From NCBI GenBank assembly GCA_018896525.1, contig JAHIMR010000065.1, forward strand, positions 8,205 to 72,204: a stretch of 64,000 nt of DNA. Direction: 5' to 3'. Numbering within the stretch: the stretch's first letter is position 1; the number at the start of each line of letters is the position of its first letter. The translations under genes and the position numbers were made by a program. Below the pieces are notes generated by a model that had not been told where the DNA came from, searched no databases, and saw nothing but the letters and a program-made list of their open reading frames with translations. Shown one piece after another: positions 1-64,000 of the stretch. This stretch comes from Actinomycetota bacterium (GTDB lineage: Bacteria > Actinomycetota > Geothermincolia > Fen-727 > Anoxymicrobiaceae).

Positions 1-678
1 GACCTCTATCATCTTGCTGGAGGGGAACTTCCACCCCGGCGGGCAAGGCGCCAGAAGTTCAATGTACTTCGTCCCCCTTATCTCCCTGGCCTTCAGCATC
101 TTCTGATAGAAGTCGAGCGGGTAGGCCAGTGACGCGGTGGCCACGTAAGGTATCCTGTGGGCTATCATTATCTGGGCGATATCCTTGCGGTGCTGGACCT
201 TCCCCCCGGGAGTTGTCGTGGTCCAGGCCCCGATGGGCGTCGCGCCGCTCCTCTGGGTACCGGTGTTGGAGTACATCTCGTTGTTGTAGCAAACGTAGAT
301 AAAATCCGTCTCCCGCTCGGCGGCGCCCGAGAGGGCCTGTATGCCGATGTCGTAAGTACCCCCGTCGCCCGCCCACATCAGCACTGTCGGCTCCTCCTCC
401 AGTTCACCCCTCTTGACCAGCGCCTTGATCCCGGCGACGACTCCGGAGGCGGTGGCCCCCCCGGTGGCGAACGCGGCGTTCATGAGAGGGAGGTTGATTG
501 CGGAATGTGGGTAGGAGCCCTGAAGGACGGACGTGCACGACGCGACCACCAGCAGTATGGTGTTGGAGCCAAGCGCCTTGAACGCGATGCGCAAGGCGAG
601 GCTGGCCGGACAACCCTGGCAGGCGGTGCTACCGGCCAGAAACAGTTCCTCCTCCGGCAGACTCTTGAAGCTGACCAT
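1..678 (-). CDS. porB: 2-oxoacid (pyruvate):ferredoxin oxidoreductase beta subunit (TPP-binding), 3' end cut by window edge
   Basis: Manual minus-strand translation from ATG at 676-678: MVSFKSLPEEELFLAGSTACQGCPASLALR... with GDGG TPP-binding motif. AGGAG RBS upstream. Directly downstream of porA. Confidence 0.8.
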   Translation of the reverse strand, partial: MVSFKSLPEEELFLAGSTACQGCPASLALRIAFKALGSNTILLVVASCTSVLQGSYPHSAINLPLMNAAFATGGATASGVVAGIKALVKRGELEEEPTVLMWAGDGGTYDIGIQALSGAAERETDFIYVCYNNEMYSNTGTQRSGATPIGAWTTTTPGGKVQHRKDIAQIMIAHRIPYVATASLAYPLDFYQKMLKAREIRGTKYIELLAPCPPGWKFPSSKMIEV

Positions 679-744
679 GCTCTATCGATCTCCTTTTCTC
701 TACCGGCCCTGTGGGCTGAAAGCCAGTTTCAACCCCGGATGCGG

Positions 745-840
745 ACTAAAGTCCGCTTGCACCTCGGAGGGCGACAGGAACCCCCCCATCCCGGCCTTCC
801 CCTCAGAGGGGGGAAGGAGCGGAGTCGCCCCTCAAGTCGG
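745..840. repeat. short hairpin-type intergenic repeat in the por operon (CGGAGGGCGAC ... GCGCCCCTCAAGTCGGGG), copy 1
   Basis: Same flanking motifs at 2330-2400. GGAGGGCG and CGCCCCTC are near-complementary. Confidence 0.55.
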
Positions 841-844
841 GGGG

Positions 845-2056
845 TCAGTCCAGCATCTCCTCGAACCTGCCCAGCATCTCCTTTGTTATCTCATGCGACT
901 TGGTGGAGTGGGAATCGGCCCAGGTGATATCGTCTAACTCGCCTTTCCACGCCTTCACCGCCATCCGCTCTATGAGCTGGTGTGTCACGTCACGGCCGCC
1001 GAGCCCCATTATCAGGTTCCTCACCGGGATGTTCGTCCGTCCGTACAGGACGCCTTTCACCTCGCTGTAGAGCGCTCCGGAAAGACCGTAGGAGTAGTTA
1101 CGGTCCATCACCAGGAGGTCATCCCTGTCCTGGCACAGCCGCCTTATCTCCTCAACCGGGAACGGTCGGAAGAACCGCACCCGCAGCAACCCCACGCTGT
1201 GGCCCTCCTCCCTCAGGGAATCGACCGCGACCCTGCACTCGGCGGCGGCGCTCCCCATCGCCAGTATCAGGTGACGGGCGTCCTCCACACGGTACTCCTC
1301 GACCAGGTCTCCGTGCCACCGCCCGAACATCTCCTCGTACCCCTTTGCCGCCTCTCTAATAATCTCTCTCGCGTTTTCCTGGCCCTCCTTCATCGACTCC
1401 CGGGTCTCACTGAAATCCACCGGGTAGACAACCGAGCCGTGTGTAACCGGCAGGCGGGTGTCGAGTCTCCACCTTGGCCTGTACGGTGGCAGGTAACGTT
1501 TAACCTCCTCCGGGGAAGGAACCTCCGCGTCCATATACGTATGTGACAGCACGAACGCGTCAAGGTTCACCATCATCGGAAGAAGCACGTCCCGGTTTTC
1601 AGTCACCAGGAAAGCCTGTATGACCGTGTCGACGATCTCCTGGTGACTGGAAACGAAAACCTGGAGCCATCCGGTGTCCCGCTGGCTTATGGCATCCTGG
1701 TGGTCGCACCAGATGTTCCAGCCCGGGCCCAGGGCGCGGTTGATGTTGGCCATGACCACCGGGACGCGAATGCCGGCCGCGTAGTGGAGCATCTCGTGCA
1801 TGTATACCAGTCCGTGAGAGGCGGTGGCCGAGAAAGCCCTCACCCCGGTGAGAGACGCGGATATCAGCGCCGCGCAGGCGCTGTGCTCCGACTCCACCGG
1901 TATGTACTCGGCTTCCATCTCGCCTTCAGCTATGAGGTCCGCGATCTTCTCGATGACCTGTGTCTGTGGAGTTATAGGGTAAGCCGGGACCACCTCCACT
2001 CCCGCCGATCTCACCGCCAGCGCCACGAAATGGTTCCCGGTCTCGAGGACCCTCAC
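845..2056 (-). CDS. porA: 2-oxoacid:ferredoxin oxidoreductase alpha subunit
   Basis: 424-aa ORF 845..2119 has POR alpha-type N-terminus (VRVLETGNHFVALAVRSAGVEVVPAYPITPQT). Likely GTG start at 2056 overlaps the porD stop by 4 nt. Confidence 0.8.
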   Translation of the reverse strand: MRVLETGNHFVALAVRSAGVEVVPAYPITPQTQVIEKIADLIAEGEMEAEYIPVESEHSACAALISASLTGVRAFSATASHGLVYMHEMLHYAAGIRVPVVMANINRALGPGWNIWCDHQDAISQRDTGWLQVFVSSHQEIVDTVIQAFLVTENRDVLLPMMVNLDAFVLSHTYMDAEVPSPEEVKRYLPPYRPRWRLDTRLPVTHGSVVYPVDFSETRESMKEGQENAREIIREAAKGYEEMFGRWHGDLVEEYRVEDARHLILAMGSAAAECRVAVDSLREEGHSVGLLRVRFFRPFPVEEIRRLCQDRDDLLVMDRNYSYGLSGALYSEVKGVLYGRTNIPVRNLIMGLGGRDVTHQLIERMAVKAWKGELDDITWADSHSTKSHEITKEMLGRFEEMLD

Positions 2057-2322
2057 TGCTTCTCCTCCTTGACCATCGTAATCGCCCCTGTGGGGCATTC
2101 CACCGCGCAGATACCACACCCCTTGCAGTACTGATAGTCGATCTCTATATCTTTGGTTATCGTCGCCTCAGGGCAGAAGATCCAGCAAAGCAGGCAGTGG
2201 TTGCACTTCTCCTCGTCCTTGACGGGCTTGAAGACACGCCACTCGCCGGTGTCACCGGCGCACCCTTTTCCCGGCTTCGACATCGATGTCATATAGCCGA
2301 CTTTTTTTTCGTTTTTATCCAA
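2053..2322 (-). CDS. porD: POR delta subunit, 2x[4Fe-4S] ferredoxin
   Basis: 89 aa with two CxxCxxCxxxCP clusters (CNHCLLCWIFCP, CKGCGICAVECP). Confidence 0.85.
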   Translation of the reverse strand: MDKNEKKVGYMTSMSKPGKGCAGDTGEWRVFKPVKDEEKCNHCLLCWIFCPEATITKDIEIDYQYCKGCGICAVECPTGAITMVKEEKQ

Positions 2323-2329
2323 TCAAGTC

Positions 2330-2400
2330 ACTTCCCTCTAACGCCGGAGGGCGACTTTTATAGGCGCCCCTCAAGTCGGGGTTGCCCGCGTGACCTCCTC
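2330..2400. repeat. por-operon intergenic hairpin repeat, copy 2
   Basis: CGGAGGGCGACTTTTATAGGCGCCCCTCAAGTCGGGG between porG and porD. Confidence 0.55.
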
Positions 2401-2937
2401 AAACCCGCGCGTTACCGCGCTCCTGTACGCCTCAGGTCTCCCGGTCTTGTCCGCGATGGGCGATATGACCTCCATCGCCACCTCTAATGAAGCGGCCCCT
2501 GACTGTCTGGCCACCGCCCCGAACAGCGGCAGGTTGACCATCGGCATGCCGTCTATCTCCAGGCCCAGGTCGATGGCGATGCCGGTCGCGTCTACGCTGT
2601 AGACGTCCCGGCCGTACTCCGACGCCAACCGGTGGGCGAGTTCCTCTCCCCCGTTGATCAGGAATCGGCCATCCGGCGATATCCCCTCCTCCAGGGCGAC
2701 GGGAACCTGGTCGCGGTTCATCACCAGCAGGAGGTCCGGGCTGTAGACCTGGCTGCGCACGAATATCGCCTCTTCGCTGATTCGAAGGAAAGCCTTGACC
2801 GGTGAGCCGCGGCGCTCAGCGGCGAAAAAGTAGGACGCCTGCACGTGCAAGCCCTGCGCGTACCCCGCCCTGGCAACCCAGGTAACGAGGGTTACGGCAC
2901 CCTGCCCCCCCAGCCCATGCACCCTTATCTCAAGCAA
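2371..2937 (-). CDS. porG: POR gamma subunit
   Basis: 188 aa: MLEIRVHGLGGQGAVT... is the typical gamma-subunit start. Gene order gamma-delta-alpha-beta. Confidence 0.8.
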   Translation of the reverse strand: MLEIRVHGLGGQGAVTLVTWVARAGYAQGLHVQASYFFAAERRGSPVKAFLRISEEAIFVRSQVYSPDLLLVMNRDQVPVALEEGISPDGRFLINGGEELAHRLASEYGRDVYSVDATGIAIDLGLEIDGMPMVNLPLFGAVARQSGAASLEVAMEVISPIADKTGRPEAYRSAVTRGFEEVTRATPT

Positions 2938-3030
2938 CTCTCCGTACCTCTCTCACCGTAAACATAAAACCGCCGTCACAGGCCAGCACCCAGGCGGCAG
3001 ATAATATTAGCACGAAGGGTGGACCGGCAT

Positions 3031-3894
3031 TCAATCGTTCTCGCCGCCGTCCCTGCCCGACGGCTTCCTCCTGCGACCCTTCTTCACGCGTTGTTCCTTG
3101 CGCGACGCCAATTCCTTGATGGGCACCTCGATCCTGCGGCCCGCTTCCAGTTCCACGGCCACCATCCCCCGCGGAACCTGGTATCCAAGCACCCTGCCCT
3201 TTCCCTGTTCGGTTTCAACATGGCTTCCGATTGACGGGGCGCGTGAGTTGAAATCCCGGTAGGCCTCGACCTCGTACTTAAGGCAGCACATCAGCCGGCC
3301 GCAAATACCGCTGATCTTGGACGGGTTCAGGGGGAGGTCCTGCTCCTTGGCCATCTTGATGGAAACGGGATCGAAATCCAACAGGAACAGACTGCAACAG
3401 AGGTCCCTCCCGCACGGGCCGAGACCCCCGACCATCTTCGCCTCGTCGCGGACACCGACCTGGCGGAGCTCTATGCGTGCCTTGAGCTGGGACGCGAGGT
3501 CCTTGACCAGTTCCCGGAAGTCAACCCGCCCTTCCGCGGTGAAGTAGAAGACGATGCTGCTCCCGTCGAACACATACTCTACGTTCACCACCTTCATAAG
3601 AAGGCCGTGCTTCTTGATCAACCCGCGCGCGGCCCGGTAGGCTTCCTCCTTCCGATAAACGTTCTTCCGCTGGCGCTCCCTGTCGCTGGGAGTCGCCCTG
3701 CGCATGATCTTCTTGAGTGTCTCACCCATCTCTTCGGAGTAGACCTCCCTTATAGGCGACACCACCCGGCCGTAGCCGACACCCCTGGCCACCGGCACTA
3801 TGACCTCGTCCCCGGGCACCAGGGTAAGCCCCTCGGGGTCGTACAGATGCGCTTTCCCGCCGGGTTGAAAAGATACCCGCACCACCTTAGGCAT
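3031..3894 (-). CDS. ricT: PSP1 C-terminal domain protein (RicT/YaaT-like regulator)
   Basis: 287 aa with PSP1 domain and conserved Cys cluster (GPCGRDLCC...CGRLMCC). Sits upstream of holB as in many Gram-positive-type genomes. Confidence 0.7.
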   Translation of the reverse strand: MPKVVRVSFQPGGKAHLYDPEGLTLVPGDEVIVPVARGVGYGRVVSPIREVYSEEMGETLKKIMRRATPSDRERQRKNVYRKEEAYRAARGLIKKHGLLMKVVNVEYVFDGSSIVFYFTAEGRVDFRELVKDLASQLKARIELRQVGVRDEAKMVGGLGPCGRDLCCSLFLLDFDPVSIKMAKEQDLPLNPSKISGICGRLMCCLKYEVEAYRDFNSRAPSIGSHVETEQGKGRVLGYQVPRGMVAVELEAGRRIEVPIKELASRKEQRVKKGRRRKPSGRDGGEND

Positions 3895-5011
3895 AGAGCA
3901 CTCCCTTTATGCCCAGCATGGTGCTCTCAATATTCAGTTGCGCCGGAACGTTCTGTTCCGCGGCCCTCATGCTCTCTCCAATCATGTCCATGCACTCCAG
4001 CAGATCCCACTCGCCTAGGAATCCCGACTCGGAGGCTATCTCATCCTCCATGTCCCTGTTTATCAGGAGCGCGGCATCGCCACCTTCCCCCCATATTAGA
4101 ATATCACGATACCACCAGGAGATCGTTGACAGGACCTCCTTGACGCCCCGTATCTCCTCCTTCACCTGCTCACGCCGGCACTCCTCGTCCAGGTTCTTGC
4201 TCAGTGACTTCACCGTTCCGTTATCGAGGGAACCGTCGGCCAAGCCGTCCTTTTTCTCCTTGTAGCGTGACACCAGTTCGTCCACCGGCGCACGCACATC
4301 CCTGAACAGCTCGGCCGCCATCTCCAGTATCTGGTTGATGTCCGCCCTTCGCAGGGCCCGTGTCGCCCTTATCACGTTGTCCCGCCTGGCCAGGCGCCAC
4401 GGTTCGTCACACCAGTCCAGCGCCCTCCCCAGCACACCGCCGGTCAGCCGCACCACCAGGTCCGCCCTGTCGGGGGAAATGTCCCTGGTGGAGAGAAGAT
4501 GCTCCTTCAGTTCGTCCGGGGGGATGCGCGTGAACCGTATCTCCTGGCAGCGCGAGAGAATAGTGGGAAGCAGCGCCCCGGGGTTCGCGGTCACCAGTAT
4601 GAAAACGATGTTGCCAGGCGGCTCCTCGAGCACCTTCAGCAGCGTCGAGGCGCCCTCCTCCCACATCCTCTCCGCGTTCTTGATGATAAACACCTTAATG
4701 TCGGACTCGATAGGCTTGCGGAACGCGTCCAGCCGTATCTCGCGTATTTTCTCCACCGGAATGTTCTTCCCCGCGGGCCTCACCACGGTCACGTCAGGAT
4801 GCTTTTCGGTGATAACCCTCCTGCAGATGTTGCACTCACCACAACCGTTGTCGGGACACAGCAAGGCGGCGGCAAATGCGCGGGCCACTATGAACTTCCC
4901 CACCGCGGATGGTCCGGTAAATAGGTAAGCGTGGTTGATGTTCCCCTGCTCGACCGCTCTCTGAAGGCTCGACTTGGCCGCCCGGTGGCCCACCACCTCG
5001 TCGAAGAGCAT
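3887..5011 (-). CDS. holB: DNA polymerase III delta-prime subunit
   Basis: 374 aa: AYLFTGPSAVGKFIVARAFAAALLCPDNGCGECNICRRV matches the clamp-loader delta-prime Walker A/zinc module. Overlaps ricT by 8 nt. Confidence 0.8.
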   Translation of the reverse strand: MLFDEVVGHRAAKSSLQRAVEQGNINHAYLFTGPSAVGKFIVARAFAAALLCPDNGCGECNICRRVITEKHPDVTVVRPAGKNIPVEKIREIRLDAFRKPIESDIKVFIIKNAERMWEEGASTLLKVLEEPPGNIVFILVTANPGALLPTILSRCQEIRFTRIPPDELKEHLLSTRDISPDRADLVVRLTGGVLGRALDWCDEPWRLARRDNVIRATRALRRADINQILEMAAELFRDVRAPVDELVSRYKEKKDGLADGSLDNGTVKSLSKNLDEECRREQVKEEIRGVKEVLSTISWWYRDILIWGEGGDAALLINRDMEDEIASESGFLGEWDLLECMDMIGESMRAAEQNVPAQLNIESTMLGIKGVLYA

Positions 5012-5015
5012 GATT

Positions 5016-5181
5016 CAGTACCCCGCTCCATAGATACGCTGGCATTCGAACGCCGCTGCATCCACACCGGCTGCGTTCCGCTCCCTCGAAGTACTACAGA
5101 AGTACGTCTCGGTCCCGCGCCTTGCCGGAGCGGCGCTTCGACGCTCTCTGTGCTTAACCGTATCCATGGAACGAGGCACTA
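5016..5181. repeat. family-1 MIRU/REP-like intergenic element (orientation A), filling the tmk-stop to holB-start gap
   Basis: Shares a TIR-like CCATAGATACG...CGTATCCATGG with 5 other loci. Its 3' end ...GGCACTACTA contains the tmk stop codon. Confidence 0.8.
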
Positions 5182-5853
5182 CTAACTCTCCTGCATAACT
5201 CTATTGACCTCCAAGAGTACCCGCTTGTGGACCGCCCCGGGGTTCCCCCGCGCGTCTACCAGCACAAACCGGGGATGAATCCTCTCCAGCATGTCGTAGG
5301 CATTCCGGACGTTACGGTGAAACTCCAGTGATTCCAGCTCGATTCGATCCCGCTCGAGTTCACCGGCCCTTTTCAGCCCCTCCTCCAGGGGCAGGTCCAG
5401 CATAATGGTGAGATCCGGCTCGAGTTCACCGGTAGCCCATTCGTTGAGGTTCTTTACCGCCTCCAGGCCGCAACCTCTTCCCACGCCCTGATACGCCAGT
5501 GAGCTGTCAACGTAACGGTCGGCAACAACTATTTTTTTCGCCTGGAGCGCGGGGCGCACGACATCCCTGATCTGCTGCGCCCGGTCCGCCGCGAACAGCA
5601 GCGCCTCGGTAATGGGAGCGATGTCGCCCAGGCGGGTGTCTAACAGTATCTCCCGTATCTTCTCCCCCACGGCCGTCCCGCCGGGCTCTCGCACCATCAC
5701 CACTTCCCGGCCCTCCAGGCGCAGGTGCTCGGCGATCATCTCGGCCTGCGTGGTCTTGCCACATCCCTCGGTTCCCTCGAACGTGATGAACTTTCCCTTT
5801 TTTTCCTCGAACTCCTCGGCACCTGAAAGCGATTCGGCGTCTTTTTTCATCAT
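5182..5853 (-). CDS. tmk: thymidylate kinase
   Basis: KGKFITFEGTEGCGKTTQ P-loop. The ORF track extends to 5985 but reads into a repeat element. The MMKKD start at 5853 gives the normal length. Confidence 0.8.
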   Translation of the reverse strand: MMKKDAESLSGAEEFEEKKGKFITFEGTEGCGKTTQAEMIAEHLRLEGREVVMVREPGGTAVGEKIREILLDTRLGDIAPITEALLFAADRAQQIRDVVRPALQAKKIVVADRYVDSSLAYQGVGRGCGLEAVKNLNEWATGELEPDLTIMLDLPLEEGLKRAGELERDRIELESLEFHRNVRNAYDMLERIHPRFVLVDARGNPGAVHKRVLLEVNRVMQES

Positions 5854-5894
5854 TGCTCCTCCCGTAACCTGATACTTCTGAAGGTCGCGACCCC

Positions 5895-6072
5895 TGCCAA
5901 CCCTTATTTTACTACTGTTCCGTCTCATAAGTACGGTGACGCACCGAGAGCGTCGGTGCGCCGCGCCGGCAAGGCGCGCGACCAAGGCGTACTCCCTGAG
6001 TACGTCGCAGGGAGCGGAACGCAGCAGGAGCGGATGCAGCGGCGTTCGAATGCCATTGTACTTATGAGACGG
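5895..6072. repeat. family-1 element (orientation B) between tmk and the fumarase beta gene
   Basis: Near-identical modules CACCGAGAGCGTCG..GCGCCG..GGCAAGGCGCGCGAC and GAGGGAGCGGAACGCAGC..GGATGCAGCGGCGTTCGAATGCCA. Confidence 0.8.
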
Positions 6073-6076
6073 GACA

Positions 6077-6637
6077 TTACTTGTCGCGCCGGTACAGCGC
6101 GCGTTGCGCGGCGAGGTGATCGCGCCCGGCGGAGTCGATGGCCACCACCGCCGGGAAGTCGTTCAGAGAGACCCTGCGCACCGCCTCCGGCCCCAGGTCC
6201 TCCCAGGCGACCATCTCGATGCCATCCACCCGGGAGCCAAGTAGAGCGGCGACCCCCCCCACCACGGTGAAGTAGATTGCGCCGTGCTCCCGGTGCTTCG
6301 CCCCGGCCTCCTCCCCAAGGGGTCCCTTCCCCAGGACCGCGACAACGCCGCTGTCCAGGAGAAGCGGCAGGAACCGGTCCATGCGCGCCGACGTTGTGGG
6401 GCCTATCGCGGCGCACGGCCTCCCCGCGCCCGGAGGGGTAGGGGCGGCGTAGAAGACCAGTTGCCCGGCGAGGTCGAACGGAGGCTCGTCGCCGGCGGCG
6501 GCCAGCGCCTCCATCCTGGCCAGTGCCGCGTCGCGAAGCGTCAGCACGTCGCCGGTGAGCAGGACCTCATCCCCGGCGACAAGGCCCTCGAGCGCTCCCG
6601 GCTCAGGTGGCAGCGTTAGCCTCTTCAACCACCTCAC
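6077..6637 (-). CDS. fumB: class I fumarate hydratase / L(+)-tartrate dehydratase beta subunit (Fe-S hydro-lyase C-terminal domain)
   Basis: 186 aa. Similar to FumB/TtdB beta subunits (GDEVLLTGDVLTLRDAA...FYAAPTPP...VVAVLGKG). Confidence 0.65.
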   Translation of the reverse strand: MRWLKRLTLPPEPGALEGLVAGDEVLLTGDVLTLRDAALARMEALAAAGDEPPFDLAGQLVFYAAPTPPGAGRPCAAIGPTTSARMDRFLPLLLDSGVVAVLGKGPLGEEAGAKHREHGAIYFTVVGGVAALLGSRVDGIEMVAWEDLGPEAVRRVSLNDFPAVVAIDSAGRDHLAAQRALYRRDK

Positions 6638-8066
6638 CCCCTTCTCCGTAGCCGGAGTTAAAGTATCTATGGAGCGACCTTATTGAGAATACACCGCCGA
6701 TAATCACCAGTGCTCCCCCCACCATCAGAGCGAGCATCGCGGGGTAGACGCTCTTGGTCATTATCCCCAGGTCCACGCTTTTGTATACAGGGTTGTCCGC
6801 GGTCCACGGAATCCACTTCTCAAGAAGCCATGCCAGCAGCGCGAATACCCCCATCGACACCAGCATGCAGGTGCGCATTATCGTCTGCAGCGCGGCGAAC
6901 ACCCTGCCCCGCACCTCGGGTGCGAGGTTCTTATGCAGCATGGTGTAGGCGGTCACTATCAGGTAGCCCAGGAACACGCCGCCGGTGGCGATCACCAGCA
7001 GGGAGAGCGGGTAAAAATCCACCAGCGCGAAAGCTACCATCGCCACCCCGAAGCCGACCACCGCGCGGCCGAACCACTTCTCAACTGGAAACCTCTTTCC
7101 CGCCCAGGGGGCCACTGCCGCCCCGACCACGACCCCGCAGAGGAGGACGGTAAGTATCAGCGTGAACTGCTCCCCGACCGCACCCATGACCTGCTCGGCG
7201 AACGGCGCGCCCAGTATGTAAAGGGAGCCGCCGCCTATGAAGCCGATTACCATTACCCCCAGGATGGAGCGCGTGAGTTGGTTCTCCCACATATAACGCA
7301 GGCCTTCTTTCAGGTCTGCCCATATGTGCGATGAAGAGATCTCGGGCCTCTTCTCCCACCGCCGGGGGAAAGCGATGGTGAATATCAACATCGCGGAGGC
7401 GAGGAACGTCAGCGCGTCAACGATGAACGCGAACCGGTGCTGGAACTGCGCCATCTCCGTCATGTTGGAGACAAACGGAAAGTACCTGTATATCAGGGCC
7501 GCGAAACCGAGTATCACGGTGGCTATCATCGTGCCCAGCGCCATGGTGAGGTAGGTGCTGGTGGACATCAGGGAGTTTGCGGTCATCACGTCCTTTGGTT
7601 TGACCAGGTCGGGGATGGAGGCGTCCCTGGCGGGGCCGAACAGCAATGTGAAGCACTCTATTCCAAACACCAGCCCGCAGATCATCGCCAGTGAGTTTGA
7701 GAACGCGAGGAAGATCACCAGCACCGCCCGGGCGATCTCGCTGAAGATCATAATGGTCTTGCGCTCCAGCCGGTCCACCACGACCCCGGCGACAAGTCCG
7801 AAGAGGAACGCGGGCAGAAACCGGAAGAACATCATCCAGAAAAGACCACTCGACCCGCCCAGGCGGTTGACGGCGTCGAGGAGCACCCCCACGATGACCC
7901 AGTCACCGATGCCCGAAATTCCCTGCCCGATCCACAGGGCGCGGAAGCCCCGGTTGCCCAGCACCTTGCGGAACCCGGTTATCTCCAGCGCCACCCCGGC
8001 GCTGGGATTCTCCCCATCCCCTCCTGTCTCACCTGCCCGCGATGTATCGTTTGCTTCTTCATCCAC
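6603..8066 (-). CDS. MFS transporter
   Basis: 487 aa with about 12 predicted hydrophobic helices. N-terminal RALWIGQGISGIGDW is MFS_1-like. Confidence 0.65.
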   Translation of the reverse strand: MDEEANDTSRAGETGGDGENPSAGVALEITGFRKVLGNRGFRALWIGQGISGIGDWVIVGVLLDAVNRLGGSSGLFWMMFFRFLPAFLFGLVAGVVVDRLERKTIMIFSEIARAVLVIFLAFSNSLAMICGLVFGIECFTLLFGPARDASIPDLVKPKDVMTANSLMSTSTYLTMALGTMIATVILGFAALIYRYFPFVSNMTEMAQFQHRFAFIVDALTFLASAMLIFTIAFPRRWEKRPEISSSHIWADLKEGLRYMWENQLTRSILGVMVIGFIGGGSLYILGAPFAEQVMGAVGEQFTLILTVLLCGVVVGAAVAPWAGKRFPVEKWFGRAVVGFGVAMVAFALVDFYPLSLLVIATGGVFLGYLIVTAYTMLHKNLAPEVRGRVFAALQTIMRTCMLVSMGVFALLAWLLEKWIPWTADNPVYKSVDLGIMTKSVYPAMLALMVGGALVIIGGVFSIRSLHRYFNSGYGEGGEVVEEANAAT

Positions 8067-8078
8067 GGTGAGCAGCCC

Positions 8079-8921
8079 CTATATGGTAATTACCTTGCGC
8101 CGTAGCGAGTGACAGTTAACGGAGAGCGCCACCGGCAGCGTGGCCATGTGGCACGGGGCCTCGAGTATCCTCGCTCCGATGCAGGTGACGGTGCCGCCGA
8201 GCGCGCCCGGCCCAATGCCCATCCGGTTTACCGCCTCGACCAACTCCTCCTCGTGGCCCGATACCACCGGGTCGGGGTTCTTCTCGTCCAGGGGAGTGAG
8301 CAGTGCCCTCTTCGCCAGTTTCGGGGCCACGTCAAAGCTCCCGCCTATGCCTACCCCCAGCACCAGGGGCGGGCAGGCCCCGGCCCCTTTTTCCTCTACC
8401 GCCTCGAGAATAAACTCAAGTACTCCACGCCAGCCGGCCCCGGGAGGCAGCATCACCATGCCCGATGCCATCTCGCATCCCCCTCCCTTGGCCAGTACCC
8501 CCAGCGTGGTTTCGTCACCACCTGAGACGCACACTTCCAGGAGTGGGGGCGTGTTGTCACCGGTATTCTCCCGCCCGCGGGCGGGATCCTCCACCACCGA
8601 GGGGCGGAGCGAACAACGCTTTGTGGCCCTGGCCAGCGCCGCGGACGCCTCGGCCGCGAACTCCCCGTCCAGGGCGGTGCCGGTGCCAAGCGTTAGGTAA
8701 ACCGTGAACACCCCGGTGTCCTGGCACAGCGGAACTCCGAGCCTTCGCGCCTCATCGGCGTTCTCCAGTATCATGTCTATCACGCTACGCCCGGTGGGGG
8801 ATTCCTCGCTGACGCGGTAAAGTGAAAGGGCCTCCACGACATCCGGGGGGAGTTCGGTAGACACCTCCTCGCACAGCGATTCGACCATGTGGCCGAGCCT
8901 GCGGGCGGAAAGCACTCTCAT
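8079..8921 (-). CDS. fumA: class I fumarate hydratase / tartrate dehydratase alpha subunit (Fe-S hydro-lyase N-terminal domain)
   Basis: 280 aa with catalytic-domain similarity (CQDTGVFTVYL, GGG...GIGGSFD). Confidence 0.65.
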   Translation of the reverse strand: MRVLSARRLGHMVESLCEEVSTELPPDVVEALSLYRVSEESPTGRSVIDMILENADEARRLGVPLCQDTGVFTVYLTLGTGTALDGEFAAEASAALARATKRCSLRPSVVEDPARGRENTGDNTPPLLEVCVSGGDETTLGVLAKGGGCEMASGMVMLPPGAGWRGVLEFILEAVEEKGAGACPPLVLGVGIGGSFDVAPKLAKRALLTPLDEKNPDPVVSGHEEELVEAVNRMGIGPGALGGTVTCIGARILEAPCHMATLPVALSVNCHSLRRKVITI

Positions 8922-9853
8922 CAGAATAGACCATCCGGGAGGTCAGAAACCCTCTTCCTGACGCCTTCCGCCGCGCGCCCCAGCATCCGGCGCTCCCCAT
9001 CGGATAGAGAAAACTCAACGACCTCGGCGACTCCGCCCCGGCCCAACCGCGCCGGAACACCCAGGAACAGCCCGCTTATCCCGTACTCTCCGCCCAGAAA
9101 CGCCGAAACCGGCAGCACGTCCCCGGTGTCGGTAAGGATTGCCATCGCCATGACCCCTACGGAAACCGCCGGGGCGAAGTATGCGCTTCCGCTCTTCAGG
9201 TGACTCACGATCTCGGCGCCGCCGCCGCGGGTGCGCTCCACCACTTCAGCCAGCGTGTCGGGCTCAACCGACTCGCTGAGCGACTCGCCCCCCGATCTTG
9301 ACCAGTCCACCAGCGGCACCATGTCGTCCCCGTGCGTCCCCAGCACCATGGCCTCGACATCGCTCGCGGGGCGAGACGCTATCCGGTTCAGGAAGCAGAA
9401 GAAACGTGACGTGTCCAGGACTCCCGCCATCCCCATTATCTTGCGCTCGGGAAAGGAACCCGCCTTCCAGGCGAGATAGGTCATCTCGTCAACCGGGTTG
9501 GTCACCACCACTACCACGGCGCCAGGCGCGGACCGCGCGGTTTCCCTGGCGATAGACGTCACGATCGGCGCGTTCCGGGATGTCAGGTCGGACCGGGACA
9601 TGCCTGGCAGGCGGGGATGGCCCGCGGTGATTATCACCATGTCGGAATCAGCTACCGCCCCCGGGTCTGCCCCACCCTCCAGGCGGGAGCACGAATCCGT
9701 ATACTGAAGAGACTGCTCGATGTCCAGCGCCAGCCCGCGGGCCCTGCCCTCCTCCACATCGACCAGCGCCACCTCCACGCTCGATGAAAGAGCAAGATAG
9801 AAAGCGGTGGTGGCGCCTACGTGGCCCGCGCCGAATATAGTTACCTTGTCCAT
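8921..9853 (-). CDS. mdh: LDH-like malate (or lactate) dehydrogenase
   Basis: MDKVTIFGAGHVGATTA Rossmann start at 9853. The ITAGHPR and VVTNPVD motifs are present. The ORF-track 5' extension to 10315 is a spurious read-through. Confidence 0.8.
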   Translation of the reverse strand: MDKVTIFGAGHVGATTAFYLALSSSVEVALVDVEEGRARGLALDIEQSLQYTDSCSRLEGGADPGAVADSDMVIITAGHPRLPGMSRSDLTSRNAPIVTSIARETARSAPGAVVVVVTNPVDEMTYLAWKAGSFPERKIMGMAGVLDTSRFFCFLNRIASRPASDVEAMVLGTHGDDMVPLVDWSRSGGESLSESVEPDTLAEVVERTRGGGAEIVSHLKSGSAYFAPAVSVGVMAMAILTDTGDVLPVSAFLGGEYGISGLFLGVPARLGRGGVAEVVEFSLSDGERRMLGRAAEGVRKRVSDLPDGLF

Positions 9854-9908
9854 GCCGTCCTCATTATTAGCTGGAACGCGACCCCTCCTCCTCCCCGGTA
9901 CCCGGCTC

Positions 9909-12521
9909 TCATTCGGAGTTGGTTTCACATTCCCGGTTAATGCACATCTTCCGAGGCTTGCGCCCCTTCTGATCCAGCAGAATGATCGGGGCTCCGCACT
10001 CATCACAGCTTTCCCCGGATTGCTTGATCTCTCCTTCTTGCGGAAGCCGATATGAAACCCTGCACTTGGGATAGCCGTCGCACCCGGCAAACCGGTTACC
10101 GGACTTCTTTCCCTTCCTGACCCGTATCTTGCCGCCGCAATCGAGGCAGGCGCCCAGGACGGTGGGACCCTGAAGCTCCTCCAGGATCTTTGCCATTGCC
10201 TCGCCGGTGACCGAAGGCCAGGTGGGGCACTCTGGGTTAAGGCAGAACTCGAACCGCTTGCCCCCCTCCAGCTCCAGCCTGATGCGCGGGTTCCCGCACT
10301 CGGGACAGCTCTCACCTAATGCCGTTATCTCGCCTCTCTGGGGCAGCTGCAGCGTACGCTTGCAACCGGGGAAGCCGCTGCACCCGGCAAACCGGTTACC
10401 GGACCTTGAGGCCTTCCTCAGTATCATGTCCTTGCCGCAATCGGGGCAGGCGCCCAGGACGGTGGGACCCTGAAGCTCCCCCAGGATCTTTGCCATTGCC
10501 TCGCCGGTGACCGAAGGCCAGGTGGGGCACTCCGGGTTAAGGCAGAACTCGAACCGCTTGCCCCCCTCCAGCTCCAGCCTGATGCGCGGGTTCCCGCACT
10601 CGGGGCAGCTCTCACCTAATGCCGTTATCTCGCCTCTCTGGGGCAGCTGCAGCGTACGCTTGCAATCGGGGAAGCCGCTGCACCCGGCAAACCGGTTACC
10701 GGACCTTGAGGCCTTCCTCAGTATCATGTCCTTGCCGCAATCGGGGCAGGCGCCCAGGACGGCTCCCCTCATGCCTTCCCTGATCTCCCTGGAGATCTCC
10801 TCCTTGCTCTCCTCCATGGTCTCCAGGATACCTTTCAGGATCTCCCGTGACGTATCGACCACGCCTTCCAACGACTGCCGGCCCTCGACGATGGAGTCCA
10901 TGTCCTGTTCCAGCTGAGCCGTCATCTCCGGGGTGGTAACCAGGGTCGCATGCCGCTCGAGCGTACTGGCGACCGCGATGCCGGTGTCGCTGGGTTTCAA
11001 CGGGTTGCCGGACGCATACTCGCGGTCGGCCAGGCCCTGGATTATGTTATGCCGGGTCGACTTGGTCCCCAGACTCAGTTCCTCCATCTTCATTATCAGC
11101 TTGCTCTGAGTGTACCGTGCCGGCGGCTGTGTCTGCTTTCCTTCGATCTCCCTGTCGGCCACCCGGACCATGTCGCCTTCACCCAGCCCCGGCAGTTCAT
11201 CGTCCTTCTTGCGGGAGTACGGGTAGAAACGCAGGAACCCCTCATCCAGGATTACGTCCCCGCGGGCGATAAACGGCTCGCCCCCGATGTCGAGATCAAC
11301 CACGGTTGACCGGGCCAGGGCGGGCTCTGAGAGCGTGGCCATGAAGCGGCGCGCCACCAGTTCGTAGATCCTCCACTCGGGCCCCTTGAGCTTTCCCTTT
11401 GTCGCCGCCCTGGTCGGGTATATGGGAGGGTGGTCGGTGGCGCGTTTCTTGCCCCGGGTGGGCGACAGGCTTTTCTTCTTCAGCAGTTCGCCTGCCAGCG
11501 ATCCAACCACGTCGGCGCCACTGAAAGACCGCAGGACCTCGCGCAGGTCCAGCGACTCCGGGTACACCGTGTTATCCACCCTTGGGTAGCTGATAATACC
11601 CTTTGTATACAGGCCTTCGGCAATTCTCATCGCCTGGGCCGGCGTTATCTTGAGAGTTGACGCCGCCGCCAGGAACGAGGTGGTGTTAAACGGCGCCGGG
11701 GGCTTCACCTTCCTCTCCCTGGTCTTGACCGAGGTGACCTTCCCCTCTTCGGCGATATGATCGAATGCCGACCGGGCATCTTCTTCCCTGGTGAACCGCT
11801 CGGTCTTGTGTCGGGCCGTGAACCGATCACCGTCGCGTTCACACACCGCGCTGACAACCCAGAAGTCCTCCGGCACGAACGCCTTTATTTCCTGCTCCCG
11901 GTTAACCAGCAGGGTCAGCGTCGGGCTCTGTACCCGACCCGCCGACAGGAACTTCTTCCCACCCCTTTTGGTAGCCAGAGAGATGAACCTGGTAAGCACG
12001 GCGCCCCAGATAAGGTCTATGTCCTGCCTGGTCTCTCCTGCCCGCGCCAGGTTCTCCTGGAGGCATCCGGTGTTTGCGAACGCCTCCTCTATCTGGGTTT
12101 CGGTCAAAGCGGAGAAAAGGGCCCTGCTGAAAGTGACCCCGGGGTTGACTTCCTTTATGAGTTTCATGATATCGAACCCTATCAGCTCACCCTCCCGGTC
12201 GTAGTCGGTGGCTATCACCACGCTATCGGCTTTGCGGGCCACCTTCTTCAAGGTGGTTACGAGGGCCTTGTCGATCGGGATCTTCACGATCTTCGCATCG
12301 AGTAGTTCCCCTACTTCCACCTGCCGCCACTTCTGGTACTCCTCGGGGAAATCGACCTCCAGGATGTGCCCGCGCATGCCTATGCACTTAACATCCTCTC
12401 CGTTCTCGTTGAAGGTGTAGAGGGTGCTCTTGGGCCCGCCCTCACGTTTCGCCTTGCCACCGGAGAGGATATCGGCGATGCGCCTGGCTGTCTGGTTTTT
12501 CTCGGTTACTATCAGCTTCAT
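9909..12521 (-). CDS. topA: DNA topoisomerase I with three C-terminal zinc-ribbon modules
   Basis: 870 aa with TOPRIM start MKLIVTEKNQTARRIADIL. The catalytic Tyr region is present. The C-terminus has 3x repeated CPDCGKDMILRKASRSGNRFAGCSGFP.CKRT modules. Confidence 0.9.
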   Translation of the reverse strand: MKLIVTEKNQTARRIADILSGGKAKREGGPKSTLYTFNENGEDVKCIGMRGHILEVDFPEEYQKWRQVEVGELLDAKIVKIPIDKALVTTLKKVARKADSVVIATDYDREGELIGFDIMKLIKEVNPGVTFSRALFSALTETQIEEAFANTGCLQENLARAGETRQDIDLIWGAVLTRFISLATKRGGKKFLSAGRVQSPTLTLLVNREQEIKAFVPEDFWVVSAVCERDGDRFTARHKTERFTREEDARSAFDHIAEEGKVTSVKTRERKVKPPAPFNTTSFLAAASTLKITPAQAMRIAEGLYTKGIISYPRVDNTVYPESLDLREVLRSFSGADVVGSLAGELLKKKSLSPTRGKKRATDHPPIYPTRAATKGKLKGPEWRIYELVARRFMATLSEPALARSTVVDLDIGGEPFIARGDVILDEGFLRFYPYSRKKDDELPGLGEGDMVRVADREIEGKQTQPPARYTQSKLIMKMEELSLGTKSTRHNIIQGLADREYASGNPLKPSDTGIAVASTLERHATLVTTPEMTAQLEQDMDSIVEGRQSLEGVVDTSREILKGILETMEESKEEISREIREGMRGAVLGACPDCGKDMILRKASRSGNRFAGCSGFPDCKRTLQLPQRGEITALGESCPECGNPRIRLELEGGKRFEFCLNPECPTWPSVTGEAMAKILGELQGPTVLGACPDCGKDMILRKASRSGNRFAGCSGFPGCKRTLQLPQRGEITALGESCPECGNPRIRLELEGGKRFEFCLNPECPTWPSVTGEAMAKILEELQGPTVLGACLDCGGKIRVRKGKKSGNRFAGCDGYPKCRVSYRLPQEGEIKQSGESCDECGAPIILLDQKGRKPRKMCINRECETNSE
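10200..10800. repeat. in-frame roughly 300-bp tandem duplication inside topA (zinc-ribbon module)
   Basis: Identical plus-frame ORF peptides at 10207 and 10507. The two units are near-identical at nucleotide level. Confidence 0.8.
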
Positions 12522-12606
12522 GGCAAAAGAGTCTACAAGATAGCGGGAGAATCGGTCAATTGTCCACCTCCCGGCATGCGGTCCCCCGGGAAGCTCCGCC
12601 CGGGGA

Positions 12607-14658
<2,052 letters not shown>

Positions 14659-14861
14659 TAAATCCTCCCTCTTCCAGTAGTCATCTTAATTCAACAGTAA
14701 AATATGGTGATTATATTGAGCAATCGTTGAATCCGCAAGTGCCCTGCGAAAAGCGTGCTCAGACGCGGCTACGATTTCGCTCCCACTTTTGCCGTCGCTG
14801 CGCTCTCTGATAGACTAAACTCGAAAATACTGGTGATTACTACTCCCCCCTCTGGAGGTGC

Positions 14862-15125
14862 TAGTGCCCCGTTCCATAGATATGGTCGCGCACCGAGAGC
14901 GTCGAAGCGCCGCTCCGGCAAGGCGCGTGACTGAGGCGTACTCCTGTAGTACGCCGAGGGAGCGGAACGCAGCCGGAGTGGATGCAGCGGCGTTCGAATG
15001 CCAGCGTATTTATGGAACGGGGTACCTATACGTACTCCTGGAGTACGTCGAGGGAGCGGAACGCAGCCGGTGTGGATGCAGCGGCGTTCGAATGCCAGCG
15101 TATCTATGGAGCGGGGTGCTACTAA
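14862..15125. repeat. family-1 element, about 1.5 tandem copies (orientation B), in the divergent region between hppA and the aminotransferase
   Basis: Full unit roughly 14866-15025, then a second half-module roughly 15026-15125. Confidence 0.8.
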
Positions 15126-16281
15126 TTTGATATCGGACAGGTCCTCTCGCCTCCCTCCATTCTACGTTATGGAAATCCTGGAGAAAGCGCACGAGTTGGA
15201 GCGGGAAGGCGCCGAGGTCGTACACATGGAGGTGGGGGAGCCGGACTTCGACACCCCGGAGCCGATCAGGGAAGCGGCAATCCGCGCGATCCATCAGGGG
15301 ATGACCCGGTACACCCACAGCCAGGGCATACCCTCCCTTCGCGAGGCGATCGCGAAAGAGTACCAGGACCGGTACGGGGTAACCGTTTCCCCGGACAACA
15401 TCATCGTGACCAGTGGCACCTCCCCCGCGATGATCCTGATATTCGGCGCCCTGCTCAACCCCGCGGAGGAGATACTCCTGTCCAACCCCTGCTACGCGTG
15501 TTACCCCAACATCGTGGAGTTCATCGGTGGCACCGTGCGTTACGTGGACGTCTATGAGGAGGATGGCTTCAACTTCCGGTGCGACATGGTTCGCGAGCAA
15601 CTGGGGCCGGCGGTGAAAGGGGTCATGATCAACTCCCCTTCCAACCCTACCGGTATCGTGCTCTCGGAAGGCGAGATAAGCGAACTGGTCGAGGCGGTGG
15701 GTGAGGAAGCGTATATCATCTCCGACGAGATCTACCACGGGTTGGTCTACGAGGGCCGGGAGCACTCGGTCCTGGAGTATACCGACAGGTGCTTCGTGCT
15801 GAACGGGTTCAGTAAGCTATACGCTATGACCGGGTGGCGCCTCGGGTACGTCATCTGCCCACCGGAGTTCGTCCGCGCCATGCAGAAGATCCAGCAGAAC
15901 ATCCTGATCTGCGCCAACTCGTTCGTACAGTGGGCCGGCATCGCCGCCCTCGAAGAAACCGCCACCTACGTCCGGGAGATGGTCGAGACGTACGACCGCC
16001 GCCGGAAGTTCCTGCTCGAACGCCTGAAAGCAATGGGGTTCGGGATAGAGGTCGAGCCGACCGGCGCTTTCTACATCTTCGCCAACGCCAGCCGGTTCAC
16101 CACCGACACTTACCGCTTCTGCCTTGACGTCCTCGAGACCGCTCACCTGGCGATCACGCCGGGGATTGACTTCGGGAGCGGGGGCGAGGGGTACGTACGG
16201 TTCTCCTACGCCAACTCACTTGCCAATATCGAGGAAGGTACGGAGAGACTCAAGCGGTTTCTGGACGAACGGGAGGGGTAG
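15106..16281 (+). CDS. class I/II pyridoxal-phosphate aminotransferase (aspartate aminotransferase-like)
   Basis: GEPDFDTP, SNPCYACYPN, INSPSNPTG and SKLYAMTGWRLGY motifs. Start uncertain: the ORF begins inside the repeat, and the first ATG consistent with AAT N-termini is at 15106 within the repeat's terminal module. Confidence 0.75.
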   Translation: MERGATNLISDRSSRLPPFYVMEILEKAHELEREGAEVVHMEVGEPDFDTPEPIREAAIRAIHQGMTRYTHSQGIPSLREAIAKEYQDRYGVTVSPDNIIVTSGTSPAMILIFGALLNPAEEILLSNPCYACYPNIVEFIGGTVRYVDVYEEDGFNFRCDMVREQLGPAVKGVMINSPSNPTGIVLSEGEISELVEAVGEEAYIISDEIYHGLVYEGREHSVLEYTDRCFVLNGFSKLYAMTGWRLGYVICPPEFVRAMQKIQQNILICANSFVQWAGIAALEETATYVREMVETYDRRRKFLLERLKAMGFGIEVEPTGAFYIFANASRFTTDTYRFCLDVLETAHLAITPGIDFGSGGEGYVRFSYANSLANIEEGTERLKRFLDEREG

Positions 16282-17049
16282 ATGAGCGATAAGACCATAT
16301 TCGTGGACCTCAGCGTGCCCATCGAGGAGTCGGAGAGCGAGCCGTTCAAGCCGGTTATAGATCGGCAGGACCACAAGGCCGGCGCCGCGGTTATGTCCCG
16401 GATCTTCGGTGTCCCTCCCGAGAGCCTGCCGGGGGGATTGGGGTGGGCCAACGACCGGGTCACGCTGATCACCCACGCGGGCACGCATCTCGACGCCCCC
16501 TGGCATTACGCCCCGACCGCCGGCGGCGATCGGGCGATGACCGTTGACGAGGTCCCCCTCCAATGGTGCTTCTCCGACGGCGTGGTGCTTGATATGCACG
16601 AGAAAGCCGACGGCGAACGCATCACCACCGGGGACGTGGAGGCGGAGCTGGAGCGAATCGACTACGAGTTGAAGCCCCTGGACATTGTCCTCATCAGGAC
16701 CGGGGCCGACAGGCACTGGGGAAGCCCCGATTACATCACCCACGGGGCCGGGATGACCGGGGATCCAACCCTCTGGCTGATAGAGCGTGGCGTAAAGGTT
16801 ATGGGGATCGACTCCTGGGGGTTCGACCGCCCGTTCGCGAGCATTATCGAGGAGTACCGCCGCACCGGTGACGCTTCGATAATCTGGGAAGCGCATTATG
16901 CGGGCATACAGGCGCCTTACTGCCACCTGGAAAAGCTGGCCAACCTGGACAAGTTGCCGCCCCACGGGTTCAAGGTCGCCTGCTTCCCGGTAAAGATCAC
17001 CGGAGCCAGCGCCGGCTGGTGCCGTCCCGTAGCCATCATCAGCGAATAG
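16282..17049 (+). CDS. putative cyclase family protein (kynurenine formamidase-like, PF04199)
   Basis: HAGTHLDAPWHY motif. The start overlaps the aminotransferase stop. Confidence 0.65.
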   Translation: MSDKTIFVDLSVPIEESESEPFKPVIDRQDHKAGAAVMSRIFGVPPESLPGGLGWANDRVTLITHAGTHLDAPWHYAPTAGGDRAMTVDEVPLQWCFSDGVVLDMHEKADGERITTGDVEAELERIDYELKPLDIVLIRTGADRHWGSPDYITHGAGMTGDPTLWLIERGVKVMGIDSWGFDRPFASIIEEYRRTGDASIIWEAHYAGIQAPYCHLEKLANLDKLPPHGFKVACFPVKITGASAGWCRPVAIISE

Positions 17050-17057
17050 GAGTAACT

Positions 17058-17696
17058 ATGGAACTGGGAGGCGTTTTAGAGTACGCGAACGGTGTGCTGG
17101 AGCAGGAGAGCAAGGCGCGGGAGCAGGGGCTGAAGCTATCCCGGGAGTGCATAAGGTTCTCGGCGAACTCCATCCGCGCGATCCACCGCGGTGACCGTGA
17201 CCAGTCGATAGACCTCCGTCGGAAGGCCGCCGACTCGGTTTCGGGAGCGCAAACCGCGCTGGCTCCTTACCCCCGCATCTACCACGCTGGCTTCCTCCAG
17301 GATGCCGAGAAGGAGTACGCTGAAGCCGCGATCACCTTCGCCCTTATCCAGGGTGACCCCCTGCCCATGTCCGAAGACCTGGGGGTTGACATCGCCCCCT
17401 ACCTGAACGGGCTCGGGGAGGCGGCGGGCGAAATGCGGCGCCACGTGCTTGACCTCATACGCAACAACCAGCTGGACAGGGGCGAGGAGATCCTTGGCAT
17501 CATGGACGACATCTACTTCCTCCTCGCCTCCGTCGACTACCCCTCCGCCATGACCGGTGGCCTGCGCAGGACCAACGACATGGTGCGTGGCGTCCTGGAG
17601 CGCACACGGGGAGACCTGACAACGGCAATCCGCCGTAACAGCCTGGAGCGGACCATCAAGAACCTTGAAGAGAGGCTCTCCTCCGACGACGACTAG
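17058..17696 (+). CDS. translin-family protein (archaeal-type translin/TRAX)
   Basis: LKLSRECIRFSANSIRAIHRGD resembles the PF01997 N-terminus. AGGAG RBS before the ATG at 17058. Upstream in-frame ORF residues are a spurious extension. Confidence 0.55.
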   Translation: MELGGVLEYANGVLEQESKAREQGLKLSRECIRFSANSIRAIHRGDRDQSIDLRRKAADSVSGAQTALAPYPRIYHAGFLQDAEKEYAEAAITFALIQGDPLPMSEDLGVDIAPYLNGLGEAAGEMRRHVLDLIRNNQLDRGEEILGIMDDIYFLLASVDYPSAMTGGLRRTNDMVRGVLERTRGDLTTAIRRNSLERTIKNLEERLSSDDD

Positions 17697-18073
17697 CAGC
17701 GCCCCCGGGGGGGAGAAATGCGCCAATGGTGCCAGGCACCATTGGCGCATTTTGTGGTTTTTGTTAATTAGCGAGGGAAGGGTCACGCCCCGGGCTGTTG
17801 CATAATTGGGTTTATCTCCCTTGTAGAGTCGGCATCTTGCCGGCATCGGTACCGCCTTTTGCTCGGGAGGGGAAGGGTTTTGCCCCTGGGCTGTTGCATA
17901 ACAGACACCGTTTGCGTGAGGGTTCCAACGGCACCAGCCCGGGGATGGCGTATCTTGTCTGACCACCGCTTGTGCACACGGGAGGGGACAGGCCCCTTCG
18001 GTGCATTATGGAGATGTGTTTGAGTGAAAAGACGAACGGCACCCGCGGGGCCAGCCCCCGTTTGGGTGGCGTG
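17697..18073. repeat. family-2 conserved roughly 300-380 bp intergenic element, copy 1
   Basis: About 80-85% identical to 47578-47869. Has 3x GCTGTTGCATAA/T motifs, CAACGGCACCAGCCCGGGGATGGCGT and GCATTATGGAGAT. Ends CCCGTTTGGGTGGCGTGTTA on the sensor gene stop codon. Confidence 0.75.
17720..17762 (+). terminator. intrinsic terminator (GCGCCAATGGTGCC-AGGC-ACCATTGGCGC followed by a T-run)
   Basis: Perfect 12-bp stem followed by ATTTTGTGGTTTTTGTT, downstream of the translin gene. Forms the first module of the family-2 repeat. Confidence 0.6.
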
Positions 18074-20746
18074 TTAAAGGATGTCGCAGACCATCACGGT
18101 CATGTCGTCTCTGGCGTCGCCGTTACAGAACTCGAGTACGTTCTCAATCAAGGCTCCGGCGAACTTGTCCGAGGGCAGTTCCTGGTGCGAGGTGACGAAC
18201 CTGTCCAACCTCTTTAGCCCGTAGAGCTTTCCTTTACTGTTCTGCGCGTCGATCAGCCCGTCGGTAAACAGAACCAGCCGCTCCCCGGAGTTCAACTTGC
18301 GCTTTCTCACATCGAGGTCGGCACGCGAGAATATTCCCAGGATTGATTTGTCCTCTGATTGCAGTGTGACCGGCGTCCTGTCCTCGGCGCCGATGCACAG
18401 GGGTTCCTCGTGCCCGGCGTTAGTGTAGCTCAGTGTCATCGTTGGAAGGTCTAGAACGCCGAAGAAAACGGTGACGAAGTTGTCGGAGCGATTGGTCATG
18501 TACAGGTTCTGGTTAACGTGCTCCATGATCTTCAGTATCTTGTCTTGCTCACGCGCCTCCACCCGGAGGGCGCTCATGGCCATCGTGGCGAACAGTGCCG
18601 CGCCGACCCCCGAGCCGGACGCGTCGCCCACTACCAGGAACACCTTGTCCCCGTGCCACCAGTAGTCGTACCAGTCCCCGCCGACAACCTTCGCCTGCTG
18701 CTGAACGGCGACCACGTGAACCCCGCCGGCCAATAGAGGGTCGCGGGGAAGAAGACTGCTCTGAATCCCCGAGGCGATATCCATCTCCCTTTGCATCAGG
18801 GCAAACTTCTCGAGCTCCTTCTGCTCGCTGGTATCGCGATAGATCACCACCACGTTCTCGACGTTCCCGTCAGGGTCGTATATCGCGGCGAGCGTCCCTC
18901 CCGCGGGAATCCTCCTCCCGGACCTGGTAACTATCTCGTCCTCCCGGTAGATGACCCGCTCGCCGGCAAACATCTTTCTCATGCCGAAATCGTCCTCCGG
19001 CTCCTCGGTCAAGCCGAACAACACCTCGTAGTAACTGCGGCCCCGCGCCTCCTCCTGGCTCCAACCGGTCATGAACTCGACGGCGGGGTTCGCCAGGACC
19101 ACCCTCATTTCACTATCGACCACCAGAACAGCGTCGGGGGTAGCCTTCAGCACCGCCTCGCTCTTCTCGCGCTCGCGGTACAACCTCTCATTGACCTCCG
19201 CGTTCTGGACGGCCAACTGCTGCTGAAAGAGCTTGTCCTGAAGCTTCCTGTTCTGTATAGCGAGCGCGGCCTGCCGGCCCAGCGCGTCGGCGAGGTCAAT
19301 ATCGTCCGCCGAGAACCTGAAATCCGCGCTGGTGGACTCCAGACTTACCAGGGCAATGAGCTCGTCTTCAAACGACAGGGGAACCTGCAGATACGTTTTC
19401 ACCCCGGGGCGGAAAACTCTCGACTCCCGGTCCGACTCGTCCTCCACTCTCTCGGCAAGCACCGGGCGCCTCTCCCGCATGGCACGGGCGGTGGTCTGAC
19501 CCAGTTCATCCATGGGCATGTGGAACTGGCTCAGCATCCAGACCTGGAGCGTACTGCGCCCGTACCCCGCCATGAACGTCAACGTGTTCGTCTCGGGCTC
19601 GAAGAAGAAAAGCGAGCAGCGCTCAACACCGAGCGCGATGGCGGTCTTCTCAGTTATGGTTTCCATCAGCTCGTCCAGGTCACGGCTTTCGACGGATGCC
19701 TGGGCAATCTCGGTGAGGACGATCGCCTGGCGCCTCCGCTTCTGTTCCTCGCGGAACAGTTCCGCGTTCTTTATCGCGATGCCCGCCTGGGGACCGAGTG
19801 TGGTCAGCATCGTCATGTCGAGTTCGGTATAGCTCTTGGGGGTCGTGTCGTATAGCTCGATTACACCGATGGGTTCCTCGTTGACCGTGATCGGTATCGA
19901 GAGAGCCGACCTTATCTTGCGCCCGGCGGCGGCCCAGGGCAGCTCGAAGCCAATGAGCTCGGCGTCCCTGACCAGCACATACTCGTTCCTGCGCATGGCG
20001 ACATCGGCGATGCTACGGTCTACCCCGATCTCCTCCTTCTGGACCCAGGAACGCGCGAGGCCCATTTCCGCCTTCGCACGCAGATACTTCCTGTCCGCGT
20101 CCAGCAGCAGAATCGAGCCCATCTTCACCCGCATCAGGGATGTCGCCACCTCCAGAATGTAACCCAGGACCTTCTCCAGGTCGACGGTCGAAACGATAGC
20201 CTGGCCCAGGATGGAAAGCGCCTTGAACTCCGTCAGTTGCCTCTCGACGGTGGTCAACTCCTCTTTCTCGAACGCATTCCGCATGTAATGCCTGACCAGC
20301 TTGTTGAACCGGTCCCGGGTGTTGGCAAGTTCGACCCACGCCTCCGCGGAGTACCCTTTCCCCAGCAGGCGGCCGGTTATCTTCCTCCAGGTGTACGTTT
20401 CGCCGTCGTTGAACACACTGATTACATCTCTGAGTTTGATGCCCTGTCCCGCGCGCTGGCGCCCGACATCTTCGGACATGCTCTTGATGTACTTGACTGG
20501 AAAATCGTCCGCCTCGAAGTAGTCAAGGTAGATCTGAATGAAGTCGCGAAACGATTGCCTGACGTCCGCGATCGTATCGGCTGGAAGGGACTGGTACTCG
20601 GGCAAGGTCGCCTCTATCAAGCGATCGATCTCCTTTACCAGCGCGTCTTTCTCCTCTCGCAGGTAACCGGCGACCTCGCGCCTGAGACTTCTCACTTCCG
20701 GGCTTATCTTGCCCTTTTCCGCCCCGTATTCACTGTAATCACTCAT
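18074..20746 (-). CDS. multi-sensor (GAF/PAS) PP2C-type serine phosphatase (SpoIIE/RsbU-like)
   Basis: 890 aa. The C-terminus has a PP2C/SpoIIE signature (GDWYDYW...VVGDASGSGVGAALFATMAMS...FTDGL). GAF- and PAS-like segments lie upstream. Confidence 0.75.
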   Translation of the reverse strand: MSDYSEYGAEKGKISPEVRSLRREVAGYLREEKDALVKEIDRLIEATLPEYQSLPADTIADVRQSFRDFIQIYLDYFEADDFPVKYIKSMSEDVGRQRAGQGIKLRDVISVFNDGETYTWRKITGRLLGKGYSAEAWVELANTRDRFNKLVRHYMRNAFEKEELTTVERQLTEFKALSILGQAIVSTVDLEKVLGYILEVATSLMRVKMGSILLLDADRKYLRAKAEMGLARSWVQKEEIGVDRSIADVAMRRNEYVLVRDAELIGFELPWAAAGRKIRSALSIPITVNEEPIGVIELYDTTPKSYTELDMTMLTTLGPQAGIAIKNAELFREEQKRRRQAIVLTEIAQASVESRDLDELMETITEKTAIALGVERCSLFFFEPETNTLTFMAGYGRSTLQVWMLSQFHMPMDELGQTTARAMRERRPVLAERVEDESDRESRVFRPGVKTYLQVPLSFEDELIALVSLESTSADFRFSADDIDLADALGRQAALAIQNRKLQDKLFQQQLAVQNAEVNERLYREREKSEAVLKATPDAVLVVDSEMRVVLANPAVEFMTGWSQEEARGRSYYEVLFGLTEEPEDDFGMRKMFAGERVIYREDEIVTRSGRRIPAGGTLAAIYDPDGNVENVVVIYRDTSEQKELEKFALMQREMDIASGIQSSLLPRDPLLAGGVHVVAVQQQAKVVGGDWYDYWWHGDKVFLVVGDASGSGVGAALFATMAMSALRVEAREQDKILKIMEHVNQNLYMTNRSDNFVTVFFGVLDLPTMTLSYTNAGHEEPLCIGAEDRTPVTLQSEDKSILGIFSRADLDVRKRKLNSGERLVLFTDGLIDAQNSKGKLYGLKRLDRFVTSHQELPSDKFAGALIENVLEFCNGDARDDMTVMVCDIL

Positions 20747-20908
20747 CCTTTGCTCATTATAGCAAAGGTTATGGGTGCGACCGGTTTCTGGCGATTCCCG
20801 GGTGGAAGTACGGCGAGTCAGGCCCTTCCGGTAGGCCGTCGCGCTTGGACTGCGGAAGCTTTTCGGATATATTGTGTCCTGTAACGCTTCTACAGAGAGA
20901 TTAGCGAG

Positions 20909-21340
20909 GTGTTGACGGTGTTTGTCAGGGTGTTGCAGATCATCGCGATAGTGGTCATTGCCTTTGCGATTCTTCTGTTCATAATACTCCTGCCTCTCTT
21001 GAGCAGGCTGCTCAAGAAGTTGAATAAGTCGCTGTCCGCGGGGCGGCCCGCAATCGCCAGGGAGATGAGTACTTCACTTGGTGAGATGAAAGCGGCCCAG
21101 GACCAGATAGAGTCCGTCGCCGTCTATACCGATTCAGTTGAATCCGGCATGAAGGCGGCAATAAGCGCCGCCGATAGGGCCGTGGGGTTCCTGGAGTCGA
21201 ACGCATTCCAGGTCGGGTTGCCGGCCCTGATATGGGTGCTATTCCTCACAATCTCCATCTTCCGGGTGTTAAAGCCCCGAAATGTGAAGAAGAAGGTCAC
21301 GGTCATACCGCCTCCTTCCTGGGAGAGCGAGTCAGAGTAG
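20909..21340 (+). CDS. small membrane protein (N-terminal TM helix, coiled-coil; DUF948-like), hypothetical
   Basis: 143 aa. Non-ATG (GTG) start. Hydrophobic N- and C-terminal segments. Confidence 0.4.
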   Translation: MLTVFVRVLQIIAIVVIAFAILLFIILLPLLSRLLKKLNKSLSAGRPAIAREMSTSLGEMKAAQDQIESVAVYTDSVESGMKAAISAADRAVGFLESNAFQVGLPALIWVLFLTISIFRVLKPRNVKKKVTVIPPPSWESESE

Positions 21341-21435
21341 GCTTTCGCTTTTCCTAAGCCGCGCCCCGGGGACCTGTAGCCGGCCGTGTTCCCGCCGGGA
21401 GTCCAGTCGCGATGTCTAAGTGAGGAGAGGATTGT

Positions 21436-22911
21436 ATGCTTCGAATCAGAAACGCCGAGGGTGTTACCGTCCTGCACGAGACTACTCCTGAGAACACCAG
21501 GAAGATGATAGCCAGCGAGCCGCTTTTCGCCGCCGACACCGACGACCCCACTTTCCTGTCGGCAGGCGAGATCAAGGAGATCCAAAACCGCAACCTGAAG
21601 CGGCAGATGGAGCGGGTGGCCGACGGGAGCGCCTACTACAAGGAGCTTTTCACCAGGGAGAAGATCGACCCGGCGAAGATAACCACCGTCGACGACCTGG
21701 TCCGGTTGCCACTGACCTTTAAGAAGGATTACATGAAGGACCCGGAGGCGTTCAAGCTGAACCTCTCCAACCCCACGCTGTACGATTGGCTCTGGGAGGT
21801 TACCTATACGACGGGAACCACCACCGGCGTGCCGACCCCGTTCTATAACACCATCAACGACGCCTACGCCACCTTCCAACTGCTGTTTCGCGCAATGAAG
21901 ATAAGCGGTGCGATATCCGGGATGCGGTCGGTCAACCTGTTCCCGCTGGGGCCGATTCCCCATATCGGGTTCTTCAGGGCCCGGGACATCACGACCATGA
22001 GCCTGTTCGGCCAGGGTTCGTTCGGTTGCACCGGCATGCCTCACCCCGAGTTCAAGATACATCGTTCCTTCGACTACGCGGTAGAACTTGTCGAGAGGGT
22101 GGAGGCCCAGGCGCTGGTGGGCGTTGCAAGCTTCGTGCGGCGCATAATAATGAAGGCCGAGGAGCAGGGCCGGGACTACTCCCATGTGGAGGGGGTCGAA
22201 CTGCTGGGCGAGGCCGCCCCCAGGGGAATGCGGGACGACATCCGCGGGAGACTCGGGAACATGGGCGCCGACCGCCCGTTCATCTCCAACTCCTACGGGT
22301 TCACCGAGATGCAGGGCGCGATGTCGGAGTGCGAGGAGTTCAGCGGCTGCCATTCCCCCGACCCCAGCCTCTTCTTCTTCGAGGTCACAGACGAGAAGAC
22401 CGGCGAGAGGTTGCCGGATGGAGAGACCGGCCTGCTGGTAATAACTCACCTCAACCGCACCGGGACCGCGCTCCTCCGCTACGTGATAGGAGATTACGCC
22501 GCAATAACCCACGAGCCGTGCTCGAGATGCGGGAGGACCTGCATGAGAATGGAGGTCGCGGTGGGAAGCACTTACGCCAGCCGGACCAGCGAGCTGATTA
22601 ACCTGAAGGGTACCCTCATCAACCCGGAGGTCCTGCGCGACGAGATAGCCAACACCAAAGGCGTCACCGAGTACCAGGTGGTCTTCACCAAGAAAGACCT
22701 CTCCGACCCGTACTCCGCGGACGAGCTCATCATCAAGGTAGGCAGGTCCGGGGGCAGGCCGGAGGAGGACATCGCCGCCGATCTCGAAAAAAGAGTACAG
22801 CGGGCGGTGGAGATGAGGGCCAGGATAGAGTTCGTTGAGATGTCCGAGATCTTCGACCCCACAGTTGCCCTGAAAGCGACGCGGATTGTCGACCTTCGCC
22901 CCACGGAGTAG
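21436..22911 (+). CDS. phenylacetate-CoA ligase-like / coenzyme F390 synthetase-family adenylate-forming enzyme
   Basis: 491 aa. PaaK-family N-terminus (YYKELFTREKIDPAKITTVDDLVRLPLTFKKDY) and TTGTTTG adenylation motif. Good RBS. Confidence 0.7.
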   Translation: MLRIRNAEGVTVLHETTPENTRKMIASEPLFAADTDDPTFLSAGEIKEIQNRNLKRQMERVADGSAYYKELFTREKIDPAKITTVDDLVRLPLTFKKDYMKDPEAFKLNLSNPTLYDWLWEVTYTTGTTTGVPTPFYNTINDAYATFQLLFRAMKISGAISGMRSVNLFPLGPIPHIGFFRARDITTMSLFGQGSFGCTGMPHPEFKIHRSFDYAVELVERVEAQALVGVASFVRRIIMKAEEQGRDYSHVEGVELLGEAAPRGMRDDIRGRLGNMGADRPFISNSYGFTEMQGAMSECEEFSGCHSPDPSLFFFEVTDEKTGERLPDGETGLLVITHLNRTGTALLRYVIGDYAAITHEPCSRCGRTCMRMEVAVGSTYASRTSELINLKGTLINPEVLRDEIANTKGVTEYQVVFTKKDLSDPYSADELIIKVGRSGGRPEEDIAADLEKRVQRAVEMRARIEFVEMSEIFDPTVALKATRIVDLRPTE

Positions 22912-23049
22912 TCACCGGGAATTACCGTTACGGGGACAGGCGAAAGGCCAGGCCATAACTAAACAGGTGTCTTACTGACTGGCTGTTAAGTTGCCGTCCT
23001 TATTAGCTAGGGCCCGGCCTTACGTTAATTATACACCCCCGGGCCGGAA

Positions 23050-23345
23050 CTGCCAACCGGTGGGGTCAGTGCCTTCAAGCGGCGGCGATAAGGCCGCCAG
23101 GTGGGGTCTGGTGTTAGAGCGGTGTTGATACGGCCACCAGGTGGGGTCAGGTGTTAGATAGGTGTCAGGAATCAAAGCGTTGTGGCAAGAACACCTGAAC
23201 CCTTTCTGTCAGACAAGCAGTGGTAAGACAGCGTTATGGCAAGAACACCTGACCCCTTCCTCGCAACCAAACGGTGGTAAGACAAAGTTACGGCCAGAAG
23301 GCCTGACCCCTCATGTCAGACAAGCGGCGGTCAGACAAGAACGCC
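23050..23345. repeat. family-3 hairpin repeat array (3x CCRCCAGGTGGGGTCAGGTG arms and 3x GTTRYGGCAAGAACACCTGACCCC arms)
   Basis: GGGGTCAGGTGTT and AACACCTGACCCC are exact reverse complements, each repeated 3 times. Lies between two convergent PaaK-like genes. Confidence 0.7.
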
Positions 23346-23422
23346 AACCGCGGGCATGTGACGTTAGATTCTTTGCTTAGACACATGCCCCACAATGCAT
23401 ATGCCCAGGGGCATGACCTCCC

Positions 23423-24922
23423 TCAGAACTCCCTTTTGTCCACCACCCAGTCCGCCTTGAGCCCGGTGCGCTCGAAGAGGCGGTTCTCCACCTTTTTCGG
23501 CTTCTCGATCTCTATCCGGTCCGGGGATACTTCGGCATCCATCTTCAACTGCCTGGTGACCCCGACCCTGACCATCTCCTCGTCTGCGCCCGGCTGCAGG
23601 GATACGTAGACCAGGACCCTGTCGCGGCTGGCCTGGTCCCCCTCGTCCTCCCTGGTGATTATGACCTGAAACGACTCCACCCCCTCAACCCGCCGGAGCG
23701 CGTTCTGGAACTCTGTGAGCAGTACCCGAACGCCTTTTATCCTTGTGAAATCCCTCCTGGCCCTGCCTATGGGGGGCCGGAGGACCGGCATGGTAAGCCC
23801 GCAGTGCGAGCATTTCTCCCAGACGACTCCCCCAGCGATGAGGTCGCCCATCCAGTAGCGCAGAAGGACCGTGCCCCTCCAGTCGATGTGGCTGAACGCC
23901 AGCACGCCGGGCTCGCCCCAGGGCACCGGTTCCCTGGTATCGGGATCCAGCACCTCCCAGAAGTAAAACTCCGGGTTAAGGTGGATGCCGGTCCTTTCGC
24001 CACACTCAAAGAACGCGGCCTTGAGCTCGGTGGAACCGTAGCCCTCCACTATCTCGACGTCGGGCGACCCTATCTTCTCGAACTGTCCCTTCAGCTTGTC
24101 CCGGTACTCGTCGGAGAGCGGCTCCCCCGCCAGCACCGCGATCTTAACCGGGTCCGGCTTCCTGGCTTCTCCACCCTCAATCATCTCGATGGCGGTCTTC
24201 AACCAGTACGTCATGTAGGAGGGGATCGCAATGTACATGTCAAACGGCATGCTGCCCGCTATCCGTACCTGCCGCTCGGTGGGTATCGCCCTTCCCCCGC
24301 AGGTGTGGAATATCGCCCCGCCGTTATCCACCGTGAACTCCGCGAATATCACCTGGAAGAAGGCCAGGTGGGGAAGGGCGGAGTACATGTTAAGAGCCCT
24401 CATCGTCGGCTCCCAGCCGAACAGATACATCATCCCGGCGATATAGGGGACCACGCTCTTGAGGTCATAGTTGGTGTAACAAGACTGAACCGGATCGCCA
24501 GTGGTCCCCCCGCTGGCGTGAAAATGTATCGGCAGCCACTCCCCGGCCCCGGTTTGCCTGACGCGTTCCTCGAACGAGCGCGGCTTCCCGTAGAGGTCTC
24601 TCAGGTACCTGGTGTTCAGAGTCTGCCAGGTGTACCATAGCTTCTTCTTCCTGCTGATCTCCTCGACATCGTACGGTGAATCCTCGTTCCCGGGCTGCAG
24701 GACAAACGCTTTCTGGTCCTCCATGATGTCCTTTTTCCCGGTAATCGGTATCTTCCTGAAGTCATCGTAAGAGTTCAGCCTGTCGGGGTCGATGTTGTTC
24801 TCGCGGAACAGCTTCCGGTAGTAGGGATGGTAGGGATAGACGTAATCCTTGATGTACTTGAACATCTTTGCCAGGGAGTACTCTCTCTGCTCCTCCGGGG
24901 TCCACTGATATGAGATAGCCAT
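23423..24922 (-). CDS. phenylacetate-CoA ligase-like adenylate-forming enzyme (second paralogue)
   Basis: PaaK-family motifs (YYRKLFRENNIDPDRLNSYDDFRKIPITGKKD; SGGTTGDP). ATG at 24922 is preceded by a GGAGGA RBS, so the ORF-track start at 24940 is unlikely. Confidence 0.7.
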   Translation of the reverse strand: MAISYQWTPEEQREYSLAKMFKYIKDYVYPYHPYYRKLFRENNIDPDRLNSYDDFRKIPITGKKDIMEDQKAFVLQPGNEDSPYDVEEISRKKKLWYTWQTLNTRYLRDLYGKPRSFEERVRQTGAGEWLPIHFHASGGTTGDPVQSCYTNYDLKSVVPYIAGMMYLFGWEPTMRALNMYSALPHLAFFQVIFAEFTVDNGGAIFHTCGGRAIPTERQVRIAGSMPFDMYIAIPSYMTYWLKTAIEMIEGGEARKPDPVKIAVLAGEPLSDEYRDKLKGQFEKIGSPDVEIVEGYGSTELKAAFFECGERTGIHLNPEFYFWEVLDPDTREPVPWGEPGVLAFSHIDWRGTVLLRYWMGDLIAGGVVWEKCSHCGLTMPVLRPPIGRARRDFTRIKGVRVLLTEFQNALRRVEGVESFQVIITREDEGDQASRDRVLVYVSLQPGADEEMVRVGVTRQLKMDAEVSPDRIEIEKPKKVENRLFERTGLKADWVVDKREF

Positions 24923-24974
24923 AGCATGTCCTCCTCGCATCGCTACCGCCGGCTGGAAACACAGTAACCGTTCC

Positions 24975-26249
24975 TCAGAATGATGACAAATGCGCCATCT
25001 CTGATTGACGCTTCTCAGGCGTCCGCCTCCCGGAGCCGAGAGGTCTTACGTCACCTCCACGTCCGTTTACACTCTCCGTCGAACTGACGGCGAGCAACCG
25101 TATGTTATCAGATGCGTTGTCGTCCCTGTCGGCCACGTGACCGCAAGACTCGCAGCGGAAGGTCCGGTCGGAGAGCGTGAGGTCCTCCTTGACCCACCCG
25201 CACTTCGAGCAGGGCTTGGAGGTAGCCTCGAAGCGGGGGACCACCACCAGCTGGATGCCGTACCAGGAGCACTTGTAGGCAAGCTGCCTTCTGAACTCCC
25301 GCATGGAGGCGTCCGCAACCGAACGGGCGAGCCTCCGGTTCTTCATCATGCCGGAGACGTTCAGGTCCTCGATGCCTACCACGTACGGCCTCTCGGATAG
25401 AGGCTTGGCTTTCGCCACTATCTGGGAGGTCGCTTTGTGGATGGCATCCGAGCGGACACAGGATATCCGCATGTGCTGCCTGGCTATCTTCTTCCTGGTC
25501 TTCTCCCTGCGGCCCGATCCCTTCTCCTGGCGGGAGAGCTTCTTCTGGAGACTTCTAAGCTTGCGCGCGCCCGCATAGAGCGCCTTCGGGTTCTCGTAGT
25601 GCACGTGGTTGTCTTGTCCGTACGAGCACGCGGCGAGTGTCTTGATTCCCAGGTCTACCCCGACGGGCGGCCCTGTCGCCTCCTCCACCGCCATTTCCTG
25701 CTGGACCTGAAGCGAGACGAACCAACGGCCCGCCCGGCAGGATACGGTTGCCGAGAGCAGGTGCACGCCTTCCGTCCCGTCTGCCGGCAGGTATCCCTTC
25801 TCCTTCAAGCGTATCCACCCCAGGCAGGGCAGCTTCACCCGCCTGGCCTCCACGTGTATTGAACCGGTCAGCCTGAAGGAACCCGGGCCCCTCCTCCTGG
25901 TCTTGAACCGTGGATAGCCCACCTTCCCCTTGAGTTTTCCCTGCTTCTTCTCGGCCGCCCTCCGGTAGAAGTGGGCGAACGCGCGGTCCAGGTCACGGAG
26001 CGCCTCCTGGGGGGCGCACTTGGAGACCTCGTAGAGCCAGGGGTAGGTTGTCTTCTTGAGCCGGTTCAGCTCGCGGTGGAGCTCCATGGCGTTTGGGGAC
26101 TTCCCGGTGAGGCGGTAAGACTCGCTCTTTCGCGCAAGTCCCCAGTTGTAGGCGAAGCGGGCGGACCCGGCGTGGTTGGCCAGGGCCTTCCCCTGTATCC
26201 TGTTGGGCTTAAGTTCCGTCTTGTAGGCTCTATTGATCTTCAGGATCAC
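24975..26249 (-). CDS. tnpB: IS607/IS200-IS605 family transposase accessory protein TnpB (OrfB)
   Basis: 424 aa with RuvC-like motifs (GIEDLNVSGM) and C-terminal zinc finger CSKCG...CESCG. Overlaps tnpA by 20 nt. Confidence 0.85.
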   Translation of the reverse strand: MILKINRAYKTELKPNRIQGKALANHAGSARFAYNWGLARKSESYRLTGKSPNAMELHRELNRLKKTTYPWLYEVSKCAPQEALRDLDRAFAHFYRRAAEKKQGKLKGKVGYPRFKTRRRGPGSFRLTGSIHVEARRVKLPCLGWIRLKEKGYLPADGTEGVHLLSATVSCRAGRWFVSLQVQQEMAVEEATGPPVGVDLGIKTLAACSYGQDNHVHYENPKALYAGARKLRSLQKKLSRQEKGSGRREKTRKKIARQHMRISCVRSDAIHKATSQIVAKAKPLSERPYVVGIEDLNVSGMMKNRRLARSVADASMREFRRQLAYKCSWYGIQLVVVPRFEATSKPCSKCGWVKEDLTLSDRTFRCESCGHVADRDDNASDNIRLLAVSSTESVNGRGGDVRPLGSGRRTPEKRQSEMAHLSSF

Positions 26250-26811
26250 TCACCGCCGCCATCGCTTTGTTTGCCCTGTTCCTCGCCCCGCGTTTTCCGT
26301 AGATCCTTTCGCACATGGAGGTCACAACGTCAATGAAGTCGGCCCATATGTCTGCCATCTCCTCAGTATCATCAGCAACCATGATACGCCTGCCCTGTGA
26401 CATCATTGCGGCTTCTAGAAACTCGAATCCGAACCTGGTGAGCCTGTCCTTGTGCTCGACGAGGATCGTGCCGACAGCCGGGTCTCCCAATAGCTCCAGG
26501 AGCTTCCTTCGGTGACCGTTTAAGCCTGAGCCGATCTCCTCGATCACCACCTTCACCCGCAGACCGCTGGCGGCGGCATAATCCTTGAGCCTTGAGACCT
26601 GGCGCCCCATGTCCTCCTTCTGGTCGTGAGATGATACGCGGGCATAGATAGTAACGCTATTATCCTTGCTGTGTACGGTGGTGTCTTCATAGACAAGTAT
26701 CGTGCCGGTAGCCAACTGCTCCGCTCTCACCGGAAGCGTGCCGTCGTGATACCAGCGAAGAGCGGTCCTGTAGGATATCCCGTTCTTAATCGCCCATGCC
26801 GATAATTTCAT
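26230..26811 (-). CDS. tnpA: IS607-family serine recombinase TnpA (MerR-like HTH plus resolvase catalytic domain)
   Basis: 193 aa. N-terminal HTH (SYRTALRWYHDG) and a catalytic Ser context (IYARVSSHDQKED) typical of IS607 TnpA. Confidence 0.8.
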   Translation of the reverse strand: MKLSAWAIKNGISYRTALRWYHDGTLPVRAEQLATGTILVYEDTTVHSKDNSVTIYARVSSHDQKEDMGRQVSRLKDYAAASGLRVKVVIEEIGSGLNGHRRKLLELLGDPAVGTILVEHKDRLTRFGFEFLEAAMMSQGRRIMVADDTEEMADIWADFIDVVTSMCERIYGKRGARNRANKAMAAVSDPEDQ

Positions 26812-26904
26812 ATGTCTATAATATCATATATATACACATATGTCATCATATCAATGAACTGCTGGTTACCCTTGCGCCGTTGAAATCATAATAGGACGTG
26901 GGGC

Positions 26905-26995
26905 CGGTTGGCAAGAAAAGACCGCCACCAAGTGGGGTCAGCGCCTTATAGCGGTGGCCGGCATTAAACGTTATGGCGAGAAGACCCCTCCCTTC
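26905..26995. repeat. family-3-like motif copy (CCACCAAGTGGGGTCAGCGCC ... GTTATGGCGAGAAGACCCC)
   Basis: Matches motifs of the 23.05-23.35 kb array. Overlaps the 3' end of the brxA-like gene. Confidence 0.5.
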
Positions 26996-27771
26996 CCAGC
27001 TATTTGGCTTTCTTCGCGCAGCATCACCAAATCGTCATCCAATCCGTGCCGCAGGAGGTCCAAACGAGGCGAGAGGGATACCAAATGCTCCGCGGAGACA
27101 TGCGCCAGACGAAACGGGAAGATGCTCGGGCTGTCGAGCAGGTCCTTGATGGCGGCGGAACCGTTCATGCGGGCGTGCAGAGATGCCTCGATAAGCCATG
27201 TGATGAGTTTTGGGTCTTGTATGGAGAGGGCGACTCCCTGATTATAGACACCCTTGTCAGATGTTTCGTCCAAAACGCCCCAGTCAACGAAGCTGCGCAG
27301 CACATAGCGGACTCGACGAGAAACCGTTTCCCGTTCTCCATATTGCTCCCGCAAGCGGCGCTGTACTTGGCCGGCTGCGGCCGTTCCTTGGAGTCTGAGC
27401 AGTCGTCCCACATGGGCTGCTACAGCGCCCCAGAATGGATAAACCGCCATTGCTATGCCCCAGTGGACCGCGATATGGTCCTCGCGCGGCAGGCTTGAAA
27501 GAAGCTTCAGGCCATCGCCCTGAAGGGAATGCAGCTCGTAAGGTGGCCGGACCCAGATTTTCATCAGGATAGTGATCGTTTTATCCAACGAACCACGTAT
27601 CTTGGTGTTGTCGGATCGAAACGAGCCTTGGACTTCTCCTTGCAGGGCAGCCTTCACAGCAGGCGCCTCGTTTCCTGCCATGACGAGGTATGCGGTTCGT
27701 TCCAGCCACTTGAGCCGAACAAGGCGGTCAAGACCAATCTGACCGTATCGCCGATTTGCCGGTGAAATCAT
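26971..27771 (-). CDS. brxA: BrxA-like protein (last gene of the BREX operon), tentative
   Basis: 266 aa. Called by position (terminal gene of a type 3 BREX order) and 4-nt coupling to pglZ. No motif was verified. Confidence 0.4.
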   Translation of the reverse strand: MISPANRRYGQIGLDRLVRLKWLERTAYLVMAGNEAPAVKAALQGEVQGSFRSDNTKIRGSLDKTITILMKIWVRPPYELHSLQGDGLKLLSSLPREDHIAVHWGIAMAVYPFWGAVAAHVGRLLRLQGTAAAGQVQRRLREQYGERETVSRRVRYVLRSFVDWGVLDETSDKGVYNQGVALSIQDPKLITWLIEASLHARMNGSAAIKDLLDSPSIFPFRLAHVSAEHLVSLSPRLDLLRHGLDDDLVMLREESQIAGKGGVFSP

Positions 27772-29807
27772 GTGTCCATCCCTGCCTGCGCCGCGCGCGT
27801 CGCGGCAGGCAGGCTTTCGATCTGAACAAGAGGGACGACGAGCTCTTCCAGGGAAATACCACCGTGGCAGACAAGGCGTTCGGTTTCACGAACAAACGCC
27901 AAGCGGTCTGGAGCGAGCAAGGGCAGGTAGTCTTCCGGCAGACCAACCGGCGGCCATTCCAGGGCGCCCGGGAACCGCTCCTTGACTTGACCACGCAGGA
28001 GGGAATCCGGGTAAATCCGAACGCGCTCGCCGCGCAGGTCCGCAACCGCGCCTTCAGCTGGCCGACCACATCCAACTGCCGCAACATTCCCATGGTCCGA
28101 AGTCAGGTAAACACGGAACTCGTTGTCCAGAAGCATATCGATGAGATTCGCCATGAACGGCTGCCCGGCCCACTGTCGAACCTGGTTGTGCATCCCCGCA
28201 GCGCCAAGTTCCATGCCGTGCATGATCTTGTCCACCTTGTCGACGACCAGGCCGGCTACGCGTGTCTTGGGGCGTGTAACCAGCTCCTCTACGCTATCCA
28301 GGGTGCCGTCACCCAATCCCTTGGCGTATGCGACTTCTTGTTGCGTCAGACCCTGGTCCGCCCAGAACTGCGTCCACAGCGCGGGCTCCTTGTCCGTGGT
28401 ATGGATACTGTCTGGGAAGTAGATGGGCGGCCTTCCGGCAAAAGCGGCCTGACGTGAAACGGATGTGATGGTGGGTATCCATGCGAAGACCGCGCTTTCG
28501 CGGAAACGGTATCTTGGGCGTTGCTTGATAAGCGCCTTGCGTATGACGATCCACTGATCCAGCGAGAGTCCGTCCACCAGGACGAACGCTGCTTTATTCT
28601 CATTGGCATCGCCGATGTATCGGGCGAGGAAACGCGGGATATGATGGAGCATGACCGGCGGAGCCGGCGGCAGATTGATCAGCCCCGCGTAGCGCTTCTC
28701 CAGCCAAGCCACAAGCGCGGTGTCGACTTGGGTTTGCAGCATCCCTATCTTCTGGCGGGCCGGTTCGGGCAGCACCGCGTCCGATTCCAGGACAAGGGCC
28801 AGAAGTTCAGCCCAGGTCTTGGCGAAATGGAACCAGTCGTCGTGCCGCGTGTCCTCTTCCGGGATGGCGGACGATATGGTGTCGAGCAGGCCATCTACAC
28901 GACGCGTTCGATCCGCCTGCTCATCGGTACGTATTCCAATGGCGAGCCAGGTCTTTGACAGCGACTCGGCCTGGTCATGGGGAACGGTTTGAAGCAACCC
29001 TTCGAGGAAAAGGTTGTCGATGTAAACACGGATATCGTCGTGGTTAAAAGGCAGGTCCAGGGGGCCGGGATATTCAAGACCGTAAGCTTCCTTGCTCTCG
29101 CAAACACCTGCGTCCTCTTGCTTCGCCGACCGGTCGAGAAAAACGGGCCAGCGTTCTTGGAGAAAGGTGAAAAACGCTTCCCGGTCCGGGATAATGGTAT
29201 CAAGCGGCCAGTCTTCAAAGCCATCGTTCTGGCGGAGGACCTGGACAAAGCGTTCGTCCAGAATCGCCGGGATGCGCTGTTCGCGGTAATGGCGGCGCAC
29301 CAGCACGCGGAGAAGATCGGACGGCTCTCTTATGAGCTCCGGCGCGATCTCGAAGACATGCCGCAGGACGAATTCCTTGGTAGCGTTATCGCCCAGGACG
29401 CCGGGCGCGTGCCGTTTCTGGGCCTCGTAGAGCTCATCAAGGTCCCCGCGGTCCAGGGCGGTCACCACCGGATAGCTCAGGTTAGGAAACATCTCCCCAA
29501 GGTTGAAGGATAGCCGGCGACCGGCTTGGAGTAGATCGTATGGCAAGGAACCGAGGTCGCTGGCTCCTGAGCGCAGCACAACCACCAGGTCCGTCTGTTC
29601 ACCCCGGTCCCAGCGGGAACGGAATTTGGACTCATAGGCATAACGGAAGGCAACGTGATCCTCGAACGGAATCAGTTCGAAGCCTCGCTCGCGTATGCCC
29701 TCGAGCACACCTTCCTCCAGGAGAAGCCCATCGGGGTCGGCAACCAGGGTTAATCGGGCCACCTTTGGGGTGAATTCCCTGAGAATCTGATCTCGCCAGC
29801 TTCTCAT
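27768..29807 (-). CDS. pglZ: BREX PglZ (alkaline-phosphatase superfamily)
   Basis: 679 aa. N-terminal LTLVADPDGLLLEE, VLVDGLSLDQW and TSDHGN motifs are characteristic of PglZ domains. Confidence 0.75.
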   Translation of the reverse strand: MRSWRDQILREFTPKVARLTLVADPDGLLLEEGVLEGIRERGFELIPFEDHVAFRYAYESKFRSRWDRGEQTDLVVVLRSGASDLGSLPYDLLQAGRRLSFNLGEMFPNLSYPVVTALDRGDLDELYEAQKRHAPGVLGDNATKEFVLRHVFEIAPELIREPSDLLRVLVRRHYREQRIPAILDERFVQVLRQNDGFEDWPLDTIIPDREAFFTFLQERWPVFLDRSAKQEDAGVCESKEAYGLEYPGPLDLPFNHDDIRVYIDNLFLEGLLQTVPHDQAESLSKTWLAIGIRTDEQADRTRRVDGLLDTISSAIPEEDTRHDDWFHFAKTWAELLALVLESDAVLPEPARQKIGMLQTQVDTALVAWLEKRYAGLINLPPAPPVMLHHIPRFLARYIGDANENKAAFVLVDGLSLDQWIVIRKALIKQRPRYRFRESAVFAWIPTITSVSRQAAFAGRPPIYFPDSIHTTDKEPALWTQFWADQGLTQQEVAYAKGLGDGTLDSVEELVTRPKTRVAGLVVDKVDKIMHGMELGAAGMHNQVRQWAGQPFMANLIDMLLDNEFRVYLTSDHGNVAAVGCGRPAEGAVADLRGERVRIYPDSLLRGQVKERFPGALEWPPVGLPEDYLPLLAPDRLAFVRETERLVCHGGISLEELVVPLVQIESLPAATRAAQAGMDT

Positions 29808-30028
29808 GCGCTACCTTCCGCTCGAATCATGAGCAACGGCACCATCTCGGGATAGGCGTGGGCTTTCTGGTCGAACTGCTCCTGGGCAAGGAGGTTAAGG
29901 CGACAATTGCGGACCTTGGGCAGCCAGACCCGGCAGGTCGTCTCGCCCCAAAGCGTCTGGGCTTCGATGACCTGACAAATCTGCCCGTGATCCATGCTGA
30001 AGTACCAGCCGCTGTCCACGTGACTCAC
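29804..30028 (-). CDS. small ORF (74 aa), translationally coupled between the 351-aa gene and pglZ, hypothetical
   Basis: GTGA overlap with the upstream gene stop and ATGA overlap with the pglZ start. It fills the gap exactly. No similarity recognised. Confidence 0.4.
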   Translation of the reverse strand: MSHVDSGWYFSMDHGQICQVIEAQTLWGETTCRVWLPKVRNCRLNLLAQEQFDQKAHAYPEMVPLLMIRAEGSA

Positions 30029-31080
30029 TCCGGTATCGCGAAGTCGTTGTGGACGCCCACCGTAGCCAGCTCTATGCAGCCATTTGGCAATTCCCAGAAG
30101 TGAAGATGGTATTCGTGATCTATGTCGCGTCTCGATGCCTTGGCGTTGTCGGAGGACCGCCTCCGCGGCGGGTCGCTGCCGCCTGGACTGGTTCTCAGGG
30201 GGTGGATCGACCGCAAGCTCTGTTTGTCGATAGCTTCACAGACGGCACGCAGTGCCCTGTCCGGGAACCCAGGATCAGCGTCCCTGCTACATTGCCTGAT
30301 GGCACCCTCGAAATGGTCACCGATGACCATACCACCAATGTTGTCCCAATTCGGCTCCTCATGCCTTTCGATACGGGACTTGTAGAGTCGGATGCGAATC
30401 GCGATCTCTATACCTGCAATATCGGTTGAAGCGGTCAATACCGCAGATTCGTCGATGCAGGTGAGGAGTCCCCTGAAATCATCGCAGGCGAGAACATCAC
30501 CTTCAAAATATTCAGGTGGGATCGGGACGTCCGACAACTGGTCATCCCTTTCGTGCTCGATCTCATGAACAAGGGCTCGAACGCGAATCGTGCGTTCCGG
30601 ACAATGCTTGAGGATAAGGGCGTTCTGTAGGATGTCCCCTTGACAATGCTTCCGGAGGATGGCCAGGAGGAGGATGCAACGAGCCAGATCCGTTTGCAAG
30701 CCATGCCCGGTGCAGAACTGCATCACATCGGGACTAGTAGAGAGGTCCTCGGACAAAGTGTCACGGACGCGGTAGTAGGTTTCGAACGACGGCGTGTGCT
30801 GAAGCAGTCTATTGATTACTGCCGCCACTGTGTTGATGTCATACTCTTGGATACCGTGGTGTGAGAAGAGTAGGCGCAGGTGTTCTCGGACCGGAAATAG
30901 CTCATCGGTAGACAGAGCCTCGGAGGCATACTCGCTCATACACAGCGCGATCCACGGCTCGTCGAGCAATTGGGCCCAGTCGAGAATCCGCTCCACGTAG
31001 CCATGAACGTCCTCGGCTGAACCGTGAGCCTGCGGAACGGCAAGCACTCCGGCATCAATGGTGACAGTGGCGCTGCTCAT
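30025..31080 (-). CDS. hypothetical protein (351 aa), partner of the upstream ABC ATPase
   Basis: No recognisable motifs. The acidic HEIEHERDD segment was noted. Sits 2 nt downstream of the ATPase stop, in the slot where BrxHII would be. Confidence 0.5.
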   Translation of the reverse strand: MSSATVTIDAGVLAVPQAHGSAEDVHGYVERILDWAQLLDEPWIALCMSEYASEALSTDELFPVREHLRLLFSHHGIQEYDINTVAAVINRLLQHTPSFETYYRVRDTLSEDLSTSPDVMQFCTGHGLQTDLARCILLLAILRKHCQGDILQNALILKHCPERTIRVRALVHEIEHERDDQLSDVPIPPEYFEGDVLACDDFRGLLTCIDESAVLTASTDIAGIEIAIRIRLYKSRIERHEEPNWDNIGGMVIGDHFEGAIRQCSRDADPGFPDRALRAVCEAIDKQSLRSIHPLRTSPGGSDPPRRRSSDNAKASRRDIDHEYHLHFWELPNGCIELATVGVHNDFAIPE

Positions 31081-31082
31081 CG

Positions 31083-32990
31083 CTACTTACCCCTCTGCTT
31101 CTTCCGCTTCGCGGCGGCGGCTCTAAGGATAGCCTCTGCCTCACGCTGGTTCTGATCGAAGAAGCCATCTGGCCAATCGAGGATGGCACCGAACTCGTTT
31201 ACGCCGACTTTGCGGAAGACCGAACCGTCATCATCCCGCTCCACGAAGTAGAGACGGACCGCCTCAAGCCAGGGATTGGTCGTTGCAGCCGCGGCAGTTC
31301 GGAAGCGAATGCGATTCACAAGGTATTCGCTGTGTGTTTCGAGAACACATTGCTTCCCAAGCTGTGTCATGGAGAGAAAGAAATCTGCAAGGAGTGTCTG
31401 CACTCTGGGGTGCAGGTGTATTTCAGGCTGCTCGAAGATCAGCGTCGTATCAGGGTCAGCAAGCAAGCTGGAGACAAGGATAGGAAGAACCTGACTCACT
31501 CCAACCCCAACGTGAGTCAGGTCGTGGTACCGCGTCCCGCCCGTAATGCTGACGACGAGTTCGTGGCCAAACTTGCCTTTGTCCTGGCTTTGGATACTTT
31601 CGGCGACGCCAAGGTACTGGAGCCAATCAACGACTGCCGCTTCAAGCGTCCTCGTTGTTGGTGTTGGCACCACCTCATCACCGATAAATGCGGAAGTCGG
31701 GATATAACGGATGGGGCGATTCTTGTGCAGTTCAAGAACAGCTGCGGTGTGCTCTCCCTTTAGGCCGACATCCGAAGGATCGACTGTCGGGGAAAGCGGA
31801 TAGAGGGGCTTGGGCTCATCCCGAAGCGGGCCAAGGTAACGTACCGAGTTGGTAAAGAATTGATCGGTATACCAGCATGCTTCGGTTATACTGTTTGGAG
31901 ATGGGTAGAGAATGACATCGAGGTCCTCTCCCTGTTCTTTACACATAGCGTCATTAACCAAGCTCTCGAGGTTCGGATATTCCGCAATCTGGCGATGGAA
32001 CTCCATCCTGGCACGAGACGATATTCGCCCGAACGCATCGAGGAATGTTTCCATGAAAACGGCAGACTCGTCGAATAGAGGCCGCTGGCTGAAGGCATTC
32101 TCAAGCGATTCTCGAAGGTCAGACCCTTCCATTTTTCTGGCTATATCCAAAATGCAATCAATAACAGGTTTTGGCACGATGCCTTCGCGGCCAACAAAGA
32201 GACGACGCGGCATTCTGCGCGGGCTATCTCCGATTAGGGTGCTGACGATGAACCGAGTGGTTTCCGGCACTAGATCGACGCCGAGTGCAATCCGCTCGGG
32301 AAGGAAATGCCGTAGGATACAGCCGATAGGCTTGGCCGATACCATATCTTCGTGAATCTCCGCCATCGATGCATCATCGAGATCAACCTCATACTGCATA
32401 CTGGCGCGTAGGATGTCGTCGCCGGCTTCGGTGGCTTCAGTCCATCTATGCTTTGATGTCGTATCAGTTGTCGTTGCGCGACGAATCGAAATGGAGTATG
32501 GGCGGTCACTGCCCTCGGCGTCGCGAGTTATAGAAGATACAACCGACGAGAACAAACGAGGTTGGAGCTGAGTAATTTCTCTCTGTGTGCCCGAATCATC
32601 AGTGTCAAAGCTGATTTCACACGACACGGATGATATGGCATACCTTTGCCTGCCGTAGAATGTGGGAGCACGGCGGGATGCCGCAACTCGCATGCCTGCC
32701 ACCTTGGGATCATAGACAGGCTTGCATGTCCAGCCTATGACAATCTGGCTCGCATCGCTTTCAGCACTCTTGAGATCGTCAAACTGCCCCAGTTTGGCGA
32801 GTGCCCCGTTGAGAACCACAGAGCGCGAACTGACCTTGTTTGCCAAAGTCTGAGCGACGAGCAAGATGGATTGCAGCAACGTGCTCTTACCGCTGCTGTT
32901 CGCACCTGCGAATATTGTCAGCGGTGCGAATTCCAACTCGGTCTCATTGCGGACCGATTTGAAGTTGAACACCTTCCACTTGGTGATCAT
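31083..32990 (-). CDS. ABC-type ATPase of the AAA_15/AAA_21 (OLD / PARIS-AriA / Septu-PtuA-like) family with DUF3696-like C-terminus
   Basis: 635 aa. Walker A FAGANSSGKSTLLQ, C-terminal LIFEQPEIHLHPRVQ (Walker B plus H-loop signature of this family) and WPDGFFDQ tail. Confidence 0.7.
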   Translation of the reverse strand: MITKWKVFNFKSVRNETELEFAPLTIFAGANSSGKSTLLQSILLVAQTLANKVSSRSVVLNGALAKLGQFDDLKSAESDASQIVIGWTCKPVYDPKVAGMRVAASRRAPTFYGRQRYAISSVSCEISFDTDDSGTQREITQLQPRLFSSVVSSITRDAEGSDRPYSISIRRATTTDTTSKHRWTEATEAGDDILRASMQYEVDLDDASMAEIHEDMVSAKPIGCILRHFLPERIALGVDLVPETTRFIVSTLIGDSPRRMPRRLFVGREGIVPKPVIDCILDIARKMEGSDLRESLENAFSQRPLFDESAVFMETFLDAFGRISSRARMEFHRQIAEYPNLESLVNDAMCKEQGEDLDVILYPSPNSITEACWYTDQFFTNSVRYLGPLRDEPKPLYPLSPTVDPSDVGLKGEHTAAVLELHKNRPIRYIPTSAFIGDEVVPTPTTRTLEAAVVDWLQYLGVAESIQSQDKGKFGHELVVSITGGTRYHDLTHVGVGVSQVLPILVSSLLADPDTTLIFEQPEIHLHPRVQTLLADFFLSMTQLGKQCVLETHSEYLVNRIRFRTAAAATTNPWLEAVRLYFVERDDDGSVFRKVGVNEFGAILDWPDGFFDQNQREAEAILRAAAAKRKKQRGK

Positions 32991-35818
32991 ACCTCACCTC
33001 CTGTTCTTGTCAGCGCCTGGTCGTACCACATGAGGAGTTTCGGGTCTTCCTGGAGGACGTTCTCGGGTATCTTGCGGGCCACGGCGATGATCGTGGCGTA
33101 TTCGTGCTCCTGCCAGGCCTTCTTGAATCCGGCGCGAACGGCCTCCACGCGGAACACCTTCAGGCGTTTCTGTTTGGACTGGCGATACTCCTCGAACTCG
33201 CGCATAAGAGCCCGCTCGCGCAGTTTCTCCAAGTCGCCTGCCTTGTTCGGGTCAGGCACGTACCAGCGGTCCTTGGCCTTGGCCTTGAGCGTCGGGTCAT
33301 CTTTTACCAGGTTGCGCAGTTCCTTGAAGTTCGAGGAGAGGTAGCTGTGGATCTGGCTCGGCACCTCGCCCTTACCGTCGCAACGTAGGAAGTTTTGCTC
33401 CAGCAGTTCATCAAGCTCGAGCATCTTTTCGTTCTTTTGCCAGCCACCAATCTCCTGCATGAATTGCGGCTTCAGATCACCTGCCGTTTGCGGTTTCTTC
33501 GTTAGTTGTTGTTTGAGCCACTGGATGGCCGAGGCTTCGTCGGAAACTAGAAGCTGAAGCTGGAGTACCTCTTTGACCGTCATTCGCTTCTTGTCGTACT
33601 CGGCTGCCTGATCTGGCAGGAAATACATACCGTCGCGTGGAGTAAAGCGTTGTTCCAGTCCCGCATAGAATTCAGCAGCAGATAGAGGCACCGTGGTTCC
33701 TCGTTGGACGTGGAAAGCAACCATGCGATCAAAGAGCAGGTGACTCTGCCGCTCCGGTATCATTTCTGCCATTCCGTTTGTGGATACAAATACTGGAAGT
33801 TGCTTGAGATGCGTACGGACAACATCCCAAACACCCTCTTCGGTACCGGCTGTAAGTTTGAAGCGCTCCGCCAACCCGCCATTGGGCTTATAAGCAGAGA
33901 TAACCAAGTCTTTGTTCACAGCGTTTGCGTTGAGCTGCTTCTTCGTCAGCATTCCTTTGTCGAGAACGCGGACATCAGCAATGATAAACCCCGCTTGACC
34001 CAAAGCTTCTTGTATGGCCGTCCAGACGGAATTCTTTGAATTATGAAACTCGATTGTCACCCAGCGACCGGGTTTCAGAAGCCGGTACACCTCCTTGAGA
34101 CAGGAGGTCATCATCAGCGTATAAACCGCCAGGTCCTTGTCCTGCGTCCCGCTCACTACGGCATCTTGCGCTGCGTTTGTGAACACTCGAAGCCATGCTT
34201 CCCACAGAAAATTCAGTTCAGCATAAGGTAGGTTGTCTCCAAATGGCGGATCGATGAAAACATAGTCAACAGAGTTGTCTGGACCGAGTATATATGCCAA
34301 TGACTGAGTAGTAACCATCGTGCCGCTTTCAGAAGATGGAACAGCCTTCCTAAAGCGCTTGAGTTTTCCGGTCAGGACGTATGTTGGACTCGGCTCACTT
34401 ACTATCGAACCTAAATACAACGTGCCGCTGAGAGACCGGTTAACCTGGGAGTATGCGTTCTTTAGGAATCTATTGCGACGAGTGAAGCTCACGACGATGC
34501 CTTGAAGTGTGAACCGCCAGAGACGTTTCGCTTCCTCTGAAGGCAGATCGTCGGCGCTATGCCAAAGGATGGAGAAAGCAACAAGCTGGCGTACAAGATG
34601 AAAATCGTGAACCCGACTGATGCCCTCATGGTAGCCTCGATAGAGATCGCCCCATTCTTCGCCTTCGGGCGTGAACATCATTAACTCGGTGGGGTAACCA
34701 ATCTGCTCCAGCATCTGCTCGATCTTCGCCAGAACTTGAATGTCCTTTTCGTTCGGTAGCTTTTTCTTCTTGGCCCCTCGGTGGCGGTAGCAGATTTCGA
34801 CCGGTTTGAGAATCTGTTTACTACGGGTGGCCCCAACAGCCTTGTCATAGTACTTCGTTGTGCAACGGATAAGATCTCGTTTTGAAACCTTGGCAGAGCA
34901 GTGCAGGCAAGTTGGATTCTCAACGATCTTACCGGATGAAGCATCATATGCCAGTGCCCAAAATTCTAACTCGCCTGAGCAGTGAGGACAACTGAATACC
35001 TCTGACCAAACTGTAAAATCGATCTCGCAGACATCCCCTGACTTGGGGTCCGTGGTCTGGTACATCCATCCGTATTCGCGATTGAACTTCTTGAGCAACT
35101 CTGCAGCGAGTTTGGGGAATGATTCAGGGTTCCTTGTCAGGTTATATCCGGCCGCGATAAGCGTCGCTGCAGGAGAGAGATCATTCAGAATGGCCTTTCG
35201 GCAACCTTTACTTCCTATGTTCTGGCCGTTCTCATCGAAAAGCTGATCATCGGCTCTGGGTGTGTACCCAAGCGCCGCGAGAGTGCTTGGATCATCGCAT
35301 AGTTGTGCGGCTACACCGGTCATCCCCGTCCCACAGAATCCATCAAAAACCACATCCCCTGGCTCGGTATAATACAGGATATACCGCATGATGGCCTTGT
35401 GCGGAACCTTAGTGTGGTAGGAGTGGGCGTTGTAAATTGGGTCGTTCTTTCCTTCGCTGACATCCGCGGCAAATGGTCCCCGCCGGTAATCGTCTGTCTT
35501 CTGGTCATACGGTTTCCCGTACTGCTTGACAAAATCCTCGATGAACGGGTTCGGGCAGGCGGTGTAGTACGGAGGATCGGACAGGGCCAGGATGTCCTCG
35601 TCCTCGCCAATCGGGAATCCCTCAATCTTGCGGAACTCCGGGTCCTTGAGATCCTCGCGTAGCTTCTCCAGGAAATACTCTCGGCGTTTCTCGTCGTTCT
35701 CGAAGGTCAAGCCCAGGCATTCAACGGGCCCCTGCGTCTTGGCAGCGGGTTCCAGGTCGAAAAGACTATGCTCGTGGCGTTCCTTTACCATCAGCCTCTC
35801 CTCAATCCCCGCCAACAA
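32987..35818 (-). CDS. pglXI: BREX type 3-like adenine-specific DNA methyltransferase PglXI (N6_N4_Mtase, PF01555-type)
   Basis: 943 aa. SDPPYY, then VVFDGFCGTGMTGVAA (SAM-binding motif I), then a second FIDPPFGDNLPY motif. Coupled by 4 nt to the downstream ATPase. Confidence 0.7.
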   Translation of the reverse strand: MLAGIEERLMVKERHEHSLFDLEPAAKTQGPVECLGLTFENDEKRREYFLEKLREDLKDPEFRKIEGFPIGEDEDILALSDPPYYTACPNPFIEDFVKQYGKPYDQKTDDYRRGPFAADVSEGKNDPIYNAHSYHTKVPHKAIMRYILYYTEPGDVVFDGFCGTGMTGVAAQLCDDPSTLAALGYTPRADDQLFDENGQNIGSKGCRKAILNDLSPAATLIAAGYNLTRNPESFPKLAAELLKKFNREYGWMYQTTDPKSGDVCEIDFTVWSEVFSCPHCSGELEFWALAYDASSGKIVENPTCLHCSAKVSKRDLIRCTTKYYDKAVGATRSKQILKPVEICYRHRGAKKKKLPNEKDIQVLAKIEQMLEQIGYPTELMMFTPEGEEWGDLYRGYHEGISRVHDFHLVRQLVAFSILWHSADDLPSEEAKRLWRFTLQGIVVSFTRRNRFLKNAYSQVNRSLSGTLYLGSIVSEPSPTYVLTGKLKRFRKAVPSSESGTMVTTQSLAYILGPDNSVDYVFIDPPFGDNLPYAELNFLWEAWLRVFTNAAQDAVVSGTQDKDLAVYTLMMTSCLKEVYRLLKPGRWVTIEFHNSKNSVWTAIQEALGQAGFIIADVRVLDKGMLTKKQLNANAVNKDLVISAYKPNGGLAERFKLTAGTEEGVWDVVRTHLKQLPVFVSTNGMAEMIPERQSHLLFDRMVAFHVQRGTTVPLSAAEFYAGLEQRFTPRDGMYFLPDQAAEYDKKRMTVKEVLQLQLLVSDEASAIQWLKQQLTKKPQTAGDLKPQFMQEIGGWQKNEKMLELDELLEQNFLRCDGKGEVPSQIHSYLSSNFKELRNLVKDDPTLKAKAKDRWYVPDPNKAGDLEKLRERALMREFEEYRQSKQKRLKVFRVEAVRAGFKKAWQEHEYATIIAVARKIPENVLQEDPKLLMWYDQALTRTGGEV

Positions 35819-38096
35819 GACGCAAAGTTCGCTTCACAAACCCATGCAACTCATCTGAGAATATGGGTTCTGAGTCGGCATTCGGATTCTGCTCGTGGTG
35901 ATATTTCTTGGAATATTCGTTTATTGCTTCAAATTCTAGGAGGTCGTCCTTAGCATGTTGAAGCCCACTCGCGCTATCAGCACCACGTATCTTGCTGATA
36001 AAATCCCCAAGCCATTCATTGGGTTGAAAGTACCCGGGGAAGTGCACCCGGAGCATTCCCTCAAGAAAGGGGCGAATCGCACGCGCCACATCGAGCGATG
36101 TTCCGCTACGGTCCCGATAGAAGTTCAACAGGGTGGAGTAGTCCTTCTGATAAGTGCTTAGGGTCTCTTCCTCTATGTCCCACTCGCCAAGTTTAGTATT
36201 GTTACCCGTCCGGAATAATTGCAGCGTTCTCATTTCACTGGATGAATGGCCGTCGGAGACCAACTTCAAGAAATGAGGGTCATGAGATAGAACGATGACC
36301 TGTTGCGCTGAGCAAGATAGACCACGAATAAGCTGCTGAGTGCAGGTGCGCCGAAAACGGTCGAGGCTGGTGAATGGGTCGTCGAGCACGACGATCTTGT
36401 TGCCGAGGTTCGCGTCTTGCTTCAACGCGGCCAGAAAGAACGCCAGGGCAAGCGCGCTACGGTCGCCTGAACTCAACGTTGTTTTGAAACATGGCGTGCC
36501 GGCCGGTGTTCGGCTATCGCCAAGATCGACAGATGTGTTGTTTATCTGGATTTGAAACTGCGAACTTGGTGTTCCCCCGCGATAGCTATGTTGCGTGTTT
36601 ACTATTCGAAAACCCGTGTTGAACTGGTCCAGATACTCGTTGATCGCATGCTCGTAGGTTTGGAGGATACTCTGACGCTGGTCAAGCTGCTGCTTCGCGG
36701 TATCCTTCTGTTGTTCAAGATCGTTCTTATCGATCAGTGCATCCTGATAGTCCTGACACGCCTGAACCATATCCGGCTCGAAGCGCTTCTTCTTTGCCTC
36801 CAGGTCGGCGAGTTCTTGCTTCAGTGAGTTGATATCGCCGCCTTGCTGAACGGCTGTCTTCTGTTCAGTGATGCGGGCATTGCTGGCAGCAACGGCGGCG
36901 TTGTAGGTGTCCACAGCCTGTTGAAGTGATTGCACTTCATTGAGCGCGGTTGTGAAATGATCATTCGGAGTTACCGCTTCCACCGGGTTCTGCTGCTTGC
37001 GCTGCGCCAACGCCAATGCAAGTCCCCGTAGTCTCGCACAATTGGCTTGGACATTCTGAAACGGAAAATCCGGAACGCTGACTTCGGTAAACTGCTTCCA
37101 GAATTCGATGAGCGCCAAGTTGCCGGAGAGCGCTTGTTGCACGGCGTTGAGCGCCGTATCGCCGATGGCGATTGTGATGCGCTGGCTGAGTCGCGCGACT
37201 TCCTCTTTGAGAGTCTTGTACGCCGTGTTGAAATGCGAGCGGTAAGCGGCACTCAAGTCATTAAACTGGATGCCCTGGCCACAAAAGGGACAAAGGTCAT
37301 TCCTCACGTATCCCATGCCTTGTGAGAGCCATGTCTCACCCTGGTTCCCCATTTGGTGGCTGGCGATTTGCTGCCGGACGCACGTTTCGGCATCGGCGGT
37401 GATGTCCGTTAGTTTCTTCCCAAGAATCGTGAGGAAGTCTTCGGGAAATGTGGGTAGTGAGATCTTGGCGAGTAGCGCCTTGGACTGAATCTCGGTTGCT
37501 TTGTCCAACGCGAGTTGACGGTTAGCGATCTCCGTGTTCTTCTGTTGAATCCTACTTTCAATGCCATCAACCGGCTGCCAGGCAAGATATGACTCAAGCG
37601 TTACCCGATTGGGCAGGGTTCTTGATACGGCTTCTTTCTTTGTCCTGATGTCTGCGTTCGCGTCGCGAATCTTGCCGTCCAGTTCTTCAATCTGTTTGGC
37701 GAGTTGAACGCCTTGCGTCCCGACGATAACCCGATAAAGGTTCTTCTTCTGCTCGTGGTCCACATAGTCCCCGGCGTAAACATTGTCGTGGATGAACACG
37801 GAATCGAAGATGGCAATGTCGGGGTGTATGGCGGACCATGCGTTGTTGGAGAAGGTAAGGGTGCTGTTTCCCAGACGCATCTGGACGGAAGCCGCTTCGT
37901 TGGTACCAAGGGTCTTTCGTTCGGAAATGAACTCGGGTTGGCCGGTCTGCAACGAACGGAGAATAGCGCACAGCATGGTCTTGCCCCGCCCGTTTTCCGC
38001 GAAGAGGAGCGTTAGATTCCGAAAGGCCACGTCGCCTTTCGGGCAACAATCACGGAACCGGCCAATGTTCTTGATGCTGATGAACTTCTCAATCAT
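35802..38096 (-). CDS. RloC/PrrC-like ABC ATPase (AAA_13) with coiled-coil insert, CxxC zinc hook and putative C-terminal anticodon-nuclease-like domain
   Basis: 764 aa. Walker A ENGRGKTML, long coiled-coil with CPFCGQ, D-loop VVLDDPFTSLD, and C-terminal R-x3-E...(35 aa)...H spacing resembling the PrrC ACNase triad. Confidence 0.55.
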   Translation of the reverse strand: MIEKFISIKNIGRFRDCCPKGDVAFRNLTLLFAENGRGKTMLCAILRSLQTGQPEFISERKTLGTNEAASVQMRLGNSTLTFSNNAWSAIHPDIAIFDSVFIHDNVYAGDYVDHEQKKNLYRVIVGTQGVQLAKQIEELDGKIRDANADIRTKKEAVSRTLPNRVTLESYLAWQPVDGIESRIQQKNTEIANRQLALDKATEIQSKALLAKISLPTFPEDFLTILGKKLTDITADAETCVRQQIASHQMGNQGETWLSQGMGYVRNDLCPFCGQGIQFNDLSAAYRSHFNTAYKTLKEEVARLSQRITIAIGDTALNAVQQALSGNLALIEFWKQFTEVSVPDFPFQNVQANCARLRGLALALAQRKQQNPVEAVTPNDHFTTALNEVQSLQQAVDTYNAAVAASNARITEQKTAVQQGGDINSLKQELADLEAKKKRFEPDMVQACQDYQDALIDKNDLEQQKDTAKQQLDQRQSILQTYEHAINEYLDQFNTGFRIVNTQHSYRGGTPSSQFQIQINNTSVDLGDSRTPAGTPCFKTTLSSGDRSALALAFFLAALKQDANLGNKIVVLDDPFTSLDRFRRTCTQQLIRGLSCSAQQVIVLSHDPHFLKLVSDGHSSSEMRTLQLFRTGNNTKLGEWDIEEETLSTYQKDYSTLLNFYRDRSGTSLDVARAIRPFLEGMLRVHFPGYFQPNEWLGDFISKIRGADSASGLQHAKDDLLEFEAINEYSKKYHHEQNPNADSEPIFSDELHGFVKRTLRLVGGD

Positions 38097-38184
38097 GTGT
38101 GGATCTTCCCGCCTTGTTCACTGAACAAATTCCGGTACCTTTTTCAGGCTTGTCCATTGCGCGAGTCTCATCTGCCGCCGGCAC

Positions 38185-38250
38185 GACGCTCTTCACTTGG
38201 TCACCCAAGAACTGACCAAATGGTCTCAAGTTGGTCACTAACTTGGTCAC
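38185..38250. promoter_or_regulatory. direct repeats of TTGGTCAC (3 copies, plus the related TGACCAA) upstream of the RloC-like gene: candidate operator/internal promoter
   Basis: TTGGTCACCCAAGAACTGACCAAATGGTCTCAAGTTGGTCACTAACTTGGTCAC in the 150-bp gap between the AlbA_2 regulator stop and the RloC-like start. Confidence 0.35.
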
Positions 38251-39812
38251 TCGCCCTCTCTTTCGTTTGTTGACAGGAATCCCCGCCCCTTTTCCGTGAG
38301 CCGGTATTTTTGCAGGCGGCTGTTCGGTTTCTCCGGAATTGTGTATTCTATGTATCCGGCCTTCATCGCAGGGTGTAGGTAGTTTTGGCGAAATGTCGGC
38401 CGATGCTTGATATCAAGAGCTTCGCGGAGTTCTCCGGAAGACATTTCGCTCTCTTGGAGTAAGATCAAGAGTCGCTCAAATTGGGAGGCCGACTGGGTCG
38501 GTGACTGGGTCGGTGACTGGGTCGGTGACTCTGGCCGAGTAGCCCCGAACATGGCCTTCATGAGGTCCGAGGCCATGTCCACTTCCTTGTCCAACTCAGG
38601 GATAAAGAGCTCGAACGCCTTCCAGGCACGGTCATTCTTGTATGTTGGGGCTGGATGCCCCACCGCCTGCCATTCCTCGCGCATCATTCGCATGCCCGTA
38701 CCGGCCTGTTCGCACATGGCGATACGCCGCATTGCGGCAGTGATGCCGGGATTGCGAACTTCCTTTTCGCCCGGTTCCATAAGCCGAGAGTCGTCGCCGA
38801 ACACATCGCCGGGATTCCAGAACTGAATGCCATCGCGAAAGAATTTGATGACCGCTTTCCGGGAATGATCGCCGTAATCCTGGTGAATCAGCAGGTTCAT
38901 GGCAGCCTCTCGGAATACGCGGAATCCGGGCGGATCGTCACGGCGCCCGAGGGTTACCGGGTCGATATCCCTGAAGGGCTTGGGCATGAAGAACTTGTAT
39001 TTTGCGACCAGTTGTTCCCAAGCATGGATGATGTTCTCTTCACAGACAATCCGGTCGATCCAGCGAGTCCGCGGCATTTCTTCATTCGTCGCATAGCCGA
39101 GAAACTGAACATCCAGCGTCGGCCTGGGAATCAGTTGATGAACCGCGAGTGAAGACCCGAACAGCATGATAGCTCCGTGGGTCGGAATCCGTCGTTTTCC
39201 GTCCTTGATAAGATATCCCCACCGGTAGAGGAAACTCTCGTCGGGTTCTTCCGAATCGGTACCGCTGTTTGCCGAATGGAATCGGTCACGAAACCAGCGA
39301 AGGCTGCTCGGTTCGAACGCTTCTTCGAGCAGTACCCGCTCGAAGGGCTGGCTGTCCCACCGGTCGGCTGTGGCGTCGCGCAGCATACGCTCGATGTCCT
39401 GCATCTGGGCTCGGTAGTCTCCACTACCCTTGCGGAGGAACGTACGCCGAATATCGCCGTCCAGATACACCGGTTTGCGGGTACGGGGATTTTCGGCGAT
39501 GTGGAAGGCCAGTACAATCTTGTCGTCTATGTGGAATCGCTGCTCGTTAACCTGTACATCGTGGTTGACTTTCTGGTCGGCATGAAGCAACGAAAGAAAA
39601 TCGCCTTGCACCTTGTCAGGTTTATCGACGCCAATAACTTTGAACTCTTCACCGTGCTGACCAATACCAAACACCAAGCGACCGCCGTGGGTATTGGCGA
39701 ACGCGGAAATGGTCTCGAACGCTGACCTGGGAACTGCCGTACGAGCTTCCTTGAACTCGACATCGTTCCATTCCCCCGCTTCCAGCAGTTCTTTTAATTC
39801 CGCGATTTTCAT
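38247..39812 (-). CDS. AlbA_2/Schlafen-like DNA-binding domain plus HATPase_c_4 protein (RecG-C-terminal-like putative transcriptional regulator) with C-terminal winged HTH
   Basis: 521 aa. N-terminal ELKELLEAGEWNDVEFKEA...ISAFANTHGGRLVFGI is the PF04326 signature. SPTQSPTQSPTQS linker and C-terminal wHTH. Confidence 0.7.
   Translation of the reverse strand: MKIAELKELLEAGEWNDVEFKEARTAVPRSAFETISAFANTHGGRLVFGIGQHGEEFKVIGVDKPDKVQGDFLSLLHADQKVNHDVQVNEQRFHIDDKIVLAFHIAENPRTRKPVYLDGDIRRTFLRKGSGDYRAQMQDIERMLRDATADRWDSQPFERVLLEEAFEPSSLRWFRDRFHSANSGTDSEEPDESFLYRWGYLIKDGKRRIPTHGAIMLFGSSLAVHQLIPRPTLDVQFLGYATNEEMPRTRWIDRIVCEENIIHAWEQLVAKYKFFMPKPFRDIDPVTLGRRDDPPGFRVFREAAMNLLIHQDYGDHSRKAVIKFFRDGIQFWNPGDVFGDDSRLMEPGEKEVRNPGITAAMRRIAMCEQAGTGMRMMREEWQAVGHPAPTYKNDRAWKAFELFIPELDKEVDMASDLMKAMFGATRPESPTQSPTQSPTQSASQFERLLILLQESEMSSGELREALDIKHRPTFRQNYLHPAMKAGYIEYTIPEKPNSRLQKYRLTEKGRGFLSTNEREGE
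38478..38530. repeat. 12-bp tandem repeat (GGTCGGTGACTG x3.5) encoding the SPTQ linker
   Basis: Direct reading of the sequence. Confidence 0.8.
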
Positions 39813-39849
39813 TGCCGCAATCCGTGTCTATCCGTGGTCATCCGTGGTT

Positions 39850-42800
39850 CTACTCCAAGACTATTCTAACCTTGCCGGGCTCCTTGCCCCTGGTGAGTTC
39901 GTCCAGGTACTCCTCGAACCGCTTCTTCATCTCGGCAGGTGTGACCGGTGAACCGCCGGAGAGCAGCGCCGCGCGCAGGTCCGTGATCTTGACCGGCACC
40001 TTCTGGAGTCCGGAAAGCACTTCCCCCATGGCATAGATGAAATACTGGTCAAGTTCGTCCGGCAGGGCACGCTTCTCGATGAAGCCGTCTACGAGCTTCT
40101 TGTAGTCGGGCTTGAGTAGGTCGAGGTTGACACGGGTGTTCGGGTCCTCCAGATTGGTCAGCAGCGTCTGGGTCCAGTTCTCCACCTGCTTATCCAGCTC
40201 CCCGTCCAGGCCGTCCAGGACCGTGCCCGCTGGTGCCTCCGGCGGCTCCGCGCCAGGCTTGAAATTGCAGTGAGGGCAGACGGCCGAGGCGTCCATTTCC
40301 TGCTCGGTGAGCGCGAAGCAACTCGTCAAGGCAGCGAGACGGTTCTGGAAATCGGTCAAGTGCTGACGGGGCATCAATTCGATAGTGGAGAGCTTCCGCA
40401 GCACCTGGAGTCGCTCATCGCCCATGAGGGCAGTCTTGTGTTTGTCTTCGTTCACGCCCAGCCGAGCTTTCGCGTGCAACGCCAGGTAGACCCTCACGTA
40501 GGCCCTCTTGAGATCGATCAATTTGCGTTGGGTCTGCTGGCGAAAGGTGGCCTCGCCACGTTTGTCCGGATCGCCGAACTGGGCGAGAACCTCGTCACGC
40601 GCCTTTTTCATCTTACCCACCCACTCGTGTTCCGTGGGTAGGACCGCCTCGGCCGTCGAGAGGAACGACGCGGTGGAACCGAGATCGGCCGCCAGTCCCT
40701 GGAGGGATTCGATCTCGGCCAGGGAATTGAGCCCGTCGCGGTGACCGGTCACCTCCCGGGCATCGTAACGGAAATTCTTGAGCTTGCCGGGCGAGGTATA
40801 GGCTTGGAGCGATTCCAGAAAGGTCTTGGTTTCATCGAGCCGGGAGCGAAGCTTCCGCGCCTCTTCCTCGGCCAGCAGGTTCCGGCCCCAGAAGAGCAGA
40901 CCGTCTTGCAGGTTCTGTTGCAGGAGAACAAGTTCCTCCACCGATTCTGATATGGCCTTCTGCAACTGCTGCACCGGCTCGTCCTTGCCCTGGGTTACCA
41001 AATGAGCCATGCCTGGTGTGAGCCCGAGCAGTTCGAACAGAGCCTTCAGGGCCGGTAAATTCCAGCCCTTGGGTTGCTCGATATGCTTAAACTGCATCAG
41101 TTCATCCACGCCGGTTCCGGCCAACTGCGGCAGGCCGTTAGCGTCGAATTTCTTGCCCGGGATGGCGAGAACCAGATCGCCGGTGTAGACCAACGTGGCC
41201 AGGACGACCGCCACCCATTCCGGCTCCAGCCGGTACCGGTCCTTGTCCATGTATTCTACGCCCTTGTCGTCCTGGATCAGCTCGGAGCGATTGACCACCT
41301 GACCATGGCCCTTCTTCTTGAGCTGTCCGAGGATGTACTTGGCATATTTCGAGTTGTAGGGATCGAGCCGTTCACCGTCGAGTAACTCCAACGCGTCCAG
41401 CACCGCCGTGGCCTGTTTGGTGCGGTTCTGACCGGCGATGGCGCGCAGGGCGTCCTGCGCGGCCTGTCCCCGGTTGGTCCCGGTGATGAGGACCGAGAAG
41501 AAAGGATGCTCGGGTGCCTGGTCCTGGAAATGCGCTCCCAGGCAAATGCCGGCGATGGTGTTCACCAGGTCGCGGAAGTTGATTCGCTCGCGGGAGCCGA
41601 TTCCGGACAGCTCACGTATCGACATACCCTTGGACCACTCGGTGAGCGACTTGGCGCGTCCCTGGTAGGTCACCTCGAAGGCTTCCGTCATGTGCTTTTG
41701 CAGCCACTGCACCAAGTCCCGGAGAGAATGGGATGACTTGGATTCGTAGGTGGCCTTGGCGTGCCCCGACGAGGTGGAAGCCAGGTCCAGGGCCGCGGCG
41801 TAATCCCTGAGCGCTGTGCGAAACTCGTCGTCTGCGTTGGTGAGCCGTAGAAACAGTTCATCGGGCTTCTTCTCGTCTTTGAAGTGTGGCGCATCAAAGG
41901 GCTGAATGAAGTAGAGGTAGAAATCGCGCGGCGGAACGGCGGTGGAACGCTCGTTGGGCGCGCCGAAGAAGAGATAACCCTGGCGTGCGGCCTTCCGCTC
42001 CAACCACTCCAACTCGTGCTGCCAGATCTTGTAGCCGGTGACGTAGGTCTGGTCCGTGCACTCCATGACCCGTTTCAGTGCCTCGTAGTAGTAGCGGTCA
42101 AGTTGAGAAGAGTCGAGGCTTTCAGCGCGCTTCTCGATCAGCGCGTCGAAGTCGTCGGTCTTCTTCAGGTCCAGGTAGAATTGCCGGTTGTCAGGGTTGA
42201 AGGAGATGAACTGGCCACTGACCGTCCTGTGGATCTCACGCAGGACTGTTTCCACCTGGGAGAGCAGGTCGTCAGCCGGATCGCCGCCCAGTTCCTCGAT
42301 ACCCGGTTGATACAGGCAGAGCCCGTCACGGAGCTCCTCGGCCGTCGCTCCAAGGGTGGTGTAGATGTCCCCCGTCGTAAGCCGCTGGACCGACAGGGCA
42401 TGGATGAGCCGCAGCGCCATGGTCTTGTAGGTTGGACGCGTGAAGGCCTGCTGGATGCGCGACTCCAGCACCTGGCTGCAGTCGATCACCGCCTTGATAT
42501 CCGGCACGGCACGGAAGGACGGGTTCTCTCGGAGATTGGTCCAGTAGGTATCGTAGGCGATCAGCCCGGGCCAGTTGTCTGGGACATCCTGGTCAAGCAA
42601 TTTCTTCATGGCCAGAGACAGGGTCTTGAGCACTTCTCGCTTTTCCACAGCGGTGACCCGCTCGAAGGTGTCGATGTAGTCGGGGTGCACTGGGAAAAGA
42701 CGGACGAACTCGTCCATGCGCTCGTGCATGTGGCCGTAGAACCTACCGAAGGGTGTGAGGTACTCGCGTATCTTGATCTGCTGTTCGCCGGTCTTCTTGA

Positions 42801-43578
42801 GCAATCGCTCGGCAACCACGAACTTGACATCCTTACGGGCGATGAGAATCTGCTCGAAGCGGTCCTTTACCCGGCGAACGCTGTCTGCCACAAAGGAAAA
42901 CCGGGGGCTGTCGAAGATAGCCTCCTGAACGCCAGCTATGAAGCGGAAGCGCAGGTCCTTGCAAACCTCGCCGATCTCGCGGAGGAAGTTCAGGTCGAGA
43001 ATGAGTTCCTGGTCCTTGCGGGTGCGCAAGTAATCAAGCAGTTCATCCACCACCAAGAGCAGGCCGTGTTCGGGAAACTCCTGGTGGAAGGCGGTCATCA
43101 TCTCCTCGAACGAGCGCTTGTTGCCGGACACCTCGGAGGCTGATGGGAAGCCATAGCTCACGCCCATCGCGGCCAAGTGCTCCTCCAGTTCGGCTATGAG
43201 GATGTCTCGAAGGGACATGGTCGTGGCCCCGATCTCAGTGCGCACAACCTTGAATCGGCCGGCTATTATCTCCGCGGCATCCGCCACATCCTGGTTGTTG
43301 AGGCAAGGGGCAAACTCTGGATTCTCGGCAAGCCCGGAGAGCACCGACATGAGGTGCGACTTGCCGGTGCCGTAGTTGCCGACCACCAGCAGGCCTTTGT
43401 TGTTGGTGGGATGCTCGAACTGCAACTGGGGTATGACAAGACCAACCAGCTTTTCCGCCATCTCATCGGAAATGACATAGGTTTCGATAAGCCGCCGGGC
43501 CTCAGTCGCTTCGTCGGCGTCTCGCAGTTGGATCACGGACTCGATAGGTTCAAACTGGATCAGGTCACCGTATTTCAT
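39850..43578 (-). CDS. brxC: BREX ATPase BrxC/PglY
   Basis: 1242 aa. N-terminus [24 protein letters not shown]...[20 protein letters not shown] is the hallmark BrxC start with Walker A. Confidence 0.85.
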
Positions 43579-43630
43579 CGCGTCTGCTCCTCCGCTCCCT
43601 TGTATCGGAATCTGCTGGAATCTGTTATCT

Positions 43631-44110
43631 TCACTTCGTCACCTCCGGGCTTGCCACCAGAAAATCACGCACCGGGTATCGTCTGTACTCCGGGTGAGCC
43701 GGGGCGGCATAGGTCAAAGAACCGTCAACGATGGAGCCGTTCCATGCGGCAACCACAGTCTTATTACGCGAGAGTCCCTGGAGCAGCCGAAGCGGGTCCT
43801 GCTTCAGACCAACGTCGAACATGACTTCTATGTTGTCGAGCAGGATCATCTCGTCATCGCCATTATCGACGATCTCTCGAAGAAGACGCGGCAGCCGCAA
43901 GGCTCGCTGGCGCTCGGTCAAATCAAGCATTCGGCGGGATATCTCGAGATTGACATTCACCAGGGGCGCACCCATGCGATCCCGTACATCCAAGAGAGCA
44001 GTGGTTTTTCCCGCGCCCGCCAGCGCTATGACCAGTATCAGCCGGTGATAGAGTTCGGCGGTCTGCTTGACCTTTCGTACAATCTGATCAGCAAGGGGCT
44101 CCGCCATCAC
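43631..44110 (-). CDS. brxF: BREX type 3 small P-loop protein BrxF
   Basis: 159 aa with Walker [15 protein letters not shown], immediately upstream of brxC as in type 3 BREX. Confidence 0.6.
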
Positions 44111-44129
44111 TGTTCTCCCTTGTCCCTAC

Positions 44130-44351
44130 TCATTTGCGTTCATTTTGCTTGCGATCATCCTTGGCCTCGTCGGCTCCGCCCGTTTTAACCCACTCGTCCA
44201 CCTCTTCCTTGCGGAACTTCCAGAGGCGGCCGATCTTGTGCCCAGGCATATTTCTTTCACTTATCCACCTGTAAACGGTATCCCGCTTGACGCCGAGATA
44301 AGCCGCGATCTCATCCACGGAGAGCCATCGATCTTCCATCATTATCTCCAC
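44130..44351 (-). CDS. excisionase/AlpA-like MerR-type HTH DNA-binding protein (HTH_17)
   Basis: 73 aa: WLSVDEIAAYLGVKRDTVYRWISERNMPGHKIGRLWKFRKEEVDEWV is a classic Xis-family HTH. First gene of the island operon. Confidence 0.7.
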   Translation of the reverse strand: MEIMMEDRWLSVDEIAAYLGVKRDTVYRWISERNMPGHKIGRLWKFRKEEVDEWVKTGGADEAKDDRKQNERK

Positions 44352-44617
44352 TCATTTCGAGATTTGTCGACTGTCTAATAACGGCGGCATGTTGTCAGTT
44401 AGTAGATCGGTTTGAATGATTCGGCGCTTGGCGCTTTTATACAGACAAACCAAGTTAAACAAGAATAAAATATATCAGGCGAAGGCCTATTGTCAAACAC
44501 TTTTTCCGAGTGTATGGCTGTTTAATCTAATGTGACCGAGTTAGTCTAACCAGGCCAGCGGATCTTGGCGGTGCCCCGATACGGGGCCCGGGGCGTCCTT
44601 TGATAAGATGATGTTTA
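44352..44617. promoter_or_regulatory. AT-rich divergent intergenic region (likely promoters for the BREX operon and the GH35 operon)
   Basis: GC drops sharply relative to flanks. Candidate sigma70-like hexamers TTGAAT-18-TTTATA on the plus strand. Confidence 0.35.
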
Positions 44618-46756
44618 ATGGACTACCACATCAAGAACAAGCGCCTATACATCGACGGCTCGCCGGTCAGCTTTTTTTCCGGCAGTTTTCAGTACTGGCG
44701 GATGGAGCCGGGGCTGTGGGAGGATACGCTGCGGCGGGTCAAGGACATGGGCTTCGGCATTATCGAGACATACATGCCGTGGTCGGTGCACGAGGTTTCC
44801 CCCGGGCGGTTCGACTTCGGAAAGGGGGACCCCGGCCTCTACATCAAGCGCTTCCTCGAGCTTTGCGATGCCGCCGGTGTCAAGGTCCTGGCCCGGCCAG
44901 GCCCGCATATCAACGCGGAGCTGACCTACTTCGGGTACCCCGAGCGCATCTTCGCCGACGAGGAACTCCTCTGCCGGTGCGCCGACGGCACCCCGGTGGT
45001 ACTCCCGGCGCCGCCCCGTATGTTTCCCGCGCCGTGCTACCATCACCCACGATTCCTGTCGGAGGTTCGCGGGTACTTCGAAGCCCTCTCCGGCGCGATA
45101 AGCGACATGATTCACCCGGGGGGGCCGGTGATCGCCATCCAGGCGGACAACGAGTGCTCCAAGTTCTTCCGGGTTCACCCGTTCGACCACGACTACTCCG
45201 AGTACTCGGTCCGGCTCTACCGGAGGTTCCTCGAAGCGAAGTACGGTGACCTGGAGGAGTTGAACCGTGTGTACGGCACCCGGCACGGCGCGTTCGAGCT
45301 GGTGGACCCGCCCCGCGCCTTCAGGCCGGAGAGGCCCGAGGATCTCCCGTACTACCTGGACTGGGTCCAGTTCGGGGAGCATTATATCAACGAATCGCTG
45401 GGGAGCATCGCGGGAATCCTCCGTGACTGCTTCGGGGAGAGCGTCCCCCTGTTTCATAACTACCCCACCACCATGCCGGTCCCGCCTTTCAACGTCACCG
45501 AGGCGGAGGAGTTCCTCGATTTCCAGGGCATCGACGCCTACCCCTTAAAGAGCCAATACCACCAGGTACGAAGGGGCATCAAGCTCACCTCAACGGTGAG
45601 CCGACTTCCGGTGTTGTTGGAGTTTTCTTCCGGGGGTGCCTACTACACACGCCCGGTCGACCTGGCGGACCAGGAGTTCACAACCTGGTCAGCCCTCATG
45701 CACGGTATAAGGGGCATCAACTTCTACATGATCGTGGAACGGGAACGGTGGTACGGCTCCCCCCTCAAGCGGGACGGCTCGCCCAGGCCGCGGCATTACG
45801 AGTTCTACCGTCGCTTCCTGACGGAGGTGCGCCAGTGGGGCCTGGAAGAGATGACTCCCCACCGTCCGGTCCTGCTTCTCATCAACCGGGAGTACGAGCG
45901 CCTGGCGAGCGCGGCCACGCTCCTGTGCCCCAACTCGAGCCTTCTCACCGAGTTCGCCGGTATCACCGACGCACCCGACGGCCTTCTCGTCTCGGACGAG
46001 ACGTTCGGCCTGCCCGAACCGGTGGCCTACAGGTACCTGCGGCTTCGCGCGTTCTGGTACTGGGCCCTCACCGCCGCCGGGGTCCACTTCGCCATCGGCG
46101 ACACCTGCCGCGCGGAAGACCTCTCGGGAGAGCACCCCCTGGTCATCGTGCCGACCTTCGATTTTCTGGACCGCGGGTTGCAGGAGCGAATGGTTGAGTA
46201 CGCGCGCGGCGGCGGGGCCCTGGTAGTCGGCCCGCGGGCCCCGTTTTCGGACGAGACGATGAAGCCGTGCGACGTGCTGGGGTGTCACATGCGCCAGCCG
46301 GAGGAGATCCGCCCCGGGGGGGAAGCGTTCGGCGTCCCCGTCGAAGAAGTATCTCTCTTCGGAGACGAGGCCGACGGCGACCGTGGAACCACCCCCCTCT
46401 ACCGGAACCCTGTGGGGAACGGCTGGCTGATCCACCTGGGCATCGTCCCCGGGGACATCTGCGGCGTGGTGGACGCGGAGCCGTTCGGGCCGCTGGTGGA
46501 CACGCTGATGCGCATGGGCGGGGTCGACCCCTCGTTCGTCCCCTCCGACAGTAGAATCGACGTATCCGTGCTCAGGGGAGATGGACGCGAGGTGCTCCTG
46601 GTGGCTAACCCCACTGACGAGGCGATCGAGGCCGAGTTGAGCCATGCCACGGGTGGGAGTTACCGGGACCTCCGCACCGGCGGGACGGCGGGCGTTGGGG
46701 GGACTATAACTGTTTTGCTCGAGCCGTATACGATCAAGGCCCTGGGAAAGGCGTAG
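44618..46756 (+). CDS. glycoside hydrolase family 35 beta-galactosidase
   Basis: 712 aa. GH35 N-terminus (YIDGSPVSFFSGSFQYWRMEPGLWEDTLRRVKDMGFGIIETYMPWSVHEVSPGRFDF...RPGPHINAELTYFG). Confidence 0.75.
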   Translation: MDYHIKNKRLYIDGSPVSFFSGSFQYWRMEPGLWEDTLRRVKDMGFGIIETYMPWSVHEVSPGRFDFGKGDPGLYIKRFLELCDAAGVKVLARPGPHINAELTYFGYPERIFADEELLCRCADGTPVVLPAPPRMFPAPCYHHPRFLSEVRGYFEALSGAISDMIHPGGPVIAIQADNECSKFFRVHPFDHDYSEYSVRLYRRFLEAKYGDLEELNRVYGTRHGAFELVDPPRAFRPERPEDLPYYLDWVQFGEHYINESLGSIAGILRDCFGESVPLFHNYPTTMPVPPFNVTEAEEFLDFQGIDAYPLKSQYHQVRRGIKLTSTVSRLPVLLEFSSGGAYYTRPVDLADQEFTTWSALMHGIRGINFYMIVERERWYGSPLKRDGSPRPRHYEFYRRFLTEVRQWGLEEMTPHRPVLLLINREYERLASAATLLCPNSSLLTEFAGITDAPDGLLVSDETFGLPEPVAYRYLRLRAFWYWALTAAGVHFAIGDTCRAEDLSGEHPLVIVPTFDFLDRGLQERMVEYARGGGALVVGPRAPFSDETMKPCDVLGCHMRQPEEIRPGGEAFGVPVEEVSLFGDEADGDRGTTPLYRNPVGNGWLIHLGIVPGDICGVVDAEPFGPLVDTLMRMGGVDPSFVPSDSRIDVSVLRGDGREVLLVANPTDEAIEAELSHATGGSYRDLRTGGTAGVGGTITVLLEPYTIKALGKA

Positions 46757-46758
46757 CC

Positions 46759-47577
46759 ATGCTCGATAAAGACATACTTGTGGTCGATCTCGGTGCCGAC
46801 AACTGGAACAGGCTGCTTGGCCTGGGAGAGGGGCTCCTGAAGGCGCTGGAGCCCGATGACGGCCCCGGCCCCCTGCTGGTCATATACCGGGGGCTCAAGC
46901 TCCTCAGGGCCATTGACCTGGGGTGTGCCAGGCCGGTAAGCGTGGAGTTTTACGGCACCTCCCGGCTTGACATGCTCTCACGCGAGTCCGGTTACCCCCG
47001 CATCCTGGCCCTGGAGGAGAACGCGTTAACAAGGGTCGTTGGGCACGCCCAGCGGGAATTGGAGTACAAGGATGACTACCTCAAGCAGTTGGGGGGCTTC
47101 GCCCGGGGTGTTGCGCGCGAATGGGGACGGACAATCTTTACCTATCCGCCCCGGGGCCGCCTCCGCCTTCCGCCCCACCGGGCCCTTGAGTGGGCATTCC
47201 GGCTTCTCGTGCCGGACGATACTGTGTTCCTGTTCGCGATAACCGAGAAACGGAAGGCCTGGACGTCCGCCGTCATGGGATACTCGGGCGGCGACCTGTG
47301 GCTCCTGACCTCGCTGGACACGGTCGCCCTCGAGGAGGGTGATCTCTCAAACGGTGCTCTGGAAGCAGCCGCCCGCCTGCTGCAATCGAAGTACGGGGGA
47401 ACGGTGCGGGTGGTCGCGATCCAGCGGGAGGCGCTCCTTCGCGTCTCGCGTAGCCGTTTCCCCTCCGGCGCTCTCCTGTGGGCGCTGAACACCGGCGACT
47501 TGAGGCTCTCGCGAATCCCACTGCGCTGGAAGGTGCTCGCCTTTGCCGCAGCGCTTGCCGCGACGAGAAGAGGGTAA
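46759..47577 (+). CDS. hypothetical protein co-transcribed with the GH35 gene
   Basis: 272 aa. Starts 3 nt after the GH35 stop. No motif recognised. Confidence 0.45.
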   Translation: MLDKDILVVDLGADNWNRLLGLGEGLLKALEPDDGPGPLLVIYRGLKLLRAIDLGCARPVSVEFYGTSRLDMLSRESGYPRILALEENALTRVVGHAQRELEYKDDYLKQLGGFARGVAREWGRTIFTYPPRGRLRLPPHRALEWAFRLLVPDDTVFLFAITEKRKAWTSAVMGYSGGDLWLLTSLDTVALEEGDLSNGALEAAARLLQSKYGGTVRVVAIQREALLRVSRSRFPSGALLWALNTGDLRLSRIPLRWKVLAFAAALAATRRG

Positions 47578-47869
47578 CTCCCTCGTAGCGCCGGCATCTT
47601 GCCGGCATCGGAACGCGCCAGTGGTGCCTGGCACCATTGGCGCGTTTTTCCGTTTGCTTAACGAGGGAGGAGTCCACGCCCTGGGGCTGTTGCATAATGG
47701 GGTGTGGGTTTGGGTGGATGTTGCAACGGCACCAGCCCGGGGATGGCGTTTCTTGTCTCACGTCATCGCTTGTAATGCAGGGGTCAGGCCCGCTGTTGCA
47801 TTATGGAGATAGTCTTGAGTGAGAAGACGAACGACACCAGCCTGGGCCAGACCCCGTTTGGGTGGCGGG
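47578..47869. repeat. family-2 conserved intergenic element, copy 2, ending on the rplQ stop codon
   Basis: See copy 1. Ends ...CCCCGTTTGGGTGGCGGGTTA, where TTA is the rplQ stop on the minus strand. Confidence 0.75.
47615..47652 (+). terminator. intrinsic terminator (GCGCCAGTGGTGCC-TGGC-ACCATTGGCGC followed by TTTTT)
   Basis: Stem-loop plus T-run after the 46759 gene. First module of family-2 copy 2. Confidence 0.55.
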
Positions 47870-48220
47870 TTAGACGAACTCCATCAAGACCATCGAGGCG
47901 TTGTCACCCTGACGTTGCCCGAGTTTGAGAATCCTGGTGTAACCCCCGGCCCGATCGCTGTAGCGTGGCGCCACCTCGTCGAATAGCCGGTGGATGGTGT
48001 CCCTGTCGGCTATTACCTTCAACGCCTTGCGGCGCGAGTTCAAGTCCCCGACCTTCCCGTAGGTAATCAACCGTTCAACCACCGGCTGGGCCATCTTGGC
48101 GCGGGTTTCGGTAGTCTTGATCCTCCCGTGGATTATGAGTTCCCGGGCCAGGTTGGCGAGCATCGCCTTCTGGTGGGACGGGCCGCCCCCCAGTCTTGGG
48201 CCTTTCTTCGGCTTAGGCAT
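47870..48220 (-). CDS. rplQ: 50S ribosomal protein L17
   Basis: 116 aa. [23 protein letters not shown]. Confidence 0.85.
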
Positions 48221-48315
48221 TACTGATCACCAGCTTAGATGTTCCAACACCGCTTGCTTGTGTGCGTTTGCTCGGGCTCCGCTTGTTCACCGTAGCACCT
48301 CTTGTCTCACCAAAT

Positions 48316-49251
48316 TTATTCCGACTGCTTCAGTGACAATCCCCTGGCCTCCAACTTCTCCTTGATAAGCTCCACCGTCTTGGCACCAAGGTTCCTTATT
48401 CCCATCATCTCTTCCTCGGTGTGGCTTACCAGGTCCGCCAGCGTCTCGATCTTCGCTCTCTGCAGGCAGTTACAGGCCCTTACGTTGAGTTCCAGATCGC
48501 TGATGCCGGTGTCAAGCCCGGCCGTGAGGCTGACCTCAGTGGGCTCGAACACTTCTTCCAGCCCGGCCTCCTCCGCGAGGTTTTTCAGCAGGTTGATGTG
48601 CTCGACAAGGATCTTGGCACCGATGCTTACCGCCTCATCAGGCTTGATGCTGCCGTTGGTCCTGACGAAAAGGGTAAGCTTGTCAAAGTCGGTTCGCTGG
48701 CCCACACGGGTATAGTCGACCTTAAACGTGACGTTGCTCACCGGGGAGTAGACCGAGTCGACCGGGATGACCCCGATGGCGTCGCCCTCCCTCTCGTTTT
48801 CATCCGCCGCGGCGTACCCCCGTCCCGTTTCCACCACCATCTCCATCTCGAACTTGCACTTCTTGGTAAGAGTTACGATATGGTGCTCCGGGTTCAGCAC
48901 CTCCACGGTGGAAGGCACCTCGATGTCCTTGGCGGTCAACTCCCCCGCCTTGACACCTTTGAGCTTGATAGTGGCTGGCTCGTCGTCGTCCAGGCTCAAC
49001 ACTAATTCCTTGATATTAAGCAGTATCTCGATGGTGTCCTCACGGACTCCTTCGATCGCCGAGTACTCGTGCTGCACCCCCGCTATCTTTACCGAGGTCA
49101 CCGCCGCACCGGGGATCGAGGAAAGGAGAACCCTCCTCATGGAGTTTCCCAGGGTGTGCCCGAGCCCTCTCTCCAGCGGCTCTATGGAGAACGCCCCCTC
49201 GGTGTCATTCAAGTCAAGCACCTTAATCTGTGGTTTCTGGATTCCTAGCAA
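48316..49251 (-). CDS. rpoA: DNA-directed RNA polymerase alpha subunit
   Basis: 311 aa with NTD and CTD motifs. Confidence 0.9.
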   Translation of the reverse strand: MLGIQKPQIKVLDLNDTEGAFSIEPLERGLGHTLGNSMRRVLLSSIPGAAVTSVKIAGVQHEYSAIEGVREDTIEILLNIKELVLSLDDDEPATIKLKGVKAGELTAKDIEVPSTVEVLNPEHHIVTLTKKCKFEMEMVVETGRGYAAADENEREGDAIGVIPVDSVYSPVSNVTFKVDYTRVGQRTDFDKLTLFVRTNGSIKPDEAVSIGAKILVEHINLLKNLAEEAGLEEVFEPTEVSLTAGLDTGISDLELNVRACNCLQRAKIETLADLVSHTEEEMMGIRNLGAKTVELIKEKLEARGLSLKQSE

Positions 49252-49280
49252 TAGACTACCCTCCGCAAAGTCGATATGCC

Positions 49281-49904
49281 CTACCGCGAGTAGAGCTCCA
49301 CAATCATTTCGTCTCGGATCTCAACGTCCGGATTATAACCATCGGGTTTCTCGATTACCGTCGCGGCCAGGTTCTTCAGGTCCACATTGAGCCAGGGCAC
49401 CTGCTCGCGCCGGAAGCCCCGGGTCGCCTCCTTGAACACGTCGAGCTTTTTACTTCCGGGAGCGACACCGATGACGTCGCCCTCCTTCACCTGGTACGAC
49501 CCGATGTCCACCTTTCTCTCGTTCACTGTCACATGCCCGTGTGAAACCAGTTGCCGCGCCTGCTTCCGGCTCGCCGCCAGGCCCGCCCGGTACACCATGT
49601 TATCCAGTCGGCTCTCCAGCAACCGCAACAGGTTCTCACCGGTGCGGCCCTTCTGCTTCAACGCCTGCTTGTAATAAGTGCGGAACTGCCGCTCTCTCAC
49701 TCCGTAGACACGGCGGGCCTTCTGCTTCTCCCTTATCTGGAGCAGGTAGTCGGACTCCCTTACTCTTCTGCGACCGTGCTCACCGGGCGGGTAACCGCGC
49801 CGATCCATCGAGCAACTATTCGAGTCGCATCGTTCGCCCTTGAGGTAGAGCTTGGTCTTCTCCCTGCGGCATTGCTTGCAAACCGATCCAGTATACCTGC
49901 CCAA
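49281..49904 (-). CDS. rpsD: 30S ribosomal protein S4
   Basis: 207 aa with N-terminal zinc-ribbon Cys and S4 domain. Confidence 0.9.
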   Translation of the reverse strand: MGRYTGSVCKQCRREKTKLYLKGERCDSNSCSMDRRGYPPGEHGRRRVRESDYLLQIREKQKARRVYGVRERQFRTYYKQALKQKGRTGENLLRLLESRLDNMVYRAGLAASRKQARQLVSHGHVTVNERKVDIGSYQVKEGDVIGVAPGSKKLDVFKEATRGFRREQVPWLNVDLKNLAATVIEKPDGYNPDVEIRDEMIVELYSR

Positions 49905-49907
49905 GCC

Positions 49908-50306
49908 TTACACCCTCCTTTTCTTCTTCTGTCGACACCCGTTGTGGGGAACAGGCGTAACATCCTTTATCGAACCAACCTCGAGCCCCCTGGCCTGAAG
50001 GGTCCTGATCGCCGTCTCTCTCCCGGAGCCCGGGCCCTTGACCCTGACGTCAACCTTGCGCATCCCGTTCTCCTGGGCACGCTTGGCCGCTGCCTCGGCG
50101 GCCATTTGCGCCGCGAACGGGGTACTCTTGCGAGAGCCCTTGAAGCCGATTGACCCCGAACTCGACCAGACTATGGTATTCCCGTCCAGGTCGGTGATGG
50201 TTATGATGGTATTGTTAAACGTGGCCCTTATATGCGCTATCCCCTGAGGGATGTTCTTCTTGACTTTCTTGCGCCCTCTCGACCGACCCTTTCCTGGTTT
50301 TGGCAA
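49908..50306 (-). CDS. rpsK: 30S ribosomal protein S11
   Basis: 132 aa. [19 protein letters not shown]. Confidence 0.9.
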
Positions 50307-50329
50307 TACCTGCTCCTTTCTCGAGTTTC

Positions 50330-50710
50330 CTACTGTGCCTGTCTCTTTTTCTTGATCCCGACCTGTGGCCGAGGTCCTTTCCGGGTACGCGCGTTAGTGT
50401 GCGTCCTCTGGCCTCTCACCGGGAGGCCCCGGCGATGCCTCAGGCCCCGGTAACAGCCGATCTCCATCAGCCGCTTGATGTTCTGCGAACGTTCCCTGTG
50501 CAGGTCTCCCTCTATCTGGTAGTTACTGTCGATAAACTCCCTCAGCCTTACGATCTCCTCGTCGGTGAGGTCGCGTACCTTCGTCTCCGGGTCTACCCCT
50601 ACGCCTTCACAGGTCTTACGGCCGCGAGACCGGCCAATGCCGTAAATATAGGTCAGCGCTATCTCAACGTGCTTCTCCCTGGGAAGATCAACGCCCGCGA
50701 TTCTTGCCAC
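50330..50710 (-). CDS. rpsM: 30S ribosomal protein S13
   Basis: 126 aa. [26 protein letters not shown]. Confidence 0.9.
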
Positions 50711-50726
50711 GCCGGTTCCTTTCTCT

Positions 50727-51057
50727 TACTGCCTCGTTCCATAGATACGGTTAAGCACCGAGAGCGTCGAAGCGCCGCTCCGGCAAGGCGCGCGACTCAG
50801 TGCCTCGCTTGATAGATACGGTTTAGCACCGAGAGCGTCGAAGCGCCGCTCCGGCAAGGCGCGCGACCGAGACGTACTCCCGTAGTACTTCGAGGGAGCG
50901 GAACGCAGCCGGAGTGGATGCAGCGGCGTTCGAATGCCAGCGTATTTATGGAGCGGGGTACTTATGCGTACTCCTGTAGTACGTCGAGGGAGCGGAACGC
51001 AGCCGGTGTGGATGCAGCGGCGCTCGAATGCCAGCGTATTTATGGAGCGGGGCATTA
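50727..51057. repeat. family-1 element array (modules X,X,Y,Y; orientation B) between rpsM and rpmJ
   Basis: Two half-module-X copies followed by two module-Y copies. Abuts the rpmJ stop codon. Confidence 0.8.
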
Positions 51058-51174
51058 CTACTTACCCTGCCGCTGCTTGTGGCGGGGGTTGCTGCATATG
51101 ACCATGACCCTGCCGTTCCTGCGGATCAACTTGCACTTATCACACATTTTCTTTACCGATGGCCTTACTTTCAT
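51058..51174 (-). CDS. rpmJ: 50S ribosomal protein L36
   Basis: Manual translation: [38 protein letters not shown] (38 aa; below the ORF-track cutoff). Confidence 0.85.
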
Positions 51175-51201
51175 CTCTGCTCCTCCGAACCGACTAATCC
51201 T

Positions 51202-51420
51202 CTACTTATACCGGTAGGTTATCCTCCCCCGCGACAGGTCGTAAGGGGAAAGTTCGACCGTGACCTTATCACCGGGAAGAATTCGTATGTAATGCATGCG
51301 CATCTTCCCCGATATGTGCGCCAGGACCCTGTGGCCGTTTTCAAGTTCCACCCTGAACATGGCGTTTGGCAACGGCTCCAACACTGTGCCCTCAACCTCT
51401 ATGGCTTCCTCTTTTGCTAC
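51202..51420 (-). CDS. infA: translation initiation factor IF-1
   Basis: [40 protein letters not shown]. Likely non-ATG start (GTG/TTG) near 51420-51423. The ORF-track 5' extension is doubtful. Confidence 0.85.
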
Positions 51421-51484
51421 CAAACCTCCGTGTTCCTCCTTGATGACGCACAAATGAACATAATACCTCAGGCGGACTCTTTTA

Positions 51485-52273
51485 TCAAAGCGAGCCGCTT
51501 AACCCTTCCGCGGCGGTCAGAACATCCGGGCCGCTCTCGGTGATCGCGATTGTGTGCTCGAAGTGGGCGGAGAGGTCCCCGTCCCTGGTACACACCCGCC
51601 AGTAGTCAGGCGAAGCCTCTACCTCCCATGTTCCCGCGTTCACCATCGGCTCAACAGCCAGCACCATCCCCGGCTTCAACACCGGCCCCTTCCCCGGCTC
51701 GCCGTAGTTGGGAATCGGCGGGTCCTCGTGCATGCTGGTCCCAATACCGTGTCCGACGAACCTCCTTACGACCGAATACCCCTCGGACTCGGCCAACTCC
51801 TGAACCGCGTGCGATATATCGGAGAGGTGGTTTCCCGGCCTGCACACCCGTATCCCCGCCTCCAGGGCACGCCTGGTCGCATCGGCAAGCAACCGCGCCT
51901 CGATGTTTCCATCCCCGATCACGACGGTTATCGCCGCGTCCCCGAAGTATCCATCCACCTGGGCCCCGGTGTCCACGCTCAGCAGGTCCCCTTCCTCCAG
52001 CGGCCGCCCGTCCGGAATGCCGTGTACGACCTCAGAGTTCACCGAAGTGCACAGCGTGGCGGGGAAAGGGCCACATCTAATGAAATCCGGCTGGTAATGC
52101 TTGAACGCCGGGATACCGCCACCATTCCTTATTCTCTCCTCCGCGCGCTCATCCAGCTCCTCCGTGGTAACCCCCGCCACGGCGGCGTCGGCCACCGCCG
52201 CCAGGACATCAGCCACCAGCCGGCCCGCCACACGCATCTTCTCTATCTCCCGGCGGGATTTCAAGACGATCAT
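51485..52273 (-). CDS. map: type I methionine aminopeptidase
   Basis: 262 aa with metal-binding D/D/H/E/E pattern. Confidence 0.85.
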
Positions 52274-52935
52274 TCGCCCTCCCGCCCCGTTGCCGCGTCG
52301 ATCGCGCTCATTATCTCGGCCGAGACCTCGTCGGGACTCCCCGACCCGTCCACCAAGGCCAGCTTTCCCGACGATCGATAGTACTCTATCAACGGCTCGG
52401 TGCTGCCGGTGTAGACCTCCAACCGGTTTCGAACTGTTTTCTCATTGTCGTCATCGCGCTGGTATAGCTCTCCCTCGCAGGCGTCACACATCCCCCGTCG
52501 AGACGGAGGGTTGAAGCTCACGTGGTAGTTGGCCCCGCAACTCCCGCATACGCGCCTTCCGGTGAGTCGCCGGATGAGTTCCTCGGGGTCGACCGCGATG
52601 TTAACGACCACGTCGATCTCGTCGCCGCCCGACGCCAGGTATCGGTCCAGTGCCTCGGCCTGGTGTTTGTTGCGAGGGAACCCGTCCAGGATGAAACCGC
52701 CCCCGCAGTCAGCGTCGCCGAGCCTGATGGTGACGATGCCTTCCACGATCTCGTCCGGCACCAGTTCCCCGGTGTCCATGAACCGCTTGGCCTTCAGACC
52801 CATGGGGGTCCCTTCGGCCAGGGCGGCCCTGAAGATGTCTCCGGTGGCGACCTGGGGGAGGTCATACCTCGCGGATATTCTTTCGGCCTGAGTTCCTTTT
52901 CCGGCCCCGGGGGGGCCCAGCAGCACGATGTTCAC
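52270..52935 (-). CDS. adk: adenylate kinase (zinc-lid type)
   Basis: 221 aa. GPPGAGKGTQA P-loop and CGSCG...CDAC lid. Confidence 0.9.
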   Translation of the reverse strand: MNIVLLGPPGAGKGTQAERISARYDLPQVATGDIFRAALAEGTPMGLKAKRFMDTGELVPDEIVEGIVTIRLGDADCGGGFILDGFPRNKHQAEALDRYLASGGDEIDVVVNIAVDPEELIRRLTGRRVCGSCGANYHVSFNPPSRRGMCDACEGELYQRDDDNEKTVRNRLEVYTGSTEPLIEYYRSSGKLALVDGSGSPDEVSAEIMSAIDAATGREGE

Positions 52936-52951
52936 TTTAGTCTGGTTCTCC

Positions 52952-54220
52952 TCACTTGCTCAAGAATCCCTCGTAATGCCTCATCTGCATCTGCGACTCT
53001 ATCTGTCTCATGGTTTCCAGTGCCACCCCGACGATGATCAGGATGGCAGCGCCGCCTATCGGCACCTGCGCGGTGCCGAACTGGACGAACATAATCGCCG
53101 GTATCAGGGCGATGACAGCCAGGTATATGGAACCCGGCAGGTTTATACGGTTAACCACCTTTGCTATGTAGTTAGTGGTAGGCATACCCGGTCTGATGCC
53201 GGGTATGAACCCTCCATACTTCTTCAGGTTATCCGCCAGTTCGAACGGGTCGAAGATTATCGCGGTATAGAAGTAGGCGAAGAAGATAATAAGGCCGGTG
53301 TAGGTCACGAAGTACAGTATCGACCCCTCGGAGAAATTGCTGGCGAAACCCTCCAGCGAAGGAAAGAAGTTCGCCAGTATCATCGGGAAGAAGATGACCG
53401 AAGCGGCGAATATTATTGGAATAACGCCGGCGGTGTTCACCTTCACCGGGATGTAGGTGCTGGCTCCCGCGTACATCTTGCGTCCCCTGATCTGCTTCGC
53501 GTACTGCACCGGAATCCTTCTTTCACCCTGCTCGATATACACCACCCCCGCGATGATACCCAGGCCCAGCGCCGCCAGGAGCACCACCCATATTGGATTC
53601 TGGTAATACGCGGCCCTTACCAGGTTGGCCCCCTCGGTGGGCATCGTCGCTATGATGCTCACGAATATCAGGATTGACATCCCGTTCCCGACCCCCCGCT
53701 CGGTGATAAGCTCCCCCAACCACATAAGGAGGGCCATACCGGCGACCATGGTCATTATCACCAGCCCCCCGGACCACACGGTGAGGTCCGGAAAGATGTT
53801 CAGTTCCTTGTTGGCGCTGAAAGATATCAGGAGGCCGGTCGATTCCATCAGGGCCAGCGCCAGAGTCATGTAGCGCGCCACCATGGTGATCTTGCGGCGC
53901 CCCTCCTCGCCCTGCTCGTGCCACTCCTTTATCTTCGGAAGCACCGCCGAGAGCAGTTCCATGATAATCTCGGCGGTGATGTACGGCATTATCCCCAGCC
54001 CGAATACCGCCATCCTCGAAAGCCCTCCACCGGTGAATATATTGAGGAACTTGAGCATCCCGCTGCCCGTCATCTGCTGCCCAAGGGCTTCCAGGTTGAC
54101 CCCCGGCGACGGGATAAAACAGCCGACACGGTATATCGCCAGGATCAAGAATGTGAAGAGTATCTTGTTCCTCAGGTCCGGAATCTTAAACGCGTCACGA
54201 AACCCGGAGAGAATCCTCAA
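52952..54220 (-). CDS. secY: preprotein translocase SecY
   Basis: 422 aa, 10 TM helices, conserved GIMPYIT-like segments. Confidence 0.9.
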   Translation of the reverse strand: MRILSGFRDAFKIPDLRNKILFTFLILAIYRVGCFIPSPGVNLEALGQQMTGSGMLKFLNIFTGGGLSRMAVFGLGIMPYITAEIIMELLSAVLPKIKEWHEQGEEGRRKITMVARYMTLALALMESTGLLISFSANKELNIFPDLTVWSGGLVIMTMVAGMALLMWLGELITERGVGNGMSILIFVSIIATMPTEGANLVRAAYYQNPIWVVLLAALGLGIIAGVVYIEQGERRIPVQYAKQIRGRKMYAGASTYIPVKVNTAGVIPIIFAASVIFFPMILANFFPSLEGFASNFSEGSILYFVTYTGLIIFFAYFYTAIIFDPFELADNLKKYGGFIPGIRPGMPTTNYIAKVVNRINLPGSIYLAVIALIPAIMFVQFGTAQVPIGGAAILIIVGVALETMRQIESQMQMRHYEGFLSK

Positions 54221-54684
54221 GGAGAAACCACCTCTGCCTTTCCGCCGGCGGCTTCTATCTTCTCGCGCGCGCTCCGGGAAAACGCGTGCGCCTTGACGGT
54301 AAGGCTGGTGTTCAGCTCTCCGCTCCCCAGTATCTTTACCCTGCCGCGCTCCTTCTTGACGAGTCCCGCTTCCGCCAGGGCGACGGGATCCACCACATCG
54401 TCAGTGGTGAACCTGTCCAACTGGTGCACGTTCACCAGCGCGTAGACGGTGCGCTTCCTCGGGGTGAACCCCCCCAGCTTGGGGATCCGTCGCACCAGGG
54501 GCATCTGCCCGCCCTCGAAACCCGGCTTCCTGCGGGATCCCGAGCGAGCCCTCTGTCCCTTGTGTCCGCGGCCGGAGGTCCCGCCCCCGCCGGCACCGTG
54601 TCCCCTGCCCACCCGCTTGCGCGCCTTTCGCGAGTCCGGTGCGGGTTTCAGATTATGTAGCCTGATCTCCTCTTTGCTCTCCAT
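54217..54684 (-). CDS. rplO: 50S ribosomal protein L15
   Basis: 155 aa, Gly/Arg-rich N-terminus. Confidence 0.85.
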   Translation of the reverse strand: MESKEEIRLHNLKPAPDSRKARKRVGRGHGAGGGGTSGRGHKGQRARSGSRRKPGFEGGQMPLVRRIPKLGGFTPRKRTVYALVNVHQLDRFTTDDVVDPVALAEAGLVKKERGRVKILGSGELNTSLTVKAHAFSRSAREKIEAAGGKAEVVSP

Positions 54685-54751
54685 CTACCGTTCTTCCTGT
54701 TCCCTAGTATTCTTGCTCCGCTTACTCCAGGACCGGGGCTGAAGTCCCGGC

Positions 54752-54988
54752 TCAAGGTGGGGGTTTTTCCTGTTCTCCGGATTCCTTGCCCCGCCCGCCG
54801 GAATCCGCTATCTCCTCAACGTCCACCAGGTGCTTGACCTTGAACACCATTCCCCTTGTCTCGGGAACGTCCTTTTTCTCCACCGACTGCCCGATCCTTC
54901 TCAGCCCCAGCGCCCTAATGGTCCCTTTCTGATCCGGCGGACACCCGATCATTCCCTTTCTAAGGGTAACCTTAAGTCTCGAGCTCAT
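54752..54988 (-). CDS. rpmD: 50S ribosomal protein L30 (with short C-terminal extension)
   Basis: [32 protein letters not shown]. Confidence 0.8.
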
Positions 54989-55502
54989 CGAAGACGCTCC
55001 TCCCCGTGACCTCGTCCACTCGCTTTCCCCGGACCCATGCCACCTCGCGGGCGCTACGGAGGGATCTAAGCCCGTTGACCGTTGCCTTTATGACGTTCAG
55101 GGAGTTATCGGACCCGAGGCTCTTTGTGAGTATGTCCTTCACCCCGGCAAGTTCCAGGACCGGCCGCACCGCACCACCGGCGATGAGACCGGTACCGGGG
55201 GCCGCGGGCTTCAGCATGACCCGCGCCGCGCCGAACTTGCCTAATACCTGGTGAGGTATCGTGCTCTCGACCATGGGTATCTCAAAAAGGCTGTTCTTTG
55301 CCCTCTGGACACCCTTCTCGATGGCCAGGGGAACCTCTCGTGCCTTTCCGTAACCGACGCCCACCCTGCCCCGGCCGTTTCCCACGACCACCAGGGCGGT
55401 AAACGAAAACCTGCGCCCGCCCTTTACCACCTTGGCTACCCGGTTTATGTGAACAACCTGCTCCTCGAGTTCTTCGGCCTCAAATGACTCCCGCTTGTCC
55501 AT
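54972..55502 (-). CDS. rpsE: 30S ribosomal protein S5
   Basis: 176 aa. [26 protein letters not shown]. Confidence 0.9.
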
Positions 55503-55510
55503 ACCACCTC

Positions 55511-55880
55511 CTAGAATATAAGCCCGTTCTCCCTGGCGGACTCGGCAAGCGCCTTGACCCGCCCATGATACTTGTAACCGCCCCGGTCAAAGACGACCCG
55601 CTGGATCCCGTTCTCTTTCGCCCTCCCGGCAATCATTTCGCCAAGGCGTCTGGCCTCCTCGGTCTTGGATGCTCGCCCTGAGTCCCGGAACCCCTTCTCG
55701 CCGGTGGATGCGGCCGCCAGAGTGACCCCCCGCTCGTCGTCTATCACCTGACAGTACATGTTCCTGTTGCCCCGAAACACCGAGAGCCGGGGTTTCGTGT
55801 CCGTACCATGGATTCTCTTTCTTATCCCTTTACGGCGACGGTCCCTGCCTGTCGTCTTCTTGTTGACAACGATCTTGCTC
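55511..55880 (-). CDS. rplR: 50S ribosomal protein L18
   Basis: GTG start at [24 protein letters not shown]... The ORF-track N-terminal extension to 56011 is unlikely. Confidence 0.8.
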
Positions 55881-56418
55881 ACTTTATCGCCTTTCCAACC
55901 TTCCTCCGCACGTACTCCCCGCGGTATCGGATGCCCTTGCCCTTGTAAGGGTCCGGCTTGCGCAGGCTCCGTATTTCGGCCGCCACCTGCCCCACGGCCT
56001 GCTTGTCGCACCCGCGCACCACCACCAGCGTGGGGTTCGGCACCTCGAACTCGATCCCTTGCGGCGCCGAAACCGGCTTGGTCGAAGAGTAGCCGAGTTG
56101 CAGCTCGAGGTTTCTGTTGTCTTTCATCGCGGCGCGGTAGCCGACACCGTGTATTTCCAGCACCTTCTCATAGCCGTCGGTAACACCCTTTACCATGTTG
56201 TATATAAGCGTGCGGAACAGCCCGTGCAACGCCCTGTCCCGGGGCTCGTCGCTTTCACGGGTGACCAGAAGCTTGTCCCCTTCCCGCTCCACGCTTATGC
56301 AATCGGGAACAACCCGCTCGAGCTCGCCCCTGGGGCCCTTCACCCGCACCGTTTTACCATCAACCGAAACGATGGCTGCTGCCGGTACTTCTATCGGCGT
56401 TTTTCCTACACGTGACAT
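55879..56418 (-). CDS. rplF: 50S ribosomal protein L6
   Basis: 179 aa. [12 protein letters not shown].. Confidence 0.9.
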
Positions 56419-56440
56419 GAGTCACTCCCCCTGCAAACCG

Positions 56441-56839
56441 CTACCACACGTAGCAGAGAACCTCTCCGCCGACGCCCTGCCGTCGTGCTTCCTTCTCGGT
56501 CATTACGCCCCTCGACGTGGAGATTATGGCTATTCCAAGCCCCCCCAGCACCCGGGGCATACCATCTTTCCTTGCGTACACCCTGAGGCCCGGGGTGCTT
56601 ATGCGCTTTATCCCCGATATCGCGAACTCCCGTCCCGGGCGGTACTTCAGGTGAACCACGATGGTGTCGAAGTTCCCCTTCTTTATTACCTCGTACTTCT
56701 TGATATAGCCCTCACGGTCAAGTATGCGGGCGATCGCCACCTTGGCATTGGAAGCCGAGACCTCCACGCTCTCCTTATGGGCTCCACCCGCGTTTCTGAC
56801 GCGTGTCAGCATATCCGCGATGGGATCGGTCATCGTCAT
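56441..56839 (-). CDS. rpsH: 30S ribosomal protein S8
   Basis: [17 protein letters not shown] start. Upstream ORF residues are a spurious extension. Start coordinate is +/-1 nt because the displayed numbering and ORF-track frame disagreed here. Confidence 0.85.
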
Positions 56840-56852
56840 CGAAATGCCCTCC

Positions 56853-57038
56853 TTACCAGCTTGACTTGGTAACACCGGGTAGCTCGCCGCGGTGGGCGAG
56901 TTCCCGGAGGCATATCCTGCACAACTGGAACTTGCGGTAGTATGCCCGGCTCCTCCCACAGCGCTTGCAGCGGTTGTACTGCCGGGTCGGATACTTCTGC
57001 TTCCTCTGTTGCCTTACAACTAGAGCCTTTCTCGCCAA
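56853..57038 (-). CDS. rpsN: 30S ribosomal protein S14, zinc-binding type Z
   Basis: 61 aa with CKRCGR...CRIC. Confidence 0.9.
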
Positions 57039-57054
57039 CTTTCCCTCCTGTTGG

Positions 57055-57630
57055 TCAATCCTGCTTGAACGGGAAACCCAGGGCTTCCAGCAGGGCTTCT
57101 CCCTCCCGGTCGGTCTTCGCGGTTGTCACCACACACACGTCCATTCCCCGGACCTTGTCTATCTCGTCGTAATCTATCTCCGGAAAAACAAGCTGTTCCT
57201 CGAGGCCCATGCTATAGTTGCCGTTGCCGTCGAACGACCTCCTGGACAGCCCCCTGAAGTCCCTGACCCGGGGCAAGCTGATAGAGAGCAGGCGATCCAG
57301 GAACTCGTACATCCTGTCACCGCGAAGAGTCACCTTGCACCCTACCGTCATACCCGCCCTGAGCTTGAAGCCGGCCACCGACTTCCGCGCCTTTATCAGC
57401 AGCGGCTTCTGTCCTGTTATCACGGCCAGGTCGGCGGCGGCGGAATCCACCGACTTTGAGGTGGTTGTCCCCTCCCCAACCCCCATGTTGACTACGATCT
57501 TGGTAAGGTGCGGCACCTCCAGGCTGTTTCCGTAGGAGAACTTTTCCATCAGCGCTGGAACGATCTCCTCATCGTACTCCCCCATCAGCCGCGGTATGTA
57601 CCTGTCATTTTCCTGGTTTTGACCTTCCAT
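57055..57630 (-). CDS. rplE: 50S ribosomal protein L5
   Basis: Start taken at [31 protein letters not shown]. The ORF-track start at 57717 lies inside the repeat element. Confidence 0.8.
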
Positions 57631-57639
57631 TCTTAGTAC

Positions 57640-57797
57640 CTCATTCCATAAATACGCTGGCATTCGAGCGCCGCTGCATCCACACCGGCTGCGTTCCGCT
57701 CCCTCGACGTACTCCAAGAGTACGACTCGGTCGCGCGCCTTGCCGGAGCGGCGCTTCGACGCTCTCGGTGCTTAACCATATCTATGGAAAGAGGCAC
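57640..57797. repeat. family-1 element (orientation A) between rplX and rplE
   Basis: CATTCCATAAATACG...CATATCTATGGAAAGAGGCACTTAA. The terminal TTA is the rplX stop codon. Confidence 0.8.
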
Positions 57798-58115
57798 TTA
57801 AAACTCCCGGTCGCAACTCTTGCATACCCTGATAATGGACTTCCCGCCGGTACGCAATCTCCTGACTCGCGTAGGTCTCTCGCAGCCCGAGCACACCAGC
57901 ATCACGTTGGAGATATCGATCGGCAGTTCCCAATCCACGACCCCGCCCTGGGGGTTCGCCTGGCTTGGGCGCATATGCTTCTTAGCCCTGTTTATCCCCT
58001 CCACCAACAGCCGCCTGGAGCCCGGGTCAACCTTCAAGACCTTCCCCCGCCTGCCTTTGTCTTTACCGGTCAGGACCTGGACCGTGTCGCCTTTCCTTAT
58101 ATGCATACTCTTCAT
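57798..58115 (-). CDS. rplX: 50S ribosomal protein L24
   Basis: 105 aa. MHIRKGDTVQVLTGKDKGRRGKV. Confidence 0.9.
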   Translation of the reverse strand: MKSMHIRKGDTVQVLTGKDKGRRGKVLKVDPGSRRLLVEGINRAKKHMRPSQANPQGGVVDWELPIDISNVMLVCSGCERPTRVRRLRTGGKSIIRVCKSCDREF

Positions 58116-58127
58116 GAGCCACTCACG

Positions 58128-58496
58128 TTAAAGCACCTCGGGGGACAACGAGATGATCTTCATAAACTTCTTCTGGCGTAACTCGCGAGCCACCGGCCCG
58201 AAGATCCTGGTTCCCCTCGGGTTCATCTGGTTGTCGATGAGAACCGCCGCGTTCTCGTCGAACTTGATGTAGGTGCCATCGGGACGTCTTTTCTCTTTCC
58301 TGGTCCGGACGATAACCGCTTTTACCACTTCGCCTTTCTTAACCGAGGAGCCGGGTATCGCTTCCTTGACCGTCGCCACGATGATATCCCCTACCGACGC
58401 GTAGCGGCGCCCGGAACCTCCAAGCACCCTGATGCAGAGTATCTGCCGGGCCCCGGTATTGTCTGCTACCTTTATCCTCGATTCCTGCTGAATCAT
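58128..58496 (-). CDS. rplN: 50S ribosomal protein L14
   Basis: 122 aa. [17 protein letters not shown]. Confidence 0.9.
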
Positions 58497-58558
58497 CTGT
58501 CCTCGCTCACGGCGCTACCGGCCGGGGTCAACCCCCGGCGGGGGCGCGGCCGGTTTTC

Positions 58559-58816
58559 CTACTTGGCCTTCTCCAGGATGGACACCATTCTCCAGTGCTT
58601 GGTGCGTGACAGTGGTCTGGTTTCCATTACCCTGACAAGATCGCCAACCCCACACTGATTCTCTTCGTCGTGCGCGTATAGCTTGGTCGTCCGCTTCATG
58701 GTCTTACCGTACAGCGGGTGCCTAACCATTGACTGGACCGCCACGACGATGCTCTTGTCCATGGCGTCGGATACGACCCTTCCAACCCTTACTTTTCGCG
58801 ACGGCCTTTTCGCCAT
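58559..58816 (-). CDS. rpsQ: 30S ribosomal protein S17
   Basis: 85 aa. [16 protein letters not shown]. Confidence 0.85.
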
Positions 58817-58825
58817 GTCTACCGC

Positions 58826-59245
58826 CTAAACTTCCTCTGGCTCTTGCTCGACCTCTTCACCGGGCTCTTGCTCTTGCTCGACCTCTTCACCGGGCTCTGG
58901 CTCTTGCTCCTGCTCTTCACCGGGCTCACCAACCGCCTGCCGGAGATCCGGCGCTGACCTCTCCAACTCCTCCCCGGCTTCTGCCGGCTCCTCCCGAATG
59001 GGGCCTACAGGGCCGGCCAGGGCCTCCTCGAATGCCTCGGGATGTATCGCATACTCCCTCTCGGTTATCACCGTGCAGACCCGGGCAATATCCCGACGCA
59101 TATCCTTTATCTTCATCGGGTTATTGAGCTGCCCGGTCGCGTGCTGAAAACGCAGGTTGAAAAGCGTCTCCTTGAGTTCCCGGAGCTTATCGTTCAGCTC
59201 CTCTGAGTCCATCGTCCTGAGCTCTCTCACCTTAGACATTAACAA
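58826..59245 (-). CDS. rpmC: 50S ribosomal protein L29 with roughly 70-aa acidic repeat-containing C-terminal extension
   Basis: N-terminal L29 domain (ELRTMDSEELNDKLRELKETLFNLRFQ). Tail EPGEEVEQEQEPGEEVEQE is encoded by nucleotide tandem repeats at about 58850-58925. Confidence 0.8.
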   Translation of the reverse strand: MLMSKVRELRTMDSEELNDKLRELKETLFNLRFQHATGQLNNPMKIKDMRRDIARVCTVITEREYAIHPEAFEEALAGPVGPIREEPAEAGEELERSAPDLRQAVGEPGEEQEQEPEPGEEVEQEQEPGEEVEQEPEEV

Positions 59246-59262
59246 CCCCCGCTCGAAAACCG

Positions 59263-59685
59263 TTACTCATGCCTGGTTATAAAACGGCACTTGATCGGTA
59301 GCTTATGTGCAGCCAGCCTCATTGCCTCCCTGGCCACCGGCTCGCTGACTCCCCCCAGTTCAAACATGACCTTCCCGGGCTTCACCGGAACCACCCAGAA
59401 CTCCGGGTTGCCCTTCCCGCTGCCCATCCTGGTCTCGGCCGGCTTCTTTGATATCGGCTTGTAGGGAAAGATATTTATCCAGACCTTTCCGCTTCTCTTT
59501 ATATAGCGTGTCATCGCCACCCTTGCCGCCTCTATCTGCCTGGCGGTAATCCAGTGGGGCTCCAGGGCTTGCAGGCCATAATCCCCGAAGTGAACGGAGG
59601 TCCCCCCCTTGGCCTTTCCCTTGAGGCGACCCCTCTGCACTTTTCTGTGTGGCGGCTTTCTGGGTTGAAGCACCTCTCTACTCAC
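59263..59685 (-). CDS. rplP: 50S ribosomal protein L16
   Basis: 140 aa. Confidence 0.9.
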
Positions 59686-60631
59686 CCCCGGACTCTTCTA
59701 CCGCCGTGCTCTCCGGCTCCACCGGCACGGCAGCGTCCCTCTCCTCGGTGGCCTTCCCGGCCTCAGGGGCCTCCGGCGCCCCGGCGGATTCCGCCGCTAC
59801 GGCCGCTTCCGGCTTCTCTTCCGTCTCGGGAGCCGCGGCTTCCGGCTTCTTCGTCTCGGCCATTGGAGCAGGAGCCTTCGCCTTCCGCTTCTCGTTAACT
59901 GCCCGCTCCCCCGAAGTTCTACTATCCTCCCAACGCCTTCCGGCCCGGTTCTTCGATGAGCGTGCCGAGCCAAGCGACGACGGCATCAGGCGGTCCTCGC
60001 CCGGCTTCCCTGTTATATCGCCCTTGTAGATCCACACCTTGACCCCGATGCGCCCGTAGGAAGTCTTCGACTCGACGAACCCGTAATCAACATCGGCACG
60101 GAGCGTCTGCAGCGGCACTCGGCCCTCCCTGTACCACTCGCGGCGCGCCATCTCGGCTCCGCCAAGCCGACCGCTGCACTGCACCTTGATGCCCAGAGCT
60201 CCCAGGCGCATGGTGTTTCCCATCGCCTTCTTCATCGCTCTCCTGAACGAAACCCTGCCCGAGATCTGTTCGGCAATATTTCTCGCAACCAGCACCGCGT
60301 CGAGATCGGGAACCGGAACCTCAAGTATGTTTATGGAAACATCGTGGCCGAACATATTCGTGAGGTCGTCCCTGATCTTGTCCACCTCGCTGCCCTTTCG
60401 CCCGATTACCATGCCCGGGCGAGCAGTGTGGACATCAATGCTGACCACTTTGGCCTTGCGTTCGATCTCCACCCGGGAAACCGCCGCGTTGGAGAGCCGG
60501 TCGGCCAGGAACTCCCGTATCTTGATATCCTCCTGGAGGAGCTCGGCGTACTCCCGATCGGCAATCCAGCGTGATTTCCAGTTCCTTATTACTCCCAGCC
60601 TGAACCCGTAGGGGTGAATTTTTTGACCCAC
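59678..60631 (-). CDS. rpsC: 30S ribosomal protein S3 with roughly 100-aa Ala/Glu/Pro-rich C-terminal extension
   Basis: GTG start at [13 protein letters not shown]. The ORF-track 5' part (Arg-rich) is the out-of-frame rplV tail region. Confidence 0.8.
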
Positions 60632-60632
60632 G

Positions 60633-61283
60633 TCAACTCTCGCCTTTCTCCGTGTCCGTTTCGTTCCCGCCGCCGCCACTCTCTTCCGCCTGCTTCCGGC
60701 TGTCGTCATCCGTCGCCTTCTTCGGGGCCACCTTCTTTGCTGCCGCCTTCTTCTTCGGGGCCGCCTTCTTTGCTGCCGCCTTCTTCTTCGGGGCCGCCTT
60801 CTTTGCTGCCGCCTTGCGCTCCTTCTCGCCCTCCGCCTGCTCCTCGAGCTTCTCCTCTTTGGCCTCGCCCTCTTCTGCCTTTTTCGCCTTTTCCTCCAAG
60901 GCATCGGGCTTTCTTCTCCGGAAACGGCGCTTTCTTTTCGGAGCCGACACCTTTTCCTCCAGGATTATGGTTATATGGCTCGTCCTCTTGTTGATGCGTG
61001 TTGCTCTGCCCATCGCCCTTGGCCTGAACCTCTTCAAGGTCGGCCCCTCATCCACGTACACCGTGGCCACGAACAAATCGTCGGGGTTCATCTTCGCGTT
61101 GTTCTCGGCGTTGGCCGCCGCCGAATCCAGCACCTTGGCCACCACCCGGGCGGCGGCCCTCGGTGTATACTCAAGGATCTGCTGCGCCTTCGCCAGGTCT
61201 TTTCCCCTTATGAGATCGACAACCAGCCGTGCCTTTCTCGGGCTTACCCTGATAAACCTGGCTACCGCTTTGCTACCTTCCAC
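60633..61283 (-). CDS. rplV: 50S ribosomal protein L22 with Lys/Ala-rich (histone H1-like) C-terminal extension
   Basis: 216 aa. L22 core then [15 protein letters not shown] repeats. Confidence 0.85.
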
Positions 61284-61302
61284 CTAGATTCAGCCTCCTG
61301 GC

Positions 61303-61593
61303 CTACTTGAGCCGTACACGCTTCTCCTTGGTCAGCTTGCCCCCATGACCACGGAATATCCGTGTGGGAGCAAACTCTCCAAGCTTATGTCCTACCATGT
61401 TTTCGGTGATGTAAACCGGTACGTGCCTCCTGCCGTCGTGAACCGCGATGGTATGCCCGACCATCTCCGGGAAGATAGTGGAGCTGCGCGACCACGTCTT
61501 GAGAAGAGTCTTCTCGTTACGGCGGTTCATATCAATTATCCGCGTCAGAATCTTCTCATCCACGTACGGGCCTTTCTTAAGTGAACGGGACAA
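61303..61593 (-). CDS. rpsS: 30S ribosomal protein S19
   Basis: 96 aa. [16 protein letters not shown]. Confidence 0.9.
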
Positions 61594-61609
61594 CTCATCC
61601 TCCCTTTGA

Positions 61610-61785
61610 ACCCCGGGCTACTATGTACCCCGCTCCATAAATACGCTGGCATTCGAGCGCCGCTGCATCCACTCCGGCCGCGTTCCGCTCCCTCGACGTA
61701 CTACAAGAGTATGACTCGGTCGCGCGCCTTGCCGGAGCGGCGCGGAGGCGCTCTCGGTGCTTAACCGTACTTATAGAACGGGGCA
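61610..61785. repeat. family-1 element (orientation A) between rplB and rpsS
   Basis: Ends ...GAACGGGGCACTA. The terminal CTA is the rplB stop codon. Confidence 0.8.
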
Positions 61786-62613
61786 CTATGACCTCCTGCT
61801 CCTGACTATCAACTCACTGGAGTGCTTTTTCTTGTTCCTGGTACGGTATCCCAACGTCGGCTTGCCCCACGGGGTGACCGGGTGCCTCCCCGATTTCGAC
61901 TTCCCCTCGCCGCCCCCGTGTGGGTGGTCCACCGGGTTCATCGCCGAACCCCTGGTCTGGGGTCTGATTCCGCGGTGGCGCGAGGAACCGGCCTTTCCGA
62001 TCGTTATCAGTTCGTGCTCTGGGTTTCCCACGACCCCTACCGTCGCCCGGCACTCGAGGCGCACCTTTCGCACCTCGCCCGACGGCAACCGGAGATGCGC
62101 AAACCCGCCCTCGCGGGCCATTATCTGTGCCGATGCCCCCGCCGAACGCACCATCTTGGCGGCGCCGCCGGGCTTGAGTTCCACCGCGTGGACTATGGAC
62201 CCGACAGGGATGTTAACAAGCGGCAGAGCGTTTCCCGGCTTGATGTCCACCTCGGGTCCCGACTCCACGACATCTCCGATCATCAGGTCCACGGGGCACA
62301 GTATATACCGCTTCTCGCCATCCAGGTAATGAAGCAGCGCAAGCCTGGCCGAGCGGTTCGGGTCGTACTCTATCTCAGCCACCCTGGCGGGTACCCCGTC
62401 CTTGTCCCTTCTGAAGTCGACAGTGCGGTACTTCCTCTTGGCGCCTCCGCCCCGGTGGCGCGCTGTCTTACGCCCGTAATCGTTTCTCCCGCCGGTTCTC
62501 TTGATCGGCGAGGTAAGCGACTTCTCGGGAGTACTCCTGGTTATCTCGGAGAAGTCGGATACCGTCGCGAACCTCCTCCCCGGTGAAGTCGGTTTATACT
62601 TTTTTACACCCAC
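61786..62613 (-). CDS. rplB: 50S ribosomal protein L2
   Basis: 275 aa. Confidence 0.9.
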
Positions 62614-62630
62614 TTTTCGCTCCTCAACTC

Positions 62631-62918
62631 TTACCTGCTCTCGAAGAACTCAATCGATTGGCCCGGAGCCAGGGTCACCACCGCCTTCTTACCGGTGGCG
62701 GTGCGGCCCACGGTCATTCCCCGCCTGCGGGGCTTCCCCTTGGTGTTCATCGTGTTCACCTTCACGACCCTGACATCGAACGCCTCCTGGACCGCGTCCT
62801 TTATCTCCGACTTGTTACAGCGGTGGTCCACCATGAACGTATACTTCCCATGGTCTATCCCTGAATAACTCTTCTCGCTTATGATCGGGTAGAAGATGAC
62901 ATCATGCGGATGCTTCAT
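62631..62918 (-). CDS. rplW: 50S ribosomal protein L23
   Basis: Start at [17 protein letters not shown]. The ORF-track extension is spurious. Confidence 0.85.
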
Positions 62919-63546
62919 TTCCACCATCCCCCTGTAGAACGTCAAGCGCCCCCTTGAAAAAAAGGAGTTTGTCAAACCGCAGGATGTCATAGGTGTTGAT
63001 CTCGGAAGGGAAGTACGTTTCCACGCCCGCGATGTTCCGAAACGATTTTTGCACATTCAAGTCGTCCTTCAGGACCACCACCATGATGTTCCCCTCGAGC
63101 TTCAAGTTATCGAGTATCTCAACACAGGCCCTGGTGCTCGGCGGCTCCAGCGTAAGATCCTCCAGCACCAGTATCCTCTCCTCACTCGCCGCCGCGGATA
63201 GAGCCGACCGAAAAGCGAGCCTTCTCACCTTCTTCGGCACCTTGAAAGAGTAGTCACGCGGCGAGGGGCCGAATGTGGTCCCACCACCTTTCCACAGTGG
63301 CGAACGTATGGTTCCCGCCCGCGCCCGGCCGGTGCCTTTCTGGCGCCACGGCTTGCACCCGCCGCCCCTGACATCACTACGGGTCTTCGTCGCCGCGGTC
63401 CCGGCGCGGCCCTCGGCCCTCTGCATCCGCACCACCAGGTGCAGGGCGTGGGTGTTGGGAACGACCCCGAACATGTCACTCGAGAGCTCCACGTCCCCTA
63501 TCTTTTTTCCCTTGTTGTCCTGTAGCGCTACTTTCACGTCCGTCAC
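62902..63546 (-). CDS. rplD: 50S ribosomal protein L4
   Basis: 214 aa. Confidence 0.9.
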   Translation of the reverse strand: MTDVKVALQDNKGKKIGDVELSSDMFGVVPNTHALHLVVRMQRAEGRAGTAATKTRSDVRGGGCKPWRQKGTGRARAGTIRSPLWKGGGTTFGPSPRDYSFKVPKKVRRLAFRSALSAAASEERILVLEDLTLEPPSTRACVEILDNLKLEGNIMVVVLKDDLNVQKSFRNIAGVETYFPSEINTYDILRFDKLLFFKGALDVLQGDGGNEASA

Positions 63547-64000
63547 CGCCGGCCTTTCCCGGCCTTCCCTTTCACAGATTCTCTTACGATAACAATCGAA
63601 CCATGCGGCCCGGGAACCGAGCCCTTGACCATCAACAGGTTCTTATCGCGGTCAACCCTGACCACCAGGAGGTTCAAGGCGGTTACCCGCTCTCCCCCCA
63701 TTCTCCCCGGCATCTTCCTTCCCTTGAACACCCGGGAGGGGGTCGCACACTGTCCTATCGCCCCCGGGGCACGGTGGAAACGCGAGCCGTGCGAAGCCGG
63801 CCCCCCGCTGAAACCCCAGCGCTTGACGACACCGGCGAAGCCCTTCCCCTTGCTGATCCCGGTGACATCCGCACGGTCTCCCTCCTCGAAGATGGCTACG
63901 GTCACCTTCTTCCCGGGACTGTACTCTTCGCCCGGCTCCAGGGGTACCTCCACCAGGACACGCGGCGTTGAATTGGATTTCTTCAGATGACCCTTCATGG
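63543..64000 (-). CDS. rplC: 50S ribosomal protein L3 (C-terminal part; 5' end beyond window)
   Basis: GKGFAGVVKRWGFSGGPASHGS... Gene continues past 64000. Confidence 0.85.
   Translation of the reverse strand, partial: MKGHLKKSNSTPRVLVEVPLEPGEEYSPGKKVTVAIFEEGDRADVTGISKGKGFAGVVKRWGFSGGPASHGSRFHRAPGAIGQCATPSRVFKGRKMPGRMGGERVTALNLLVVRVDRDKNLLMVKGSVPGPHGSIVIVRESVKGKAGKGRR

Follow-up and report, generated by a model that had tools for sequence, protein, structure and literature searches.

The described systems closest to the element considered here are the REP/BIME repeats and the BOX-type mosaic repeats. The BOX element of Streptococcus pneumoniae is intergenic, folds strongly and is composed of a few cassette types in the arrangement boxA-boxB(n)-boxC, in which the number of internal cassettes varies; the RIME/ERIC-type elements are similar modular repeats. 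The REP and BIME elements of E. coli, Pseudomonas and Stenotrophomonas are mosaic intergenic elements that combine short GC-rich hairpins with conserved motifs. A GTAG REP is defined by a palindrome of approximately 20-40 nt that is accompanied by an unpaired GTAG, and a BIME joins several REPs in alternating orientation through conserved linkers. GTAG REPs are located 3′ of ORFs, where the neighbouring genes are convergent or unidirectional, and their termini have been described as touching or even providing stop codons (PMC3733652). The roles proposed for REPs include termination, 3′-end protection and, when the REP is less than 15 nt from the stop codon, a slowing of translation termination (PMC3733652; PMC12306157). 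According to PMC12306157, which cites Liang et al. (2015), ribosomes of E. coli stall at a stop codon when a REP is no more than 15 nt away. Actinobacteria are not mentioned in the 2013 survey of GTAG REPs (PMC3733652), and, as judged from titles and abstracts, none of the papers found that mention Geothermincolia or Anoxymicrobiaceae deals with repeats.

The window, by which we mean the whole 64,000-nt stretch of DNA that was analysed, contains two related intergenic elements. Copy A (17697..18073, plus strand) begins directly after the stop codon of a plus-strand gene (17694-17696) and adjoins the stop codon (18074-18076, minus strand) of a gene encoding a SpoIIE-type sensor phosphatase of 890 aa. 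Copy B (47578..47869, plus strand) begins directly after the TAA of a plus-strand gene of 272 aa (47575-47577) and adjoins the stop codon of rplQ (47870-47872, minus strand). The genes flanking A are not related to those flanking B. An earlier note, made from the letters of the window, had proposed two related non-coding stretches at these sites, and we found both of them, each exactly filling the spacer between two convergent genes. The same note had observed that both copies end on the stop codon of the minus-strand gene; indeed, A and B both finish ...CCCGTTTGGGTGGCG-NG-TTA, in which TTA is the complement of that stop codon. The long conserved blocks reported as common to the copies are also real, because a 20-nt and a 26-nt block (CGGCATCTTGCCGGCATCGG and CAACGGCACCAGCCCGGGGATGGCGT) are each present at exactly two places in the window and in none of 100 shuffled versions. 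Other parts of the description require correction. The identity had been given as 80-85% over approximately 300 nt, whereas in the blastn alignment, which covers the last ~200 nt, the two copies are 78% identical (E = 3e-38), a similarity far greater than chance would produce. The 5′ parts are not colinear, and their cassettes follow a different order. In a global alignment of A and B, the terminator hairpin and the CTCCCT-GTAG hairpin can be matched only through large gaps because the order of the two is swapped, and therefore the start of copy B is not a terminator. The terminator hairpin thought to open each copy is thus present at the start of A, but B starts with the GTAG hairpin cassette. 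Similarly, the three GGGCTGTTGCATAA-like motifs counted in each copy comprise two exact occurrences in A and one in B, and the remainder are degenerate.

When the window copies are read together with the related copies described below, six recurrent cassettes can be distinguished, which we designate T, P, G, N, M1 and M2, and within every copy all of the cassettes are co-oriented. T is a perfect palindrome of 14-18 bp with the apex GGTGCC-N-GGCACC, an A-rich flank on the 5′ side and a T-run on the 3′ side. P consists of CTCCCTyGTAG followed by the hairpin GCCGGCA-NNN-TGCCGGC, G is GAGGGGTCAcGCCCCGGGCTGTTGCATAA with a closing GGGGCGTG in some copies, and N reads ..GTTGCAACGGCAaCAGCCCGGGGATGGCGT-TCTTGTCTGAC-CGCTTGT... 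The two M cassettes, M1 (GGGGTCAGGCCTTCTAGCC...GCTGACCCCACCTGGTGGC) and M2 (GGGGTCAGGCCC...GGGCCAGACCCCGTTTGGGTGGCG), are domains of ~60-80 nt, each closed by a stem of 8-12 bp. Copy A has the order T-G-P-G-N-M2 on the plus strand. Its T cassette (17715..17763) is an 18-bp hairpin with the apex GGTGCCAGGCACC followed by UUUUGUGGUUUUUG, which is of the intrinsic-terminator type for the plus-strand gene. A first G cassette (17771..17815) begins with GAGGGAAGGGTCACGCCCCGGGCTGTTGCATAA, and it is followed by the GTAG-tagged, REP-like P cassette (17816..17861), in which CTCCCTTGTAG precedes the GC hairpin GTCGGCA-TCT-TGCCGGC. The second G cassette (17862..17909) has the form without the closing stem, the N cassette (17910..17979) reads CAACGGCACCAGCCCGGGGATGGCGT..TCTTGTCTGAC..CGCTTGT, and the M2 cassette (17980..18071) is held by the long-range stem GGGGACAGGCCCC / GGGGCCAGCCCCC and ends with GTTTGGGTGGCG 2 nt before the stop codon. 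Copy B has the order P-T-G-N-M2, also on the plus strand. Here, the P cassette (47578..47611; CTCCCTCGTAG plus the hairpin GCCGGCA-TCT-TGCCGGC) stands immediately 3′ of the TAA of the plus-strand gene, and the T cassette (47612..47656) is a 15-bp hairpin followed by GUUUUUCC. The G cassette (47662..47707) forms the stem CCACGCCC / GGGGUGUGG around the loop GGGCUGUUGCAUAA, and after the N cassette (47708..47779) the M2 cassette (47780..47867), with the stem GGGGUCAGGCCC / GGGCCAGACCCC, ends 2 nt from the rplQ stop codon.

The window had been thought to hold only these two copies, but two partial ones were overlooked, both of which lie on the minus strand. Copy C (23050..23422) is located directly 3′ of the TGA of a gene at 23423-24940 and consists of a G cassette (23422-23382), an N cassette (23365-23314), the head of an M1 (23313-23287), about two tandem units of 54 nt (23286-23176) and a series of M1-tail repeats (23168-23050). 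Copy D (26922..26992) is a lone M1 cassette with the termini GGGGTC...GACCCC. A blast search of the window with all of the collected copies revealed none beyond A-D. Outside the window, scanning metagenomes with a single pattern from the N cassette yielded 8 contigs that carry 9 further distinct loci (one locus is present on two contigs), and the flanks of all 9 are unrelated to the window. The search for additional copies suggested in the earlier note was therefore productive. That note had also named what would speak against its reading, namely an absence of further copies together with a duplication that includes the flanks, and this did not hold. In total, 13 loci of the family, which we call family 2, were recovered from this population along with three orthologous versions from relatives, and this picture of its abundance is based on about 170 kb of DNA plus contig breaks. 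The 8 contigs belong to a JGI sample series (Ga0180013-15) in which contigs identical to the window are present as well, and from the shared samples and repeats we infer that L009-L016 belong to the same genome as the window. A scan of a genome collection with the 21-mer GGCACCAGCCCGGGGATGGCG yielded three chance matches in unrelated MAGs, with a similarity of at most 22 nt, and scans of viral contigs with the P and M2 patterns produced no matches. For both RpoA and the sensor protein, the nearest named relatives are Actinomycetota labelled Candidatus Geothermincolia, Anoxymicrobiaceae or Anoxymicrobium.

The number, order and presence of cassettes vary between the loci. L010 shares the order of copy B (P-T-G-N-M2) and is 88-90% identical to it over ~290 nt; L011a reads G-P-T-G-N-M2 and has a tail that matches the tail of copy A at 85.6% identity; L009 consists of three tandem N-M2-type units of ~141 nt; and several further loci have G-N-M1 forms. 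The 5′ end is heterogeneous and may be a T, a P or a whole or partial G, whereas an M cassette that finishes with ..GGTGGCGG invariably forms the 3′ end. Every copy for which both neighbours could be resolved is located at the 3′ end of a gene, mostly between convergent genes. The 5′ end of the element is usually 0-20 nt past the stop codon of the co-oriented gene, and the M end is 1-10 nt from the complement of the stop codon of the convergent gene. Where the neighbours are co-directional, the element is sense to both genes at L009 and antisense to both at L010, and therefore its orientation relative to transcription is not fixed. Furthermore, contigs of other assemblies (L003-L005, L014, L027 and L028) end 42-51 nt beyond the stop codon of rplQ or of the sensor gene, end exactly at that stop codon, or begin inside an element, as expected for a multi-copy repeat. 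On this evidence, we consider it likely that copies A and B belong to a dispersed family of mosaic intergenic repeats, composed of co-oriented hairpin cassettes, in the genome of an uncultured member of the Actinomycetota close to Candidatus Geothermincolia/Anoxymicrobiaceae. Of the three readings offered in the earlier note (a structured noncoding RNA, an element of the 3′ UTR, or a MITE that provides the stop codon and the terminator), the repeat or mobile-element reading is the closest.

Comparisons of the window with two sister strains, one for each of two sites, indicate how rapidly these elements change. At the site 3′ of rplQ, the elements of the window and L017 are 78.2% identical over 225 columns with 67 additional gap columns, and 4.7% of the four-fold sites (28/601) differ; the coding DNA of these two strains is ~98% identical. 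At the sensor locus, the elements of the window and L026 are 76.4% identical over 309 columns with 73 gap columns, and 4.5% of the four-fold sites (35/773) differ. Orthologous elements have therefore diverged by 22-24% compared with 4.5-4.7% at four-fold sites, or about five times faster, although part of this excess may stem from independent insertions at a hot spot and not from gene conversion. The gaps between orthologues are of cassette size: L017 is without P and part of G, and the sensor locus of the window contains one additional G. The T stems of different copies differ at several positions, and both arms are altered together. In L029, whose sensor protein is 76% identical, only a 95-nt unit of N-tail plus M1 occupies the same sensor site in the same orientation, and the element of locus C is absent from both L028 and L029. 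Moreover, paralogues at other loci are more alike than positional orthologues (B and L010; the tails of A and L011a). Because orthologues diverge beyond four-fold sites and paralogues are closer to one another, the pattern points to turnover or homogenisation (concerted evolution) of a repeat family, not to purifying selection, and it is contrary to that expected of a conserved noncoding RNA. The likeness of A and B thus reflects repeated spread or homogenisation among copies and not purifying selection on one vertically inherited RNA.

The elements fold far better than shuffled sequences on both strands (z = -3.2 to -6.1) because the DNA is rich in palindromes. When ten M2 units are aligned, a 12-bp closing stem and a 4-bp inner helix are identified both by RNAalifold and by manual reading. 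In the closing stem, 93.8% of the cells are paired, compared with 85.5% in shuffles; one pair occurs as AU in three units, CG in three and UA in two, and another as GC in seven and UA in two. The covariation score is 0.199 versus 0.059, none of 500 shuffles reaches it, and the signal is lost when the partners are slid. The compensatory substitutions that the earlier note had suggested looking for are therefore present, in the M2 closing stem only, and this pattern is equally expected for DNA hairpins or inverted termini. In addition, a comparison of G-U with A-C wobbles in the M2 stem revealed no asymmetry: pairs valid on the plus strand alone are roughly as frequent as those valid on the minus strand alone. 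The wobbles therefore carry no strand signal, and the constraint could act on DNA hairpins or inverted termini or on RNA. The conserved blocks and covarying stems do show some constraint, which could include a function at the RNA level. A comparison with Rfam, also suggested in the earlier note, gave no match to any curated model: there were no matches in the whole window at the gathering score, and permissive scans of copies A, B and C returned nothing except hairpin matches below the threshold.

A different signal is found in the T cassette, which has the predicted form of an intrinsic (Rho-independent) terminator, that is, a GC-rich hairpin followed by a U-run. In copy A, the T cassette is flagged by a consensus terminator scan, with 18 pairs followed by GTGGTTTTTG. 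That of copy B is not flagged by the consensus scan, but it folds as a 15-bp hairpin followed by GUUUUUCC (UUUUU). The U-run is good on the plus strand of the element only and poor on the other strand. The idea that a MITE supplies the terminator is partly supported: one cassette is a terminator-type hairpin, but neither inverted ends of the whole element nor a target duplication were seen.

Family 2 resembles REP/BIME repeats in several respects. It combines short GC-rich hairpins and conserved motifs in mosaic intergenic elements, it follows ORFs, between convergent or co-directional genes and often a few nucleotides from the stop codon, and one of its cassettes, P, bears GTAG beside a hairpin. 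Moreover, the roles proposed for REPs would fit its anatomy. There are also differences. The cassettes of family 2 are all co-oriented, an element contains at most one GTAG hairpin and often none, a full terminator cassette and stem-closed domains of 60-80 nt are included, the host is an actinobacterium, and no RAYT was found in the about 300 kb of DNA searched. Similarly to BOX, family 2 has few cassette types, occurs in tandem runs (~141 nt three times in L009; the 54-nt units of copy C), is intergenic and folds strongly. However, the two are unrelated in sequence, the set of family 2 includes a terminator cassette, and only the 3′ end (M) is constant while the 5′ end varies. A third comparison is with MITEs, including the other repeat family of the same genome, family 1, for which filled and empty sites are observed between strains. 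Both families are small, non-coding, multi-copy, located on stop codons, and present or absent or variable between sister strains; however, the inverted ends of family 1 are clear and its TA(A)G target is duplicated, and neither feature is seen in the composite of family 2. Integron attC sites (R″/R′ core sites, RYYYAAC...GTTRRRY, on the 3′ side of promoterless cassette genes) were also considered and rejected, because the core sites are inconsistent (B and L014 agree with GTTRRRY; A, L010 and L013b do not) and the neighbours are housekeeping genes in convergent pairs. Small ORFs were rejected as well: the indels between copies (9, 28 and 28 nt) break multiples of three, and the spacings between motifs shift by single bases.

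These comparisons allow the competing explanations to be weighed. A strict REP/BIME interpretation would hold that the GTAG-tagged P cassette is a REP that is cut and moved as single-stranded DNA by a RAYT (a Y1 tyrosine transposase) and that the remaining cassettes are BIME-like linker motifs that are carried along. The P cassette itself agrees well with this proposal. In all nine P cassettes, an unpaired GTAG accompanies a palindrome as in the GTAG REP definition (the stem-loop is about 17-23 nt), and the GTAG is invariant and directly 5′ of a 7-bp GC hairpin. The sites after ORFs and between convergent or unidirectional genes, as well as termini that abut or provide stop codons, are also those described for GTAG REPs (PMC3733652). 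However, the architecture is not that of a BIME, in which several REPs alternate: there is at most a single P in an element and it is always co-oriented, with no inverted doublets, and P is absent from C, D, L009, L012, L013a, L016b and L017. A tblastn search of about 300 kb with approximate E. coli RAYT and IS200 TnpA queries detected nothing below E = 2 for a RAYT/Y1 transposase, which is a weak negative, and GTAG REPs were not reported for Actinobacteria in the 2013 survey. We therefore regard the strict interpretation as unlikely and, because of the absence of alternating orientation, the many copies without P and the weak negative for a RAYT, we treat family 2 as a new family and not as REP/BIME proper. 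Classical or nested MITEs offer another route, in which the cassettes or composites would be deletion derivatives of an IS with terminal inverted repeats and target site duplications and would be moved by the transposase of that IS. Inverted termini of 8-12 bp do exist at the level of the cassette in M1 (GGGGTCAG...CTGACCCC) and M2 (GGGGTCAGGCCC...GGGCCAGACCCC), a lone M1 is represented by copy D, and family 1 of the same genome behaves as a MITE. Nevertheless, the composite as a whole has no inverted ends, and no flanking direct repeats were observed around composites or single cassettes at A, B, C, D or the other locus copies inspected. Empty family 2 sites were seen only in relatives that are too diverged to define the junctions; the element of locus C replaces the spacer of the relatives and does not interrupt it, although the spacer may be saturated at that divergence. 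A MITE origin in this sense is quite unlikely, and of the earlier MITE proposal it is the repeat or mobile nature that stands, without the inverted ends of a whole element or a target duplication.

The conserved blocks of 20-26 nt, the covarying M2 stem and the folding energies well below those of shuffles on both strands might all be taken to favour a structured cis-acting 3′-UTR element or small RNA under selection, with the whole unit of ~300 nt serving as one functional RNA. The same z-scores are equally strong on the two strands, however, as for palindromic DNA, and the M2 wobbles are also about equal on both. Furthermore, a single structured RNA, as first suggested for this element, would not be expected to vary in cassette order and number, to occur in both orientations relative to neighbouring transcription, to diverge about five times faster than four-fold sites between orthologous copies, and to remain without an Rfam match. 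We find this explanation very unlikely. Family 2 is thus not a single conserved regulatory RNA but an element of an ordinary type, and no such element had previously been described from this lineage. Only the similarity itself speaks for a recent segmental duplication of a single intergenic region, an explanation that is practically inconceivable given that the flanks are unrelated, the 13 loci of this population are at unrelated positions, the identity is just 78% and the cassettes are rearranged.

The stop codons at the M end show a further regularity. In seven of the eight secure cases, the abutting gene ends with TAA (A, B, L010, L011a, L011b, L014 and L016b), and TAG is present at L013a; L013b also has a TAA, but it was not included in the eight because its ORF is short and uncertain. 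Among the long ORFs, TAA serves as the stop codon in 16 of 71 (22%), and the binomial tail for seven of eight is ~2e-4. When A and B, the copies that prompted the idea, are removed, five of six cases remain, with a tail of ~3e-3. The stop codons at the 5′ end of the element are mixed. The earlier note had suggested that the element supplies the stop codon. For rplQ this is not the case: relatives with an RpoA that is 82% identical have no element at this site, and their rplQ still ends with GAATTCGTCTAA; the TAA of rplQ is therefore older than the element. The provision of a stop codon as a general rule is ruled out by this observation. At the sensor locus, the protein ends with ..VCDIP and TAG (L028 and L029) or TGA (L026) in the relatives and with ..VCDIL and TAA in the window; judging from these endings, the last codon and the stop of the sensor gene are derived, along with the remodelled junction, and at this site the stop codon may have come from the element. 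The link with TAA may represent a preference for insertion beside TAA, copying that extends into the stop codon, or selection that favours TAA before a strong structure. It is also conceivable, but doubtful, that both repeat families of this genome are targeted to stop codons. For family 2, the observations that touch this idea are the constant ...GGTGGCGG end, its distance of 1-10 nt from the stop codon and the TAA in seven of eight cases; for family 1, the duplicated TA(A)G target is the stop codon of the neighbour, and an insertion can rewrite the stop of one gene and the start of the next.

With regard to mechanism, the repeat family that we favour would propagate its copies, or have them overwritten, by recombination or gene conversion among paralogues; alternatively, the copies may be spread by a trans-acting enzyme. 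The arms of the palindromes are perhaps corrected against each other. The T cassette would provide intrinsic termination for the upstream gene that runs in the same direction. Transcripts of the gene on the opposite strand would continue through the M, N and G hairpins and thereby acquire a structured 3′ UTR; as this UTR would start 1-10 nt past the stop codon, it would begin within the ribosome footprint of the stop codon. By analogy with the stop-proximal REPs of E. coli, such hairpins could protect the 3′ end or slow termination.

The family has practical consequences for work on these organisms. In annotation, intergenic blocks that look conserved in this lineage should be read as repeat cassettes and not as genes for noncoding RNAs. 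In assembly, the repeats explain why several assemblies break just after rplQ and the sensor gene. With respect to transcription, the elements of family 2 appear to provide the terminators of convergent genes. Furthermore, family 2 represents a clear case of intergenic DNA that turns over ~5 times faster than synonymous sites in strains that are ~98% identical in their coding DNA. The two points most worth following are this very fast turnover of cassettes and the anchoring to stop codons with its excess of TAA. If the anchoring is mechanistic, these elements would make it possible to ask, in an organism other than E. coli, whether hairpins close to the stop codon influence termination. If a dedicated mechanism does place hairpin cassettes beside stop codons, the two families would be self-propagating 3′-end cassettes that install terminators and stop-proximal structures, and they would tune termination and translation across an actinobacterial genome.

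Members of family 1, the other repeat family of this genome, are units of approximately 94 nt that frequently occur in tandem or as inverted pairs. Its repeats lie at 5017-5202, 5912-6081, 14855-15127, 50727-51055, 57635-57797 and 61622-61809 of the window, and at 5243-5372 of L017, a sister strain approximately 98% identical to the window in coding DNA. The inverted ends read approximately GCCyCGyTCCATAGATA and TATCTATGGAACGAGGC, and filled and empty sites distinguish the window from L017. Of the three sites that are polymorphic in this comparison, two show a clear duplication of the TA(A)G target. Insertion occurs directly at stop codons. Between rplO and secY of L017, the repeat has replaced the TGA stop codon of rplO with TAG, shortening that gene by three codons, and has also changed the start codon of secY from TTG to GTG. 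Family 1 behaves as a MITE.

The sister strain also differs from the window in the rpoA-rplQ spacer, where the window (48221-48315) carries one copy of an 80-nt unit (GCTGGTGAGACAAGAGGTGCTACGG...ACAAGCAAGCGGTGTTGGAACATCTAA) and L017 (10937-11111) carries two tandem copies. The short motifs GAGACAAGA and ACAAGCGG are common to this unit and to the antisense of the N cassette, one of the hairpin building blocks of family 2.

Beside copy C, a partial family 2 copy, we propose from sequence features a candidate small RNA on the minus strand (23056-22943). A promoter-like site (23056 to 23028; TTGGCA-17-TATAAT, 11/12 matches), whose -35 box falls inside the last cassette of copy C in the window, is followed by a long hairpin of approximately 80 nt (23021 to 22943). 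The hairpin is kept in the relatives L028, L029 and L021, with G-U/A-U and C-G/U-G variants, and its neighbours there are AMP-binding (acyl-CoA-synthetase-like) genes every time. Rfam held no match to the candidate.

Elsewhere in the window, the long coding ORF 9909-12521 (minus strand) contains a 300-nt tandem repeat (10134-10762) comprising two full copies of 98% identity and the start of a third. The GC content is 51-58% at approximately 30000-44000, compared with approximately 60% elsewhere; this region, which encodes a 1242-aa BrxC/PglY-like protein, an AAA_13/SMC-like protein and an HTH protein, is probably a BREX-type defence island. For the gene at 17058-17696, labelled translin in the earlier note, no Pfam match is recorded in the contig annotation.

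Among independent assemblies of the window organism and its relatives, six contigs (L003, L004, L005, L014, L027 and L028) either end no more than about 50 nt from the stop codon of rplQ or of the sensor phosphatase gene, or start within a family 2 element. MAG assemblies of these organisms are broken up by the repeats.

Follow-up and report, generated by a model that had tools for sequence, protein, structure and literature searches.

Gene content and organization of the operon

The window considered here is the whole stretch of DNA that was analysed, 64 kb in length, and it carries on the minus strand an operon of 11 co-directional ORFs (Table 1). The region is an authentic BREX locus of type 3, an anti-phage system, with an HTH regulator gene followed by brxF, brxC, pglXI, the position of brxHII, pglZ, and brxA. 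The sequence-only reading had proposed this gene order, which was borne out by PADLOC, Pfam, and NCBIfam matches for BrxF, BrxC, PglXI, PglZ, and BrxA; when checked against profiles, BrxC, PglZ, and PglXI matched type 3 BREX models rather than unrelated families. BrxF, encoded at the 5′ end position expected in type 3 BREX, scores 191.6 bits against NCBIfam BREX_3_BrxF (cutoff 50), and BrxC matches its PADLOC model over the full length (E = 0). The methyltransferase is of the PF01555 type found in PglXI, not the PF13659 type of PglX, as its PF01555 matches indicate, and the PglXI alignment shows no variation in the DPPY and FxGxG motifs. The HTH_17/MAD1-like protein, which matches NCBIfam antiphage_MADS1 (87 bits, cutoff 80) and PADLOC mad1 (1.7e-14), is likely the operon regulator, and in 26 of 76 related loci a homologue immediately precedes brxF. 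A candidate operon promoter, the best consensus match of the region (11 of 12 positions plus an extended -10 TG), lies about 120 nt upstream of the HTH gene.

Compared with type 3 BREX as described by Goldfarb et al., the locus retains five of six core genes at full length, in canonical order and with matches to type-3-specific models. It differs in that brxHII persists as a 74-codon fusion of N- and C-terminal ends lacking the helicase core, and in having two slots that between them hold four additional nested genes. An identical locus with the same brxHII deletion occurs on 17 contigs from independent assemblies, and it is therefore not an assembly artefact. An IS607-like element adjoins brxA.

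Gene junctions are tight. Overlaps of 4 nt join pglXI to the downstream ATPase gene, the 351-aa gene to the 74-aa ORF, the latter to pglZ, and pglZ to brxA, while the ATPase and 351-aa genes are separated by 2 nt. The nested genes are thus packed into the operon much as had been read from the sequence, except for a proposed 17-nt overlap between the AAA_13 and PglXI genes, which requires PglXI translation to begin at the TTG at 35818. A more probable start is the ATG at 35791, which follows the Shine-Dalgarno sequence GGAGAGG and lies 10 nt past the AAA_13 stop.

Table 1. Features of the type 3 BREX operon and their positions in the window
Feature	Position	Strand	Basis or description
Operon, 11 ORFs	26971-44351	-	
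Candidate operon promoter	44469..44496	-	TTGACA, 16-nt spacer, TG-TATATT; putative function, consensus match only
HTH_17 / excisionase-family DNA-binding protein (MAD1-like)	44130..44351	-	Pfam HTH_17 6e-18
BrxF, type 3 BREX P-loop protein	43631..44110	-	PADLOC BrxF 3.8e-78, full length
BrxC/PglY ATPase, DUF6079 type	39850..43578	-	Pfam DUF6079 1885 bits, residues 1-1242
Nested gene 1	38247..39812	-	Pfam AlbA_2 (Schlafen-like), HATPase_c_4, Fic-like C-terminal winged-helix
Nested gene 2, AAA_13 ABC-type ATPase, 764 aa	35802..38096	-	Pfam AAA_13 4.5e-41
PglXI, PF01555-type BREX methyltransferase	32987..35791	-	PADLOC PglXI E = 0, 1334 bits
Cassette gene A, NsnB-like ABC ATPase, 635 aa	31083..32990	-	Pfam AAA_15, AAA_21, C-terminal DUF3696
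Cassette gene B, 351-aa protein	30025..31080	-	PIN-like N-terminal and RelE/YafQ/ParE-fold C-terminal domains
brxHII relic, 74 aa	29804..30028	-	N-terminal ~37 and last ~38 codons of brxHII, joined in frame
Deletion junction	29919..29932	-	CGGGTCTGGCTGCC, two imperfect 14-nt direct repeats merged into one copy
PglZ, type 3	27768..29807	-	NCBIfam BREX_PglZ_3 884.6 bits (cutoff 250); PADLOC PglZ E = 0
BrxA, type 3 form	26971..27771	-	PADLOC BrxA 3.1e-105, near full length

Genes nested in two slots

Five non-canonical genes had been noted inside the operon; four of these hold as nested extras, and the fifth, the 74-aa ORF, belongs to brxHII. The first slot lies between brxC and pglXI. Its AlbA_2 protein, whose earlier assignment agrees with Pfam, is a frequent occupant of this gap, with homologues at 23-75% identity in 24 of 94 related loci. 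The AAA_13 gene, set behind a 150-nt spacer, falls in the PADLOC candidate family PDC-S06 (6.4e-85), and its apparent absence from other loci (tblastn gave no match among ~160 related loci) marks it, as judged by sequence, as a lineage-specific insertion. It had been called RloC-like; neither RloC nor PrrC was named by any NCBIfam or PDB match of the 764-aa protein.

The second slot holds an ATPase and a 351-aa protein. The ATPase call (AAA_21) is upheld by Pfam AAA_15/21 and DUF3696 matches, and the protein resembles PADLOC NsnB (4.9e-70), HEC-03B (1.9e-51), and PDC-M55A (7.9e-45), with weaker matches to AriA and GajA; its Walker A motif is GANSSGKS, and its Walker B is the variant LIFEQPE, an E-Q form present in 84 loci. 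The 351-aa protein, correctly seen as an extra gene though left as an unknown, has a PIN-like domain (aa 1-~200), a helical linker of ~70 aa, and a RelE/YafQ/ParE-fold domain (aa ~270-351). The latter shows the RelE-like alpha/beta fold and basic/His active-site cluster of the RelE/ParE superfamily, and the His/Arg cluster is kept across members that are only 22-48% identical. Identity to known RelE/ParE-type toxins is 9-15%; the 351-aa protein matches no Pfam toxin model and no PADLOC NsnC model, the partner family not being in PADLOC, and no small antitoxin ORF was identified beside its gene. We predict that it is a toxin effector of NsnC-like architecture.

By comparison across loci, the ATPase and the 351-aa protein form a conserved two-gene cassette. 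A search for the same architecture in related genomes, as the sequence-only reading had suggested, found the pair between PglXI and BrxHII in ~100 loci, with BrxHII intact in about two thirds of them. The arrangement is seen in Bradyrhizobium USDA 4520, where 4-nt overlaps occur at most gene junctions, and in dozens of loci from metagenomes. Outside BREX, a distant version of the pair stands free as a two-gene cassette adjoining a type I RM system. Contents of the slot may also differ between close backbones: two loci (L007 and L008) with PglXI proteins 85-87% identical carry different cassettes in it.

Relationship to known defence systems

BrxU is an embedded gene in a type 1 BREX. More broadly, embedded genes are a known BREX feature that has yielded the 'guilt-by-embedding' candidates HEC and PDC (bioRxiv 10.1101/2024.01.29.577857), and the insertion of BxaP between PglXI and BrxHII has been reported (Nat Commun 2024, PMC10799925). 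The present cassette is likewise on the same strand and nested in that PglXI-BrxHII slot; the AAA_13 gene falls in PDC-S06, and the 635-aa ATPase matches HEC-03B and PDC-M55A. In contrast to HEC-03, whose ABC ATPase is paired with a plain VapC-like PIN protein, the partner here combines a PIN-like domain with a RelE fold. A further difference is that the BREX operon housing the cassette no longer has its helicase.

The cassette also resembles Menshen (NsnABC; Nucleic Acids Res 2025, PMC12065111). Like NsnB, the 635-aa protein combines an ABC ATPase and a DUF3696 tail, and the Walker B motif is degenerate in both (E-Q here, E-N in NsnB). The 351-aa protein appears to join a PIN-like N-terminal domain to a BECR/RelE-fold C-terminal domain as NsnC does, and the B-then-C gene order is shared. 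However, NsnA, the ParB-DUF262 sensor, is missing: PglXI is encoded upstream of the ATPase, and no operon protein matches DUF262/GmrSD_N. A further difference is that a large subfamily of the pair is fixed at the pglXI/brxHII junction of type 3 BREX. Septu PtuAB, PARIS AriAB, and Gabija also set an OLD/ABC-type ATPase (AAA_15/21) beside a small nuclease or toxin partner, whereas the effector here bears a RelE-fold RNase domain and a PIN-like domain instead of an HNH or Toprim (DUF4435) nuclease, and no sequence-level membership of the cassette in these three systems was found. Finally, unlike the type II toxins RelE, ParE, YafQ, and YoeB, the RelE-like domain shares one polypeptide with a 200-aa PIN-like domain and is paired with an ATPase, with no antitoxin gene identified.

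The brxHII relic and its origin

That no DEAD/DEAH helicase is encoded in the locus is confirmed by tblastn, which detected no BrxHII-like helicase elsewhere in the 64-kb window and recovered only two short fragments at 29813-30028; no functional BrxHII is therefore present. Those fragments lie in the 74-aa ORF, which alignments identify as a relic of brxHII rather than an accessory gene. With each intact BrxHII, BLASTP returns two HSPs, one aligning relic aa 4-37 with BrxHII aa 1-38 (73-84% identity) and the other aligning relic aa 33-74 with the last ~45 aa (45-61% identity), and the PADLOC BrxHII model PDLC02500 matches relic aa 6-41 (E = 3.5e-10). The possibility that a BrxHII domain was hidden in an unassigned protein is thus half realized: the ORF is BrxHII sequence, but the SNF2/DEAD helicase core of 867 codons (2,601 nt) is deleted, and no helicase motif remains in the 74 residues.

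The junction was mapped by blastn of the reverse-complemented window segment 29780-30060 against the related locus L170 (related loci are numbered with the prefix L). The 5′ block (88% identity) stops at CGGGTCTGGCTGCC, and the 3′ block (75%) begins at the matching CGGATCGGCCTGCC, 2,601 nt downstream, so that a distance of 2,601 nt separates the parent 14-nt repeats in the intact gene of this relative. Illegitimate recombination between the two imperfect direct repeats took out 2,601 nt. The relic shows an additional 18-nt deletion, and its C-terminal part is less conserved; its start still overlaps the stop of the upstream gene and its stop overlaps the pglZ start (ATGA). L170 encodes the nearest homologue of the 351-aa protein (83% identical) followed by an intact 938-aa BrxHII, and L172, with a 74% identical homologue, also has an intact BrxHII. 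Because the relic occupies the position of brxHII itself and L170 retains the intact gene, the loss was a recent deletion. Other loci lacking BrxHII have differing relic junctions or no relic at all.

Helicase loss among related loci and alternative explanations

We favour, with a probability of about 0.72, the reading that this is a known type 3 BREX that recently lost its helicase and carries nested defence cassettes as add-ons rather than as a helicase substitute. The sequence-only reading had instead suggested that other modules may replace BrxHII. The locus would then be a BREX variant of its own, kept by selection, with the DUF3696 ATPase and PIN/RelE protein, and/or the AAA_13 protein, having taken over the role of the helicase. 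The pair does sit at the BrxHII position, translationally coupled to pglXI and pglZ, every remaining BREX gene is intact, in at least 12 non-redundant loci (L009, L023 from Sporomusa ovata, L040, and L064 among them) PglZ comes directly after the pair and BrxHII is missing, and many other BrxHII-less loci hold some ATPase/nuclease cassette in the slot. Nevertheless, the relic and the intact BrxHII of the nearest relative speak against replacement, as does the census: BrxHII is intact in 31 of 45 pair-containing loci (21 of 33 once near-identical loci are removed) and absent from 21 of 48 type 3 loci without the pair, so that absence is not enriched among pair loci in this similarity-ranked sample (Fisher p = 0.28). 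Overall, BrxHII is missing from ~40% of sampled type 3 loci, pair present or not, a rough percentage since the samples are similarity-ranked without phylogenetic correction. The slot is empty in some BrxHII-less loci (L027, L052, L076, and L081) and holds other cassettes in further ones, the pair also occurs free-standing outside BREX, and a RelE-fold RNase with an ABC ATPase is mechanistically unlike a SNF2/DEAD helicase. As loss is equally common with or without the pair and its junctions differ, replacement is unsupported, and we consider such a variant unlikely.

It is similarly improbable that the entire locus is a BREX remnant in decay and without function, with helicase loss as a first step of pseudogenisation in the absence of selection. 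A core gene has lost 867 codons, the relic shows an extra 18-nt deletion and a less conserved C-terminal part, and an IS607-like element adjoins brxA; against this, the ten other ORFs are all full length relative to their profile models, the tight coupling of gene junctions persists, and the in-frame deletion preserves coupling to pglZ. In addition, older, relic-free BrxHII-less loci in several phyla are compact and otherwise intact (e.g., L009, L027, and L052), which argues that the BrxHII-less state is maintained. Less probable still is a role for the 74-aa product as a mini-protein under selection, such as an adaptor bearing the N- and C-terminal contact surfaces of BrxHII, instead of a scar. 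The relic preserves its reading frame, start, and stop, and three independent in-frame N and C fusions (the window, L088/L168, and L118) retain the very conserved first ~37 residues. Yet their junctions vary widely (N37+C38, N47+C68, and N81+C12), the relics of L134, L064, L117, and L158 are out of frame or truncated, and many loci, such as L009, L040, and L160/L161, have no remnant; three in-frame cases among about seven relics are near the one-in-three chance expectation. Retention of the relic ends is expected in any case because they overlap the stop and start signals of neighbouring genes.

Proposed function and significance

Under the favoured reading of recent helicase loss with add-on cassettes, the operon would be horizontally mobile, and its two variable slots would have gathered nested defence cassettes, probably swapped by recombination at conserved gene ends rather than evolved as helicase substitutes; what the deletion left of brxHII is the 74-codon in-frame stub, and all other BREX genes are intact. 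In type 1 BREX, restriction requires the motor protein BrxL, but methylation proceeds without it (PMC9122589). By analogy, methylation of host DNA probably continues with the genes that are left, while classical BREX exclusion would be lost or weakened, and leftover anti-phage activity would probably come from the nested cassettes acting independently. The compact, otherwise intact BrxHII-less loci seen elsewhere could instead mean that defence does not depend on BrxHII.

For the cassette, a model may be drawn from the NsnB-NsnC complex of Menshen, an AlphaFold 3 prediction with a DUF3696-inPIN contact, and from the accounts of Septu and PARIS, covering structure and mechanism, that the Menshen paper (PMC12065111) reviews. 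The ATPase would probably keep hold of the toxin by clasping its PIN-like domain with the DUF3696 tail and, once infection is sensed, set the RelE-fold RNase free or activate it, leading to translation shutdown and abortive infection. Loss of BrxHII recurs across type 3 loci, and the uncharacterised pair of an ATPase and a PIN/RelE protein points to an unannotated toxin family.

Gene content and setting of the island

Eleven co-directional ORFs occupy positions 26971-44351 on the minus strand of the window, and six of them are type 3 BREX components, each matched over its full profile in Pfam, PADLOC and NCBIfam searches (table below), which bears out the type 3 assignment made in the sequence-only reading. 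The tight gene spacing described there holds from pglXI to brxA, where junctions are 4-nt overlaps or a 2-nt gap; further upstream, pglXI most likely starts at an ATG at 35791, 10 nt past the AAA_13 stop and behind the Shine-Dalgarno sequence GGAGAGG, not at an overlapping TTG. The HTH gene is preceded by a candidate promoter, a sigma-70-like site with a strong consensus match (TTGACA, 16 nt, TG-TATATT), and terminator-like sites in the region are no more frequent than in shuffled sequence.

Features of the BREX island and the adjoining IS607-like element (window coordinates)
Feature	Position	Strand	Support or remark
HTH_17/MAD1-like regulator	44130-44351	minus	end-to-end profile match
BrxF	43631-44110	minus	PADLOC 3.8e-78; NCBIfam BREX_3_BrxF 192 bits (cutoff 50)
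BrxC	39850-43578	minus	DUF6079 1885 bits; PADLOC E = 0
AlbA_2 + HATPase_c_4 + winged-helix protein	38247-39812	minus	brxC-pglXI gap
AAA_13 ATPase	35802-38096	minus	PADLOC PDC-S06 6.4e-85
PglXI	32987-35791	minus	PADLOC PglXI 1334 bits; PF01555
DUF3696 ATPase, 635 aa	31083-32990	minus	PADLOC NsnB 4.9e-70
351-aa protein	30025-31080	minus	PIN-like and RelE folds (predicted)
74-aa ORF	29804-30028	minus	brxHII relic
PglZ	27768-29807	minus	NCBIfam BREX_PglZ_3 885 bits (cutoff 250)
BrxA	26971-27771	minus	PADLOC 3.1e-105
Serine resolvase	26230-26811	minus	overlaps TnpB gene
TnpB/OrfB_IS605-Cas12f-like gene	24975-26249	minus	

On one side the island adjoins an IS607-like resolvase and TnpB pair; on the other it is bordered by a beta-galactosidase gene, with the rpoA/rpsD cluster beyond that. 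The IS607-like element (24975-26811, minus strand) lies directly downstream of brxA, and the sister assembly L001 has the same arrangement, with its TnpB ORF uncalled. A repeat scan of the island found no direct or inverted flanking repeats delimiting an insertion, and no tRNA genes were found. G+C content is 0.51-0.55 over the AAA_13, pglXI and ATPase genes (31000-39000), whereas brxC and pglZ have 0.58-0.60 and the surrounding chromosome about 0.60, a dip that fits a mosaic origin of the island. PglXI is unusually conserved, with 70-92% amino acid identity across Actinobacteria, Desulfobacterota, Nitrospirota (Ca. Manganitrophus) and Bacillota (relatives P0001-P0120; loci L007-L086), and its relatives reach Methanosarcina (L051) at about 53% identity; this conservation across phyla indicates that type 3 BREX has spread widely by horizontal transfer. 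GTDB contains at least 594 PglXI loci.

A recent deletion of brxHII

BrxHII is listed as a core gene of type 3 BREX, and its absence from this operon, proposed in the sequence-only reading, is the result of a recent mutation that has left a recognisable scar. When the window proteins were compared with the ORFs of 80 fetched genomic loci carrying PglXI relatives, the 74-aa product, earlier taken for a non-canonical accessory gene, gave two separate matches to each of a set of ~940-aa proteins encoded just upstream of PglZ: residues 4-37 align with residues 1-38 of these proteins at 73-84% identity, and residues 33-74 align with their last ~45 residues at 45-61% identity. The ~940-aa proteins are BrxHII (PADLOC PDLC02500, 1390-1650 bits; SNF2, ResIII and Helicase_C domains), and the same PADLOC profile matches positions ~5-40 of the 74-aa ORF (E = 3.5e-10), which is thus a remnant of brxHII. 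In the alignment, the N-terminal …CRVWLP is fused straight to the C-terminal (LP)xVRNxRLNLLAQE…YPEMVPLLxIRVEG.

The event can be read at the DNA level by comparison with L170, the locus holding the closest relative of the 351-aa gene, in which a homologue at 83% identity is followed by an intact 938-aa BrxHII. The two DNAs are 88% identical as far as CGGGTCTGGCTGCC, and the match restarts 2,601 nt further on, at CGGATCGGCCTGCC, so that brxHII was lost through the in-frame deletion of 867 codons between two imperfect direct repeats of 14 nt. A further 18 nt are deleted downstream of this. Pfam, PADLOC and NCBIfam scans detected no hidden helicase in any operon protein, and a tblastn search of the entire window with two BrxHII references returned the relic only; with no further BrxHII-like sequence in the window, the helicase is truly absent. 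An assembly artefact is rejected because exactly this locus, with the identical 351-aa gene, recurs on 17 contigs from independent assemblies (NCBI, ENA, JGI and Logan), including the Actinobacteria MAG GCA_018898375.1, and all six contigs inspected carry the same 71-74-codon stub after it.

The ATPase and 351-aa cassette

The 351-aa protein has 469 close homologues, and its family, as recovered by a profile search over 1.8 billion representative sequences, comprises ~1,350 clusters (50% identity). The protein itself has no match in Pfam (E <= 1), PADLOC, NCBIfam or PDB profile searches. The evidence on its fold came entirely from structure prediction: the N-terminal half was poor in the first full-length model (pLDDT 65) and was resolved, as a PIN-like domain, when residues 1-205 were re-modelled with 119 sequences. 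Among family members only 22-48% identical, the conserved positions cluster in the RelE-like domain (H293, R296, R308, R317, D319, D321, H325, H327, Y328, W329 and H344).

In each of the 80 metagenome loci recovered with this protein, its gene is directly preceded by that of a 630-645-aa AAA_15/21 + DUF3696 ATPase, and PglXI precedes the ATPase wherever the flank suffices. In most of these loci an intact BrxHII, PglZ and BrxA come next after the pair, as in Bradyrhizobium sp. USDA 4520, where most gene junctions are 4-nt overlaps. The window ATPase has a normal Walker A motif (GANSSGKS), and its Walker B (window 31400-31440, residues ~517-530) carries E-Q, not D-E. This variant, with the family pattern hhhhEQPE.HLHP, is common to 84 related loci and suggests that ATP is bound and hydrolysed slowly or unusually. 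In the Menshen system, NsnB is reported to have E-N at the corresponding position and is predicted to grip the inactive-PIN N-domain of NsnC with its DUF3696 tail, and the NsnC C-domain is a variable toxin, with RelE-like (BECR) folds among the types (PMC12065111). The pair thus resembles an NsnB/NsnC-like ATPase-toxin module without the sensor NsnA. All relatives at least 45% identical lie in type 3 BREX, but the pair is not exclusive to BREX: a 22%-identical member is a free-standing pair adjoining a type I RM system and another distant member has non-BREX neighbours, so the module is evidently able to stand alone.

Other nested genes

In 24 of 94 loci the gap between brxC and pglXI likewise holds a homologue of the AlbA_2 protein, which type 3 BREX commonly has as an accessory or regulator. 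Its gene contains three tandem 12-nt repeats (38482-38529) for a repeating SPTQ linker that joins the HATPase_c_4 and winged-helix parts, a possible length-variable tract. The AAA_13 gene, preceded by a 150-nt spacer and lacking a counterpart in any fetched locus, is a lineage-specific insertion; NCBIfam and PDB searches did not confirm an RloC-type nuclease motif in its product. PDB sequence searches with the AAA_13, AlbA_2 and DUF3696 proteins returned generic Rad50/OLD/Fic matches only.

Loss of BrxHII across type 3 loci

It had been suggested that the embedded ATPase and nuclease modules replace the helicase. This was examined in ~93 loci holding PglZ together with an anchor (PglXI or the 351-aa gene). 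With the pair, BrxHII is intact in 31 loci and absent or fragmentary in 14 (21 and 12 after removal of near-identical loci); without it, the numbers are 27 and 21. Most loci with the pair therefore keep BrxHII, and a Fisher test on these similarity-ranked, partly redundant loci, with kinship ignored, gives p = 0.28, hence no association of the pair with BrxHII loss and no support for substitution. Extra slot genes are likewise equally frequent in BrxHII-keeping loci, and in four BrxHII-less loci (L027, L052, L076 and L081) PglXI abuts PglZ and the slot is empty.

About 40% of the type 3 loci sampled lack BrxHII, a rough figure given the similarity-ranked sample, and the differing relic junctions and slot contents (table below) indicate that it was lost many times independently. 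In older losses the other genes are still intact and compacted. In-frame relics might be read as a sign of selection; about three of seven are in frame, indistinguishable from chance. A rearranged order was observed in L048 (Dehalococcoidales MAG, 6702-9476), where a full BrxHII lies upstream of PglXI and PglXI abuts PglZ.

Slot contents and brxHII remnants in comparison loci
Locus	PglXI-PglZ slot in BrxHII-less loci	brxHII remnant
L007	PDC-S28 DinG-like protein	
L045	IetS protease	
L019, L036	Mrr-nuclease + STAND NTPase	
L033	PARIS-like AAA_15 + DUF4435 pair	
L034	AAA_21 + DUF4276	
L088/L168		N47 + C68, in frame
L118		N81 + C12, in frame
L028		truncated N-terminal piece, ~115 residues
L134, L064, L117, L158		out-of-frame or degraded pieces
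L009, L040, L160/L161		none left

Cassette exchange at the pglXI-brxHII junction

The pglXI-brxHII junction is a cassette-exchange hotspot. Two loci with PglXI 85-87% identical to that of the window (L007 and L008) differ from it in slot contents, and such differences on close backbones point to cassette exchange. In L125 (7780-8080, 11030-11400), a duplicated 41-codon brxHII 5' fragment lies upstream of the pair and a full brxHII follows it; the fragment is 86% identical in nucleotide sequence to the locus's own brxHII and ends …RVWLPN*, nearly at the junction point of the window relic. This duplication suggests that cassette exchange uses the brxHII 5' end, which is highly conserved, as a recombination arm. 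Similar extra 5' fragments were observed before other cassettes in L012 (14429-14689) and L032 (14622-14906), and in L083 (14370-14711) an N-terminal fragment is joined to a mid-gene piece of a broken brxHII.

Proposed function

In type 1 BREX, BrxB, BrxC, PglX and PglZ are needed for methylation, and deletion of the motor protein BrxL leaves methylation intact and reduces restriction (PMC9122589). If BrxHII is the equivalent motor, we infer that a BrxHII-less locus such as this one would still mark host DNA, with BREX exclusion lost or weakened. Embedded systems in general have been proposed as independent back-up or abortive-infection modules (bioRxiv 10.1101/2024.01.29.577857), and independent action has likewise been proposed for BxaP, which occupies the same pglXI-brxHII slot (PMC10799925); the nested cassettes probably act independently in one of these roles. 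For the pair, the Menshen comparison makes a two-step mechanism likely, in which an ATPase oligomer would hold the toxin through DUF3696 on the PIN-like domain, and an infection cue would then alter the nucleotide state, freeing or activating the predicted RelE-fold RNase.

A bolder reading, which we regard as improbable, is that in the sizeable subgroup of type 3 BREX loci with the pair, the pair is the effector arm of BREX itself, with BREX components replacing NsnA as the sensor that triggers the RNase toxin; the redundancy would explain repeated BrxHII loss without operon decay. To our knowledge, no nuclease has been reported for BREX and no experimental study for its type 3, and the way in which any BREX stops phage is unsolved; if true, this reading would supply a concrete killing mechanism for BREX in one subtype. 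Independent action of the cassettes remains the preferred reading.

Significance

Neither type 3 BREX nor the embedding of defence genes is new, and the most fitting view of the locus is that of a known system, now damaged and mosaic, that does not overturn current ideas. As far as the searchable literature shows, the brxHII relic with independent BrxHII loss in ~40% of sampled loci, the PIN-like + RelE-fold family fixed with NsnB-like ATPases between pglXI and brxHII, and the indications that cassettes are exchanged at the conserved 5' end of brxHII appear to be undescribed. Loci lacking BrxHII with the other five genes intact form a natural knockout series, suggesting that BrxHII is separable from methylation, like BrxL in type 1, and annotation tools should not require BrxHII. 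The 351-aa family and its NsnB-like ATPase, for which there is no Pfam or PADLOC model of the former, constitute a tractable candidate defence system, and the slot between pglXI and PglZ is a rich source of others. The BrxHII loss series, the slot hotspot and the predicted new toxin-ATPase family could be useful.

What the first reader, a model, noticed from the sequence alone, without database searches (positions are those of the whole stretch)
38185..39812. AlbA_2/Schlafen-like ATPase regulator with SPTQ tandem-repeat linker and TTGGTCAC operator-like repeats downstream
A Schlafen-type DNA-binding plus HATPase_c_4 plus wHTH protein sits between brxC and the RloC-like gene. The 150-bp gap after it contains 3 direct copies of TTGGTCAC and the related TGACCAA, just upstream of the RloC-like/pglXI sub-operon. 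This suggests an internal regulated promoter. The SPTQ linker is encoded by a perfect 12-bp x3.5 tandem repeat, which could be slippage-prone and length-variable.
Basis: partly seen in the sequence, partly recalled or inferred. Interest (0 to 1): 0.55.

Follow-up and report, generated by a model that had tools for sequence, protein, structure and literature searches.

The report
Schlafen RNase gene inside BREX operon
The gene is an ordinary member of a recently described family of bacterial Schlafen RNase–ATPase defence proteins that sit inside BREX anti-phage operons, and the repeats after it are a real, conserved DNA element of unknown function that belongs to the BREX operon, not to this gene.

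Summary
A 521-aa minus-strand ORF (38247-39812) carries SLFN_AlbA_2, HATPase_c_4 and Fic-like_C wHTH domains. It has a perfect 12-bp x3.3 repeat in its linker and TTGGTCAC x3 plus an inverted copy in the 150-nt gap after it.

The regulator/operator interpretation is mostly not supported.
- **The protein.** It has an intact, invariant Schlafen RNase motif (E14-x4-E19-x-K21) and belongs to the published Schlafen-GHKL-HTH class. That class is already reported inside BREX loci of more than 1000 taxa as accessory effectors.
- **The repeats.** They are a conserved ~55-nt element: GTGACCAAG, 22 nt, inverted copy, 8 nt, GTGACCAAG. It occurs in ten distinct type 3 BREX-like loci. One locus has no Schlafen gene between brxC and pglXI, and two have a different nuclease there. 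Where pglXI follows directly, the element ends exactly 21 nt before its ATG. The element does not track the wHTH subtype. Its function is unresolved: there is no sigma-70-like promoter, no Rfam hit and no significant RNA covariation.
- **The linker repeat.** It is family-wide (74 of 76 homologs; 2-14 copies; periods 12, 11 and 9). Copy number differs between close relatives, and the repeat marks the joint where wHTH modules are shuffled.

Overall this is a new member of a known kind, with a modestly interesting unexplained cis-element.

The parts
38247..39812 (-). CDS of a 521-aa prokaryotic Schlafen RNase / GHKL ATPase ('Schlatpase') / wHTH protein
   Evidence: ORF and translation. Pfam SLFN_AlbA_2, HATPase_c_4 and Fic-like_C. 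About 2000 homologs. Foldseek best match is 3LMM (DIP2311). The identical protein, in the same gene order, is found on 13 public contigs.
39750..39773 (-). Codons for the Schlafen catalytic motif E14-x4-E19-x-K21 (EWNDVEFK)
   Evidence: E14, E19 and K21 are invariant in alignment A1 of 30 homologs. The motif Ex4(E/D)xK is defined as catalytic in PMC13056530.
39408..39773 (-). SLFN_AlbA_2 nuclease domain (aa 14-135)
   Evidence: Pfam PF04326, E 1.4e-15. PDB 2KYY matched by sequence and by fold.
38628..38852 (-). HATPase_c_4 (GHKL-type ATPase) domain (aa 321-395). The N-box residues E302, N306 and D312 lie just upstream of it.
   Evidence: Pfam PF13749, E 3.7e-12. Invariant E302, D312, G335, G371 and G373 in A1. 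A PADLOC pAgo profile covers aa 27-392, corresponding to the SLFN-GHKL half of SLFN-pAgo.
38491..38530 (-). Perfect 12-bp x3.3 tandem repeat (coding-strand unit ACCGACCCAGTC) encoding the SPTQ linker between the ATPase and the wHTH
   Evidence: Tandem Repeats Finder. A linker repeat is present in 74 of 76 homologs, with period 12, 11 or 9. The same DNA unit is read as TDPV in L039, L042 and L043.
38295..38483 (-). C-terminal Fic-like_C winged helix-turn-helix module (aa 444-506), HRPTFR subtype
   Evidence: Pfam PF21247, 94.6 bits. PDB 4RGL Fic C-terminus, E 2.2e-15. pLDDT about 90 in the model. Its identity between homologs is nearly uncoupled from that of the N-terminal core (Spearman 0.16).
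38196..38250 (-). Conserved GTGACCAAG element. Direct copy 1 is at 38242-38250 and contains the stop codon. Direct copy 2 is at 38230-38238. The inverted copy is at 38212-38219. Direct copy 3 is at 38196-38204.
   Evidence: The same element with fixed spacing occurs in L004, L012, L026, L052, L082, L084, L085, L086 and L087. It ends 21 nt before the pglXI ATG in L004, L012, L085 and L087.
38114..38128 (.). Perfect 15-bp palindrome TTGTTCA-N-TGAACAA, 17 nt upstream of the AAA_13 start codon. It is one symmetric substitution away from TTGGTCA-N-TGACCAA.
   Evidence: The TTGGTCA-N-TGACCAA form occurs twice in the L078 Schlafen linker.
39820..39848 (-). 10-bp x2.8 tandem repeat (ACCACGGATG / ACCACGGATAG / ACACGGATTG) in the 37-nt brxC-to-Schlafen gap. 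It includes an 11-codon uORF (39809-39841) whose stop codon overlaps the Schlafen ATG.
   Evidence: Related ACG(G/A)ATAGACACG(G/A)AT motifs occur in L006 and L091.
39850..43578 (-). brxC (type 3 BREX), upstream neighbour
   Evidence: Pfam DUF6079 1885 bits; PADLOC BrxC 2053 bits.
35802..38096 (-). AAA_13 ATPase (PADLOC candidate system PDC-S06). It is an extra accessory gene lying between the element and pglXI.
   Evidence: The same order Schlafen-element-AAA_13 is seen in L052. The gene is absent from L085 and L087, where pglXI follows the element directly.
32987..35818 (-). pglXI methyltransferase (type 3 BREX). The public gene call starts at 35791.
   Evidence: PADLOC PglXI 1334 bits. Gene call in L088.

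Best explanation
The ORF encodes a prokaryotic Schlafen protein of the SLFN-GHKL-HTH ('Schlatpase-HTH', 'HisKinase-HTH') class. It is carried as an accessory gene at the brxC|pglXI junction of a type 3 BREX operon.

Most likely mechanism (inferred by homology, not shown here). The N-terminal Schlafen domain is a tRNA-cleaving RNase effector. [quoted passage not shown] The C-terminal wHTH, on its repeat linker, acts as the sensing or tethering module. Activation during infection shuts down translation, giving an abortive-infection type of back-up to BREX.

The GTGACCAAG repeats are a separate, conserved ~55-nt cis-element of a subset of type 3 BREX loci. Its ancestral place is the leader of pglXI, 21 nt before the ATG. 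Accessory genes are found on either side of it: this Schlafen gene, a DUF1016-like nuclease, and AAA ATPases. Here the Schlafen ORF simply runs into it and uses its TGA as the stop codon. The element most likely acts as a sequence-specific binding site, on DNA or on the polycistronic RNA, that controls expression of the downstream methyltransferase sub-operon. The binder is not identified, and nothing points to this wHTH in particular.

The 12-bp linker repeat is a family-wide, slippage-prone DNA repeat. It changes linker length, not reading frame, in this gene. It marks the joint at which wHTH modules are exchanged.
For: **Protein class.**
- Pfam architecture.
- Invariant E14, E19 and K21, and invariant GHKL N-box and G-box residues.
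- A PADLOC SLFN-pAgo profile covers aa 27-392.
- Foldseek and phmmer match 3LMM, 2KYY and 4RGL.
- PMC13056530 defines the Ex4(E/D)xK motif, shows tRNase-based defence for two other Schlafen architectures, and counts HisKinase-HTH fusions as 19.2% of prokaryotic Schlafens.
- Preprint 10.64898/2026.05.29.728809 shows ATP/GHKL-driven tetramerisation and tRNA cleavage in SLFN-pAgo. It reports that more than 90% of Schlatpase proteins carry a C-terminal HTH.
- PMC12839542 reports Schlafen-HisK-wHTH genes within BREX loci of at least 1017 taxa.

**Position.** The Schlafen gene lies between brxC and pglXI in L006, L008, L009, L012, L026, L036, L044, L075, L080, L094 and L102.

**Element independent of the Schlafen gene.**
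- L085 reads brxC-element-pglXI. L084 and L086 have a DUF1016-like ORF before the element. L087 reads element-pglXI.
- The intergenic element (three or more sites) follows the Schlafen gene in 5 of 13 Schlafen-containing BREX-3 loci and in none of the other 67 Schlafen loci. L003 keeps a two-copy remnant.
- The cores are invariant and the N22/N8 spacing is fixed in 10 instances.
- Element-bearing genes have different wHTH subtypes.

**Linker repeat.**
Against: - No member of the HisKinase or HisKinase-HTH Schlafen classes has yet been shown to defend. Of the seven systems tested in PMC13056530, only the DUF262 and Ig-like fusions were active. Effector activity for this class is therefore an extrapolation.
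- The AlphaFold model is poor in the ATPase region (pLDDT below 50 for residues 228-441, pTM 0.30), so no structural check of the ATP site was possible.
- The function of the element is not established. There is no promoter-like site, no Rfam family, and only 2 compensatory cells in the best helix (36-44 of 500 shuffles reach that).
- The canonical element was absent from all 8 BREX-3 loci sampled through pglXI homologs. It is therefore dispensable for BREX-3.
- The contigs that carry the element without an adjacent Schlafen gene are short (2-6 kb). A Schlafen gene elsewhere in those operons cannot be excluded. L096 has one downstream of pglXI.
Confidence: 0.6

Rival explanations
1. The protein is a DNA-binding regulator. 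Its wHTH binds the GTGACCAAG repeats and controls an internal promoter for the AAA_13/pglXI sub-operon.
For: - A confidently predicted wHTH is present, with fold matches to MarR/ArsR-type repressors and to centromere-binding proteins.
- Direct and inverted repeats start at the gene's own stop codon.
- A second perfect palindrome of nearly the same sequence lies 17 nt before the AAA_13 start.
- Long-form Schlafen genes in BREX-3 loci carry the same motif inside their own linker.
- In L003 two copies stay attached to the Schlafen 3' end outside any detectable BREX context.
Against: - The element occurs without an adjacent Schlafen gene (L085) and after a different gene (L084, L086).
- Genes next to the element have unrelated wHTH subtypes (HRPTFR, NRTGNFKK, NRTRFR, HKSVSGAV), while the element's cores stay invariant.
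- Schlafen loci outside BREX-3 lack the full element.
- The RNase catalytic motif is intact and invariant.
- No sigma-70-like promoter was found in the gap.
Confidence: 0.12
2. The element works at the RNA level. In the polycistronic transcript the inverted copy pairs with a direct copy, in alternative hairpins (copy1:inverted or inverted:copy3). This would give a processing site, a 5' stabiliser or a translational operator placed a fixed 21 nt before the pglXI start codon.
For: - The orientation relative to transcription is the same in all 10 instances.
- 85-88% of cells pair in both candidate helices, against 6-46% when the partner columns are slid.
- Single-sided changes are mostly G-U compatible on the sense strand (TGATCAAG in L004 and L052; AUUUGG in the window). 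L012 has a compensatory AGC/GCU change.
- The predicted minimum-free-energy fold of the gap contains both hairpins.
- The distance to the pglXI ATG, with the Shine-Dalgarno sequence in between, is exactly 21 nt in 4 of 4 loci.
Against: - Covariation is not significant: 0 compensatory pairs in helix A, and 2 cells in helix B that 36-44 of 500 shuffles also reach.
- The fold z-score is only -1.87.
- The cores are invariant in sequence, which a purely structural element does not need.
- In L078 the inverted and direct copies abut with no loop (TTGGTCAGTGACCAA), which fits a DNA palindrome better.
- There is no U-tract, so it is not an intrinsic terminator.
- No Rfam match.
Confidence: 0.25
3. The element has no present regulatory role. 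It is either a relic or a recombination joint related to the linker repeats. That is, it is a stretch of xDQV-type 12-bp repeats (AGT GAC CAA GTT) left by cassette or module exchange at the brxC|pglXI hot spot, or used for such exchange.
For: - Copies 1 and 2 are a 12-bp tandem (92% identical) that would translate as SDQV SDQL. Linker repeats of relatives are ACC GAC CAA GTC (TDQV) (L036, L044).
- DUF1016-like ORFs read through the first copy as GSDQ.
- Long-form Schlafen genes carry the motif in frame inside the linker.
- The junction holds many alternative cassettes.
- wHTH modules are shuffled at the repeat.
- The distribution is patchy and does not follow pglXI similarity.
- In L003 the element is broken after copy 2.
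Against: - A decaying relic would not keep invariant cores, an inverted copy and exact N22/N8/21-nt spacing across phyla.
- No wHTH-coding remnant follows the element.
- No recombinase is associated with the junction. The only recombinase genes, an IS607-like resolvase with TnpB, lie beyond brxA.
- No target-site duplications were seen.
Confidence: 0.18

Closest known systems
Prokaryotic Schlafen (pSlfn) defence nucleases, HisKinase-HTH class (Perez Taboada et al., Nat Microbiol 2026, PMC13056530)
   Same: N-terminal SLFN_AlbA_2 domain with the Ex4(E/D)xK motif. Histidine-kinase-like ATPase plus HTH fusion, the second most common architecture (19.2%). Location in a defence island.
   Different: Only DUF262-Slfn and Ig-like-Slfn were shown to defend and to cleave tRNA. 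The HisKinase-type members that were tested gave no protection. Trigger and activity for this class are unknown. This copy sits inside an operon rather than standing alone.
'Schlatpase' supra-domain and SLFN-pAgo (Kuzmenko et al., bioRxiv 10.64898/2026.05.29.728809)
   Same: SLFN plus PF13749 GHKL ATPase module. A PADLOC SLFN-pAgo profile aligns to aa 27-392. Most Schlatpase proteins are small and end in an HTH.
   Different: There is no Argonaute sensor. A wHTH on a repeat linker takes its place. ATP-driven tetramerisation and tRNA cleavage are inferred here, not tested.
Schlafen-RNase / minimal histidine kinase / wHTH genes embedded in BREX loci (NAR 2026, PMC12839542)
   Same: Exactly this architecture, reported next to or within BREX core loci in at least 1017 taxa and interpreted as back-up suicidal effectors.
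   Different: A term search of that paper found no occurrence of 'intergenic' or 'operator'. I did not read the whole text, so I cannot say it omits the intergenic element or the linker repeats.
DIP2311 (PDB 3LMM) and the Fic protein Dde_2494 (PDB 4RGL)
   Same: 3LMM is the best full-length fold match (Foldseek E 7e-8). The 4RGL C-terminus shares the repeat linker plus the HRPTFR-type wHTH (phmmer E 2e-15; its linker reads GDQVTDQV).
   Different: Both are structural-genomics entries without known function. 4RGL has a Fic domain instead of the Schlafen-ATPase core, which shows that the repeat-linker-wHTH unit is a portable module.
HsdS of EcoR124I / EcoR124II (12-bp TAEL repeat in the central conserved region). 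From my own knowledge, not checked here.
   Same: An in-frame 12-bp tandem repeat encodes a tetrapeptide spacer between two modules of a defence protein. Copy number varies by slippage, and the repeat region serves as a recombination joint for module exchange.
   Different: In HsdS the copy number sets the spacer of the DNA target. Here no functional consequence is known, and in 10 of 76 relatives the period is 11 bp, so a slip would shift the frame.
Controller (C-protein) operators of restriction-modification systems, and BrxR operators of type 1 BREX. From my own knowledge and the title of bioRxiv 10.1101/2021.12.19.473356.
   Same: Short direct and inverted repeats ahead of a modification or restriction gene inside a defence operon. 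A small HTH gene (HTH_17, 44130-44351) heads this operon.
   Different: No binder is identified. The element is internal to the operon and is present in only a subset of type 3 BREX loci. HTH_17 is also present in loci without the element.

Membership tests
Prokaryotic Schlafen nucleases (pSlfn), Schlatpase-HTH class | SLFN_AlbA_2 domain above the Pfam gathering score | tested here: met
   PF04326, 58.3 bits against a cut-off of 25.3, aa 14-135.
Prokaryotic Schlafen nucleases (pSlfn), Schlatpase-HTH class | Catalytic motif Ex4(E/D)xK in the Schlafen domain | tested here: met
   E14-WNDV-E19-F-K21. All three residues are invariant in 30 homologs. The motif is as defined in PMC13056530.
Prokaryotic Schlafen nucleases (pSlfn), Schlatpase-HTH class | GHKL-type ATPase (PF13749) fused C-terminally to the Schlafen domain, with conserved N-box and G-box residues | tested here: met
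   PF13749, 46.5 bits against a cut-off of 26. E302, D312, G335, G371 and G373 are invariant and N306 is nearly invariant. The structure model of this region is of low confidence.
Prokaryotic Schlafen nucleases (pSlfn), Schlatpase-HTH class | C-terminal (winged) HTH | tested here: met
   PF21247, 94.6 bits. pLDDT is about 90 for aa 442-520, with wHTH fold matches.
Prokaryotic Schlafen nucleases (pSlfn), Schlatpase-HTH class | tRNA/RNA cleavage and phage defence | not testable with these tools
   Needs biochemistry and phage assays. No member of this exact architecture has been shown active in the papers read.
Type 3 BREX | Core genes brxF, brxC, pglXI, pglZ and brxA in one operon | tested here: met
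   PADLOC and NCBIfam hits: BrxF at 43631-44110, BrxC at 39850-43578, PglXI at 32987-35818, PglZ_3 at 27768-29807, BrxA at 26971-27771.
Type 3 BREX | BrxHII helicase | tested here: not met
   There is no helicase between pglXI and pglZ. An AAA_15/AAA_21/DUF3696 ATPase and a 351-aa protein lie there instead. PMC12839542 reports BrxHII in 77% of type 3 systems, so its absence does not exclude membership.
   The element is present without an adjacent Schlafen gene (L085) or after a different gene (L084, L086). The cores are invariant next to four different wHTH subtypes. No other Schlafen locus has the full element.
   No sigma-70-like site in 37900-40000 (0 found, 1.0 expected). Other promoter types are not covered, and there are no transcript data.
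Structured cis-regulatory RNA | Base pairs supported by covariation, or a match to a known family | tested here: inconclusive
   85-88% of cells pair, but there are only 2 compensatory cells and the score is not above the shuffles. No Rfam match. MFE z-score -1.87.
Slippage-prone (contingency-type) tandem repeat | Perfect short tandem repeat whose copy number differs between close relatives | tested here: met
   100% identical x3.3 here. L042 versus L043 (92.6% DNA identity): 12.2 versus 14.2 copies. L032 versus L033/L034: 4.5 versus 2.6 copies. Family range 1.9-14.2. Variation within this strain could not be tested, because the 13 contigs were found by exact protein identity.
Slippage-prone (contingency-type) tandem repeat | A unit length that is not a multiple of 3, so that slippage switches the gene on and off | tested here: not met
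   The period here is 12 bp, so only the linker length would change. Ten of 76 relatives have an 11-bp period.

The most novel reading that the evidence does not exclude
The GTGACCAAG element and the frame-independent 11/12-bp linker repeats may be two forms of one DNA-level signal. That signal would be used to exchange parts in BREX-3 islands. It would be a recombination joint, or a binding array for a still unknown factor. It would allow accessory effector cassettes (Schlafen, DUF1016 nuclease, AAA ATPases) to be swapped at the brxC|pglXI junction, and wHTH sensor modules to be swapped onto Schlafen and Fic cores. In effect this would be a built-in diversification system for defence operons.
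Probability: 0.1. Interest if true: 0.7.

Novelty: new member of a known kind. Interest (0 to 1): 0.38.

Why it matters
The gene is one more example of a Schlafen-ATPase-HTH accessory effector inside BREX, a class that is catalogued but has no demonstrated activity or trigger.

Three points go beyond the catalogue.
- The brxC|pglXI junction of type 3 BREX is a hot spot that holds interchangeable accessory genes.
- A sequence-invariant ~55-nt element with fixed geometry sits at that junction in a subset of loci from several phyla. It is a concrete handle for asking how expression of the BREX methyltransferase half of the operon is controlled.
- The linker repeat is conserved as DNA across reading frames, varies in copy number, and marks the point where wHTH modules are shuffled. 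This suggests how sensor specificity may diversify in this family.

None of these overturns current views, but each can be tested directly.

Tried and rejected
**Searches that found nothing**
- Rfam scan of 37900-40000 at E<=1: only a chance sRNA hit inside the CDS.
- blastn of the gap against 72,556 plasmids: no match.
- Pattern scan of viral contigs: 0 hits.
- Sigma-70 promoter and intrinsic-terminator scan: no promoter-like site, and the two terminator-like sites lie inside the CDS.
- The listing of cluster members on the protein: the exact sequence is not in that collection, so within-cluster copy-number variants could not be listed.

**Readings of the gap that were rejected**
- A 52-codon ORF (my own reading of the sequence) runs through the whole gap, from the GTG of copy 1 to a TGA overlapping the AAA_13 start. 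It was rejected because the frame closes after 5-8 codons in L004 and L085.
- By-eye comparisons with sigma-54 promoters, LexA boxes, integron attC core sites (GTTRRRY) and CsrA GGA motifs gave no convincing match. These comparisons rest on my own knowledge and are not tool results.

**Other ideas that were rejected or could not be supported**
- That the PglXI methylation site lies within the repeats: judged unlikely, because the cores are invariant next to PglXI proteins only 54-76% identical to the window's. This was not tested.
- That HTH_17 is the binder: its gene is also present in loci without the element (L091, L093, L096, L098), and 1-mismatch copies near the operon promoter are at chance level (17 observed, 13.9 expected).
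- That Schlafen and AAA_13 form a fixed two-gene system: the pair recurs only in L052.
- The AlphaFold model was too poor in the ATPase region to examine the ATP site.
Full report
**1. What is there.** All genes in this region are on the minus strand. They form a type 3 BREX operon, in this order:

| Gene | Coordinates |
|---|---|
| HTH_17 gene | 44130-44351 |
| brxF | 43631-44110 |
| brxC | 39850-43578 |
| ORF in question | 38247-39812 |
| AAA_13 ATPase (PADLOC candidate PDC-S06) | 35802-38096 |
| pglXI | 32987-35818 |
| NsnB-like AAA_15/AAA_21/DUF3696 ATPase | 31083-32990 |
| unknown 351-aa protein | 30025-31080 |
| pglZ | 27768-29807 |
| brxA | 26971-27771 |

The ORF encodes 521 aa with SLFN_AlbA_2 (aa 14-135), HATPase_c_4 (aa 321-395) and Fic-like_C wHTH (aa 444-506), all above the Pfam cut-offs. 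The identical protein, in the same gene order, lies on 13 public contigs, among them GCA_018898375.1.

TTGGTCAC occurs four times in the 64 kb (1.49 expected). Three copies lie within 54 bp, at 38197, 38231 and 38243, and an inverted TGACCAA lies at 38213-38219. The repeat at 38491-38530 has period 12, 3.3 copies and 100% identity. It encodes SPTQSPTQSPTQS. In the direction of transcription the gap reads GAG-TGA-CCAAG TTA GTGACCAAC ... TTGGTCAG TTCTTGG GTGACCAAG. The first copy therefore contains the ORF's stop codon.

**3. The protein is a Schlafen RNase-ATPase-HTH, not an evident regulator.**
- The N-terminus reads E14-WNDV-E19-F-K21. E14, E19 and K21 are invariant in an alignment of 30 homologs that are 48-75% identical to the window protein. 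Ex4(E/D)xK is the catalytic motif of Schlafen tRNases. Mutating it abolishes defence in RorSlfn5 (PMC13056530).
- The GHKL N-box and G-box residues are also invariant or nearly so (E302, N306, D312, G335, G371, G373).
- PADLOC's only hit is an SLFN-pAgo profile covering aa 27-392. [quoted passage not shown] The same preprint names the SLFN+GHKL unit 'Schlatpase' and reports that more than 90% of such proteins end in an HTH.
- PMC13056530 counts HisKinase-HTH fusions as 19.2% of 5,930 prokaryotic Schlafens.
- PMC12839542 reports this very architecture within or next to BREX core loci in at least 1017 taxa and reads it as a back-up suicidal effector.
- Fold and sequence searches give the expected relatives: 3LMM (DIP2311), 2KYY and the C-terminus of the Fic protein 4RGL.
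- The AlphaFold model is good for the Schlafen domain and the wHTH but poor for residues 228-441.
- Among 80 genomic loci with homologs, the gene sits between brxC and pglXI in about a dozen. The position is therefore recurrent.
- The AAA_13 gene is an extra insertion, seen again only in L052.

**4. The repeats are a conserved element of the BREX-3 junction.**
- The same arrangement follows the Schlafen stop codon in L004, L012, L026 and L052. These homologs are 67-74% identical to the window protein and come from different phyla.
- A metagenome scan with TGACCNAG-N22-TTGGTC-N10-TGAYCAAG gave seven loci. In L085 the element lies between the brxC stop codon and pglXI with no gene in between. 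That locus continues with the same NsnB-like ATPase and 351-aa gene as the window, so it looks like the 'empty-site' form. In L087 the element precedes pglXI. In L084 and L086 it follows a DUF1016-like nuclease ORF that reads into the first copy.
- In ten distinct instances the three cores are invariant or nearly so. The spacing is fixed: direct copy, N22, inverted copy, N8 (GT.....AG), direct copy.
- In all four loci where pglXI follows directly (L004, L012, L085, L087), the last copy ends exactly 21 nt before the conserved MAK start codon, with the ribosome-binding site in between.
- With one mismatch per site allowed, there is one cluster per locus and none at the operon promoter.
- The intergenic element (three or more sites) follows the Schlafen gene in 5 of 13 Schlafen-containing BREX-3 loci and in none of the other 67 Schlafen loci. 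L003 keeps only the first two copies.
- None of the 8 BREX-3 loci sampled through pglXI homologs has the canonical form. In most of those, brxC and pglXI are a few nucleotides apart, or a DUF2188 gene lies between them.
- The genes next to the element carry four different wHTH subtypes.
- Taken together, the element belongs to a subset of BREX-3 operons and to the leader of pglXI. It does not belong to this protein.

**5. What the element does is open.**
- No sigma-70-like promoter and no terminator lies in the gap. There is no Rfam match, no plasmid match and no viral-contig match.
- As RNA, the inverted copy can pair with either flanking direct copy. 85-88% of cells pair, against 6-46% for slid controls. 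There are no compensatory changes in one helix and two cells in the other, and 36-44 of 500 shuffles do as well. The fold z-score is -1.87.
- Invariant cores argue for sequence-specific recognition.
- Two observations lean towards DNA. In L078 the inverted and direct copies abut as a loop-less palindrome, TTGGTCA-G-TGACCAA, twice. In the window, a perfect palindrome with one symmetric change (plus strand TTGTTCA-C-TGAACAA, 38114-38128) lies 17 nt before the AAA_13 start.
- Three observations lean towards RNA: the constant orientation, the G-U-compatible variants and the fixed 21 nt to the start codon.
- I therefore commit only to 'cis-acting binding site controlling the downstream sub-operon', with the molecule and the binder unresolved.

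**6. A link between the element and the linkers.** Long-form Schlafen genes (616-620 aa) in BREX-3 loci carry direct and inverted copies of the same motif inside the coding linker. L094 has ACTGACCAAGCTGCTGACCAAG...ACTTGGTCACT, read as TDQAADQA...DLVT. L078 is similar, and L102 has the GATCAA variant. BREX-3 Schlafen genes without the intergenic element (L006, L036, L044) have GACCAAG-type linker repeats. Copies 1 and 2 of the element are themselves a 12-bp tandem that would read SDQV SDQL. I cannot tell whether this reflects common descent, a shared binder or coincidence.

**7. The linker repeat.**
- 74 of 76 homologs have a tandem repeat at the same place. The period is 12 bp in 59, 11 bp in 10 and 9 bp in 4. 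Copy number runs from 1.9 to 14.2, with a median of 3.9.
- The units share a core, CAAGTC/GAAGTC/CCAGTC.
- The window's unit ACCGACCCAGTC is read as SPTQ here and in L073, but as TDPV in L039, L042 and L043. The 11-bp repeats are read in all three frames. The repeat is therefore kept as DNA, not as peptide.
- L042 and L043 are 92.6% identical in DNA and have 12.2 versus 14.2 copies. Methylomonas relatives have 4.5 versus 2.6 copies.
- Identity of the N-terminal core and of the wHTH are almost uncorrelated (Spearman 0.16). 24 pairs have at least 75% core identity but at most 35% wHTH identity. The Fic protein 4RGL carries the same linker-plus-wHTH unit.
- The repeat therefore marks a module joint. 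In this gene a slip would change linker length only.

**8. Verdict.** The regulator/operator reading is largely not supported. The idea of a length-variable linker is supported at the family level. The protein is a new member of a known, catalogued kind whose activity in this architecture is still untested. The intergenic element is real and conserved. The two papers I term-searched did not yield it, but I did not read them in full. It is of modest interest until a binder or a phenotype is found.

Noticed in passing
window 39809-39848: A 10-bp x2.8 tandem repeat (ACCACGGATG / ACCACGGATAG / ACACGGATTG on the coding strand) fills the 37-nt brxC-to-Schlafen gap. It contains an 11-codon uORF (MTTDRHGLRQ*) whose TGA overlaps the Schlafen ATG. 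Related ACG(G/A)ATAGACACG(G/A)AT motifs lie after brxC in L091 and after the Schlafen gene in L006.
   Followed up: partly
window 38114-38128: A perfect 15-bp palindrome TTGTTCA-N-TGAACAA lies 17 nt upstream of the AAA_13 start codon. It is one symmetric substitution away from TTGGTCA-N-TGACCAA, which occurs twice inside the L078 Schlafen linker.
   Followed up: partly
window 44130-44351 (-) and upstream to about 44500: A 73-aa HTH_17 (Xis/AlpA-like) gene heads the BREX-3 operon. The same small gene precedes brxF in L091, L093, L096 and L098. By eye, TTGACA (44496-44491), then 16 nt, then TATATT (44474-44469) lies upstream. It is a candidate operon regulator.
   Followed up: partly
window 30025-32990: This operon has no BrxHII helicase. 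Between pglXI and pglZ lie an NsnB-like AAA_15/AAA_21/DUF3696 ATPase (635 aa) and a 351-aa protein with no family hit. The same pair follows pglXI in L085, L093 and L102.
   Followed up: partly
window 24975-26811: An IS607-like pair, a serine resolvase (26230-26811) and TnpB (24975-26249), lies directly downstream of brxA.
   Followed up: no
L084, L086, L091, L093, L094, L096, L097, L098, L100 (brxC|pglXI junction): The junction is a hot spot with interchangeable content: a short or long Schlafen gene, a DUF1016-like nuclease, an 82-aa DUF2188 protein, or nothing (6-15 nt gap).
   Followed up: partly
L006, L010, L014, L015, L017, L021, L027, L052, L064, L075 (Schlafen linker): These genes have tandem repeats with an 11-bp period inside the coding linker, so the unit is read in all three frames (for example QVGTKSALSRHQV). 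A one-unit slip would shift the frame and cut off the wHTH.
   Followed up: no
L102 4440-4480: A long-form Schlafen gene in a BREX-3 locus is split into two ORFs (455 and 161 aa) by a 22-bp tandem duplication. This is either a pseudogene or an assembly artefact.
   Followed up: no
window 26971-44351: GC3 is mosaic across the operon: brxC 0.79, pglZ 0.69, Schlafen 0.64, AAA_13 0.63, pglXI 0.61, NsnB-like 0.59. This is consistent with assembly from parts of different origin.
   Followed up: no
L003 2115-2145: In a contig with no detectable BREX genes, only the first two direct copies (TGACTAAG, TGACCAAC) remain at the Schlafen stop codon. The similarity breaks after copy 2.
   Followed up: no

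Follow-up and report, generated by a model that had tools for sequence, protein, structure and literature searches.

A palindromic repeat family with the probable character of a non-autonomous transposon at stop codons and operon junctions of Candidatus Geothermincolales

The window, the whole 64-kb stretch of DNA that was analysed, contained six loci with an imperfect palindrome of 162-163 bp, which was organised as an X arm, a central hairpin and a Y arm (Table 1). The copies in the window were 83-91% identical to each other. Based on Pfam, the neighbouring genes encoded L36 and S13, L24 and L5, L2 and S19, Tmk and HolB, the C-terminal subunit of fumarase (fumB) and Tmk, and, in a divergent arrangement, an H+-PPase and an aminotransferase. 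The first-pass annotation of this DNA had assigned one element family to the rpmJ-rpsM, rplX-rplE and rplB-rpsS spacers and to three further sites, and all six were found in these places; its picture of a dispersed multi-copy family was borne out by the six window loci together with copies in further assemblies. At rpmJ-rpsM the coding (-) strand meets the Y arm first, and a 265-bp sub-composite of this locus was 91% identical to 14863-15127. The invasion of the ribosomal operon had been regarded as unusual, but it is not peculiar to that operon; the density there (three in about 14 kb) was similar to that of the window (six in 64 kb).

Table 1. Copies of the element in the window, with their neighbouring genes and flanks.
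Feature	Position	Strand	Neighbouring genes	Parts, flanks and ends
Composite, rpmJ-rpsM	50729-51055	+ (X-to-Y)	rpmJ 51058-51174 (-), rpsM 50330-50710 (-)	X1 - X2 - hairpin - Y1 - hairpin - Y2; X1 50729-50796; complete X2-hairpin-Y1 unit 50800-50961; additional hairpin and Y2 up to 51055; flanking TA 50727-50728 and 51056-51057
Single 162-bp unit, rplX-rplE	57636-57797	-	rplX 57798-58115 (-), rplE 57055-57630 (-)	TAA 57798-57800 (rplX stop) and TAA 57633-57635
Single 162-bp unit, rplB-rpsS	61625-61786	-	rplB 61786-62613 (-), rpsS 61303-61593 (-)	ATA on either side; rplB stop TAG 61788-61786
Single unit, tmk-holB	5018-5179	-	tmk, holB	tmk stop TAG 5182-5184; holB ATG 5011
Divergent-subfamily unit, fumB-tmk	5915-6077	+	fumB (fumarase C-terminal subunit gene), tmk	termini TGTYCCGTCTCATAAGTAC; fumB stop TAA 6077-6079 (-)
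Unit with additional hairpin and Y arm, divergent intergenic region	14864-15119	+	hppA 12607-14658 (-), aminotransferase gene ending 16281 (+)	TA at each flank

Structure had been suspected in the element, and one long hairpin was indeed predicted for a single unit, with a folding energy of -93.4 kcal/mol and a z-score of -9.2 relative to shuffled sequences. The unit was bounded by terminal inverted repeats of about 25 bp (terminal stem about 19-25 bp; consensus GTGCCCCGTTCCATAAATACGG), and these repeats covaried. Among 16 diverse copies, compensatory changes were found in 12 of the 19 terminal-stem pairs and in 17 of 58 pairs overall, and the observed values were reached by none of 500 shuffles on four of five covariation measures and by one of 500 on the fifth. 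Both ends mostly began with G and occasionally with A. The same 23-bp inverted repeat, with TAA on both flanks, also enclosed an unrelated interior in a second element (L027:3079-3277). TA was present on both sides of nearly all 41 full copies, and 12 of these were flanked by 3-bp direct repeats (TAA in six, TTA in four, CTA and ATA in one each). Because the outermost base of the element is ambiguous, the duplication is readable as 2 or 3 bp: 2-bp TA suits the fumB-tmk copy, and 3 bp suits the six copies with TAA/TAA and the four with TTA/TTA. Strict 2-bp TA duplication is typical of a MITE derived from IS630/Tc1-mariner and 3-bp TWA of one derived from IS5/Harbinger; Tourist-like/PIF-Harbinger and IS5-family (IS1031/ISL2-type) elements give 3-bp duplications of the TAA/TTA type.

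The TA or TAA/TTA duplications, the covarying terminal inverted repeats and the presence in at least nine assemblies suggested that the element as a whole is best explained, with good probability, as a non-autonomous DNA transposon (MITE) specific to Candidatus Geothermincolales (Actinomycetota). It is best read as a new family within a known kind of small bacterial transposon. Bacterial MITEs have been characterized as shorter than 200 bp, lacking a transposase gene, bearing terminal inverted repeats and a TA-type duplication with empty sites in relatives, numerous and A+T-rich, and related to an autonomous insertion sequence whose inverted repeats match (PMC2229807). The unit was likewise shorter than 200 bp (core 162-163 bp) and without a transposase gene, but its base composition departed from this description, being 60-62% G+C and matching that of the host genome. 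A+T-richness is a common trait of MITEs, not a mechanistic requirement. A predicted transposase would recognise the terminal inverted repeats and integrate the element at TA. Neither a gene for a partner transposase nor a solo inverted repeat with such termini turned up in the retrieved loci, where the inverted repeat was confined to known elements, and no additional copies of it were detected in the viral contigs, plasmids or phages searched. A palindromic element transposed as a single strand, derived from IS200/IS605/IS607 and inserting on the 3' side of a short target that it does not truly duplicate, is a very improbable origin. The window does hold an IS607-like pair of serine recombinase and TnpB (24975-26811) and the stability of the hairpin differs by strand, but the flank repeats vary (TAA, TTA, CTA, ATA) and yet match per copy, like target duplications, and the element has long inverted termini, which are absent from IS200/IS605. 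HMM comparison of the element with the IS607-like locus revealed no similarity.

Empty sites, which had been proposed as a check in syntenic relatives, were found at all three ribosomal junctions in relatives with L5 80-96% identical. The rpmJ-rpsM junction was empty in L124, L128, L129, L130, L132 and L134, with a spacer of 12-15 nt, the rplB-rpsS spacer of the relatives was 24 nt without an element, and at tmk-holB the genes of L136-L138 overlapped or lay 1 nt apart, the element being absent. Empty and filled sites could be paired at rplX-rplE (tttTAAgagATG in the relatives, tttTAA[element]TAAgaATG in the window) and most cleanly at fumB-tmk (aagTAGtagaat in the relatives, aagTA[ATGTCCC...GGAACAG]TAGtaaaat in the window), where TA was duplicated within the fumB stop codon; besides these two paired junctions, four others had empty sites. 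Some of the relatives with empty sites bore copies of the same family elsewhere, at rplO-secY and rpsM-rpsK, and an older rplO-secY copy had lost sequence, measuring 121 nt, 70 nt or about 38 nt depending on the lineage. The three ribosomal insertions in the window are recent, lineage-specific and fixed.

Several copies lay at the ends of retrieved loci, and repeats often terminate these loci, and probably the contigs too, in the metagenome assemblies concerned; misassembly or uniqueness to the window had been named by the first-pass annotation as what would overturn its reading. The same three filled ribosomal sites recurred in three assemblies built independently from separate data sets (NCBI GCA_018898375.1, ENA ERZ27247108 and JGI 3300013392), in which contigs of 10-54 kb spanned the filled junctions, and several other assemblies showed coherent empty sites. 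These results argued that the insertions are not misassembled, and an assembly or binning artefact is hardly conceivable. The family was not unique to the window either: at least 38 loci were counted in at least nine Geothermincolales assemblies, with at least 14 in one single assembly and at least 13 in another.

The mean pairwise identity of the interior was about 88%, compared with 71-78% for the covarying termini, whereas ends recognised by a transposase would naively be expected to be the better conserved part. The core remained about 88% identical across lineages with L5 only about 72-76% identical, and at locus L013, likewise within an operon spacer, an unrelated stem closed the same core. 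In addition, the X-to-Y strand averaged -99 kcal/mol against -74 kcal/mol for its complement and folded better, by about 25 kcal/mol, in all 41 copies. G.U cells were in excess over A.C cells (245 versus 137), and among the covarying pairs G.U intermediates occurred in 15 and A.C in 4. Such strand asymmetry of the fold is not predicted by a purely DNA-level model. These features favour a different reading, possible though rather unlikely, in which the conserved core of about 115 nt is a module with a function of its own, as structured RNA or single-stranded DNA, host or element selection acts on the X-to-Y fold, and the inverted-repeat shell is no more than its carrier; the core might serve in processing, stability or insulation, or be required in cis or trans for mobility. 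However, the copies are not independent samples, and the asymmetry in 41 of 41 may be inherited from a master sequence. Relative to transcription the copies were also oriented both ways, about 10 being X-first and about 7 Y-first, and Rfam gave no match to the element even at E = 10 and none at gathering score in the window. Because the orthologous sites of sister lineages are empty and old copies decay by deletion, individual copies are not maintained for host function, which argues against such a module.

The placement of the element relative to stop codons was evaluated in several assemblies. Of about 40 full copies, 16-17 (about 40%) adjoined a stop codon, more than expected by chance, since stop-codon TAs made up only about 8.7% of the tolerated TA sites (binomial P about 1e-7). 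It had been claimed that the last 3 nt of the element are the stop of the upstream gene and that the next gene starts directly at the other end, and each claim held in part. The ends do supply or restore stops, since the rplX TAA adjoins the core directly and the rplB TAG and fumB TAA each consist of TA plus the first element base, but at rpmJ and tmk a TA separates the TAG stop from the element. A terminal G joined to the TA target best accounts for the stops, rather than stop codons carried by the element as such. The next gene was close at rplE (5 nt) and holB (6 nt) but farther away at rpsM (18 nt), rpsS (31 nt) and tmk (about 61 nt). On insertion into or beside a stop, TA and the end base (G or A) restore TAG or TAA, which keeps the upstream protein intact. 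The genome is compact and about 60% G+C, and the sites at which insertion is tolerated are therefore mainly stop codons. The element is apparently built so that insertions at stop codons cause little harm.

The translation geometry of the element was similar at several junctions. Of 41 copies, 30 had GTG as their first triplet and 34 were open in frame 0, which corresponds to 54 codons in the core. At rplX-rplE, GTG opened 54 codons that ended with TAA 2 nt before the rplE ATG; at tmk-holB, GTG and 54 codons were followed by TGA 3 nt before the holB ATG; and at rplB-rpsS, a GTG overlapping TAG started a 63-codon frame with its TGA 1 nt upstream of the rpsS TTG. The mRNA strand of the rpmJ-rpsM composite had an ATG 2 nt past the rpmJ stop and a 109-codon frame, with its TAA (50726-50728) 15 nt before the rpsM GTG. 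The end of the element frame was 1-3 nt from, or overlapped, the next start at rplE, holB, rpsS and secY, suitable start and stop geometry was found at 5-6 operon junctions, and both rplO-secY deletion derivatives were still in frame and open. In dinucleotide shuffles, the probability of an open frame 0 was 0.08-0.10 for the unit, 0.05 for the L027 element with unrelated interior and 0.023 for the composite. The 54-codon peptide was the one frame of the unit, and its sole database relatives were five small hypothetical proteins. The translated frame stays a proposal, because about one third of the copies had a frame-shifting 1-nt indel, open frames arise easily in a G+C-rich interior, and only about 37% of the copies begin with a start codon when read from the Y end.

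The element had been placed within ribosomal-protein mRNAs, and co-transcription is the natural reading of its position inside the S10-spc-alpha cluster without a promoter-like or terminator-like signal of its own, none having been found in the element. Within operons it would be transcribed together with the genes and would fold into a hairpin with an energy of about -90 to -100 kcal/mol. At tightly coupled junctions, the native Shine-Dalgarno (SD) would now lie just 5' of the GTG triplet of the element, the 162-nt core would be read as the open 54-codon frame, and the distal duplication would provide an in-frame stop with the original stop-to-start geometry kept. The terminal GGAG, GAGG or GGGG may serve as SD, and ribosomes could melt the hairpin and then reinitiate at the downstream gene. 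With a ribosome placed in the model at the stop of rplX, the stretch from the rplE SD to the AUG became more accessible, its mean unpaired probability rising from 0.20 to 0.56. Such a build would limit polar damage.

MIRUs are direct-repeat units of about 46-101 bp, often tandem and without inverted termini, and REPs are palindromes with a conserved head, about 35 bp in length and linked to RAYT transposases. An intercistronic repeat of the MIRU type or the REP/BIME type, spread by means other than cut-and-paste at inverted repeats, such as RAYT copying or slippage and recombination, would share with the element its intercistronic sites in operons and its modular composites (X X hairpin Y hairpin Y), and the stop and start codons at its ends with an internal open frame resemble MIRU logic (PMC12548453). 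The overlapping stop/start logic claimed by the first-pass annotation was supported at the sequence level by the GTG first triplet, the open 54-codon frame and the stop near the downstream start, but membership in MIRU or REP families gave way to MITE anatomy, with terminal inverted repeats, TA/TAA/TTA duplications and empty sites. The palindromic form of the whole unit, its inverted termini of 25 bp, the direct flank duplications that vary, the exact empty sites, the absence of tandem arrays of a 50-100-bp unit, and a unit about four times the length of a REP make such an intercistronic repeat quite unlikely. MIRU membership was rejected, the 162-bp palindrome having inverted termini and the composites being nested or partial units, not tandem arrays of short units; REP/BIME membership was rejected for a unit four to five times longer, and no Y1/RAYT-like gene was present among the window genes scanned.

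In build, the element is best read as closest to ERIC, Correia and RUP. ERIC/IRU (127 bp) and the element are both 100-170 bp long, imperfectly palindromic over their whole length and terminated by TA, and each lies in either orientation in operon intergenic regions that are transcribed. In the RNA, the 5' end of ERIC pairs with its 3' end to give a hairpin, which ribosomes coming from the upstream gene have been proposed to remodel (PMC2229807). Differently, the element has no sequence relation to ERIC and another host phylum, is about 60% G+C, and has about 40% of its copies on a stop, an open 54-codon GTG frame and an interior more conserved than the termini. Correia/NEMIS of Neisseria and RUP of Streptococcus pneumoniae, which are IS630-type MITEs, resemble it in being numerous and shorter than 200 bp with terminal inverted repeats of about 25 bp and duplicated TA, and they are also co-transcribed with their neighbours (PMC2229807), as the element probably is. 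RUP has been tied to IS630-Spn1 via common inverted repeats (PMC2229807), whereas the element has no found partner insertion sequence, its duplications often look 3 bp long (TAA/TTA), and no IHF or promoter motif is evident. The likeness to Tourist/PIF-Harbinger and IS5-family elements lies in the clean 3-bp duplications, 10 of 12 being TAA or TTA, but other copies fit only 2-bp TA. REP/BIME are likewise intergenic palindromes able to form mosaic composites, but their lack of TA duplications, like their length and their RAYT link, has no counterpart in the element. MIRUs share with it the Actinomycetota, the intercistronic operon sites and an internal open frame abutting or overlapping the flanking stop and start, but they form no long hairpin and the element is palindromic with flank duplications. 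The overlap of the MIRU frame ends with the flanking stop and start has been proposed to make insertion translationally harmless (PMC12548453).

Repeat finding agreed with blastn, and with an HMM made from the six window copies, in locating one repeat family at six sites of the window; the genes flanking these sites were identified from Pfam and precomputed annotations. The unit was 162-163 bp in length: its left arm (X) is followed by a central hairpin with a 7-bp stem (CGTACTC-loop-GAGTACG) and then by a right arm (Y), a degenerate inverted copy of the X arm. Folding of a single unit gave one long hairpin at -93.4 kcal/mol (z = -9.2). Composites were present at two loci; a 265-bp X-hairpin-Y-hairpin-Y arrangement was shared by the copies at 14.8 kb and 50.8 kb with 91% identity, and an extra outer X arm was found beyond it in the rpmJ-rpsM composite. 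Since the density of elements in the ribosomal cluster (3 per ~14 kb) was about equal to that of the window (6 per 64 kb), the ribosomal operon is not specially targeted, it is merely not protected. No signal attributable to the element was obtained in the promoter/terminator scan of 50-62.5 kb, and the element is not a classical intrinsic terminator because it has no T-run.

Positions of the element and of other features in the window and in loci fetched from other assemblies (L plus three digits)
Feature	Sequence	Position	Strand	Place
Element core	window	5018-5179	-	Tmk-HolB junction
Element core	window	5915-6077	+	fumarase C-terminal subunit-Tmk junction
Element core, composite	window	14864-15119	+	between divergent H+-PPase/aminotransferase pair
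Element core, composite	window	50729-51055	+	L36-S13 (rpmJ-rpsM) junction
Element core	window	57636-57797	-	L24-L5 (rplX-rplE) junction
Element core	window	61625-61786	-	L2-S19 (rplB-rpsS) junction
195-nt element	L027	3079-3277		
Family core in unrelated stem	L013	2850-3045		
Absorbed remnant	L130	10264-10311		rplO
Absorbed remnant	L132	7626-7667		rplO
IS607-like pair	window	24975-26811	-	TnpA 26230-26811, TnpB 24975-26249
40- and 54-nt tandem repeats	window	23078-23337		near IS607-like pair
CTTGAGCCGGGACTTCAGYCCCGG hairpin motif	window	54733-54756	-	just past rpmD stop
CTTGAGCCGGGACTTCAGYCCCGG-related spacer	L124	6239-6376		
CTTGAGCCGGGACTTCAGYCCCGG-related spacer	L128	5114-5281		
CTTGAGCCGGGACTTCAGYCCCGG-related spacer	L132	6960-7172		
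CTTGAGCCGGGACTTCAGYCCCGG-related spacer	L134	6086-6260		
80-nt unit	window	48231-48311	-	rpoA-rplQ spacer
Tandem-repeat extension	window	60710-60815		rplV (60633-61283)
Tandem-repeat extension	window	58818-58927		rpmC (58826-59245)
300-bp tandem copies	window	10134-10762		topA 3' part, zinc-ribbon region
Paired ~350-bp stretch	window	17717-18081		intergenic
Paired ~350-bp stretch	window	47575-47877		intergenic
GGCACCAGCCCGGGGATGGCG motif	window	29833		
BREX-like island	window	27768-43578		

The first-pass annotation had left two doubts about the repeats, that they might be peculiar to this window or a misassembly. An exact search with a 31-base Y-arm pattern matched at least 38 loci, spread over at least 9 genome assemblies; one single assembly supplied at least 14 of these loci and another at least 13, so the element is not unique to the window. 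The assemblies included Candidatus Solincola sediminis and Candidatus Anoxymicrobiaceae, which represent two families of Candidatus Geothermincolales. Several of the fetched loci ended at a copy, which fits a repeat at which assemblies break. Searches of viral contigs with inverted-repeat and Y-core patterns gave 0 matches, and blastn against plasmid and phage collections gave no match to the element. No description of repeats in Candidatus Geothermincolales was found in a full-text literature search.

Misassembly is not the explanation either, since the L5 protein of the window was encoded identically in three independent assemblies (NCBI GCA_018898375.1, ENA ERZ27247108 and JGI 3300013392) and all of them contained the identical three filled ribosomal junctions. 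The relatives were also checked for empty syntenic sites. Those with L5 96, 94, 93, 88, 85 and 80% identical had short native spacers at all three junctions (24 nt at rplB-rpsS, 0-3 nt at rplX-rplE and 12-15 nt at rpmJ-rpsM), and both tmk junctions (Tmk-HolB and fumB-tmk) were empty in tmk relatives. The element was absent from 80 more distant metagenome rplE loci; the L5 metagenome scan yielded mainly distant relatives (57-77% identity), none with the element, and served as a negative control only. On these comparisons, the insertions in the ribosomal cluster are genuine and recent.

Other junctions were occupied in sister lineages. The rplO-secY spacer contained an insert of 121 nt in L124 and L129, a remnant of 70 nt in L128 and one of ~38 nt in L130 and L132, and a full copy was found between rpsM and rpsK in L130, L131 and L132, which indicated that at least five superoperon junctions were entered independently. 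The remnant in L130 and L132 was absorbed into rplO, where the last L15 residues and the TAA stop were derived from the element, and secY started 24 nt past this element-encoded stop, behind the element's GGGG.

In 41 full-length copies, the termini were inverted repeats of ~25 bp with the consensus GTGCCCCGTTCCATAAATACGG, and TA stood directly outside the termini or one base off. Perfect 3-bp direct repeats were found in 12 copies (TAA in six, TTA in four, CTA and ATA in one each), and in the remaining copies TA abutted both ends, frequently inside CTAG or TTAA. The cleanest pairs of empty and filled sites were fumB-tmk (aagTAGtagaat in relatives vs aagTA[element]TAGtaaaat in the window) and rplX-rplE (empty tttTAAgagATG vs filled tttTAA[element]TAAgaATG), in both of which the stop codon's own TA (or TAA) was duplicated. 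The pre-insertion sequences at rplB-rpsS, rpmJ-rpsM and tmk-holB differed from the relatives by small indels, thus these junctions do not define the duplication. The duplicated target may be of 2 bp (IS630/Tc1-like) or of 3 bp (IS5/Harbinger-like), and either reading would fit, as the element varies in its outermost base.

A 195-nt element in L027 carried the 23-bp terminal inverted repeat of the family with TAA/TAA flanks around a wholly unrelated interior, a pattern to be expected were the termini recognised by a transposase. Of the cells in 16 diverse copies, 97% were paired, and compensatory change was detected in 17 of 58 pairs, 12 of these in the 19-bp terminal stem. The observed covariation was reached by none of 500 shuffles on four of five measures and by one of 500 on the fifth. 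The inverted termini, TA/TAA duplication, shared ends and stem covariation place the element among bacterial MITEs, the features of which were summarised by Delihas (PMC2229807); it is a new family of this known kind. The parent insertion sequence was sought by a fuzzy search of all fetched loci with four inverted-repeat variants, which returned no copies outside known elements, and comparison of the 54-residue peptide with 5.8 billion proteins matched only 5 small hypothetical proteins, with no transposase among them. An IS607-like pair in the window (serine-recombinase TnpA and TnpB), near which 40- and 54-nt tandem repeats were observed, was considered as a partner and rejected, as it had no similarity to the element.

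As counted with a crude gene caller, 16-17 of ~40 copies had a gene stop codon at an offset of -1 to +3 nt from the element; a caller based on codon usage separated shadow ORFs poorly, and genes were chosen greedily by total score instead. The TAs in TAA/TAG stops accounted for 8.7% of tolerated TA sites in the sequences used for this count (148 stop codons vs 1551 intergenic TAs), and the excess at stop codons was significant (P ~1e-7 for 16/40). The earlier observation that the element ends on the stop codon of a gene was right, and it is general. The first base was usually G and occasionally A at both element ends, so that TA and the terminal base again form TAG or TAA whichever way round the element lies. 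The stop was rebuilt in this way at rplB, fumB, L009, L011, L016, L023 and rplO of L124, and the orientation relative to the gene was unbiased (~10 vs ~7). The placement at stop codons results from the TA target, the terminal base and selection against other landing sites.

GTG was the first triplet of the element in 30 of 41 copies. Of the 8 stop-adjacent copies that are read Y-first, 6 began with GTG or ATG. The core of 162 nt corresponded to 54 codons in most copies, with the frame open in 34 of 41, and the L027 element, likewise a multiple of three, was exactly 65 codons with the frame open from the first base. By dinucleotide shuffle, an open frame occurred in 8-10% for the unit, 5% for the 195-nt element and 2.3% for the 327-nt composite. 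This frame ended in the duplicated TAA 2 nt ahead of the rplE ATG, in TGA 3 nt ahead of the holB ATG, in TGA 1 nt ahead of the rpsS TTG and in TAA 15 nt ahead of the rpsM GTG. At rplO-secY, both L124 and L128 had it closed by a TAG that overlaps the GTG of secY, and in L128 the frame was kept although the element had lost internal sequence twice in succession (162 to 120 to 69 nt). Terminal GGAG, GAGG or GGGG stood 5-9 nt before rplE, holB and secY, and in a simple thermodynamic model, a ribosome placed on the rplX stop raised the mean unpaired probability from the Shine-Dalgarno (SD) site to the AUG of rplE from 0.20 to 0.56.

Where junctions are tightly coupled, the downstream gene would have its native SD inside the upstream gene, at the 3' end; insertion would leave this SD 5-9 nt ahead of the first triplet of the element. 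We advance the hypothesis that the element in operons may be crossed by relay translation, and the tolerance model is kept at this level because a third of the copies had a 1-nt indel and the interior was G+C-rich. A protein-coding role of the internal frame was also considered. Hairpin pairing ties the codon positions of the two arms, which confounds a synonymous/non-synonymous test of peptide conservation.

The mean pairwise identity was ~88% in the interior and 71-78% in the termini, and the high value held for the X arm too, which played no part in retrieval. In L013, a contig of 66% G+C binned as Deltaproteobacteria and possibly mis-binned, the family core was closed by an unrelated G/C-rich stem; it stood in a [NiFe]-hydrogenase/complex-I-like operon, in the spacer that separates the large-subunit gene from the small-subunit gene. 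In every one of the 41 copies, folding was ~25 kcal/mol more favourable for the X-to-Y strand than for its complement, and G.U pairs exceeded A.C mismatches (245 vs 137 cells, and 15 vs 4 among covarying pairs). These results hint that the source elements are constrained in an RNA or single-stranded DNA form. A host function of individual copies is argued against by their occurrence in both orientations, by orthologous sites without the element in sister lineages, and by the decay of copies through deletion.

We add a tentative reading, which we consider possible rather than probable: the inverted-repeat family might have been selected for translational transparency through a built-in relay frame, with the conserved core as a cis-acting module. 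The relay would draw on a start codon as first triplet, a length divisible by three, a stop-free frame in two unrelated interiors and the 327-nt composite, a stop codon recreated by target duplication, and SD-like termini. The conserved strand-asymmetric core would be an RNA/ssDNA module acting in cis for mobility or for transparency.

Further repeats were observed in the same gene cluster. A second, small hairpin motif, CTTGAGCCGGGACTTCAGYCCCGG, followed the rpmD stop. In relatives, the rpmD-rplO and rpsQ-rplN spacers had expanded by 70-150 nt, spacer segments with this motif having been duplicated in tandem. The rpoA-rplQ spacer was another variable insert, with one 80-nt unit bounded by the direct repeat (A/T)TGGTGA in the window, none in L128 (15-nt spacer) and two in L129 (175-nt spacer). 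L22 (216 aa) and L29 (139 aa) had long C-terminal extensions made of 30-33-nt tandem repeats, and S3 was also unusually long. Elsewhere in the window, topA contained two full 300-bp tandem copies (98% identical) with a third begun. Two intergenic stretches of ~350 bp, 84-88% alike, included a perfect hairpin (AATGCGCCAATGGTGCC/GGCACCATTGGCGCATT) and the GGCACCAGCCCGGGGATGGCG motif, and are probably another repeat family. A region of low G+C (51-55%) resembled a BREX-like defence island, with PglZ, a DNA methylase, DUF6079, several AAA ATPases and a Schlafen/Fic-like protein.

Few bacterial gene arrays are as conserved and as tightly coupled as the S10-spc-alpha cluster. In this uncultured actinobacterial order, its junctions were repeatedly colonised by a hairpin of ~-95 kcal/mol, apparently free of cost. 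Natural matched pairs, in which one junction exists with and without the 162-nt hairpin, together with in-frame deletion derivatives, could be used to probe translational coupling, ribosome-driven unfolding and mRNA processing facing large structured inserts, and whether mobile elements evolve harmlessness inside operons. Worth pursuing are the possible built-in relay frame and the natural series of filled, empty and partly deleted sites at coupled junctions of essential genes. The family breaks metagenome assemblies, and in Geothermincolales it can be used to mark strains or lineages.

No Rfam match was found for the whole window at gathering score or for the element itself at E up to 10, and membership of MIRU, REP or any Rfam family was rejected. 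The MIRU/REP-like identity proposed in the first-pass annotation is not retained as membership, but its likeness to MIRU holds in the proposed translational logic, in which MIRU is the closest known system. In anatomy, ERIC, Correia/NEMIS and RUP are closest. The relay would let a cut-and-paste transposon occupy stop codons in essential, translationally coupled operons and converge on the MIRU strategy. The proposed tolerance resembles the MIRU proposal, the RNA-unfolding/reinitiation coupling models (PMC12548453) and the ribosome-dependent remodelling proposed for ERIC (PMC2229807).
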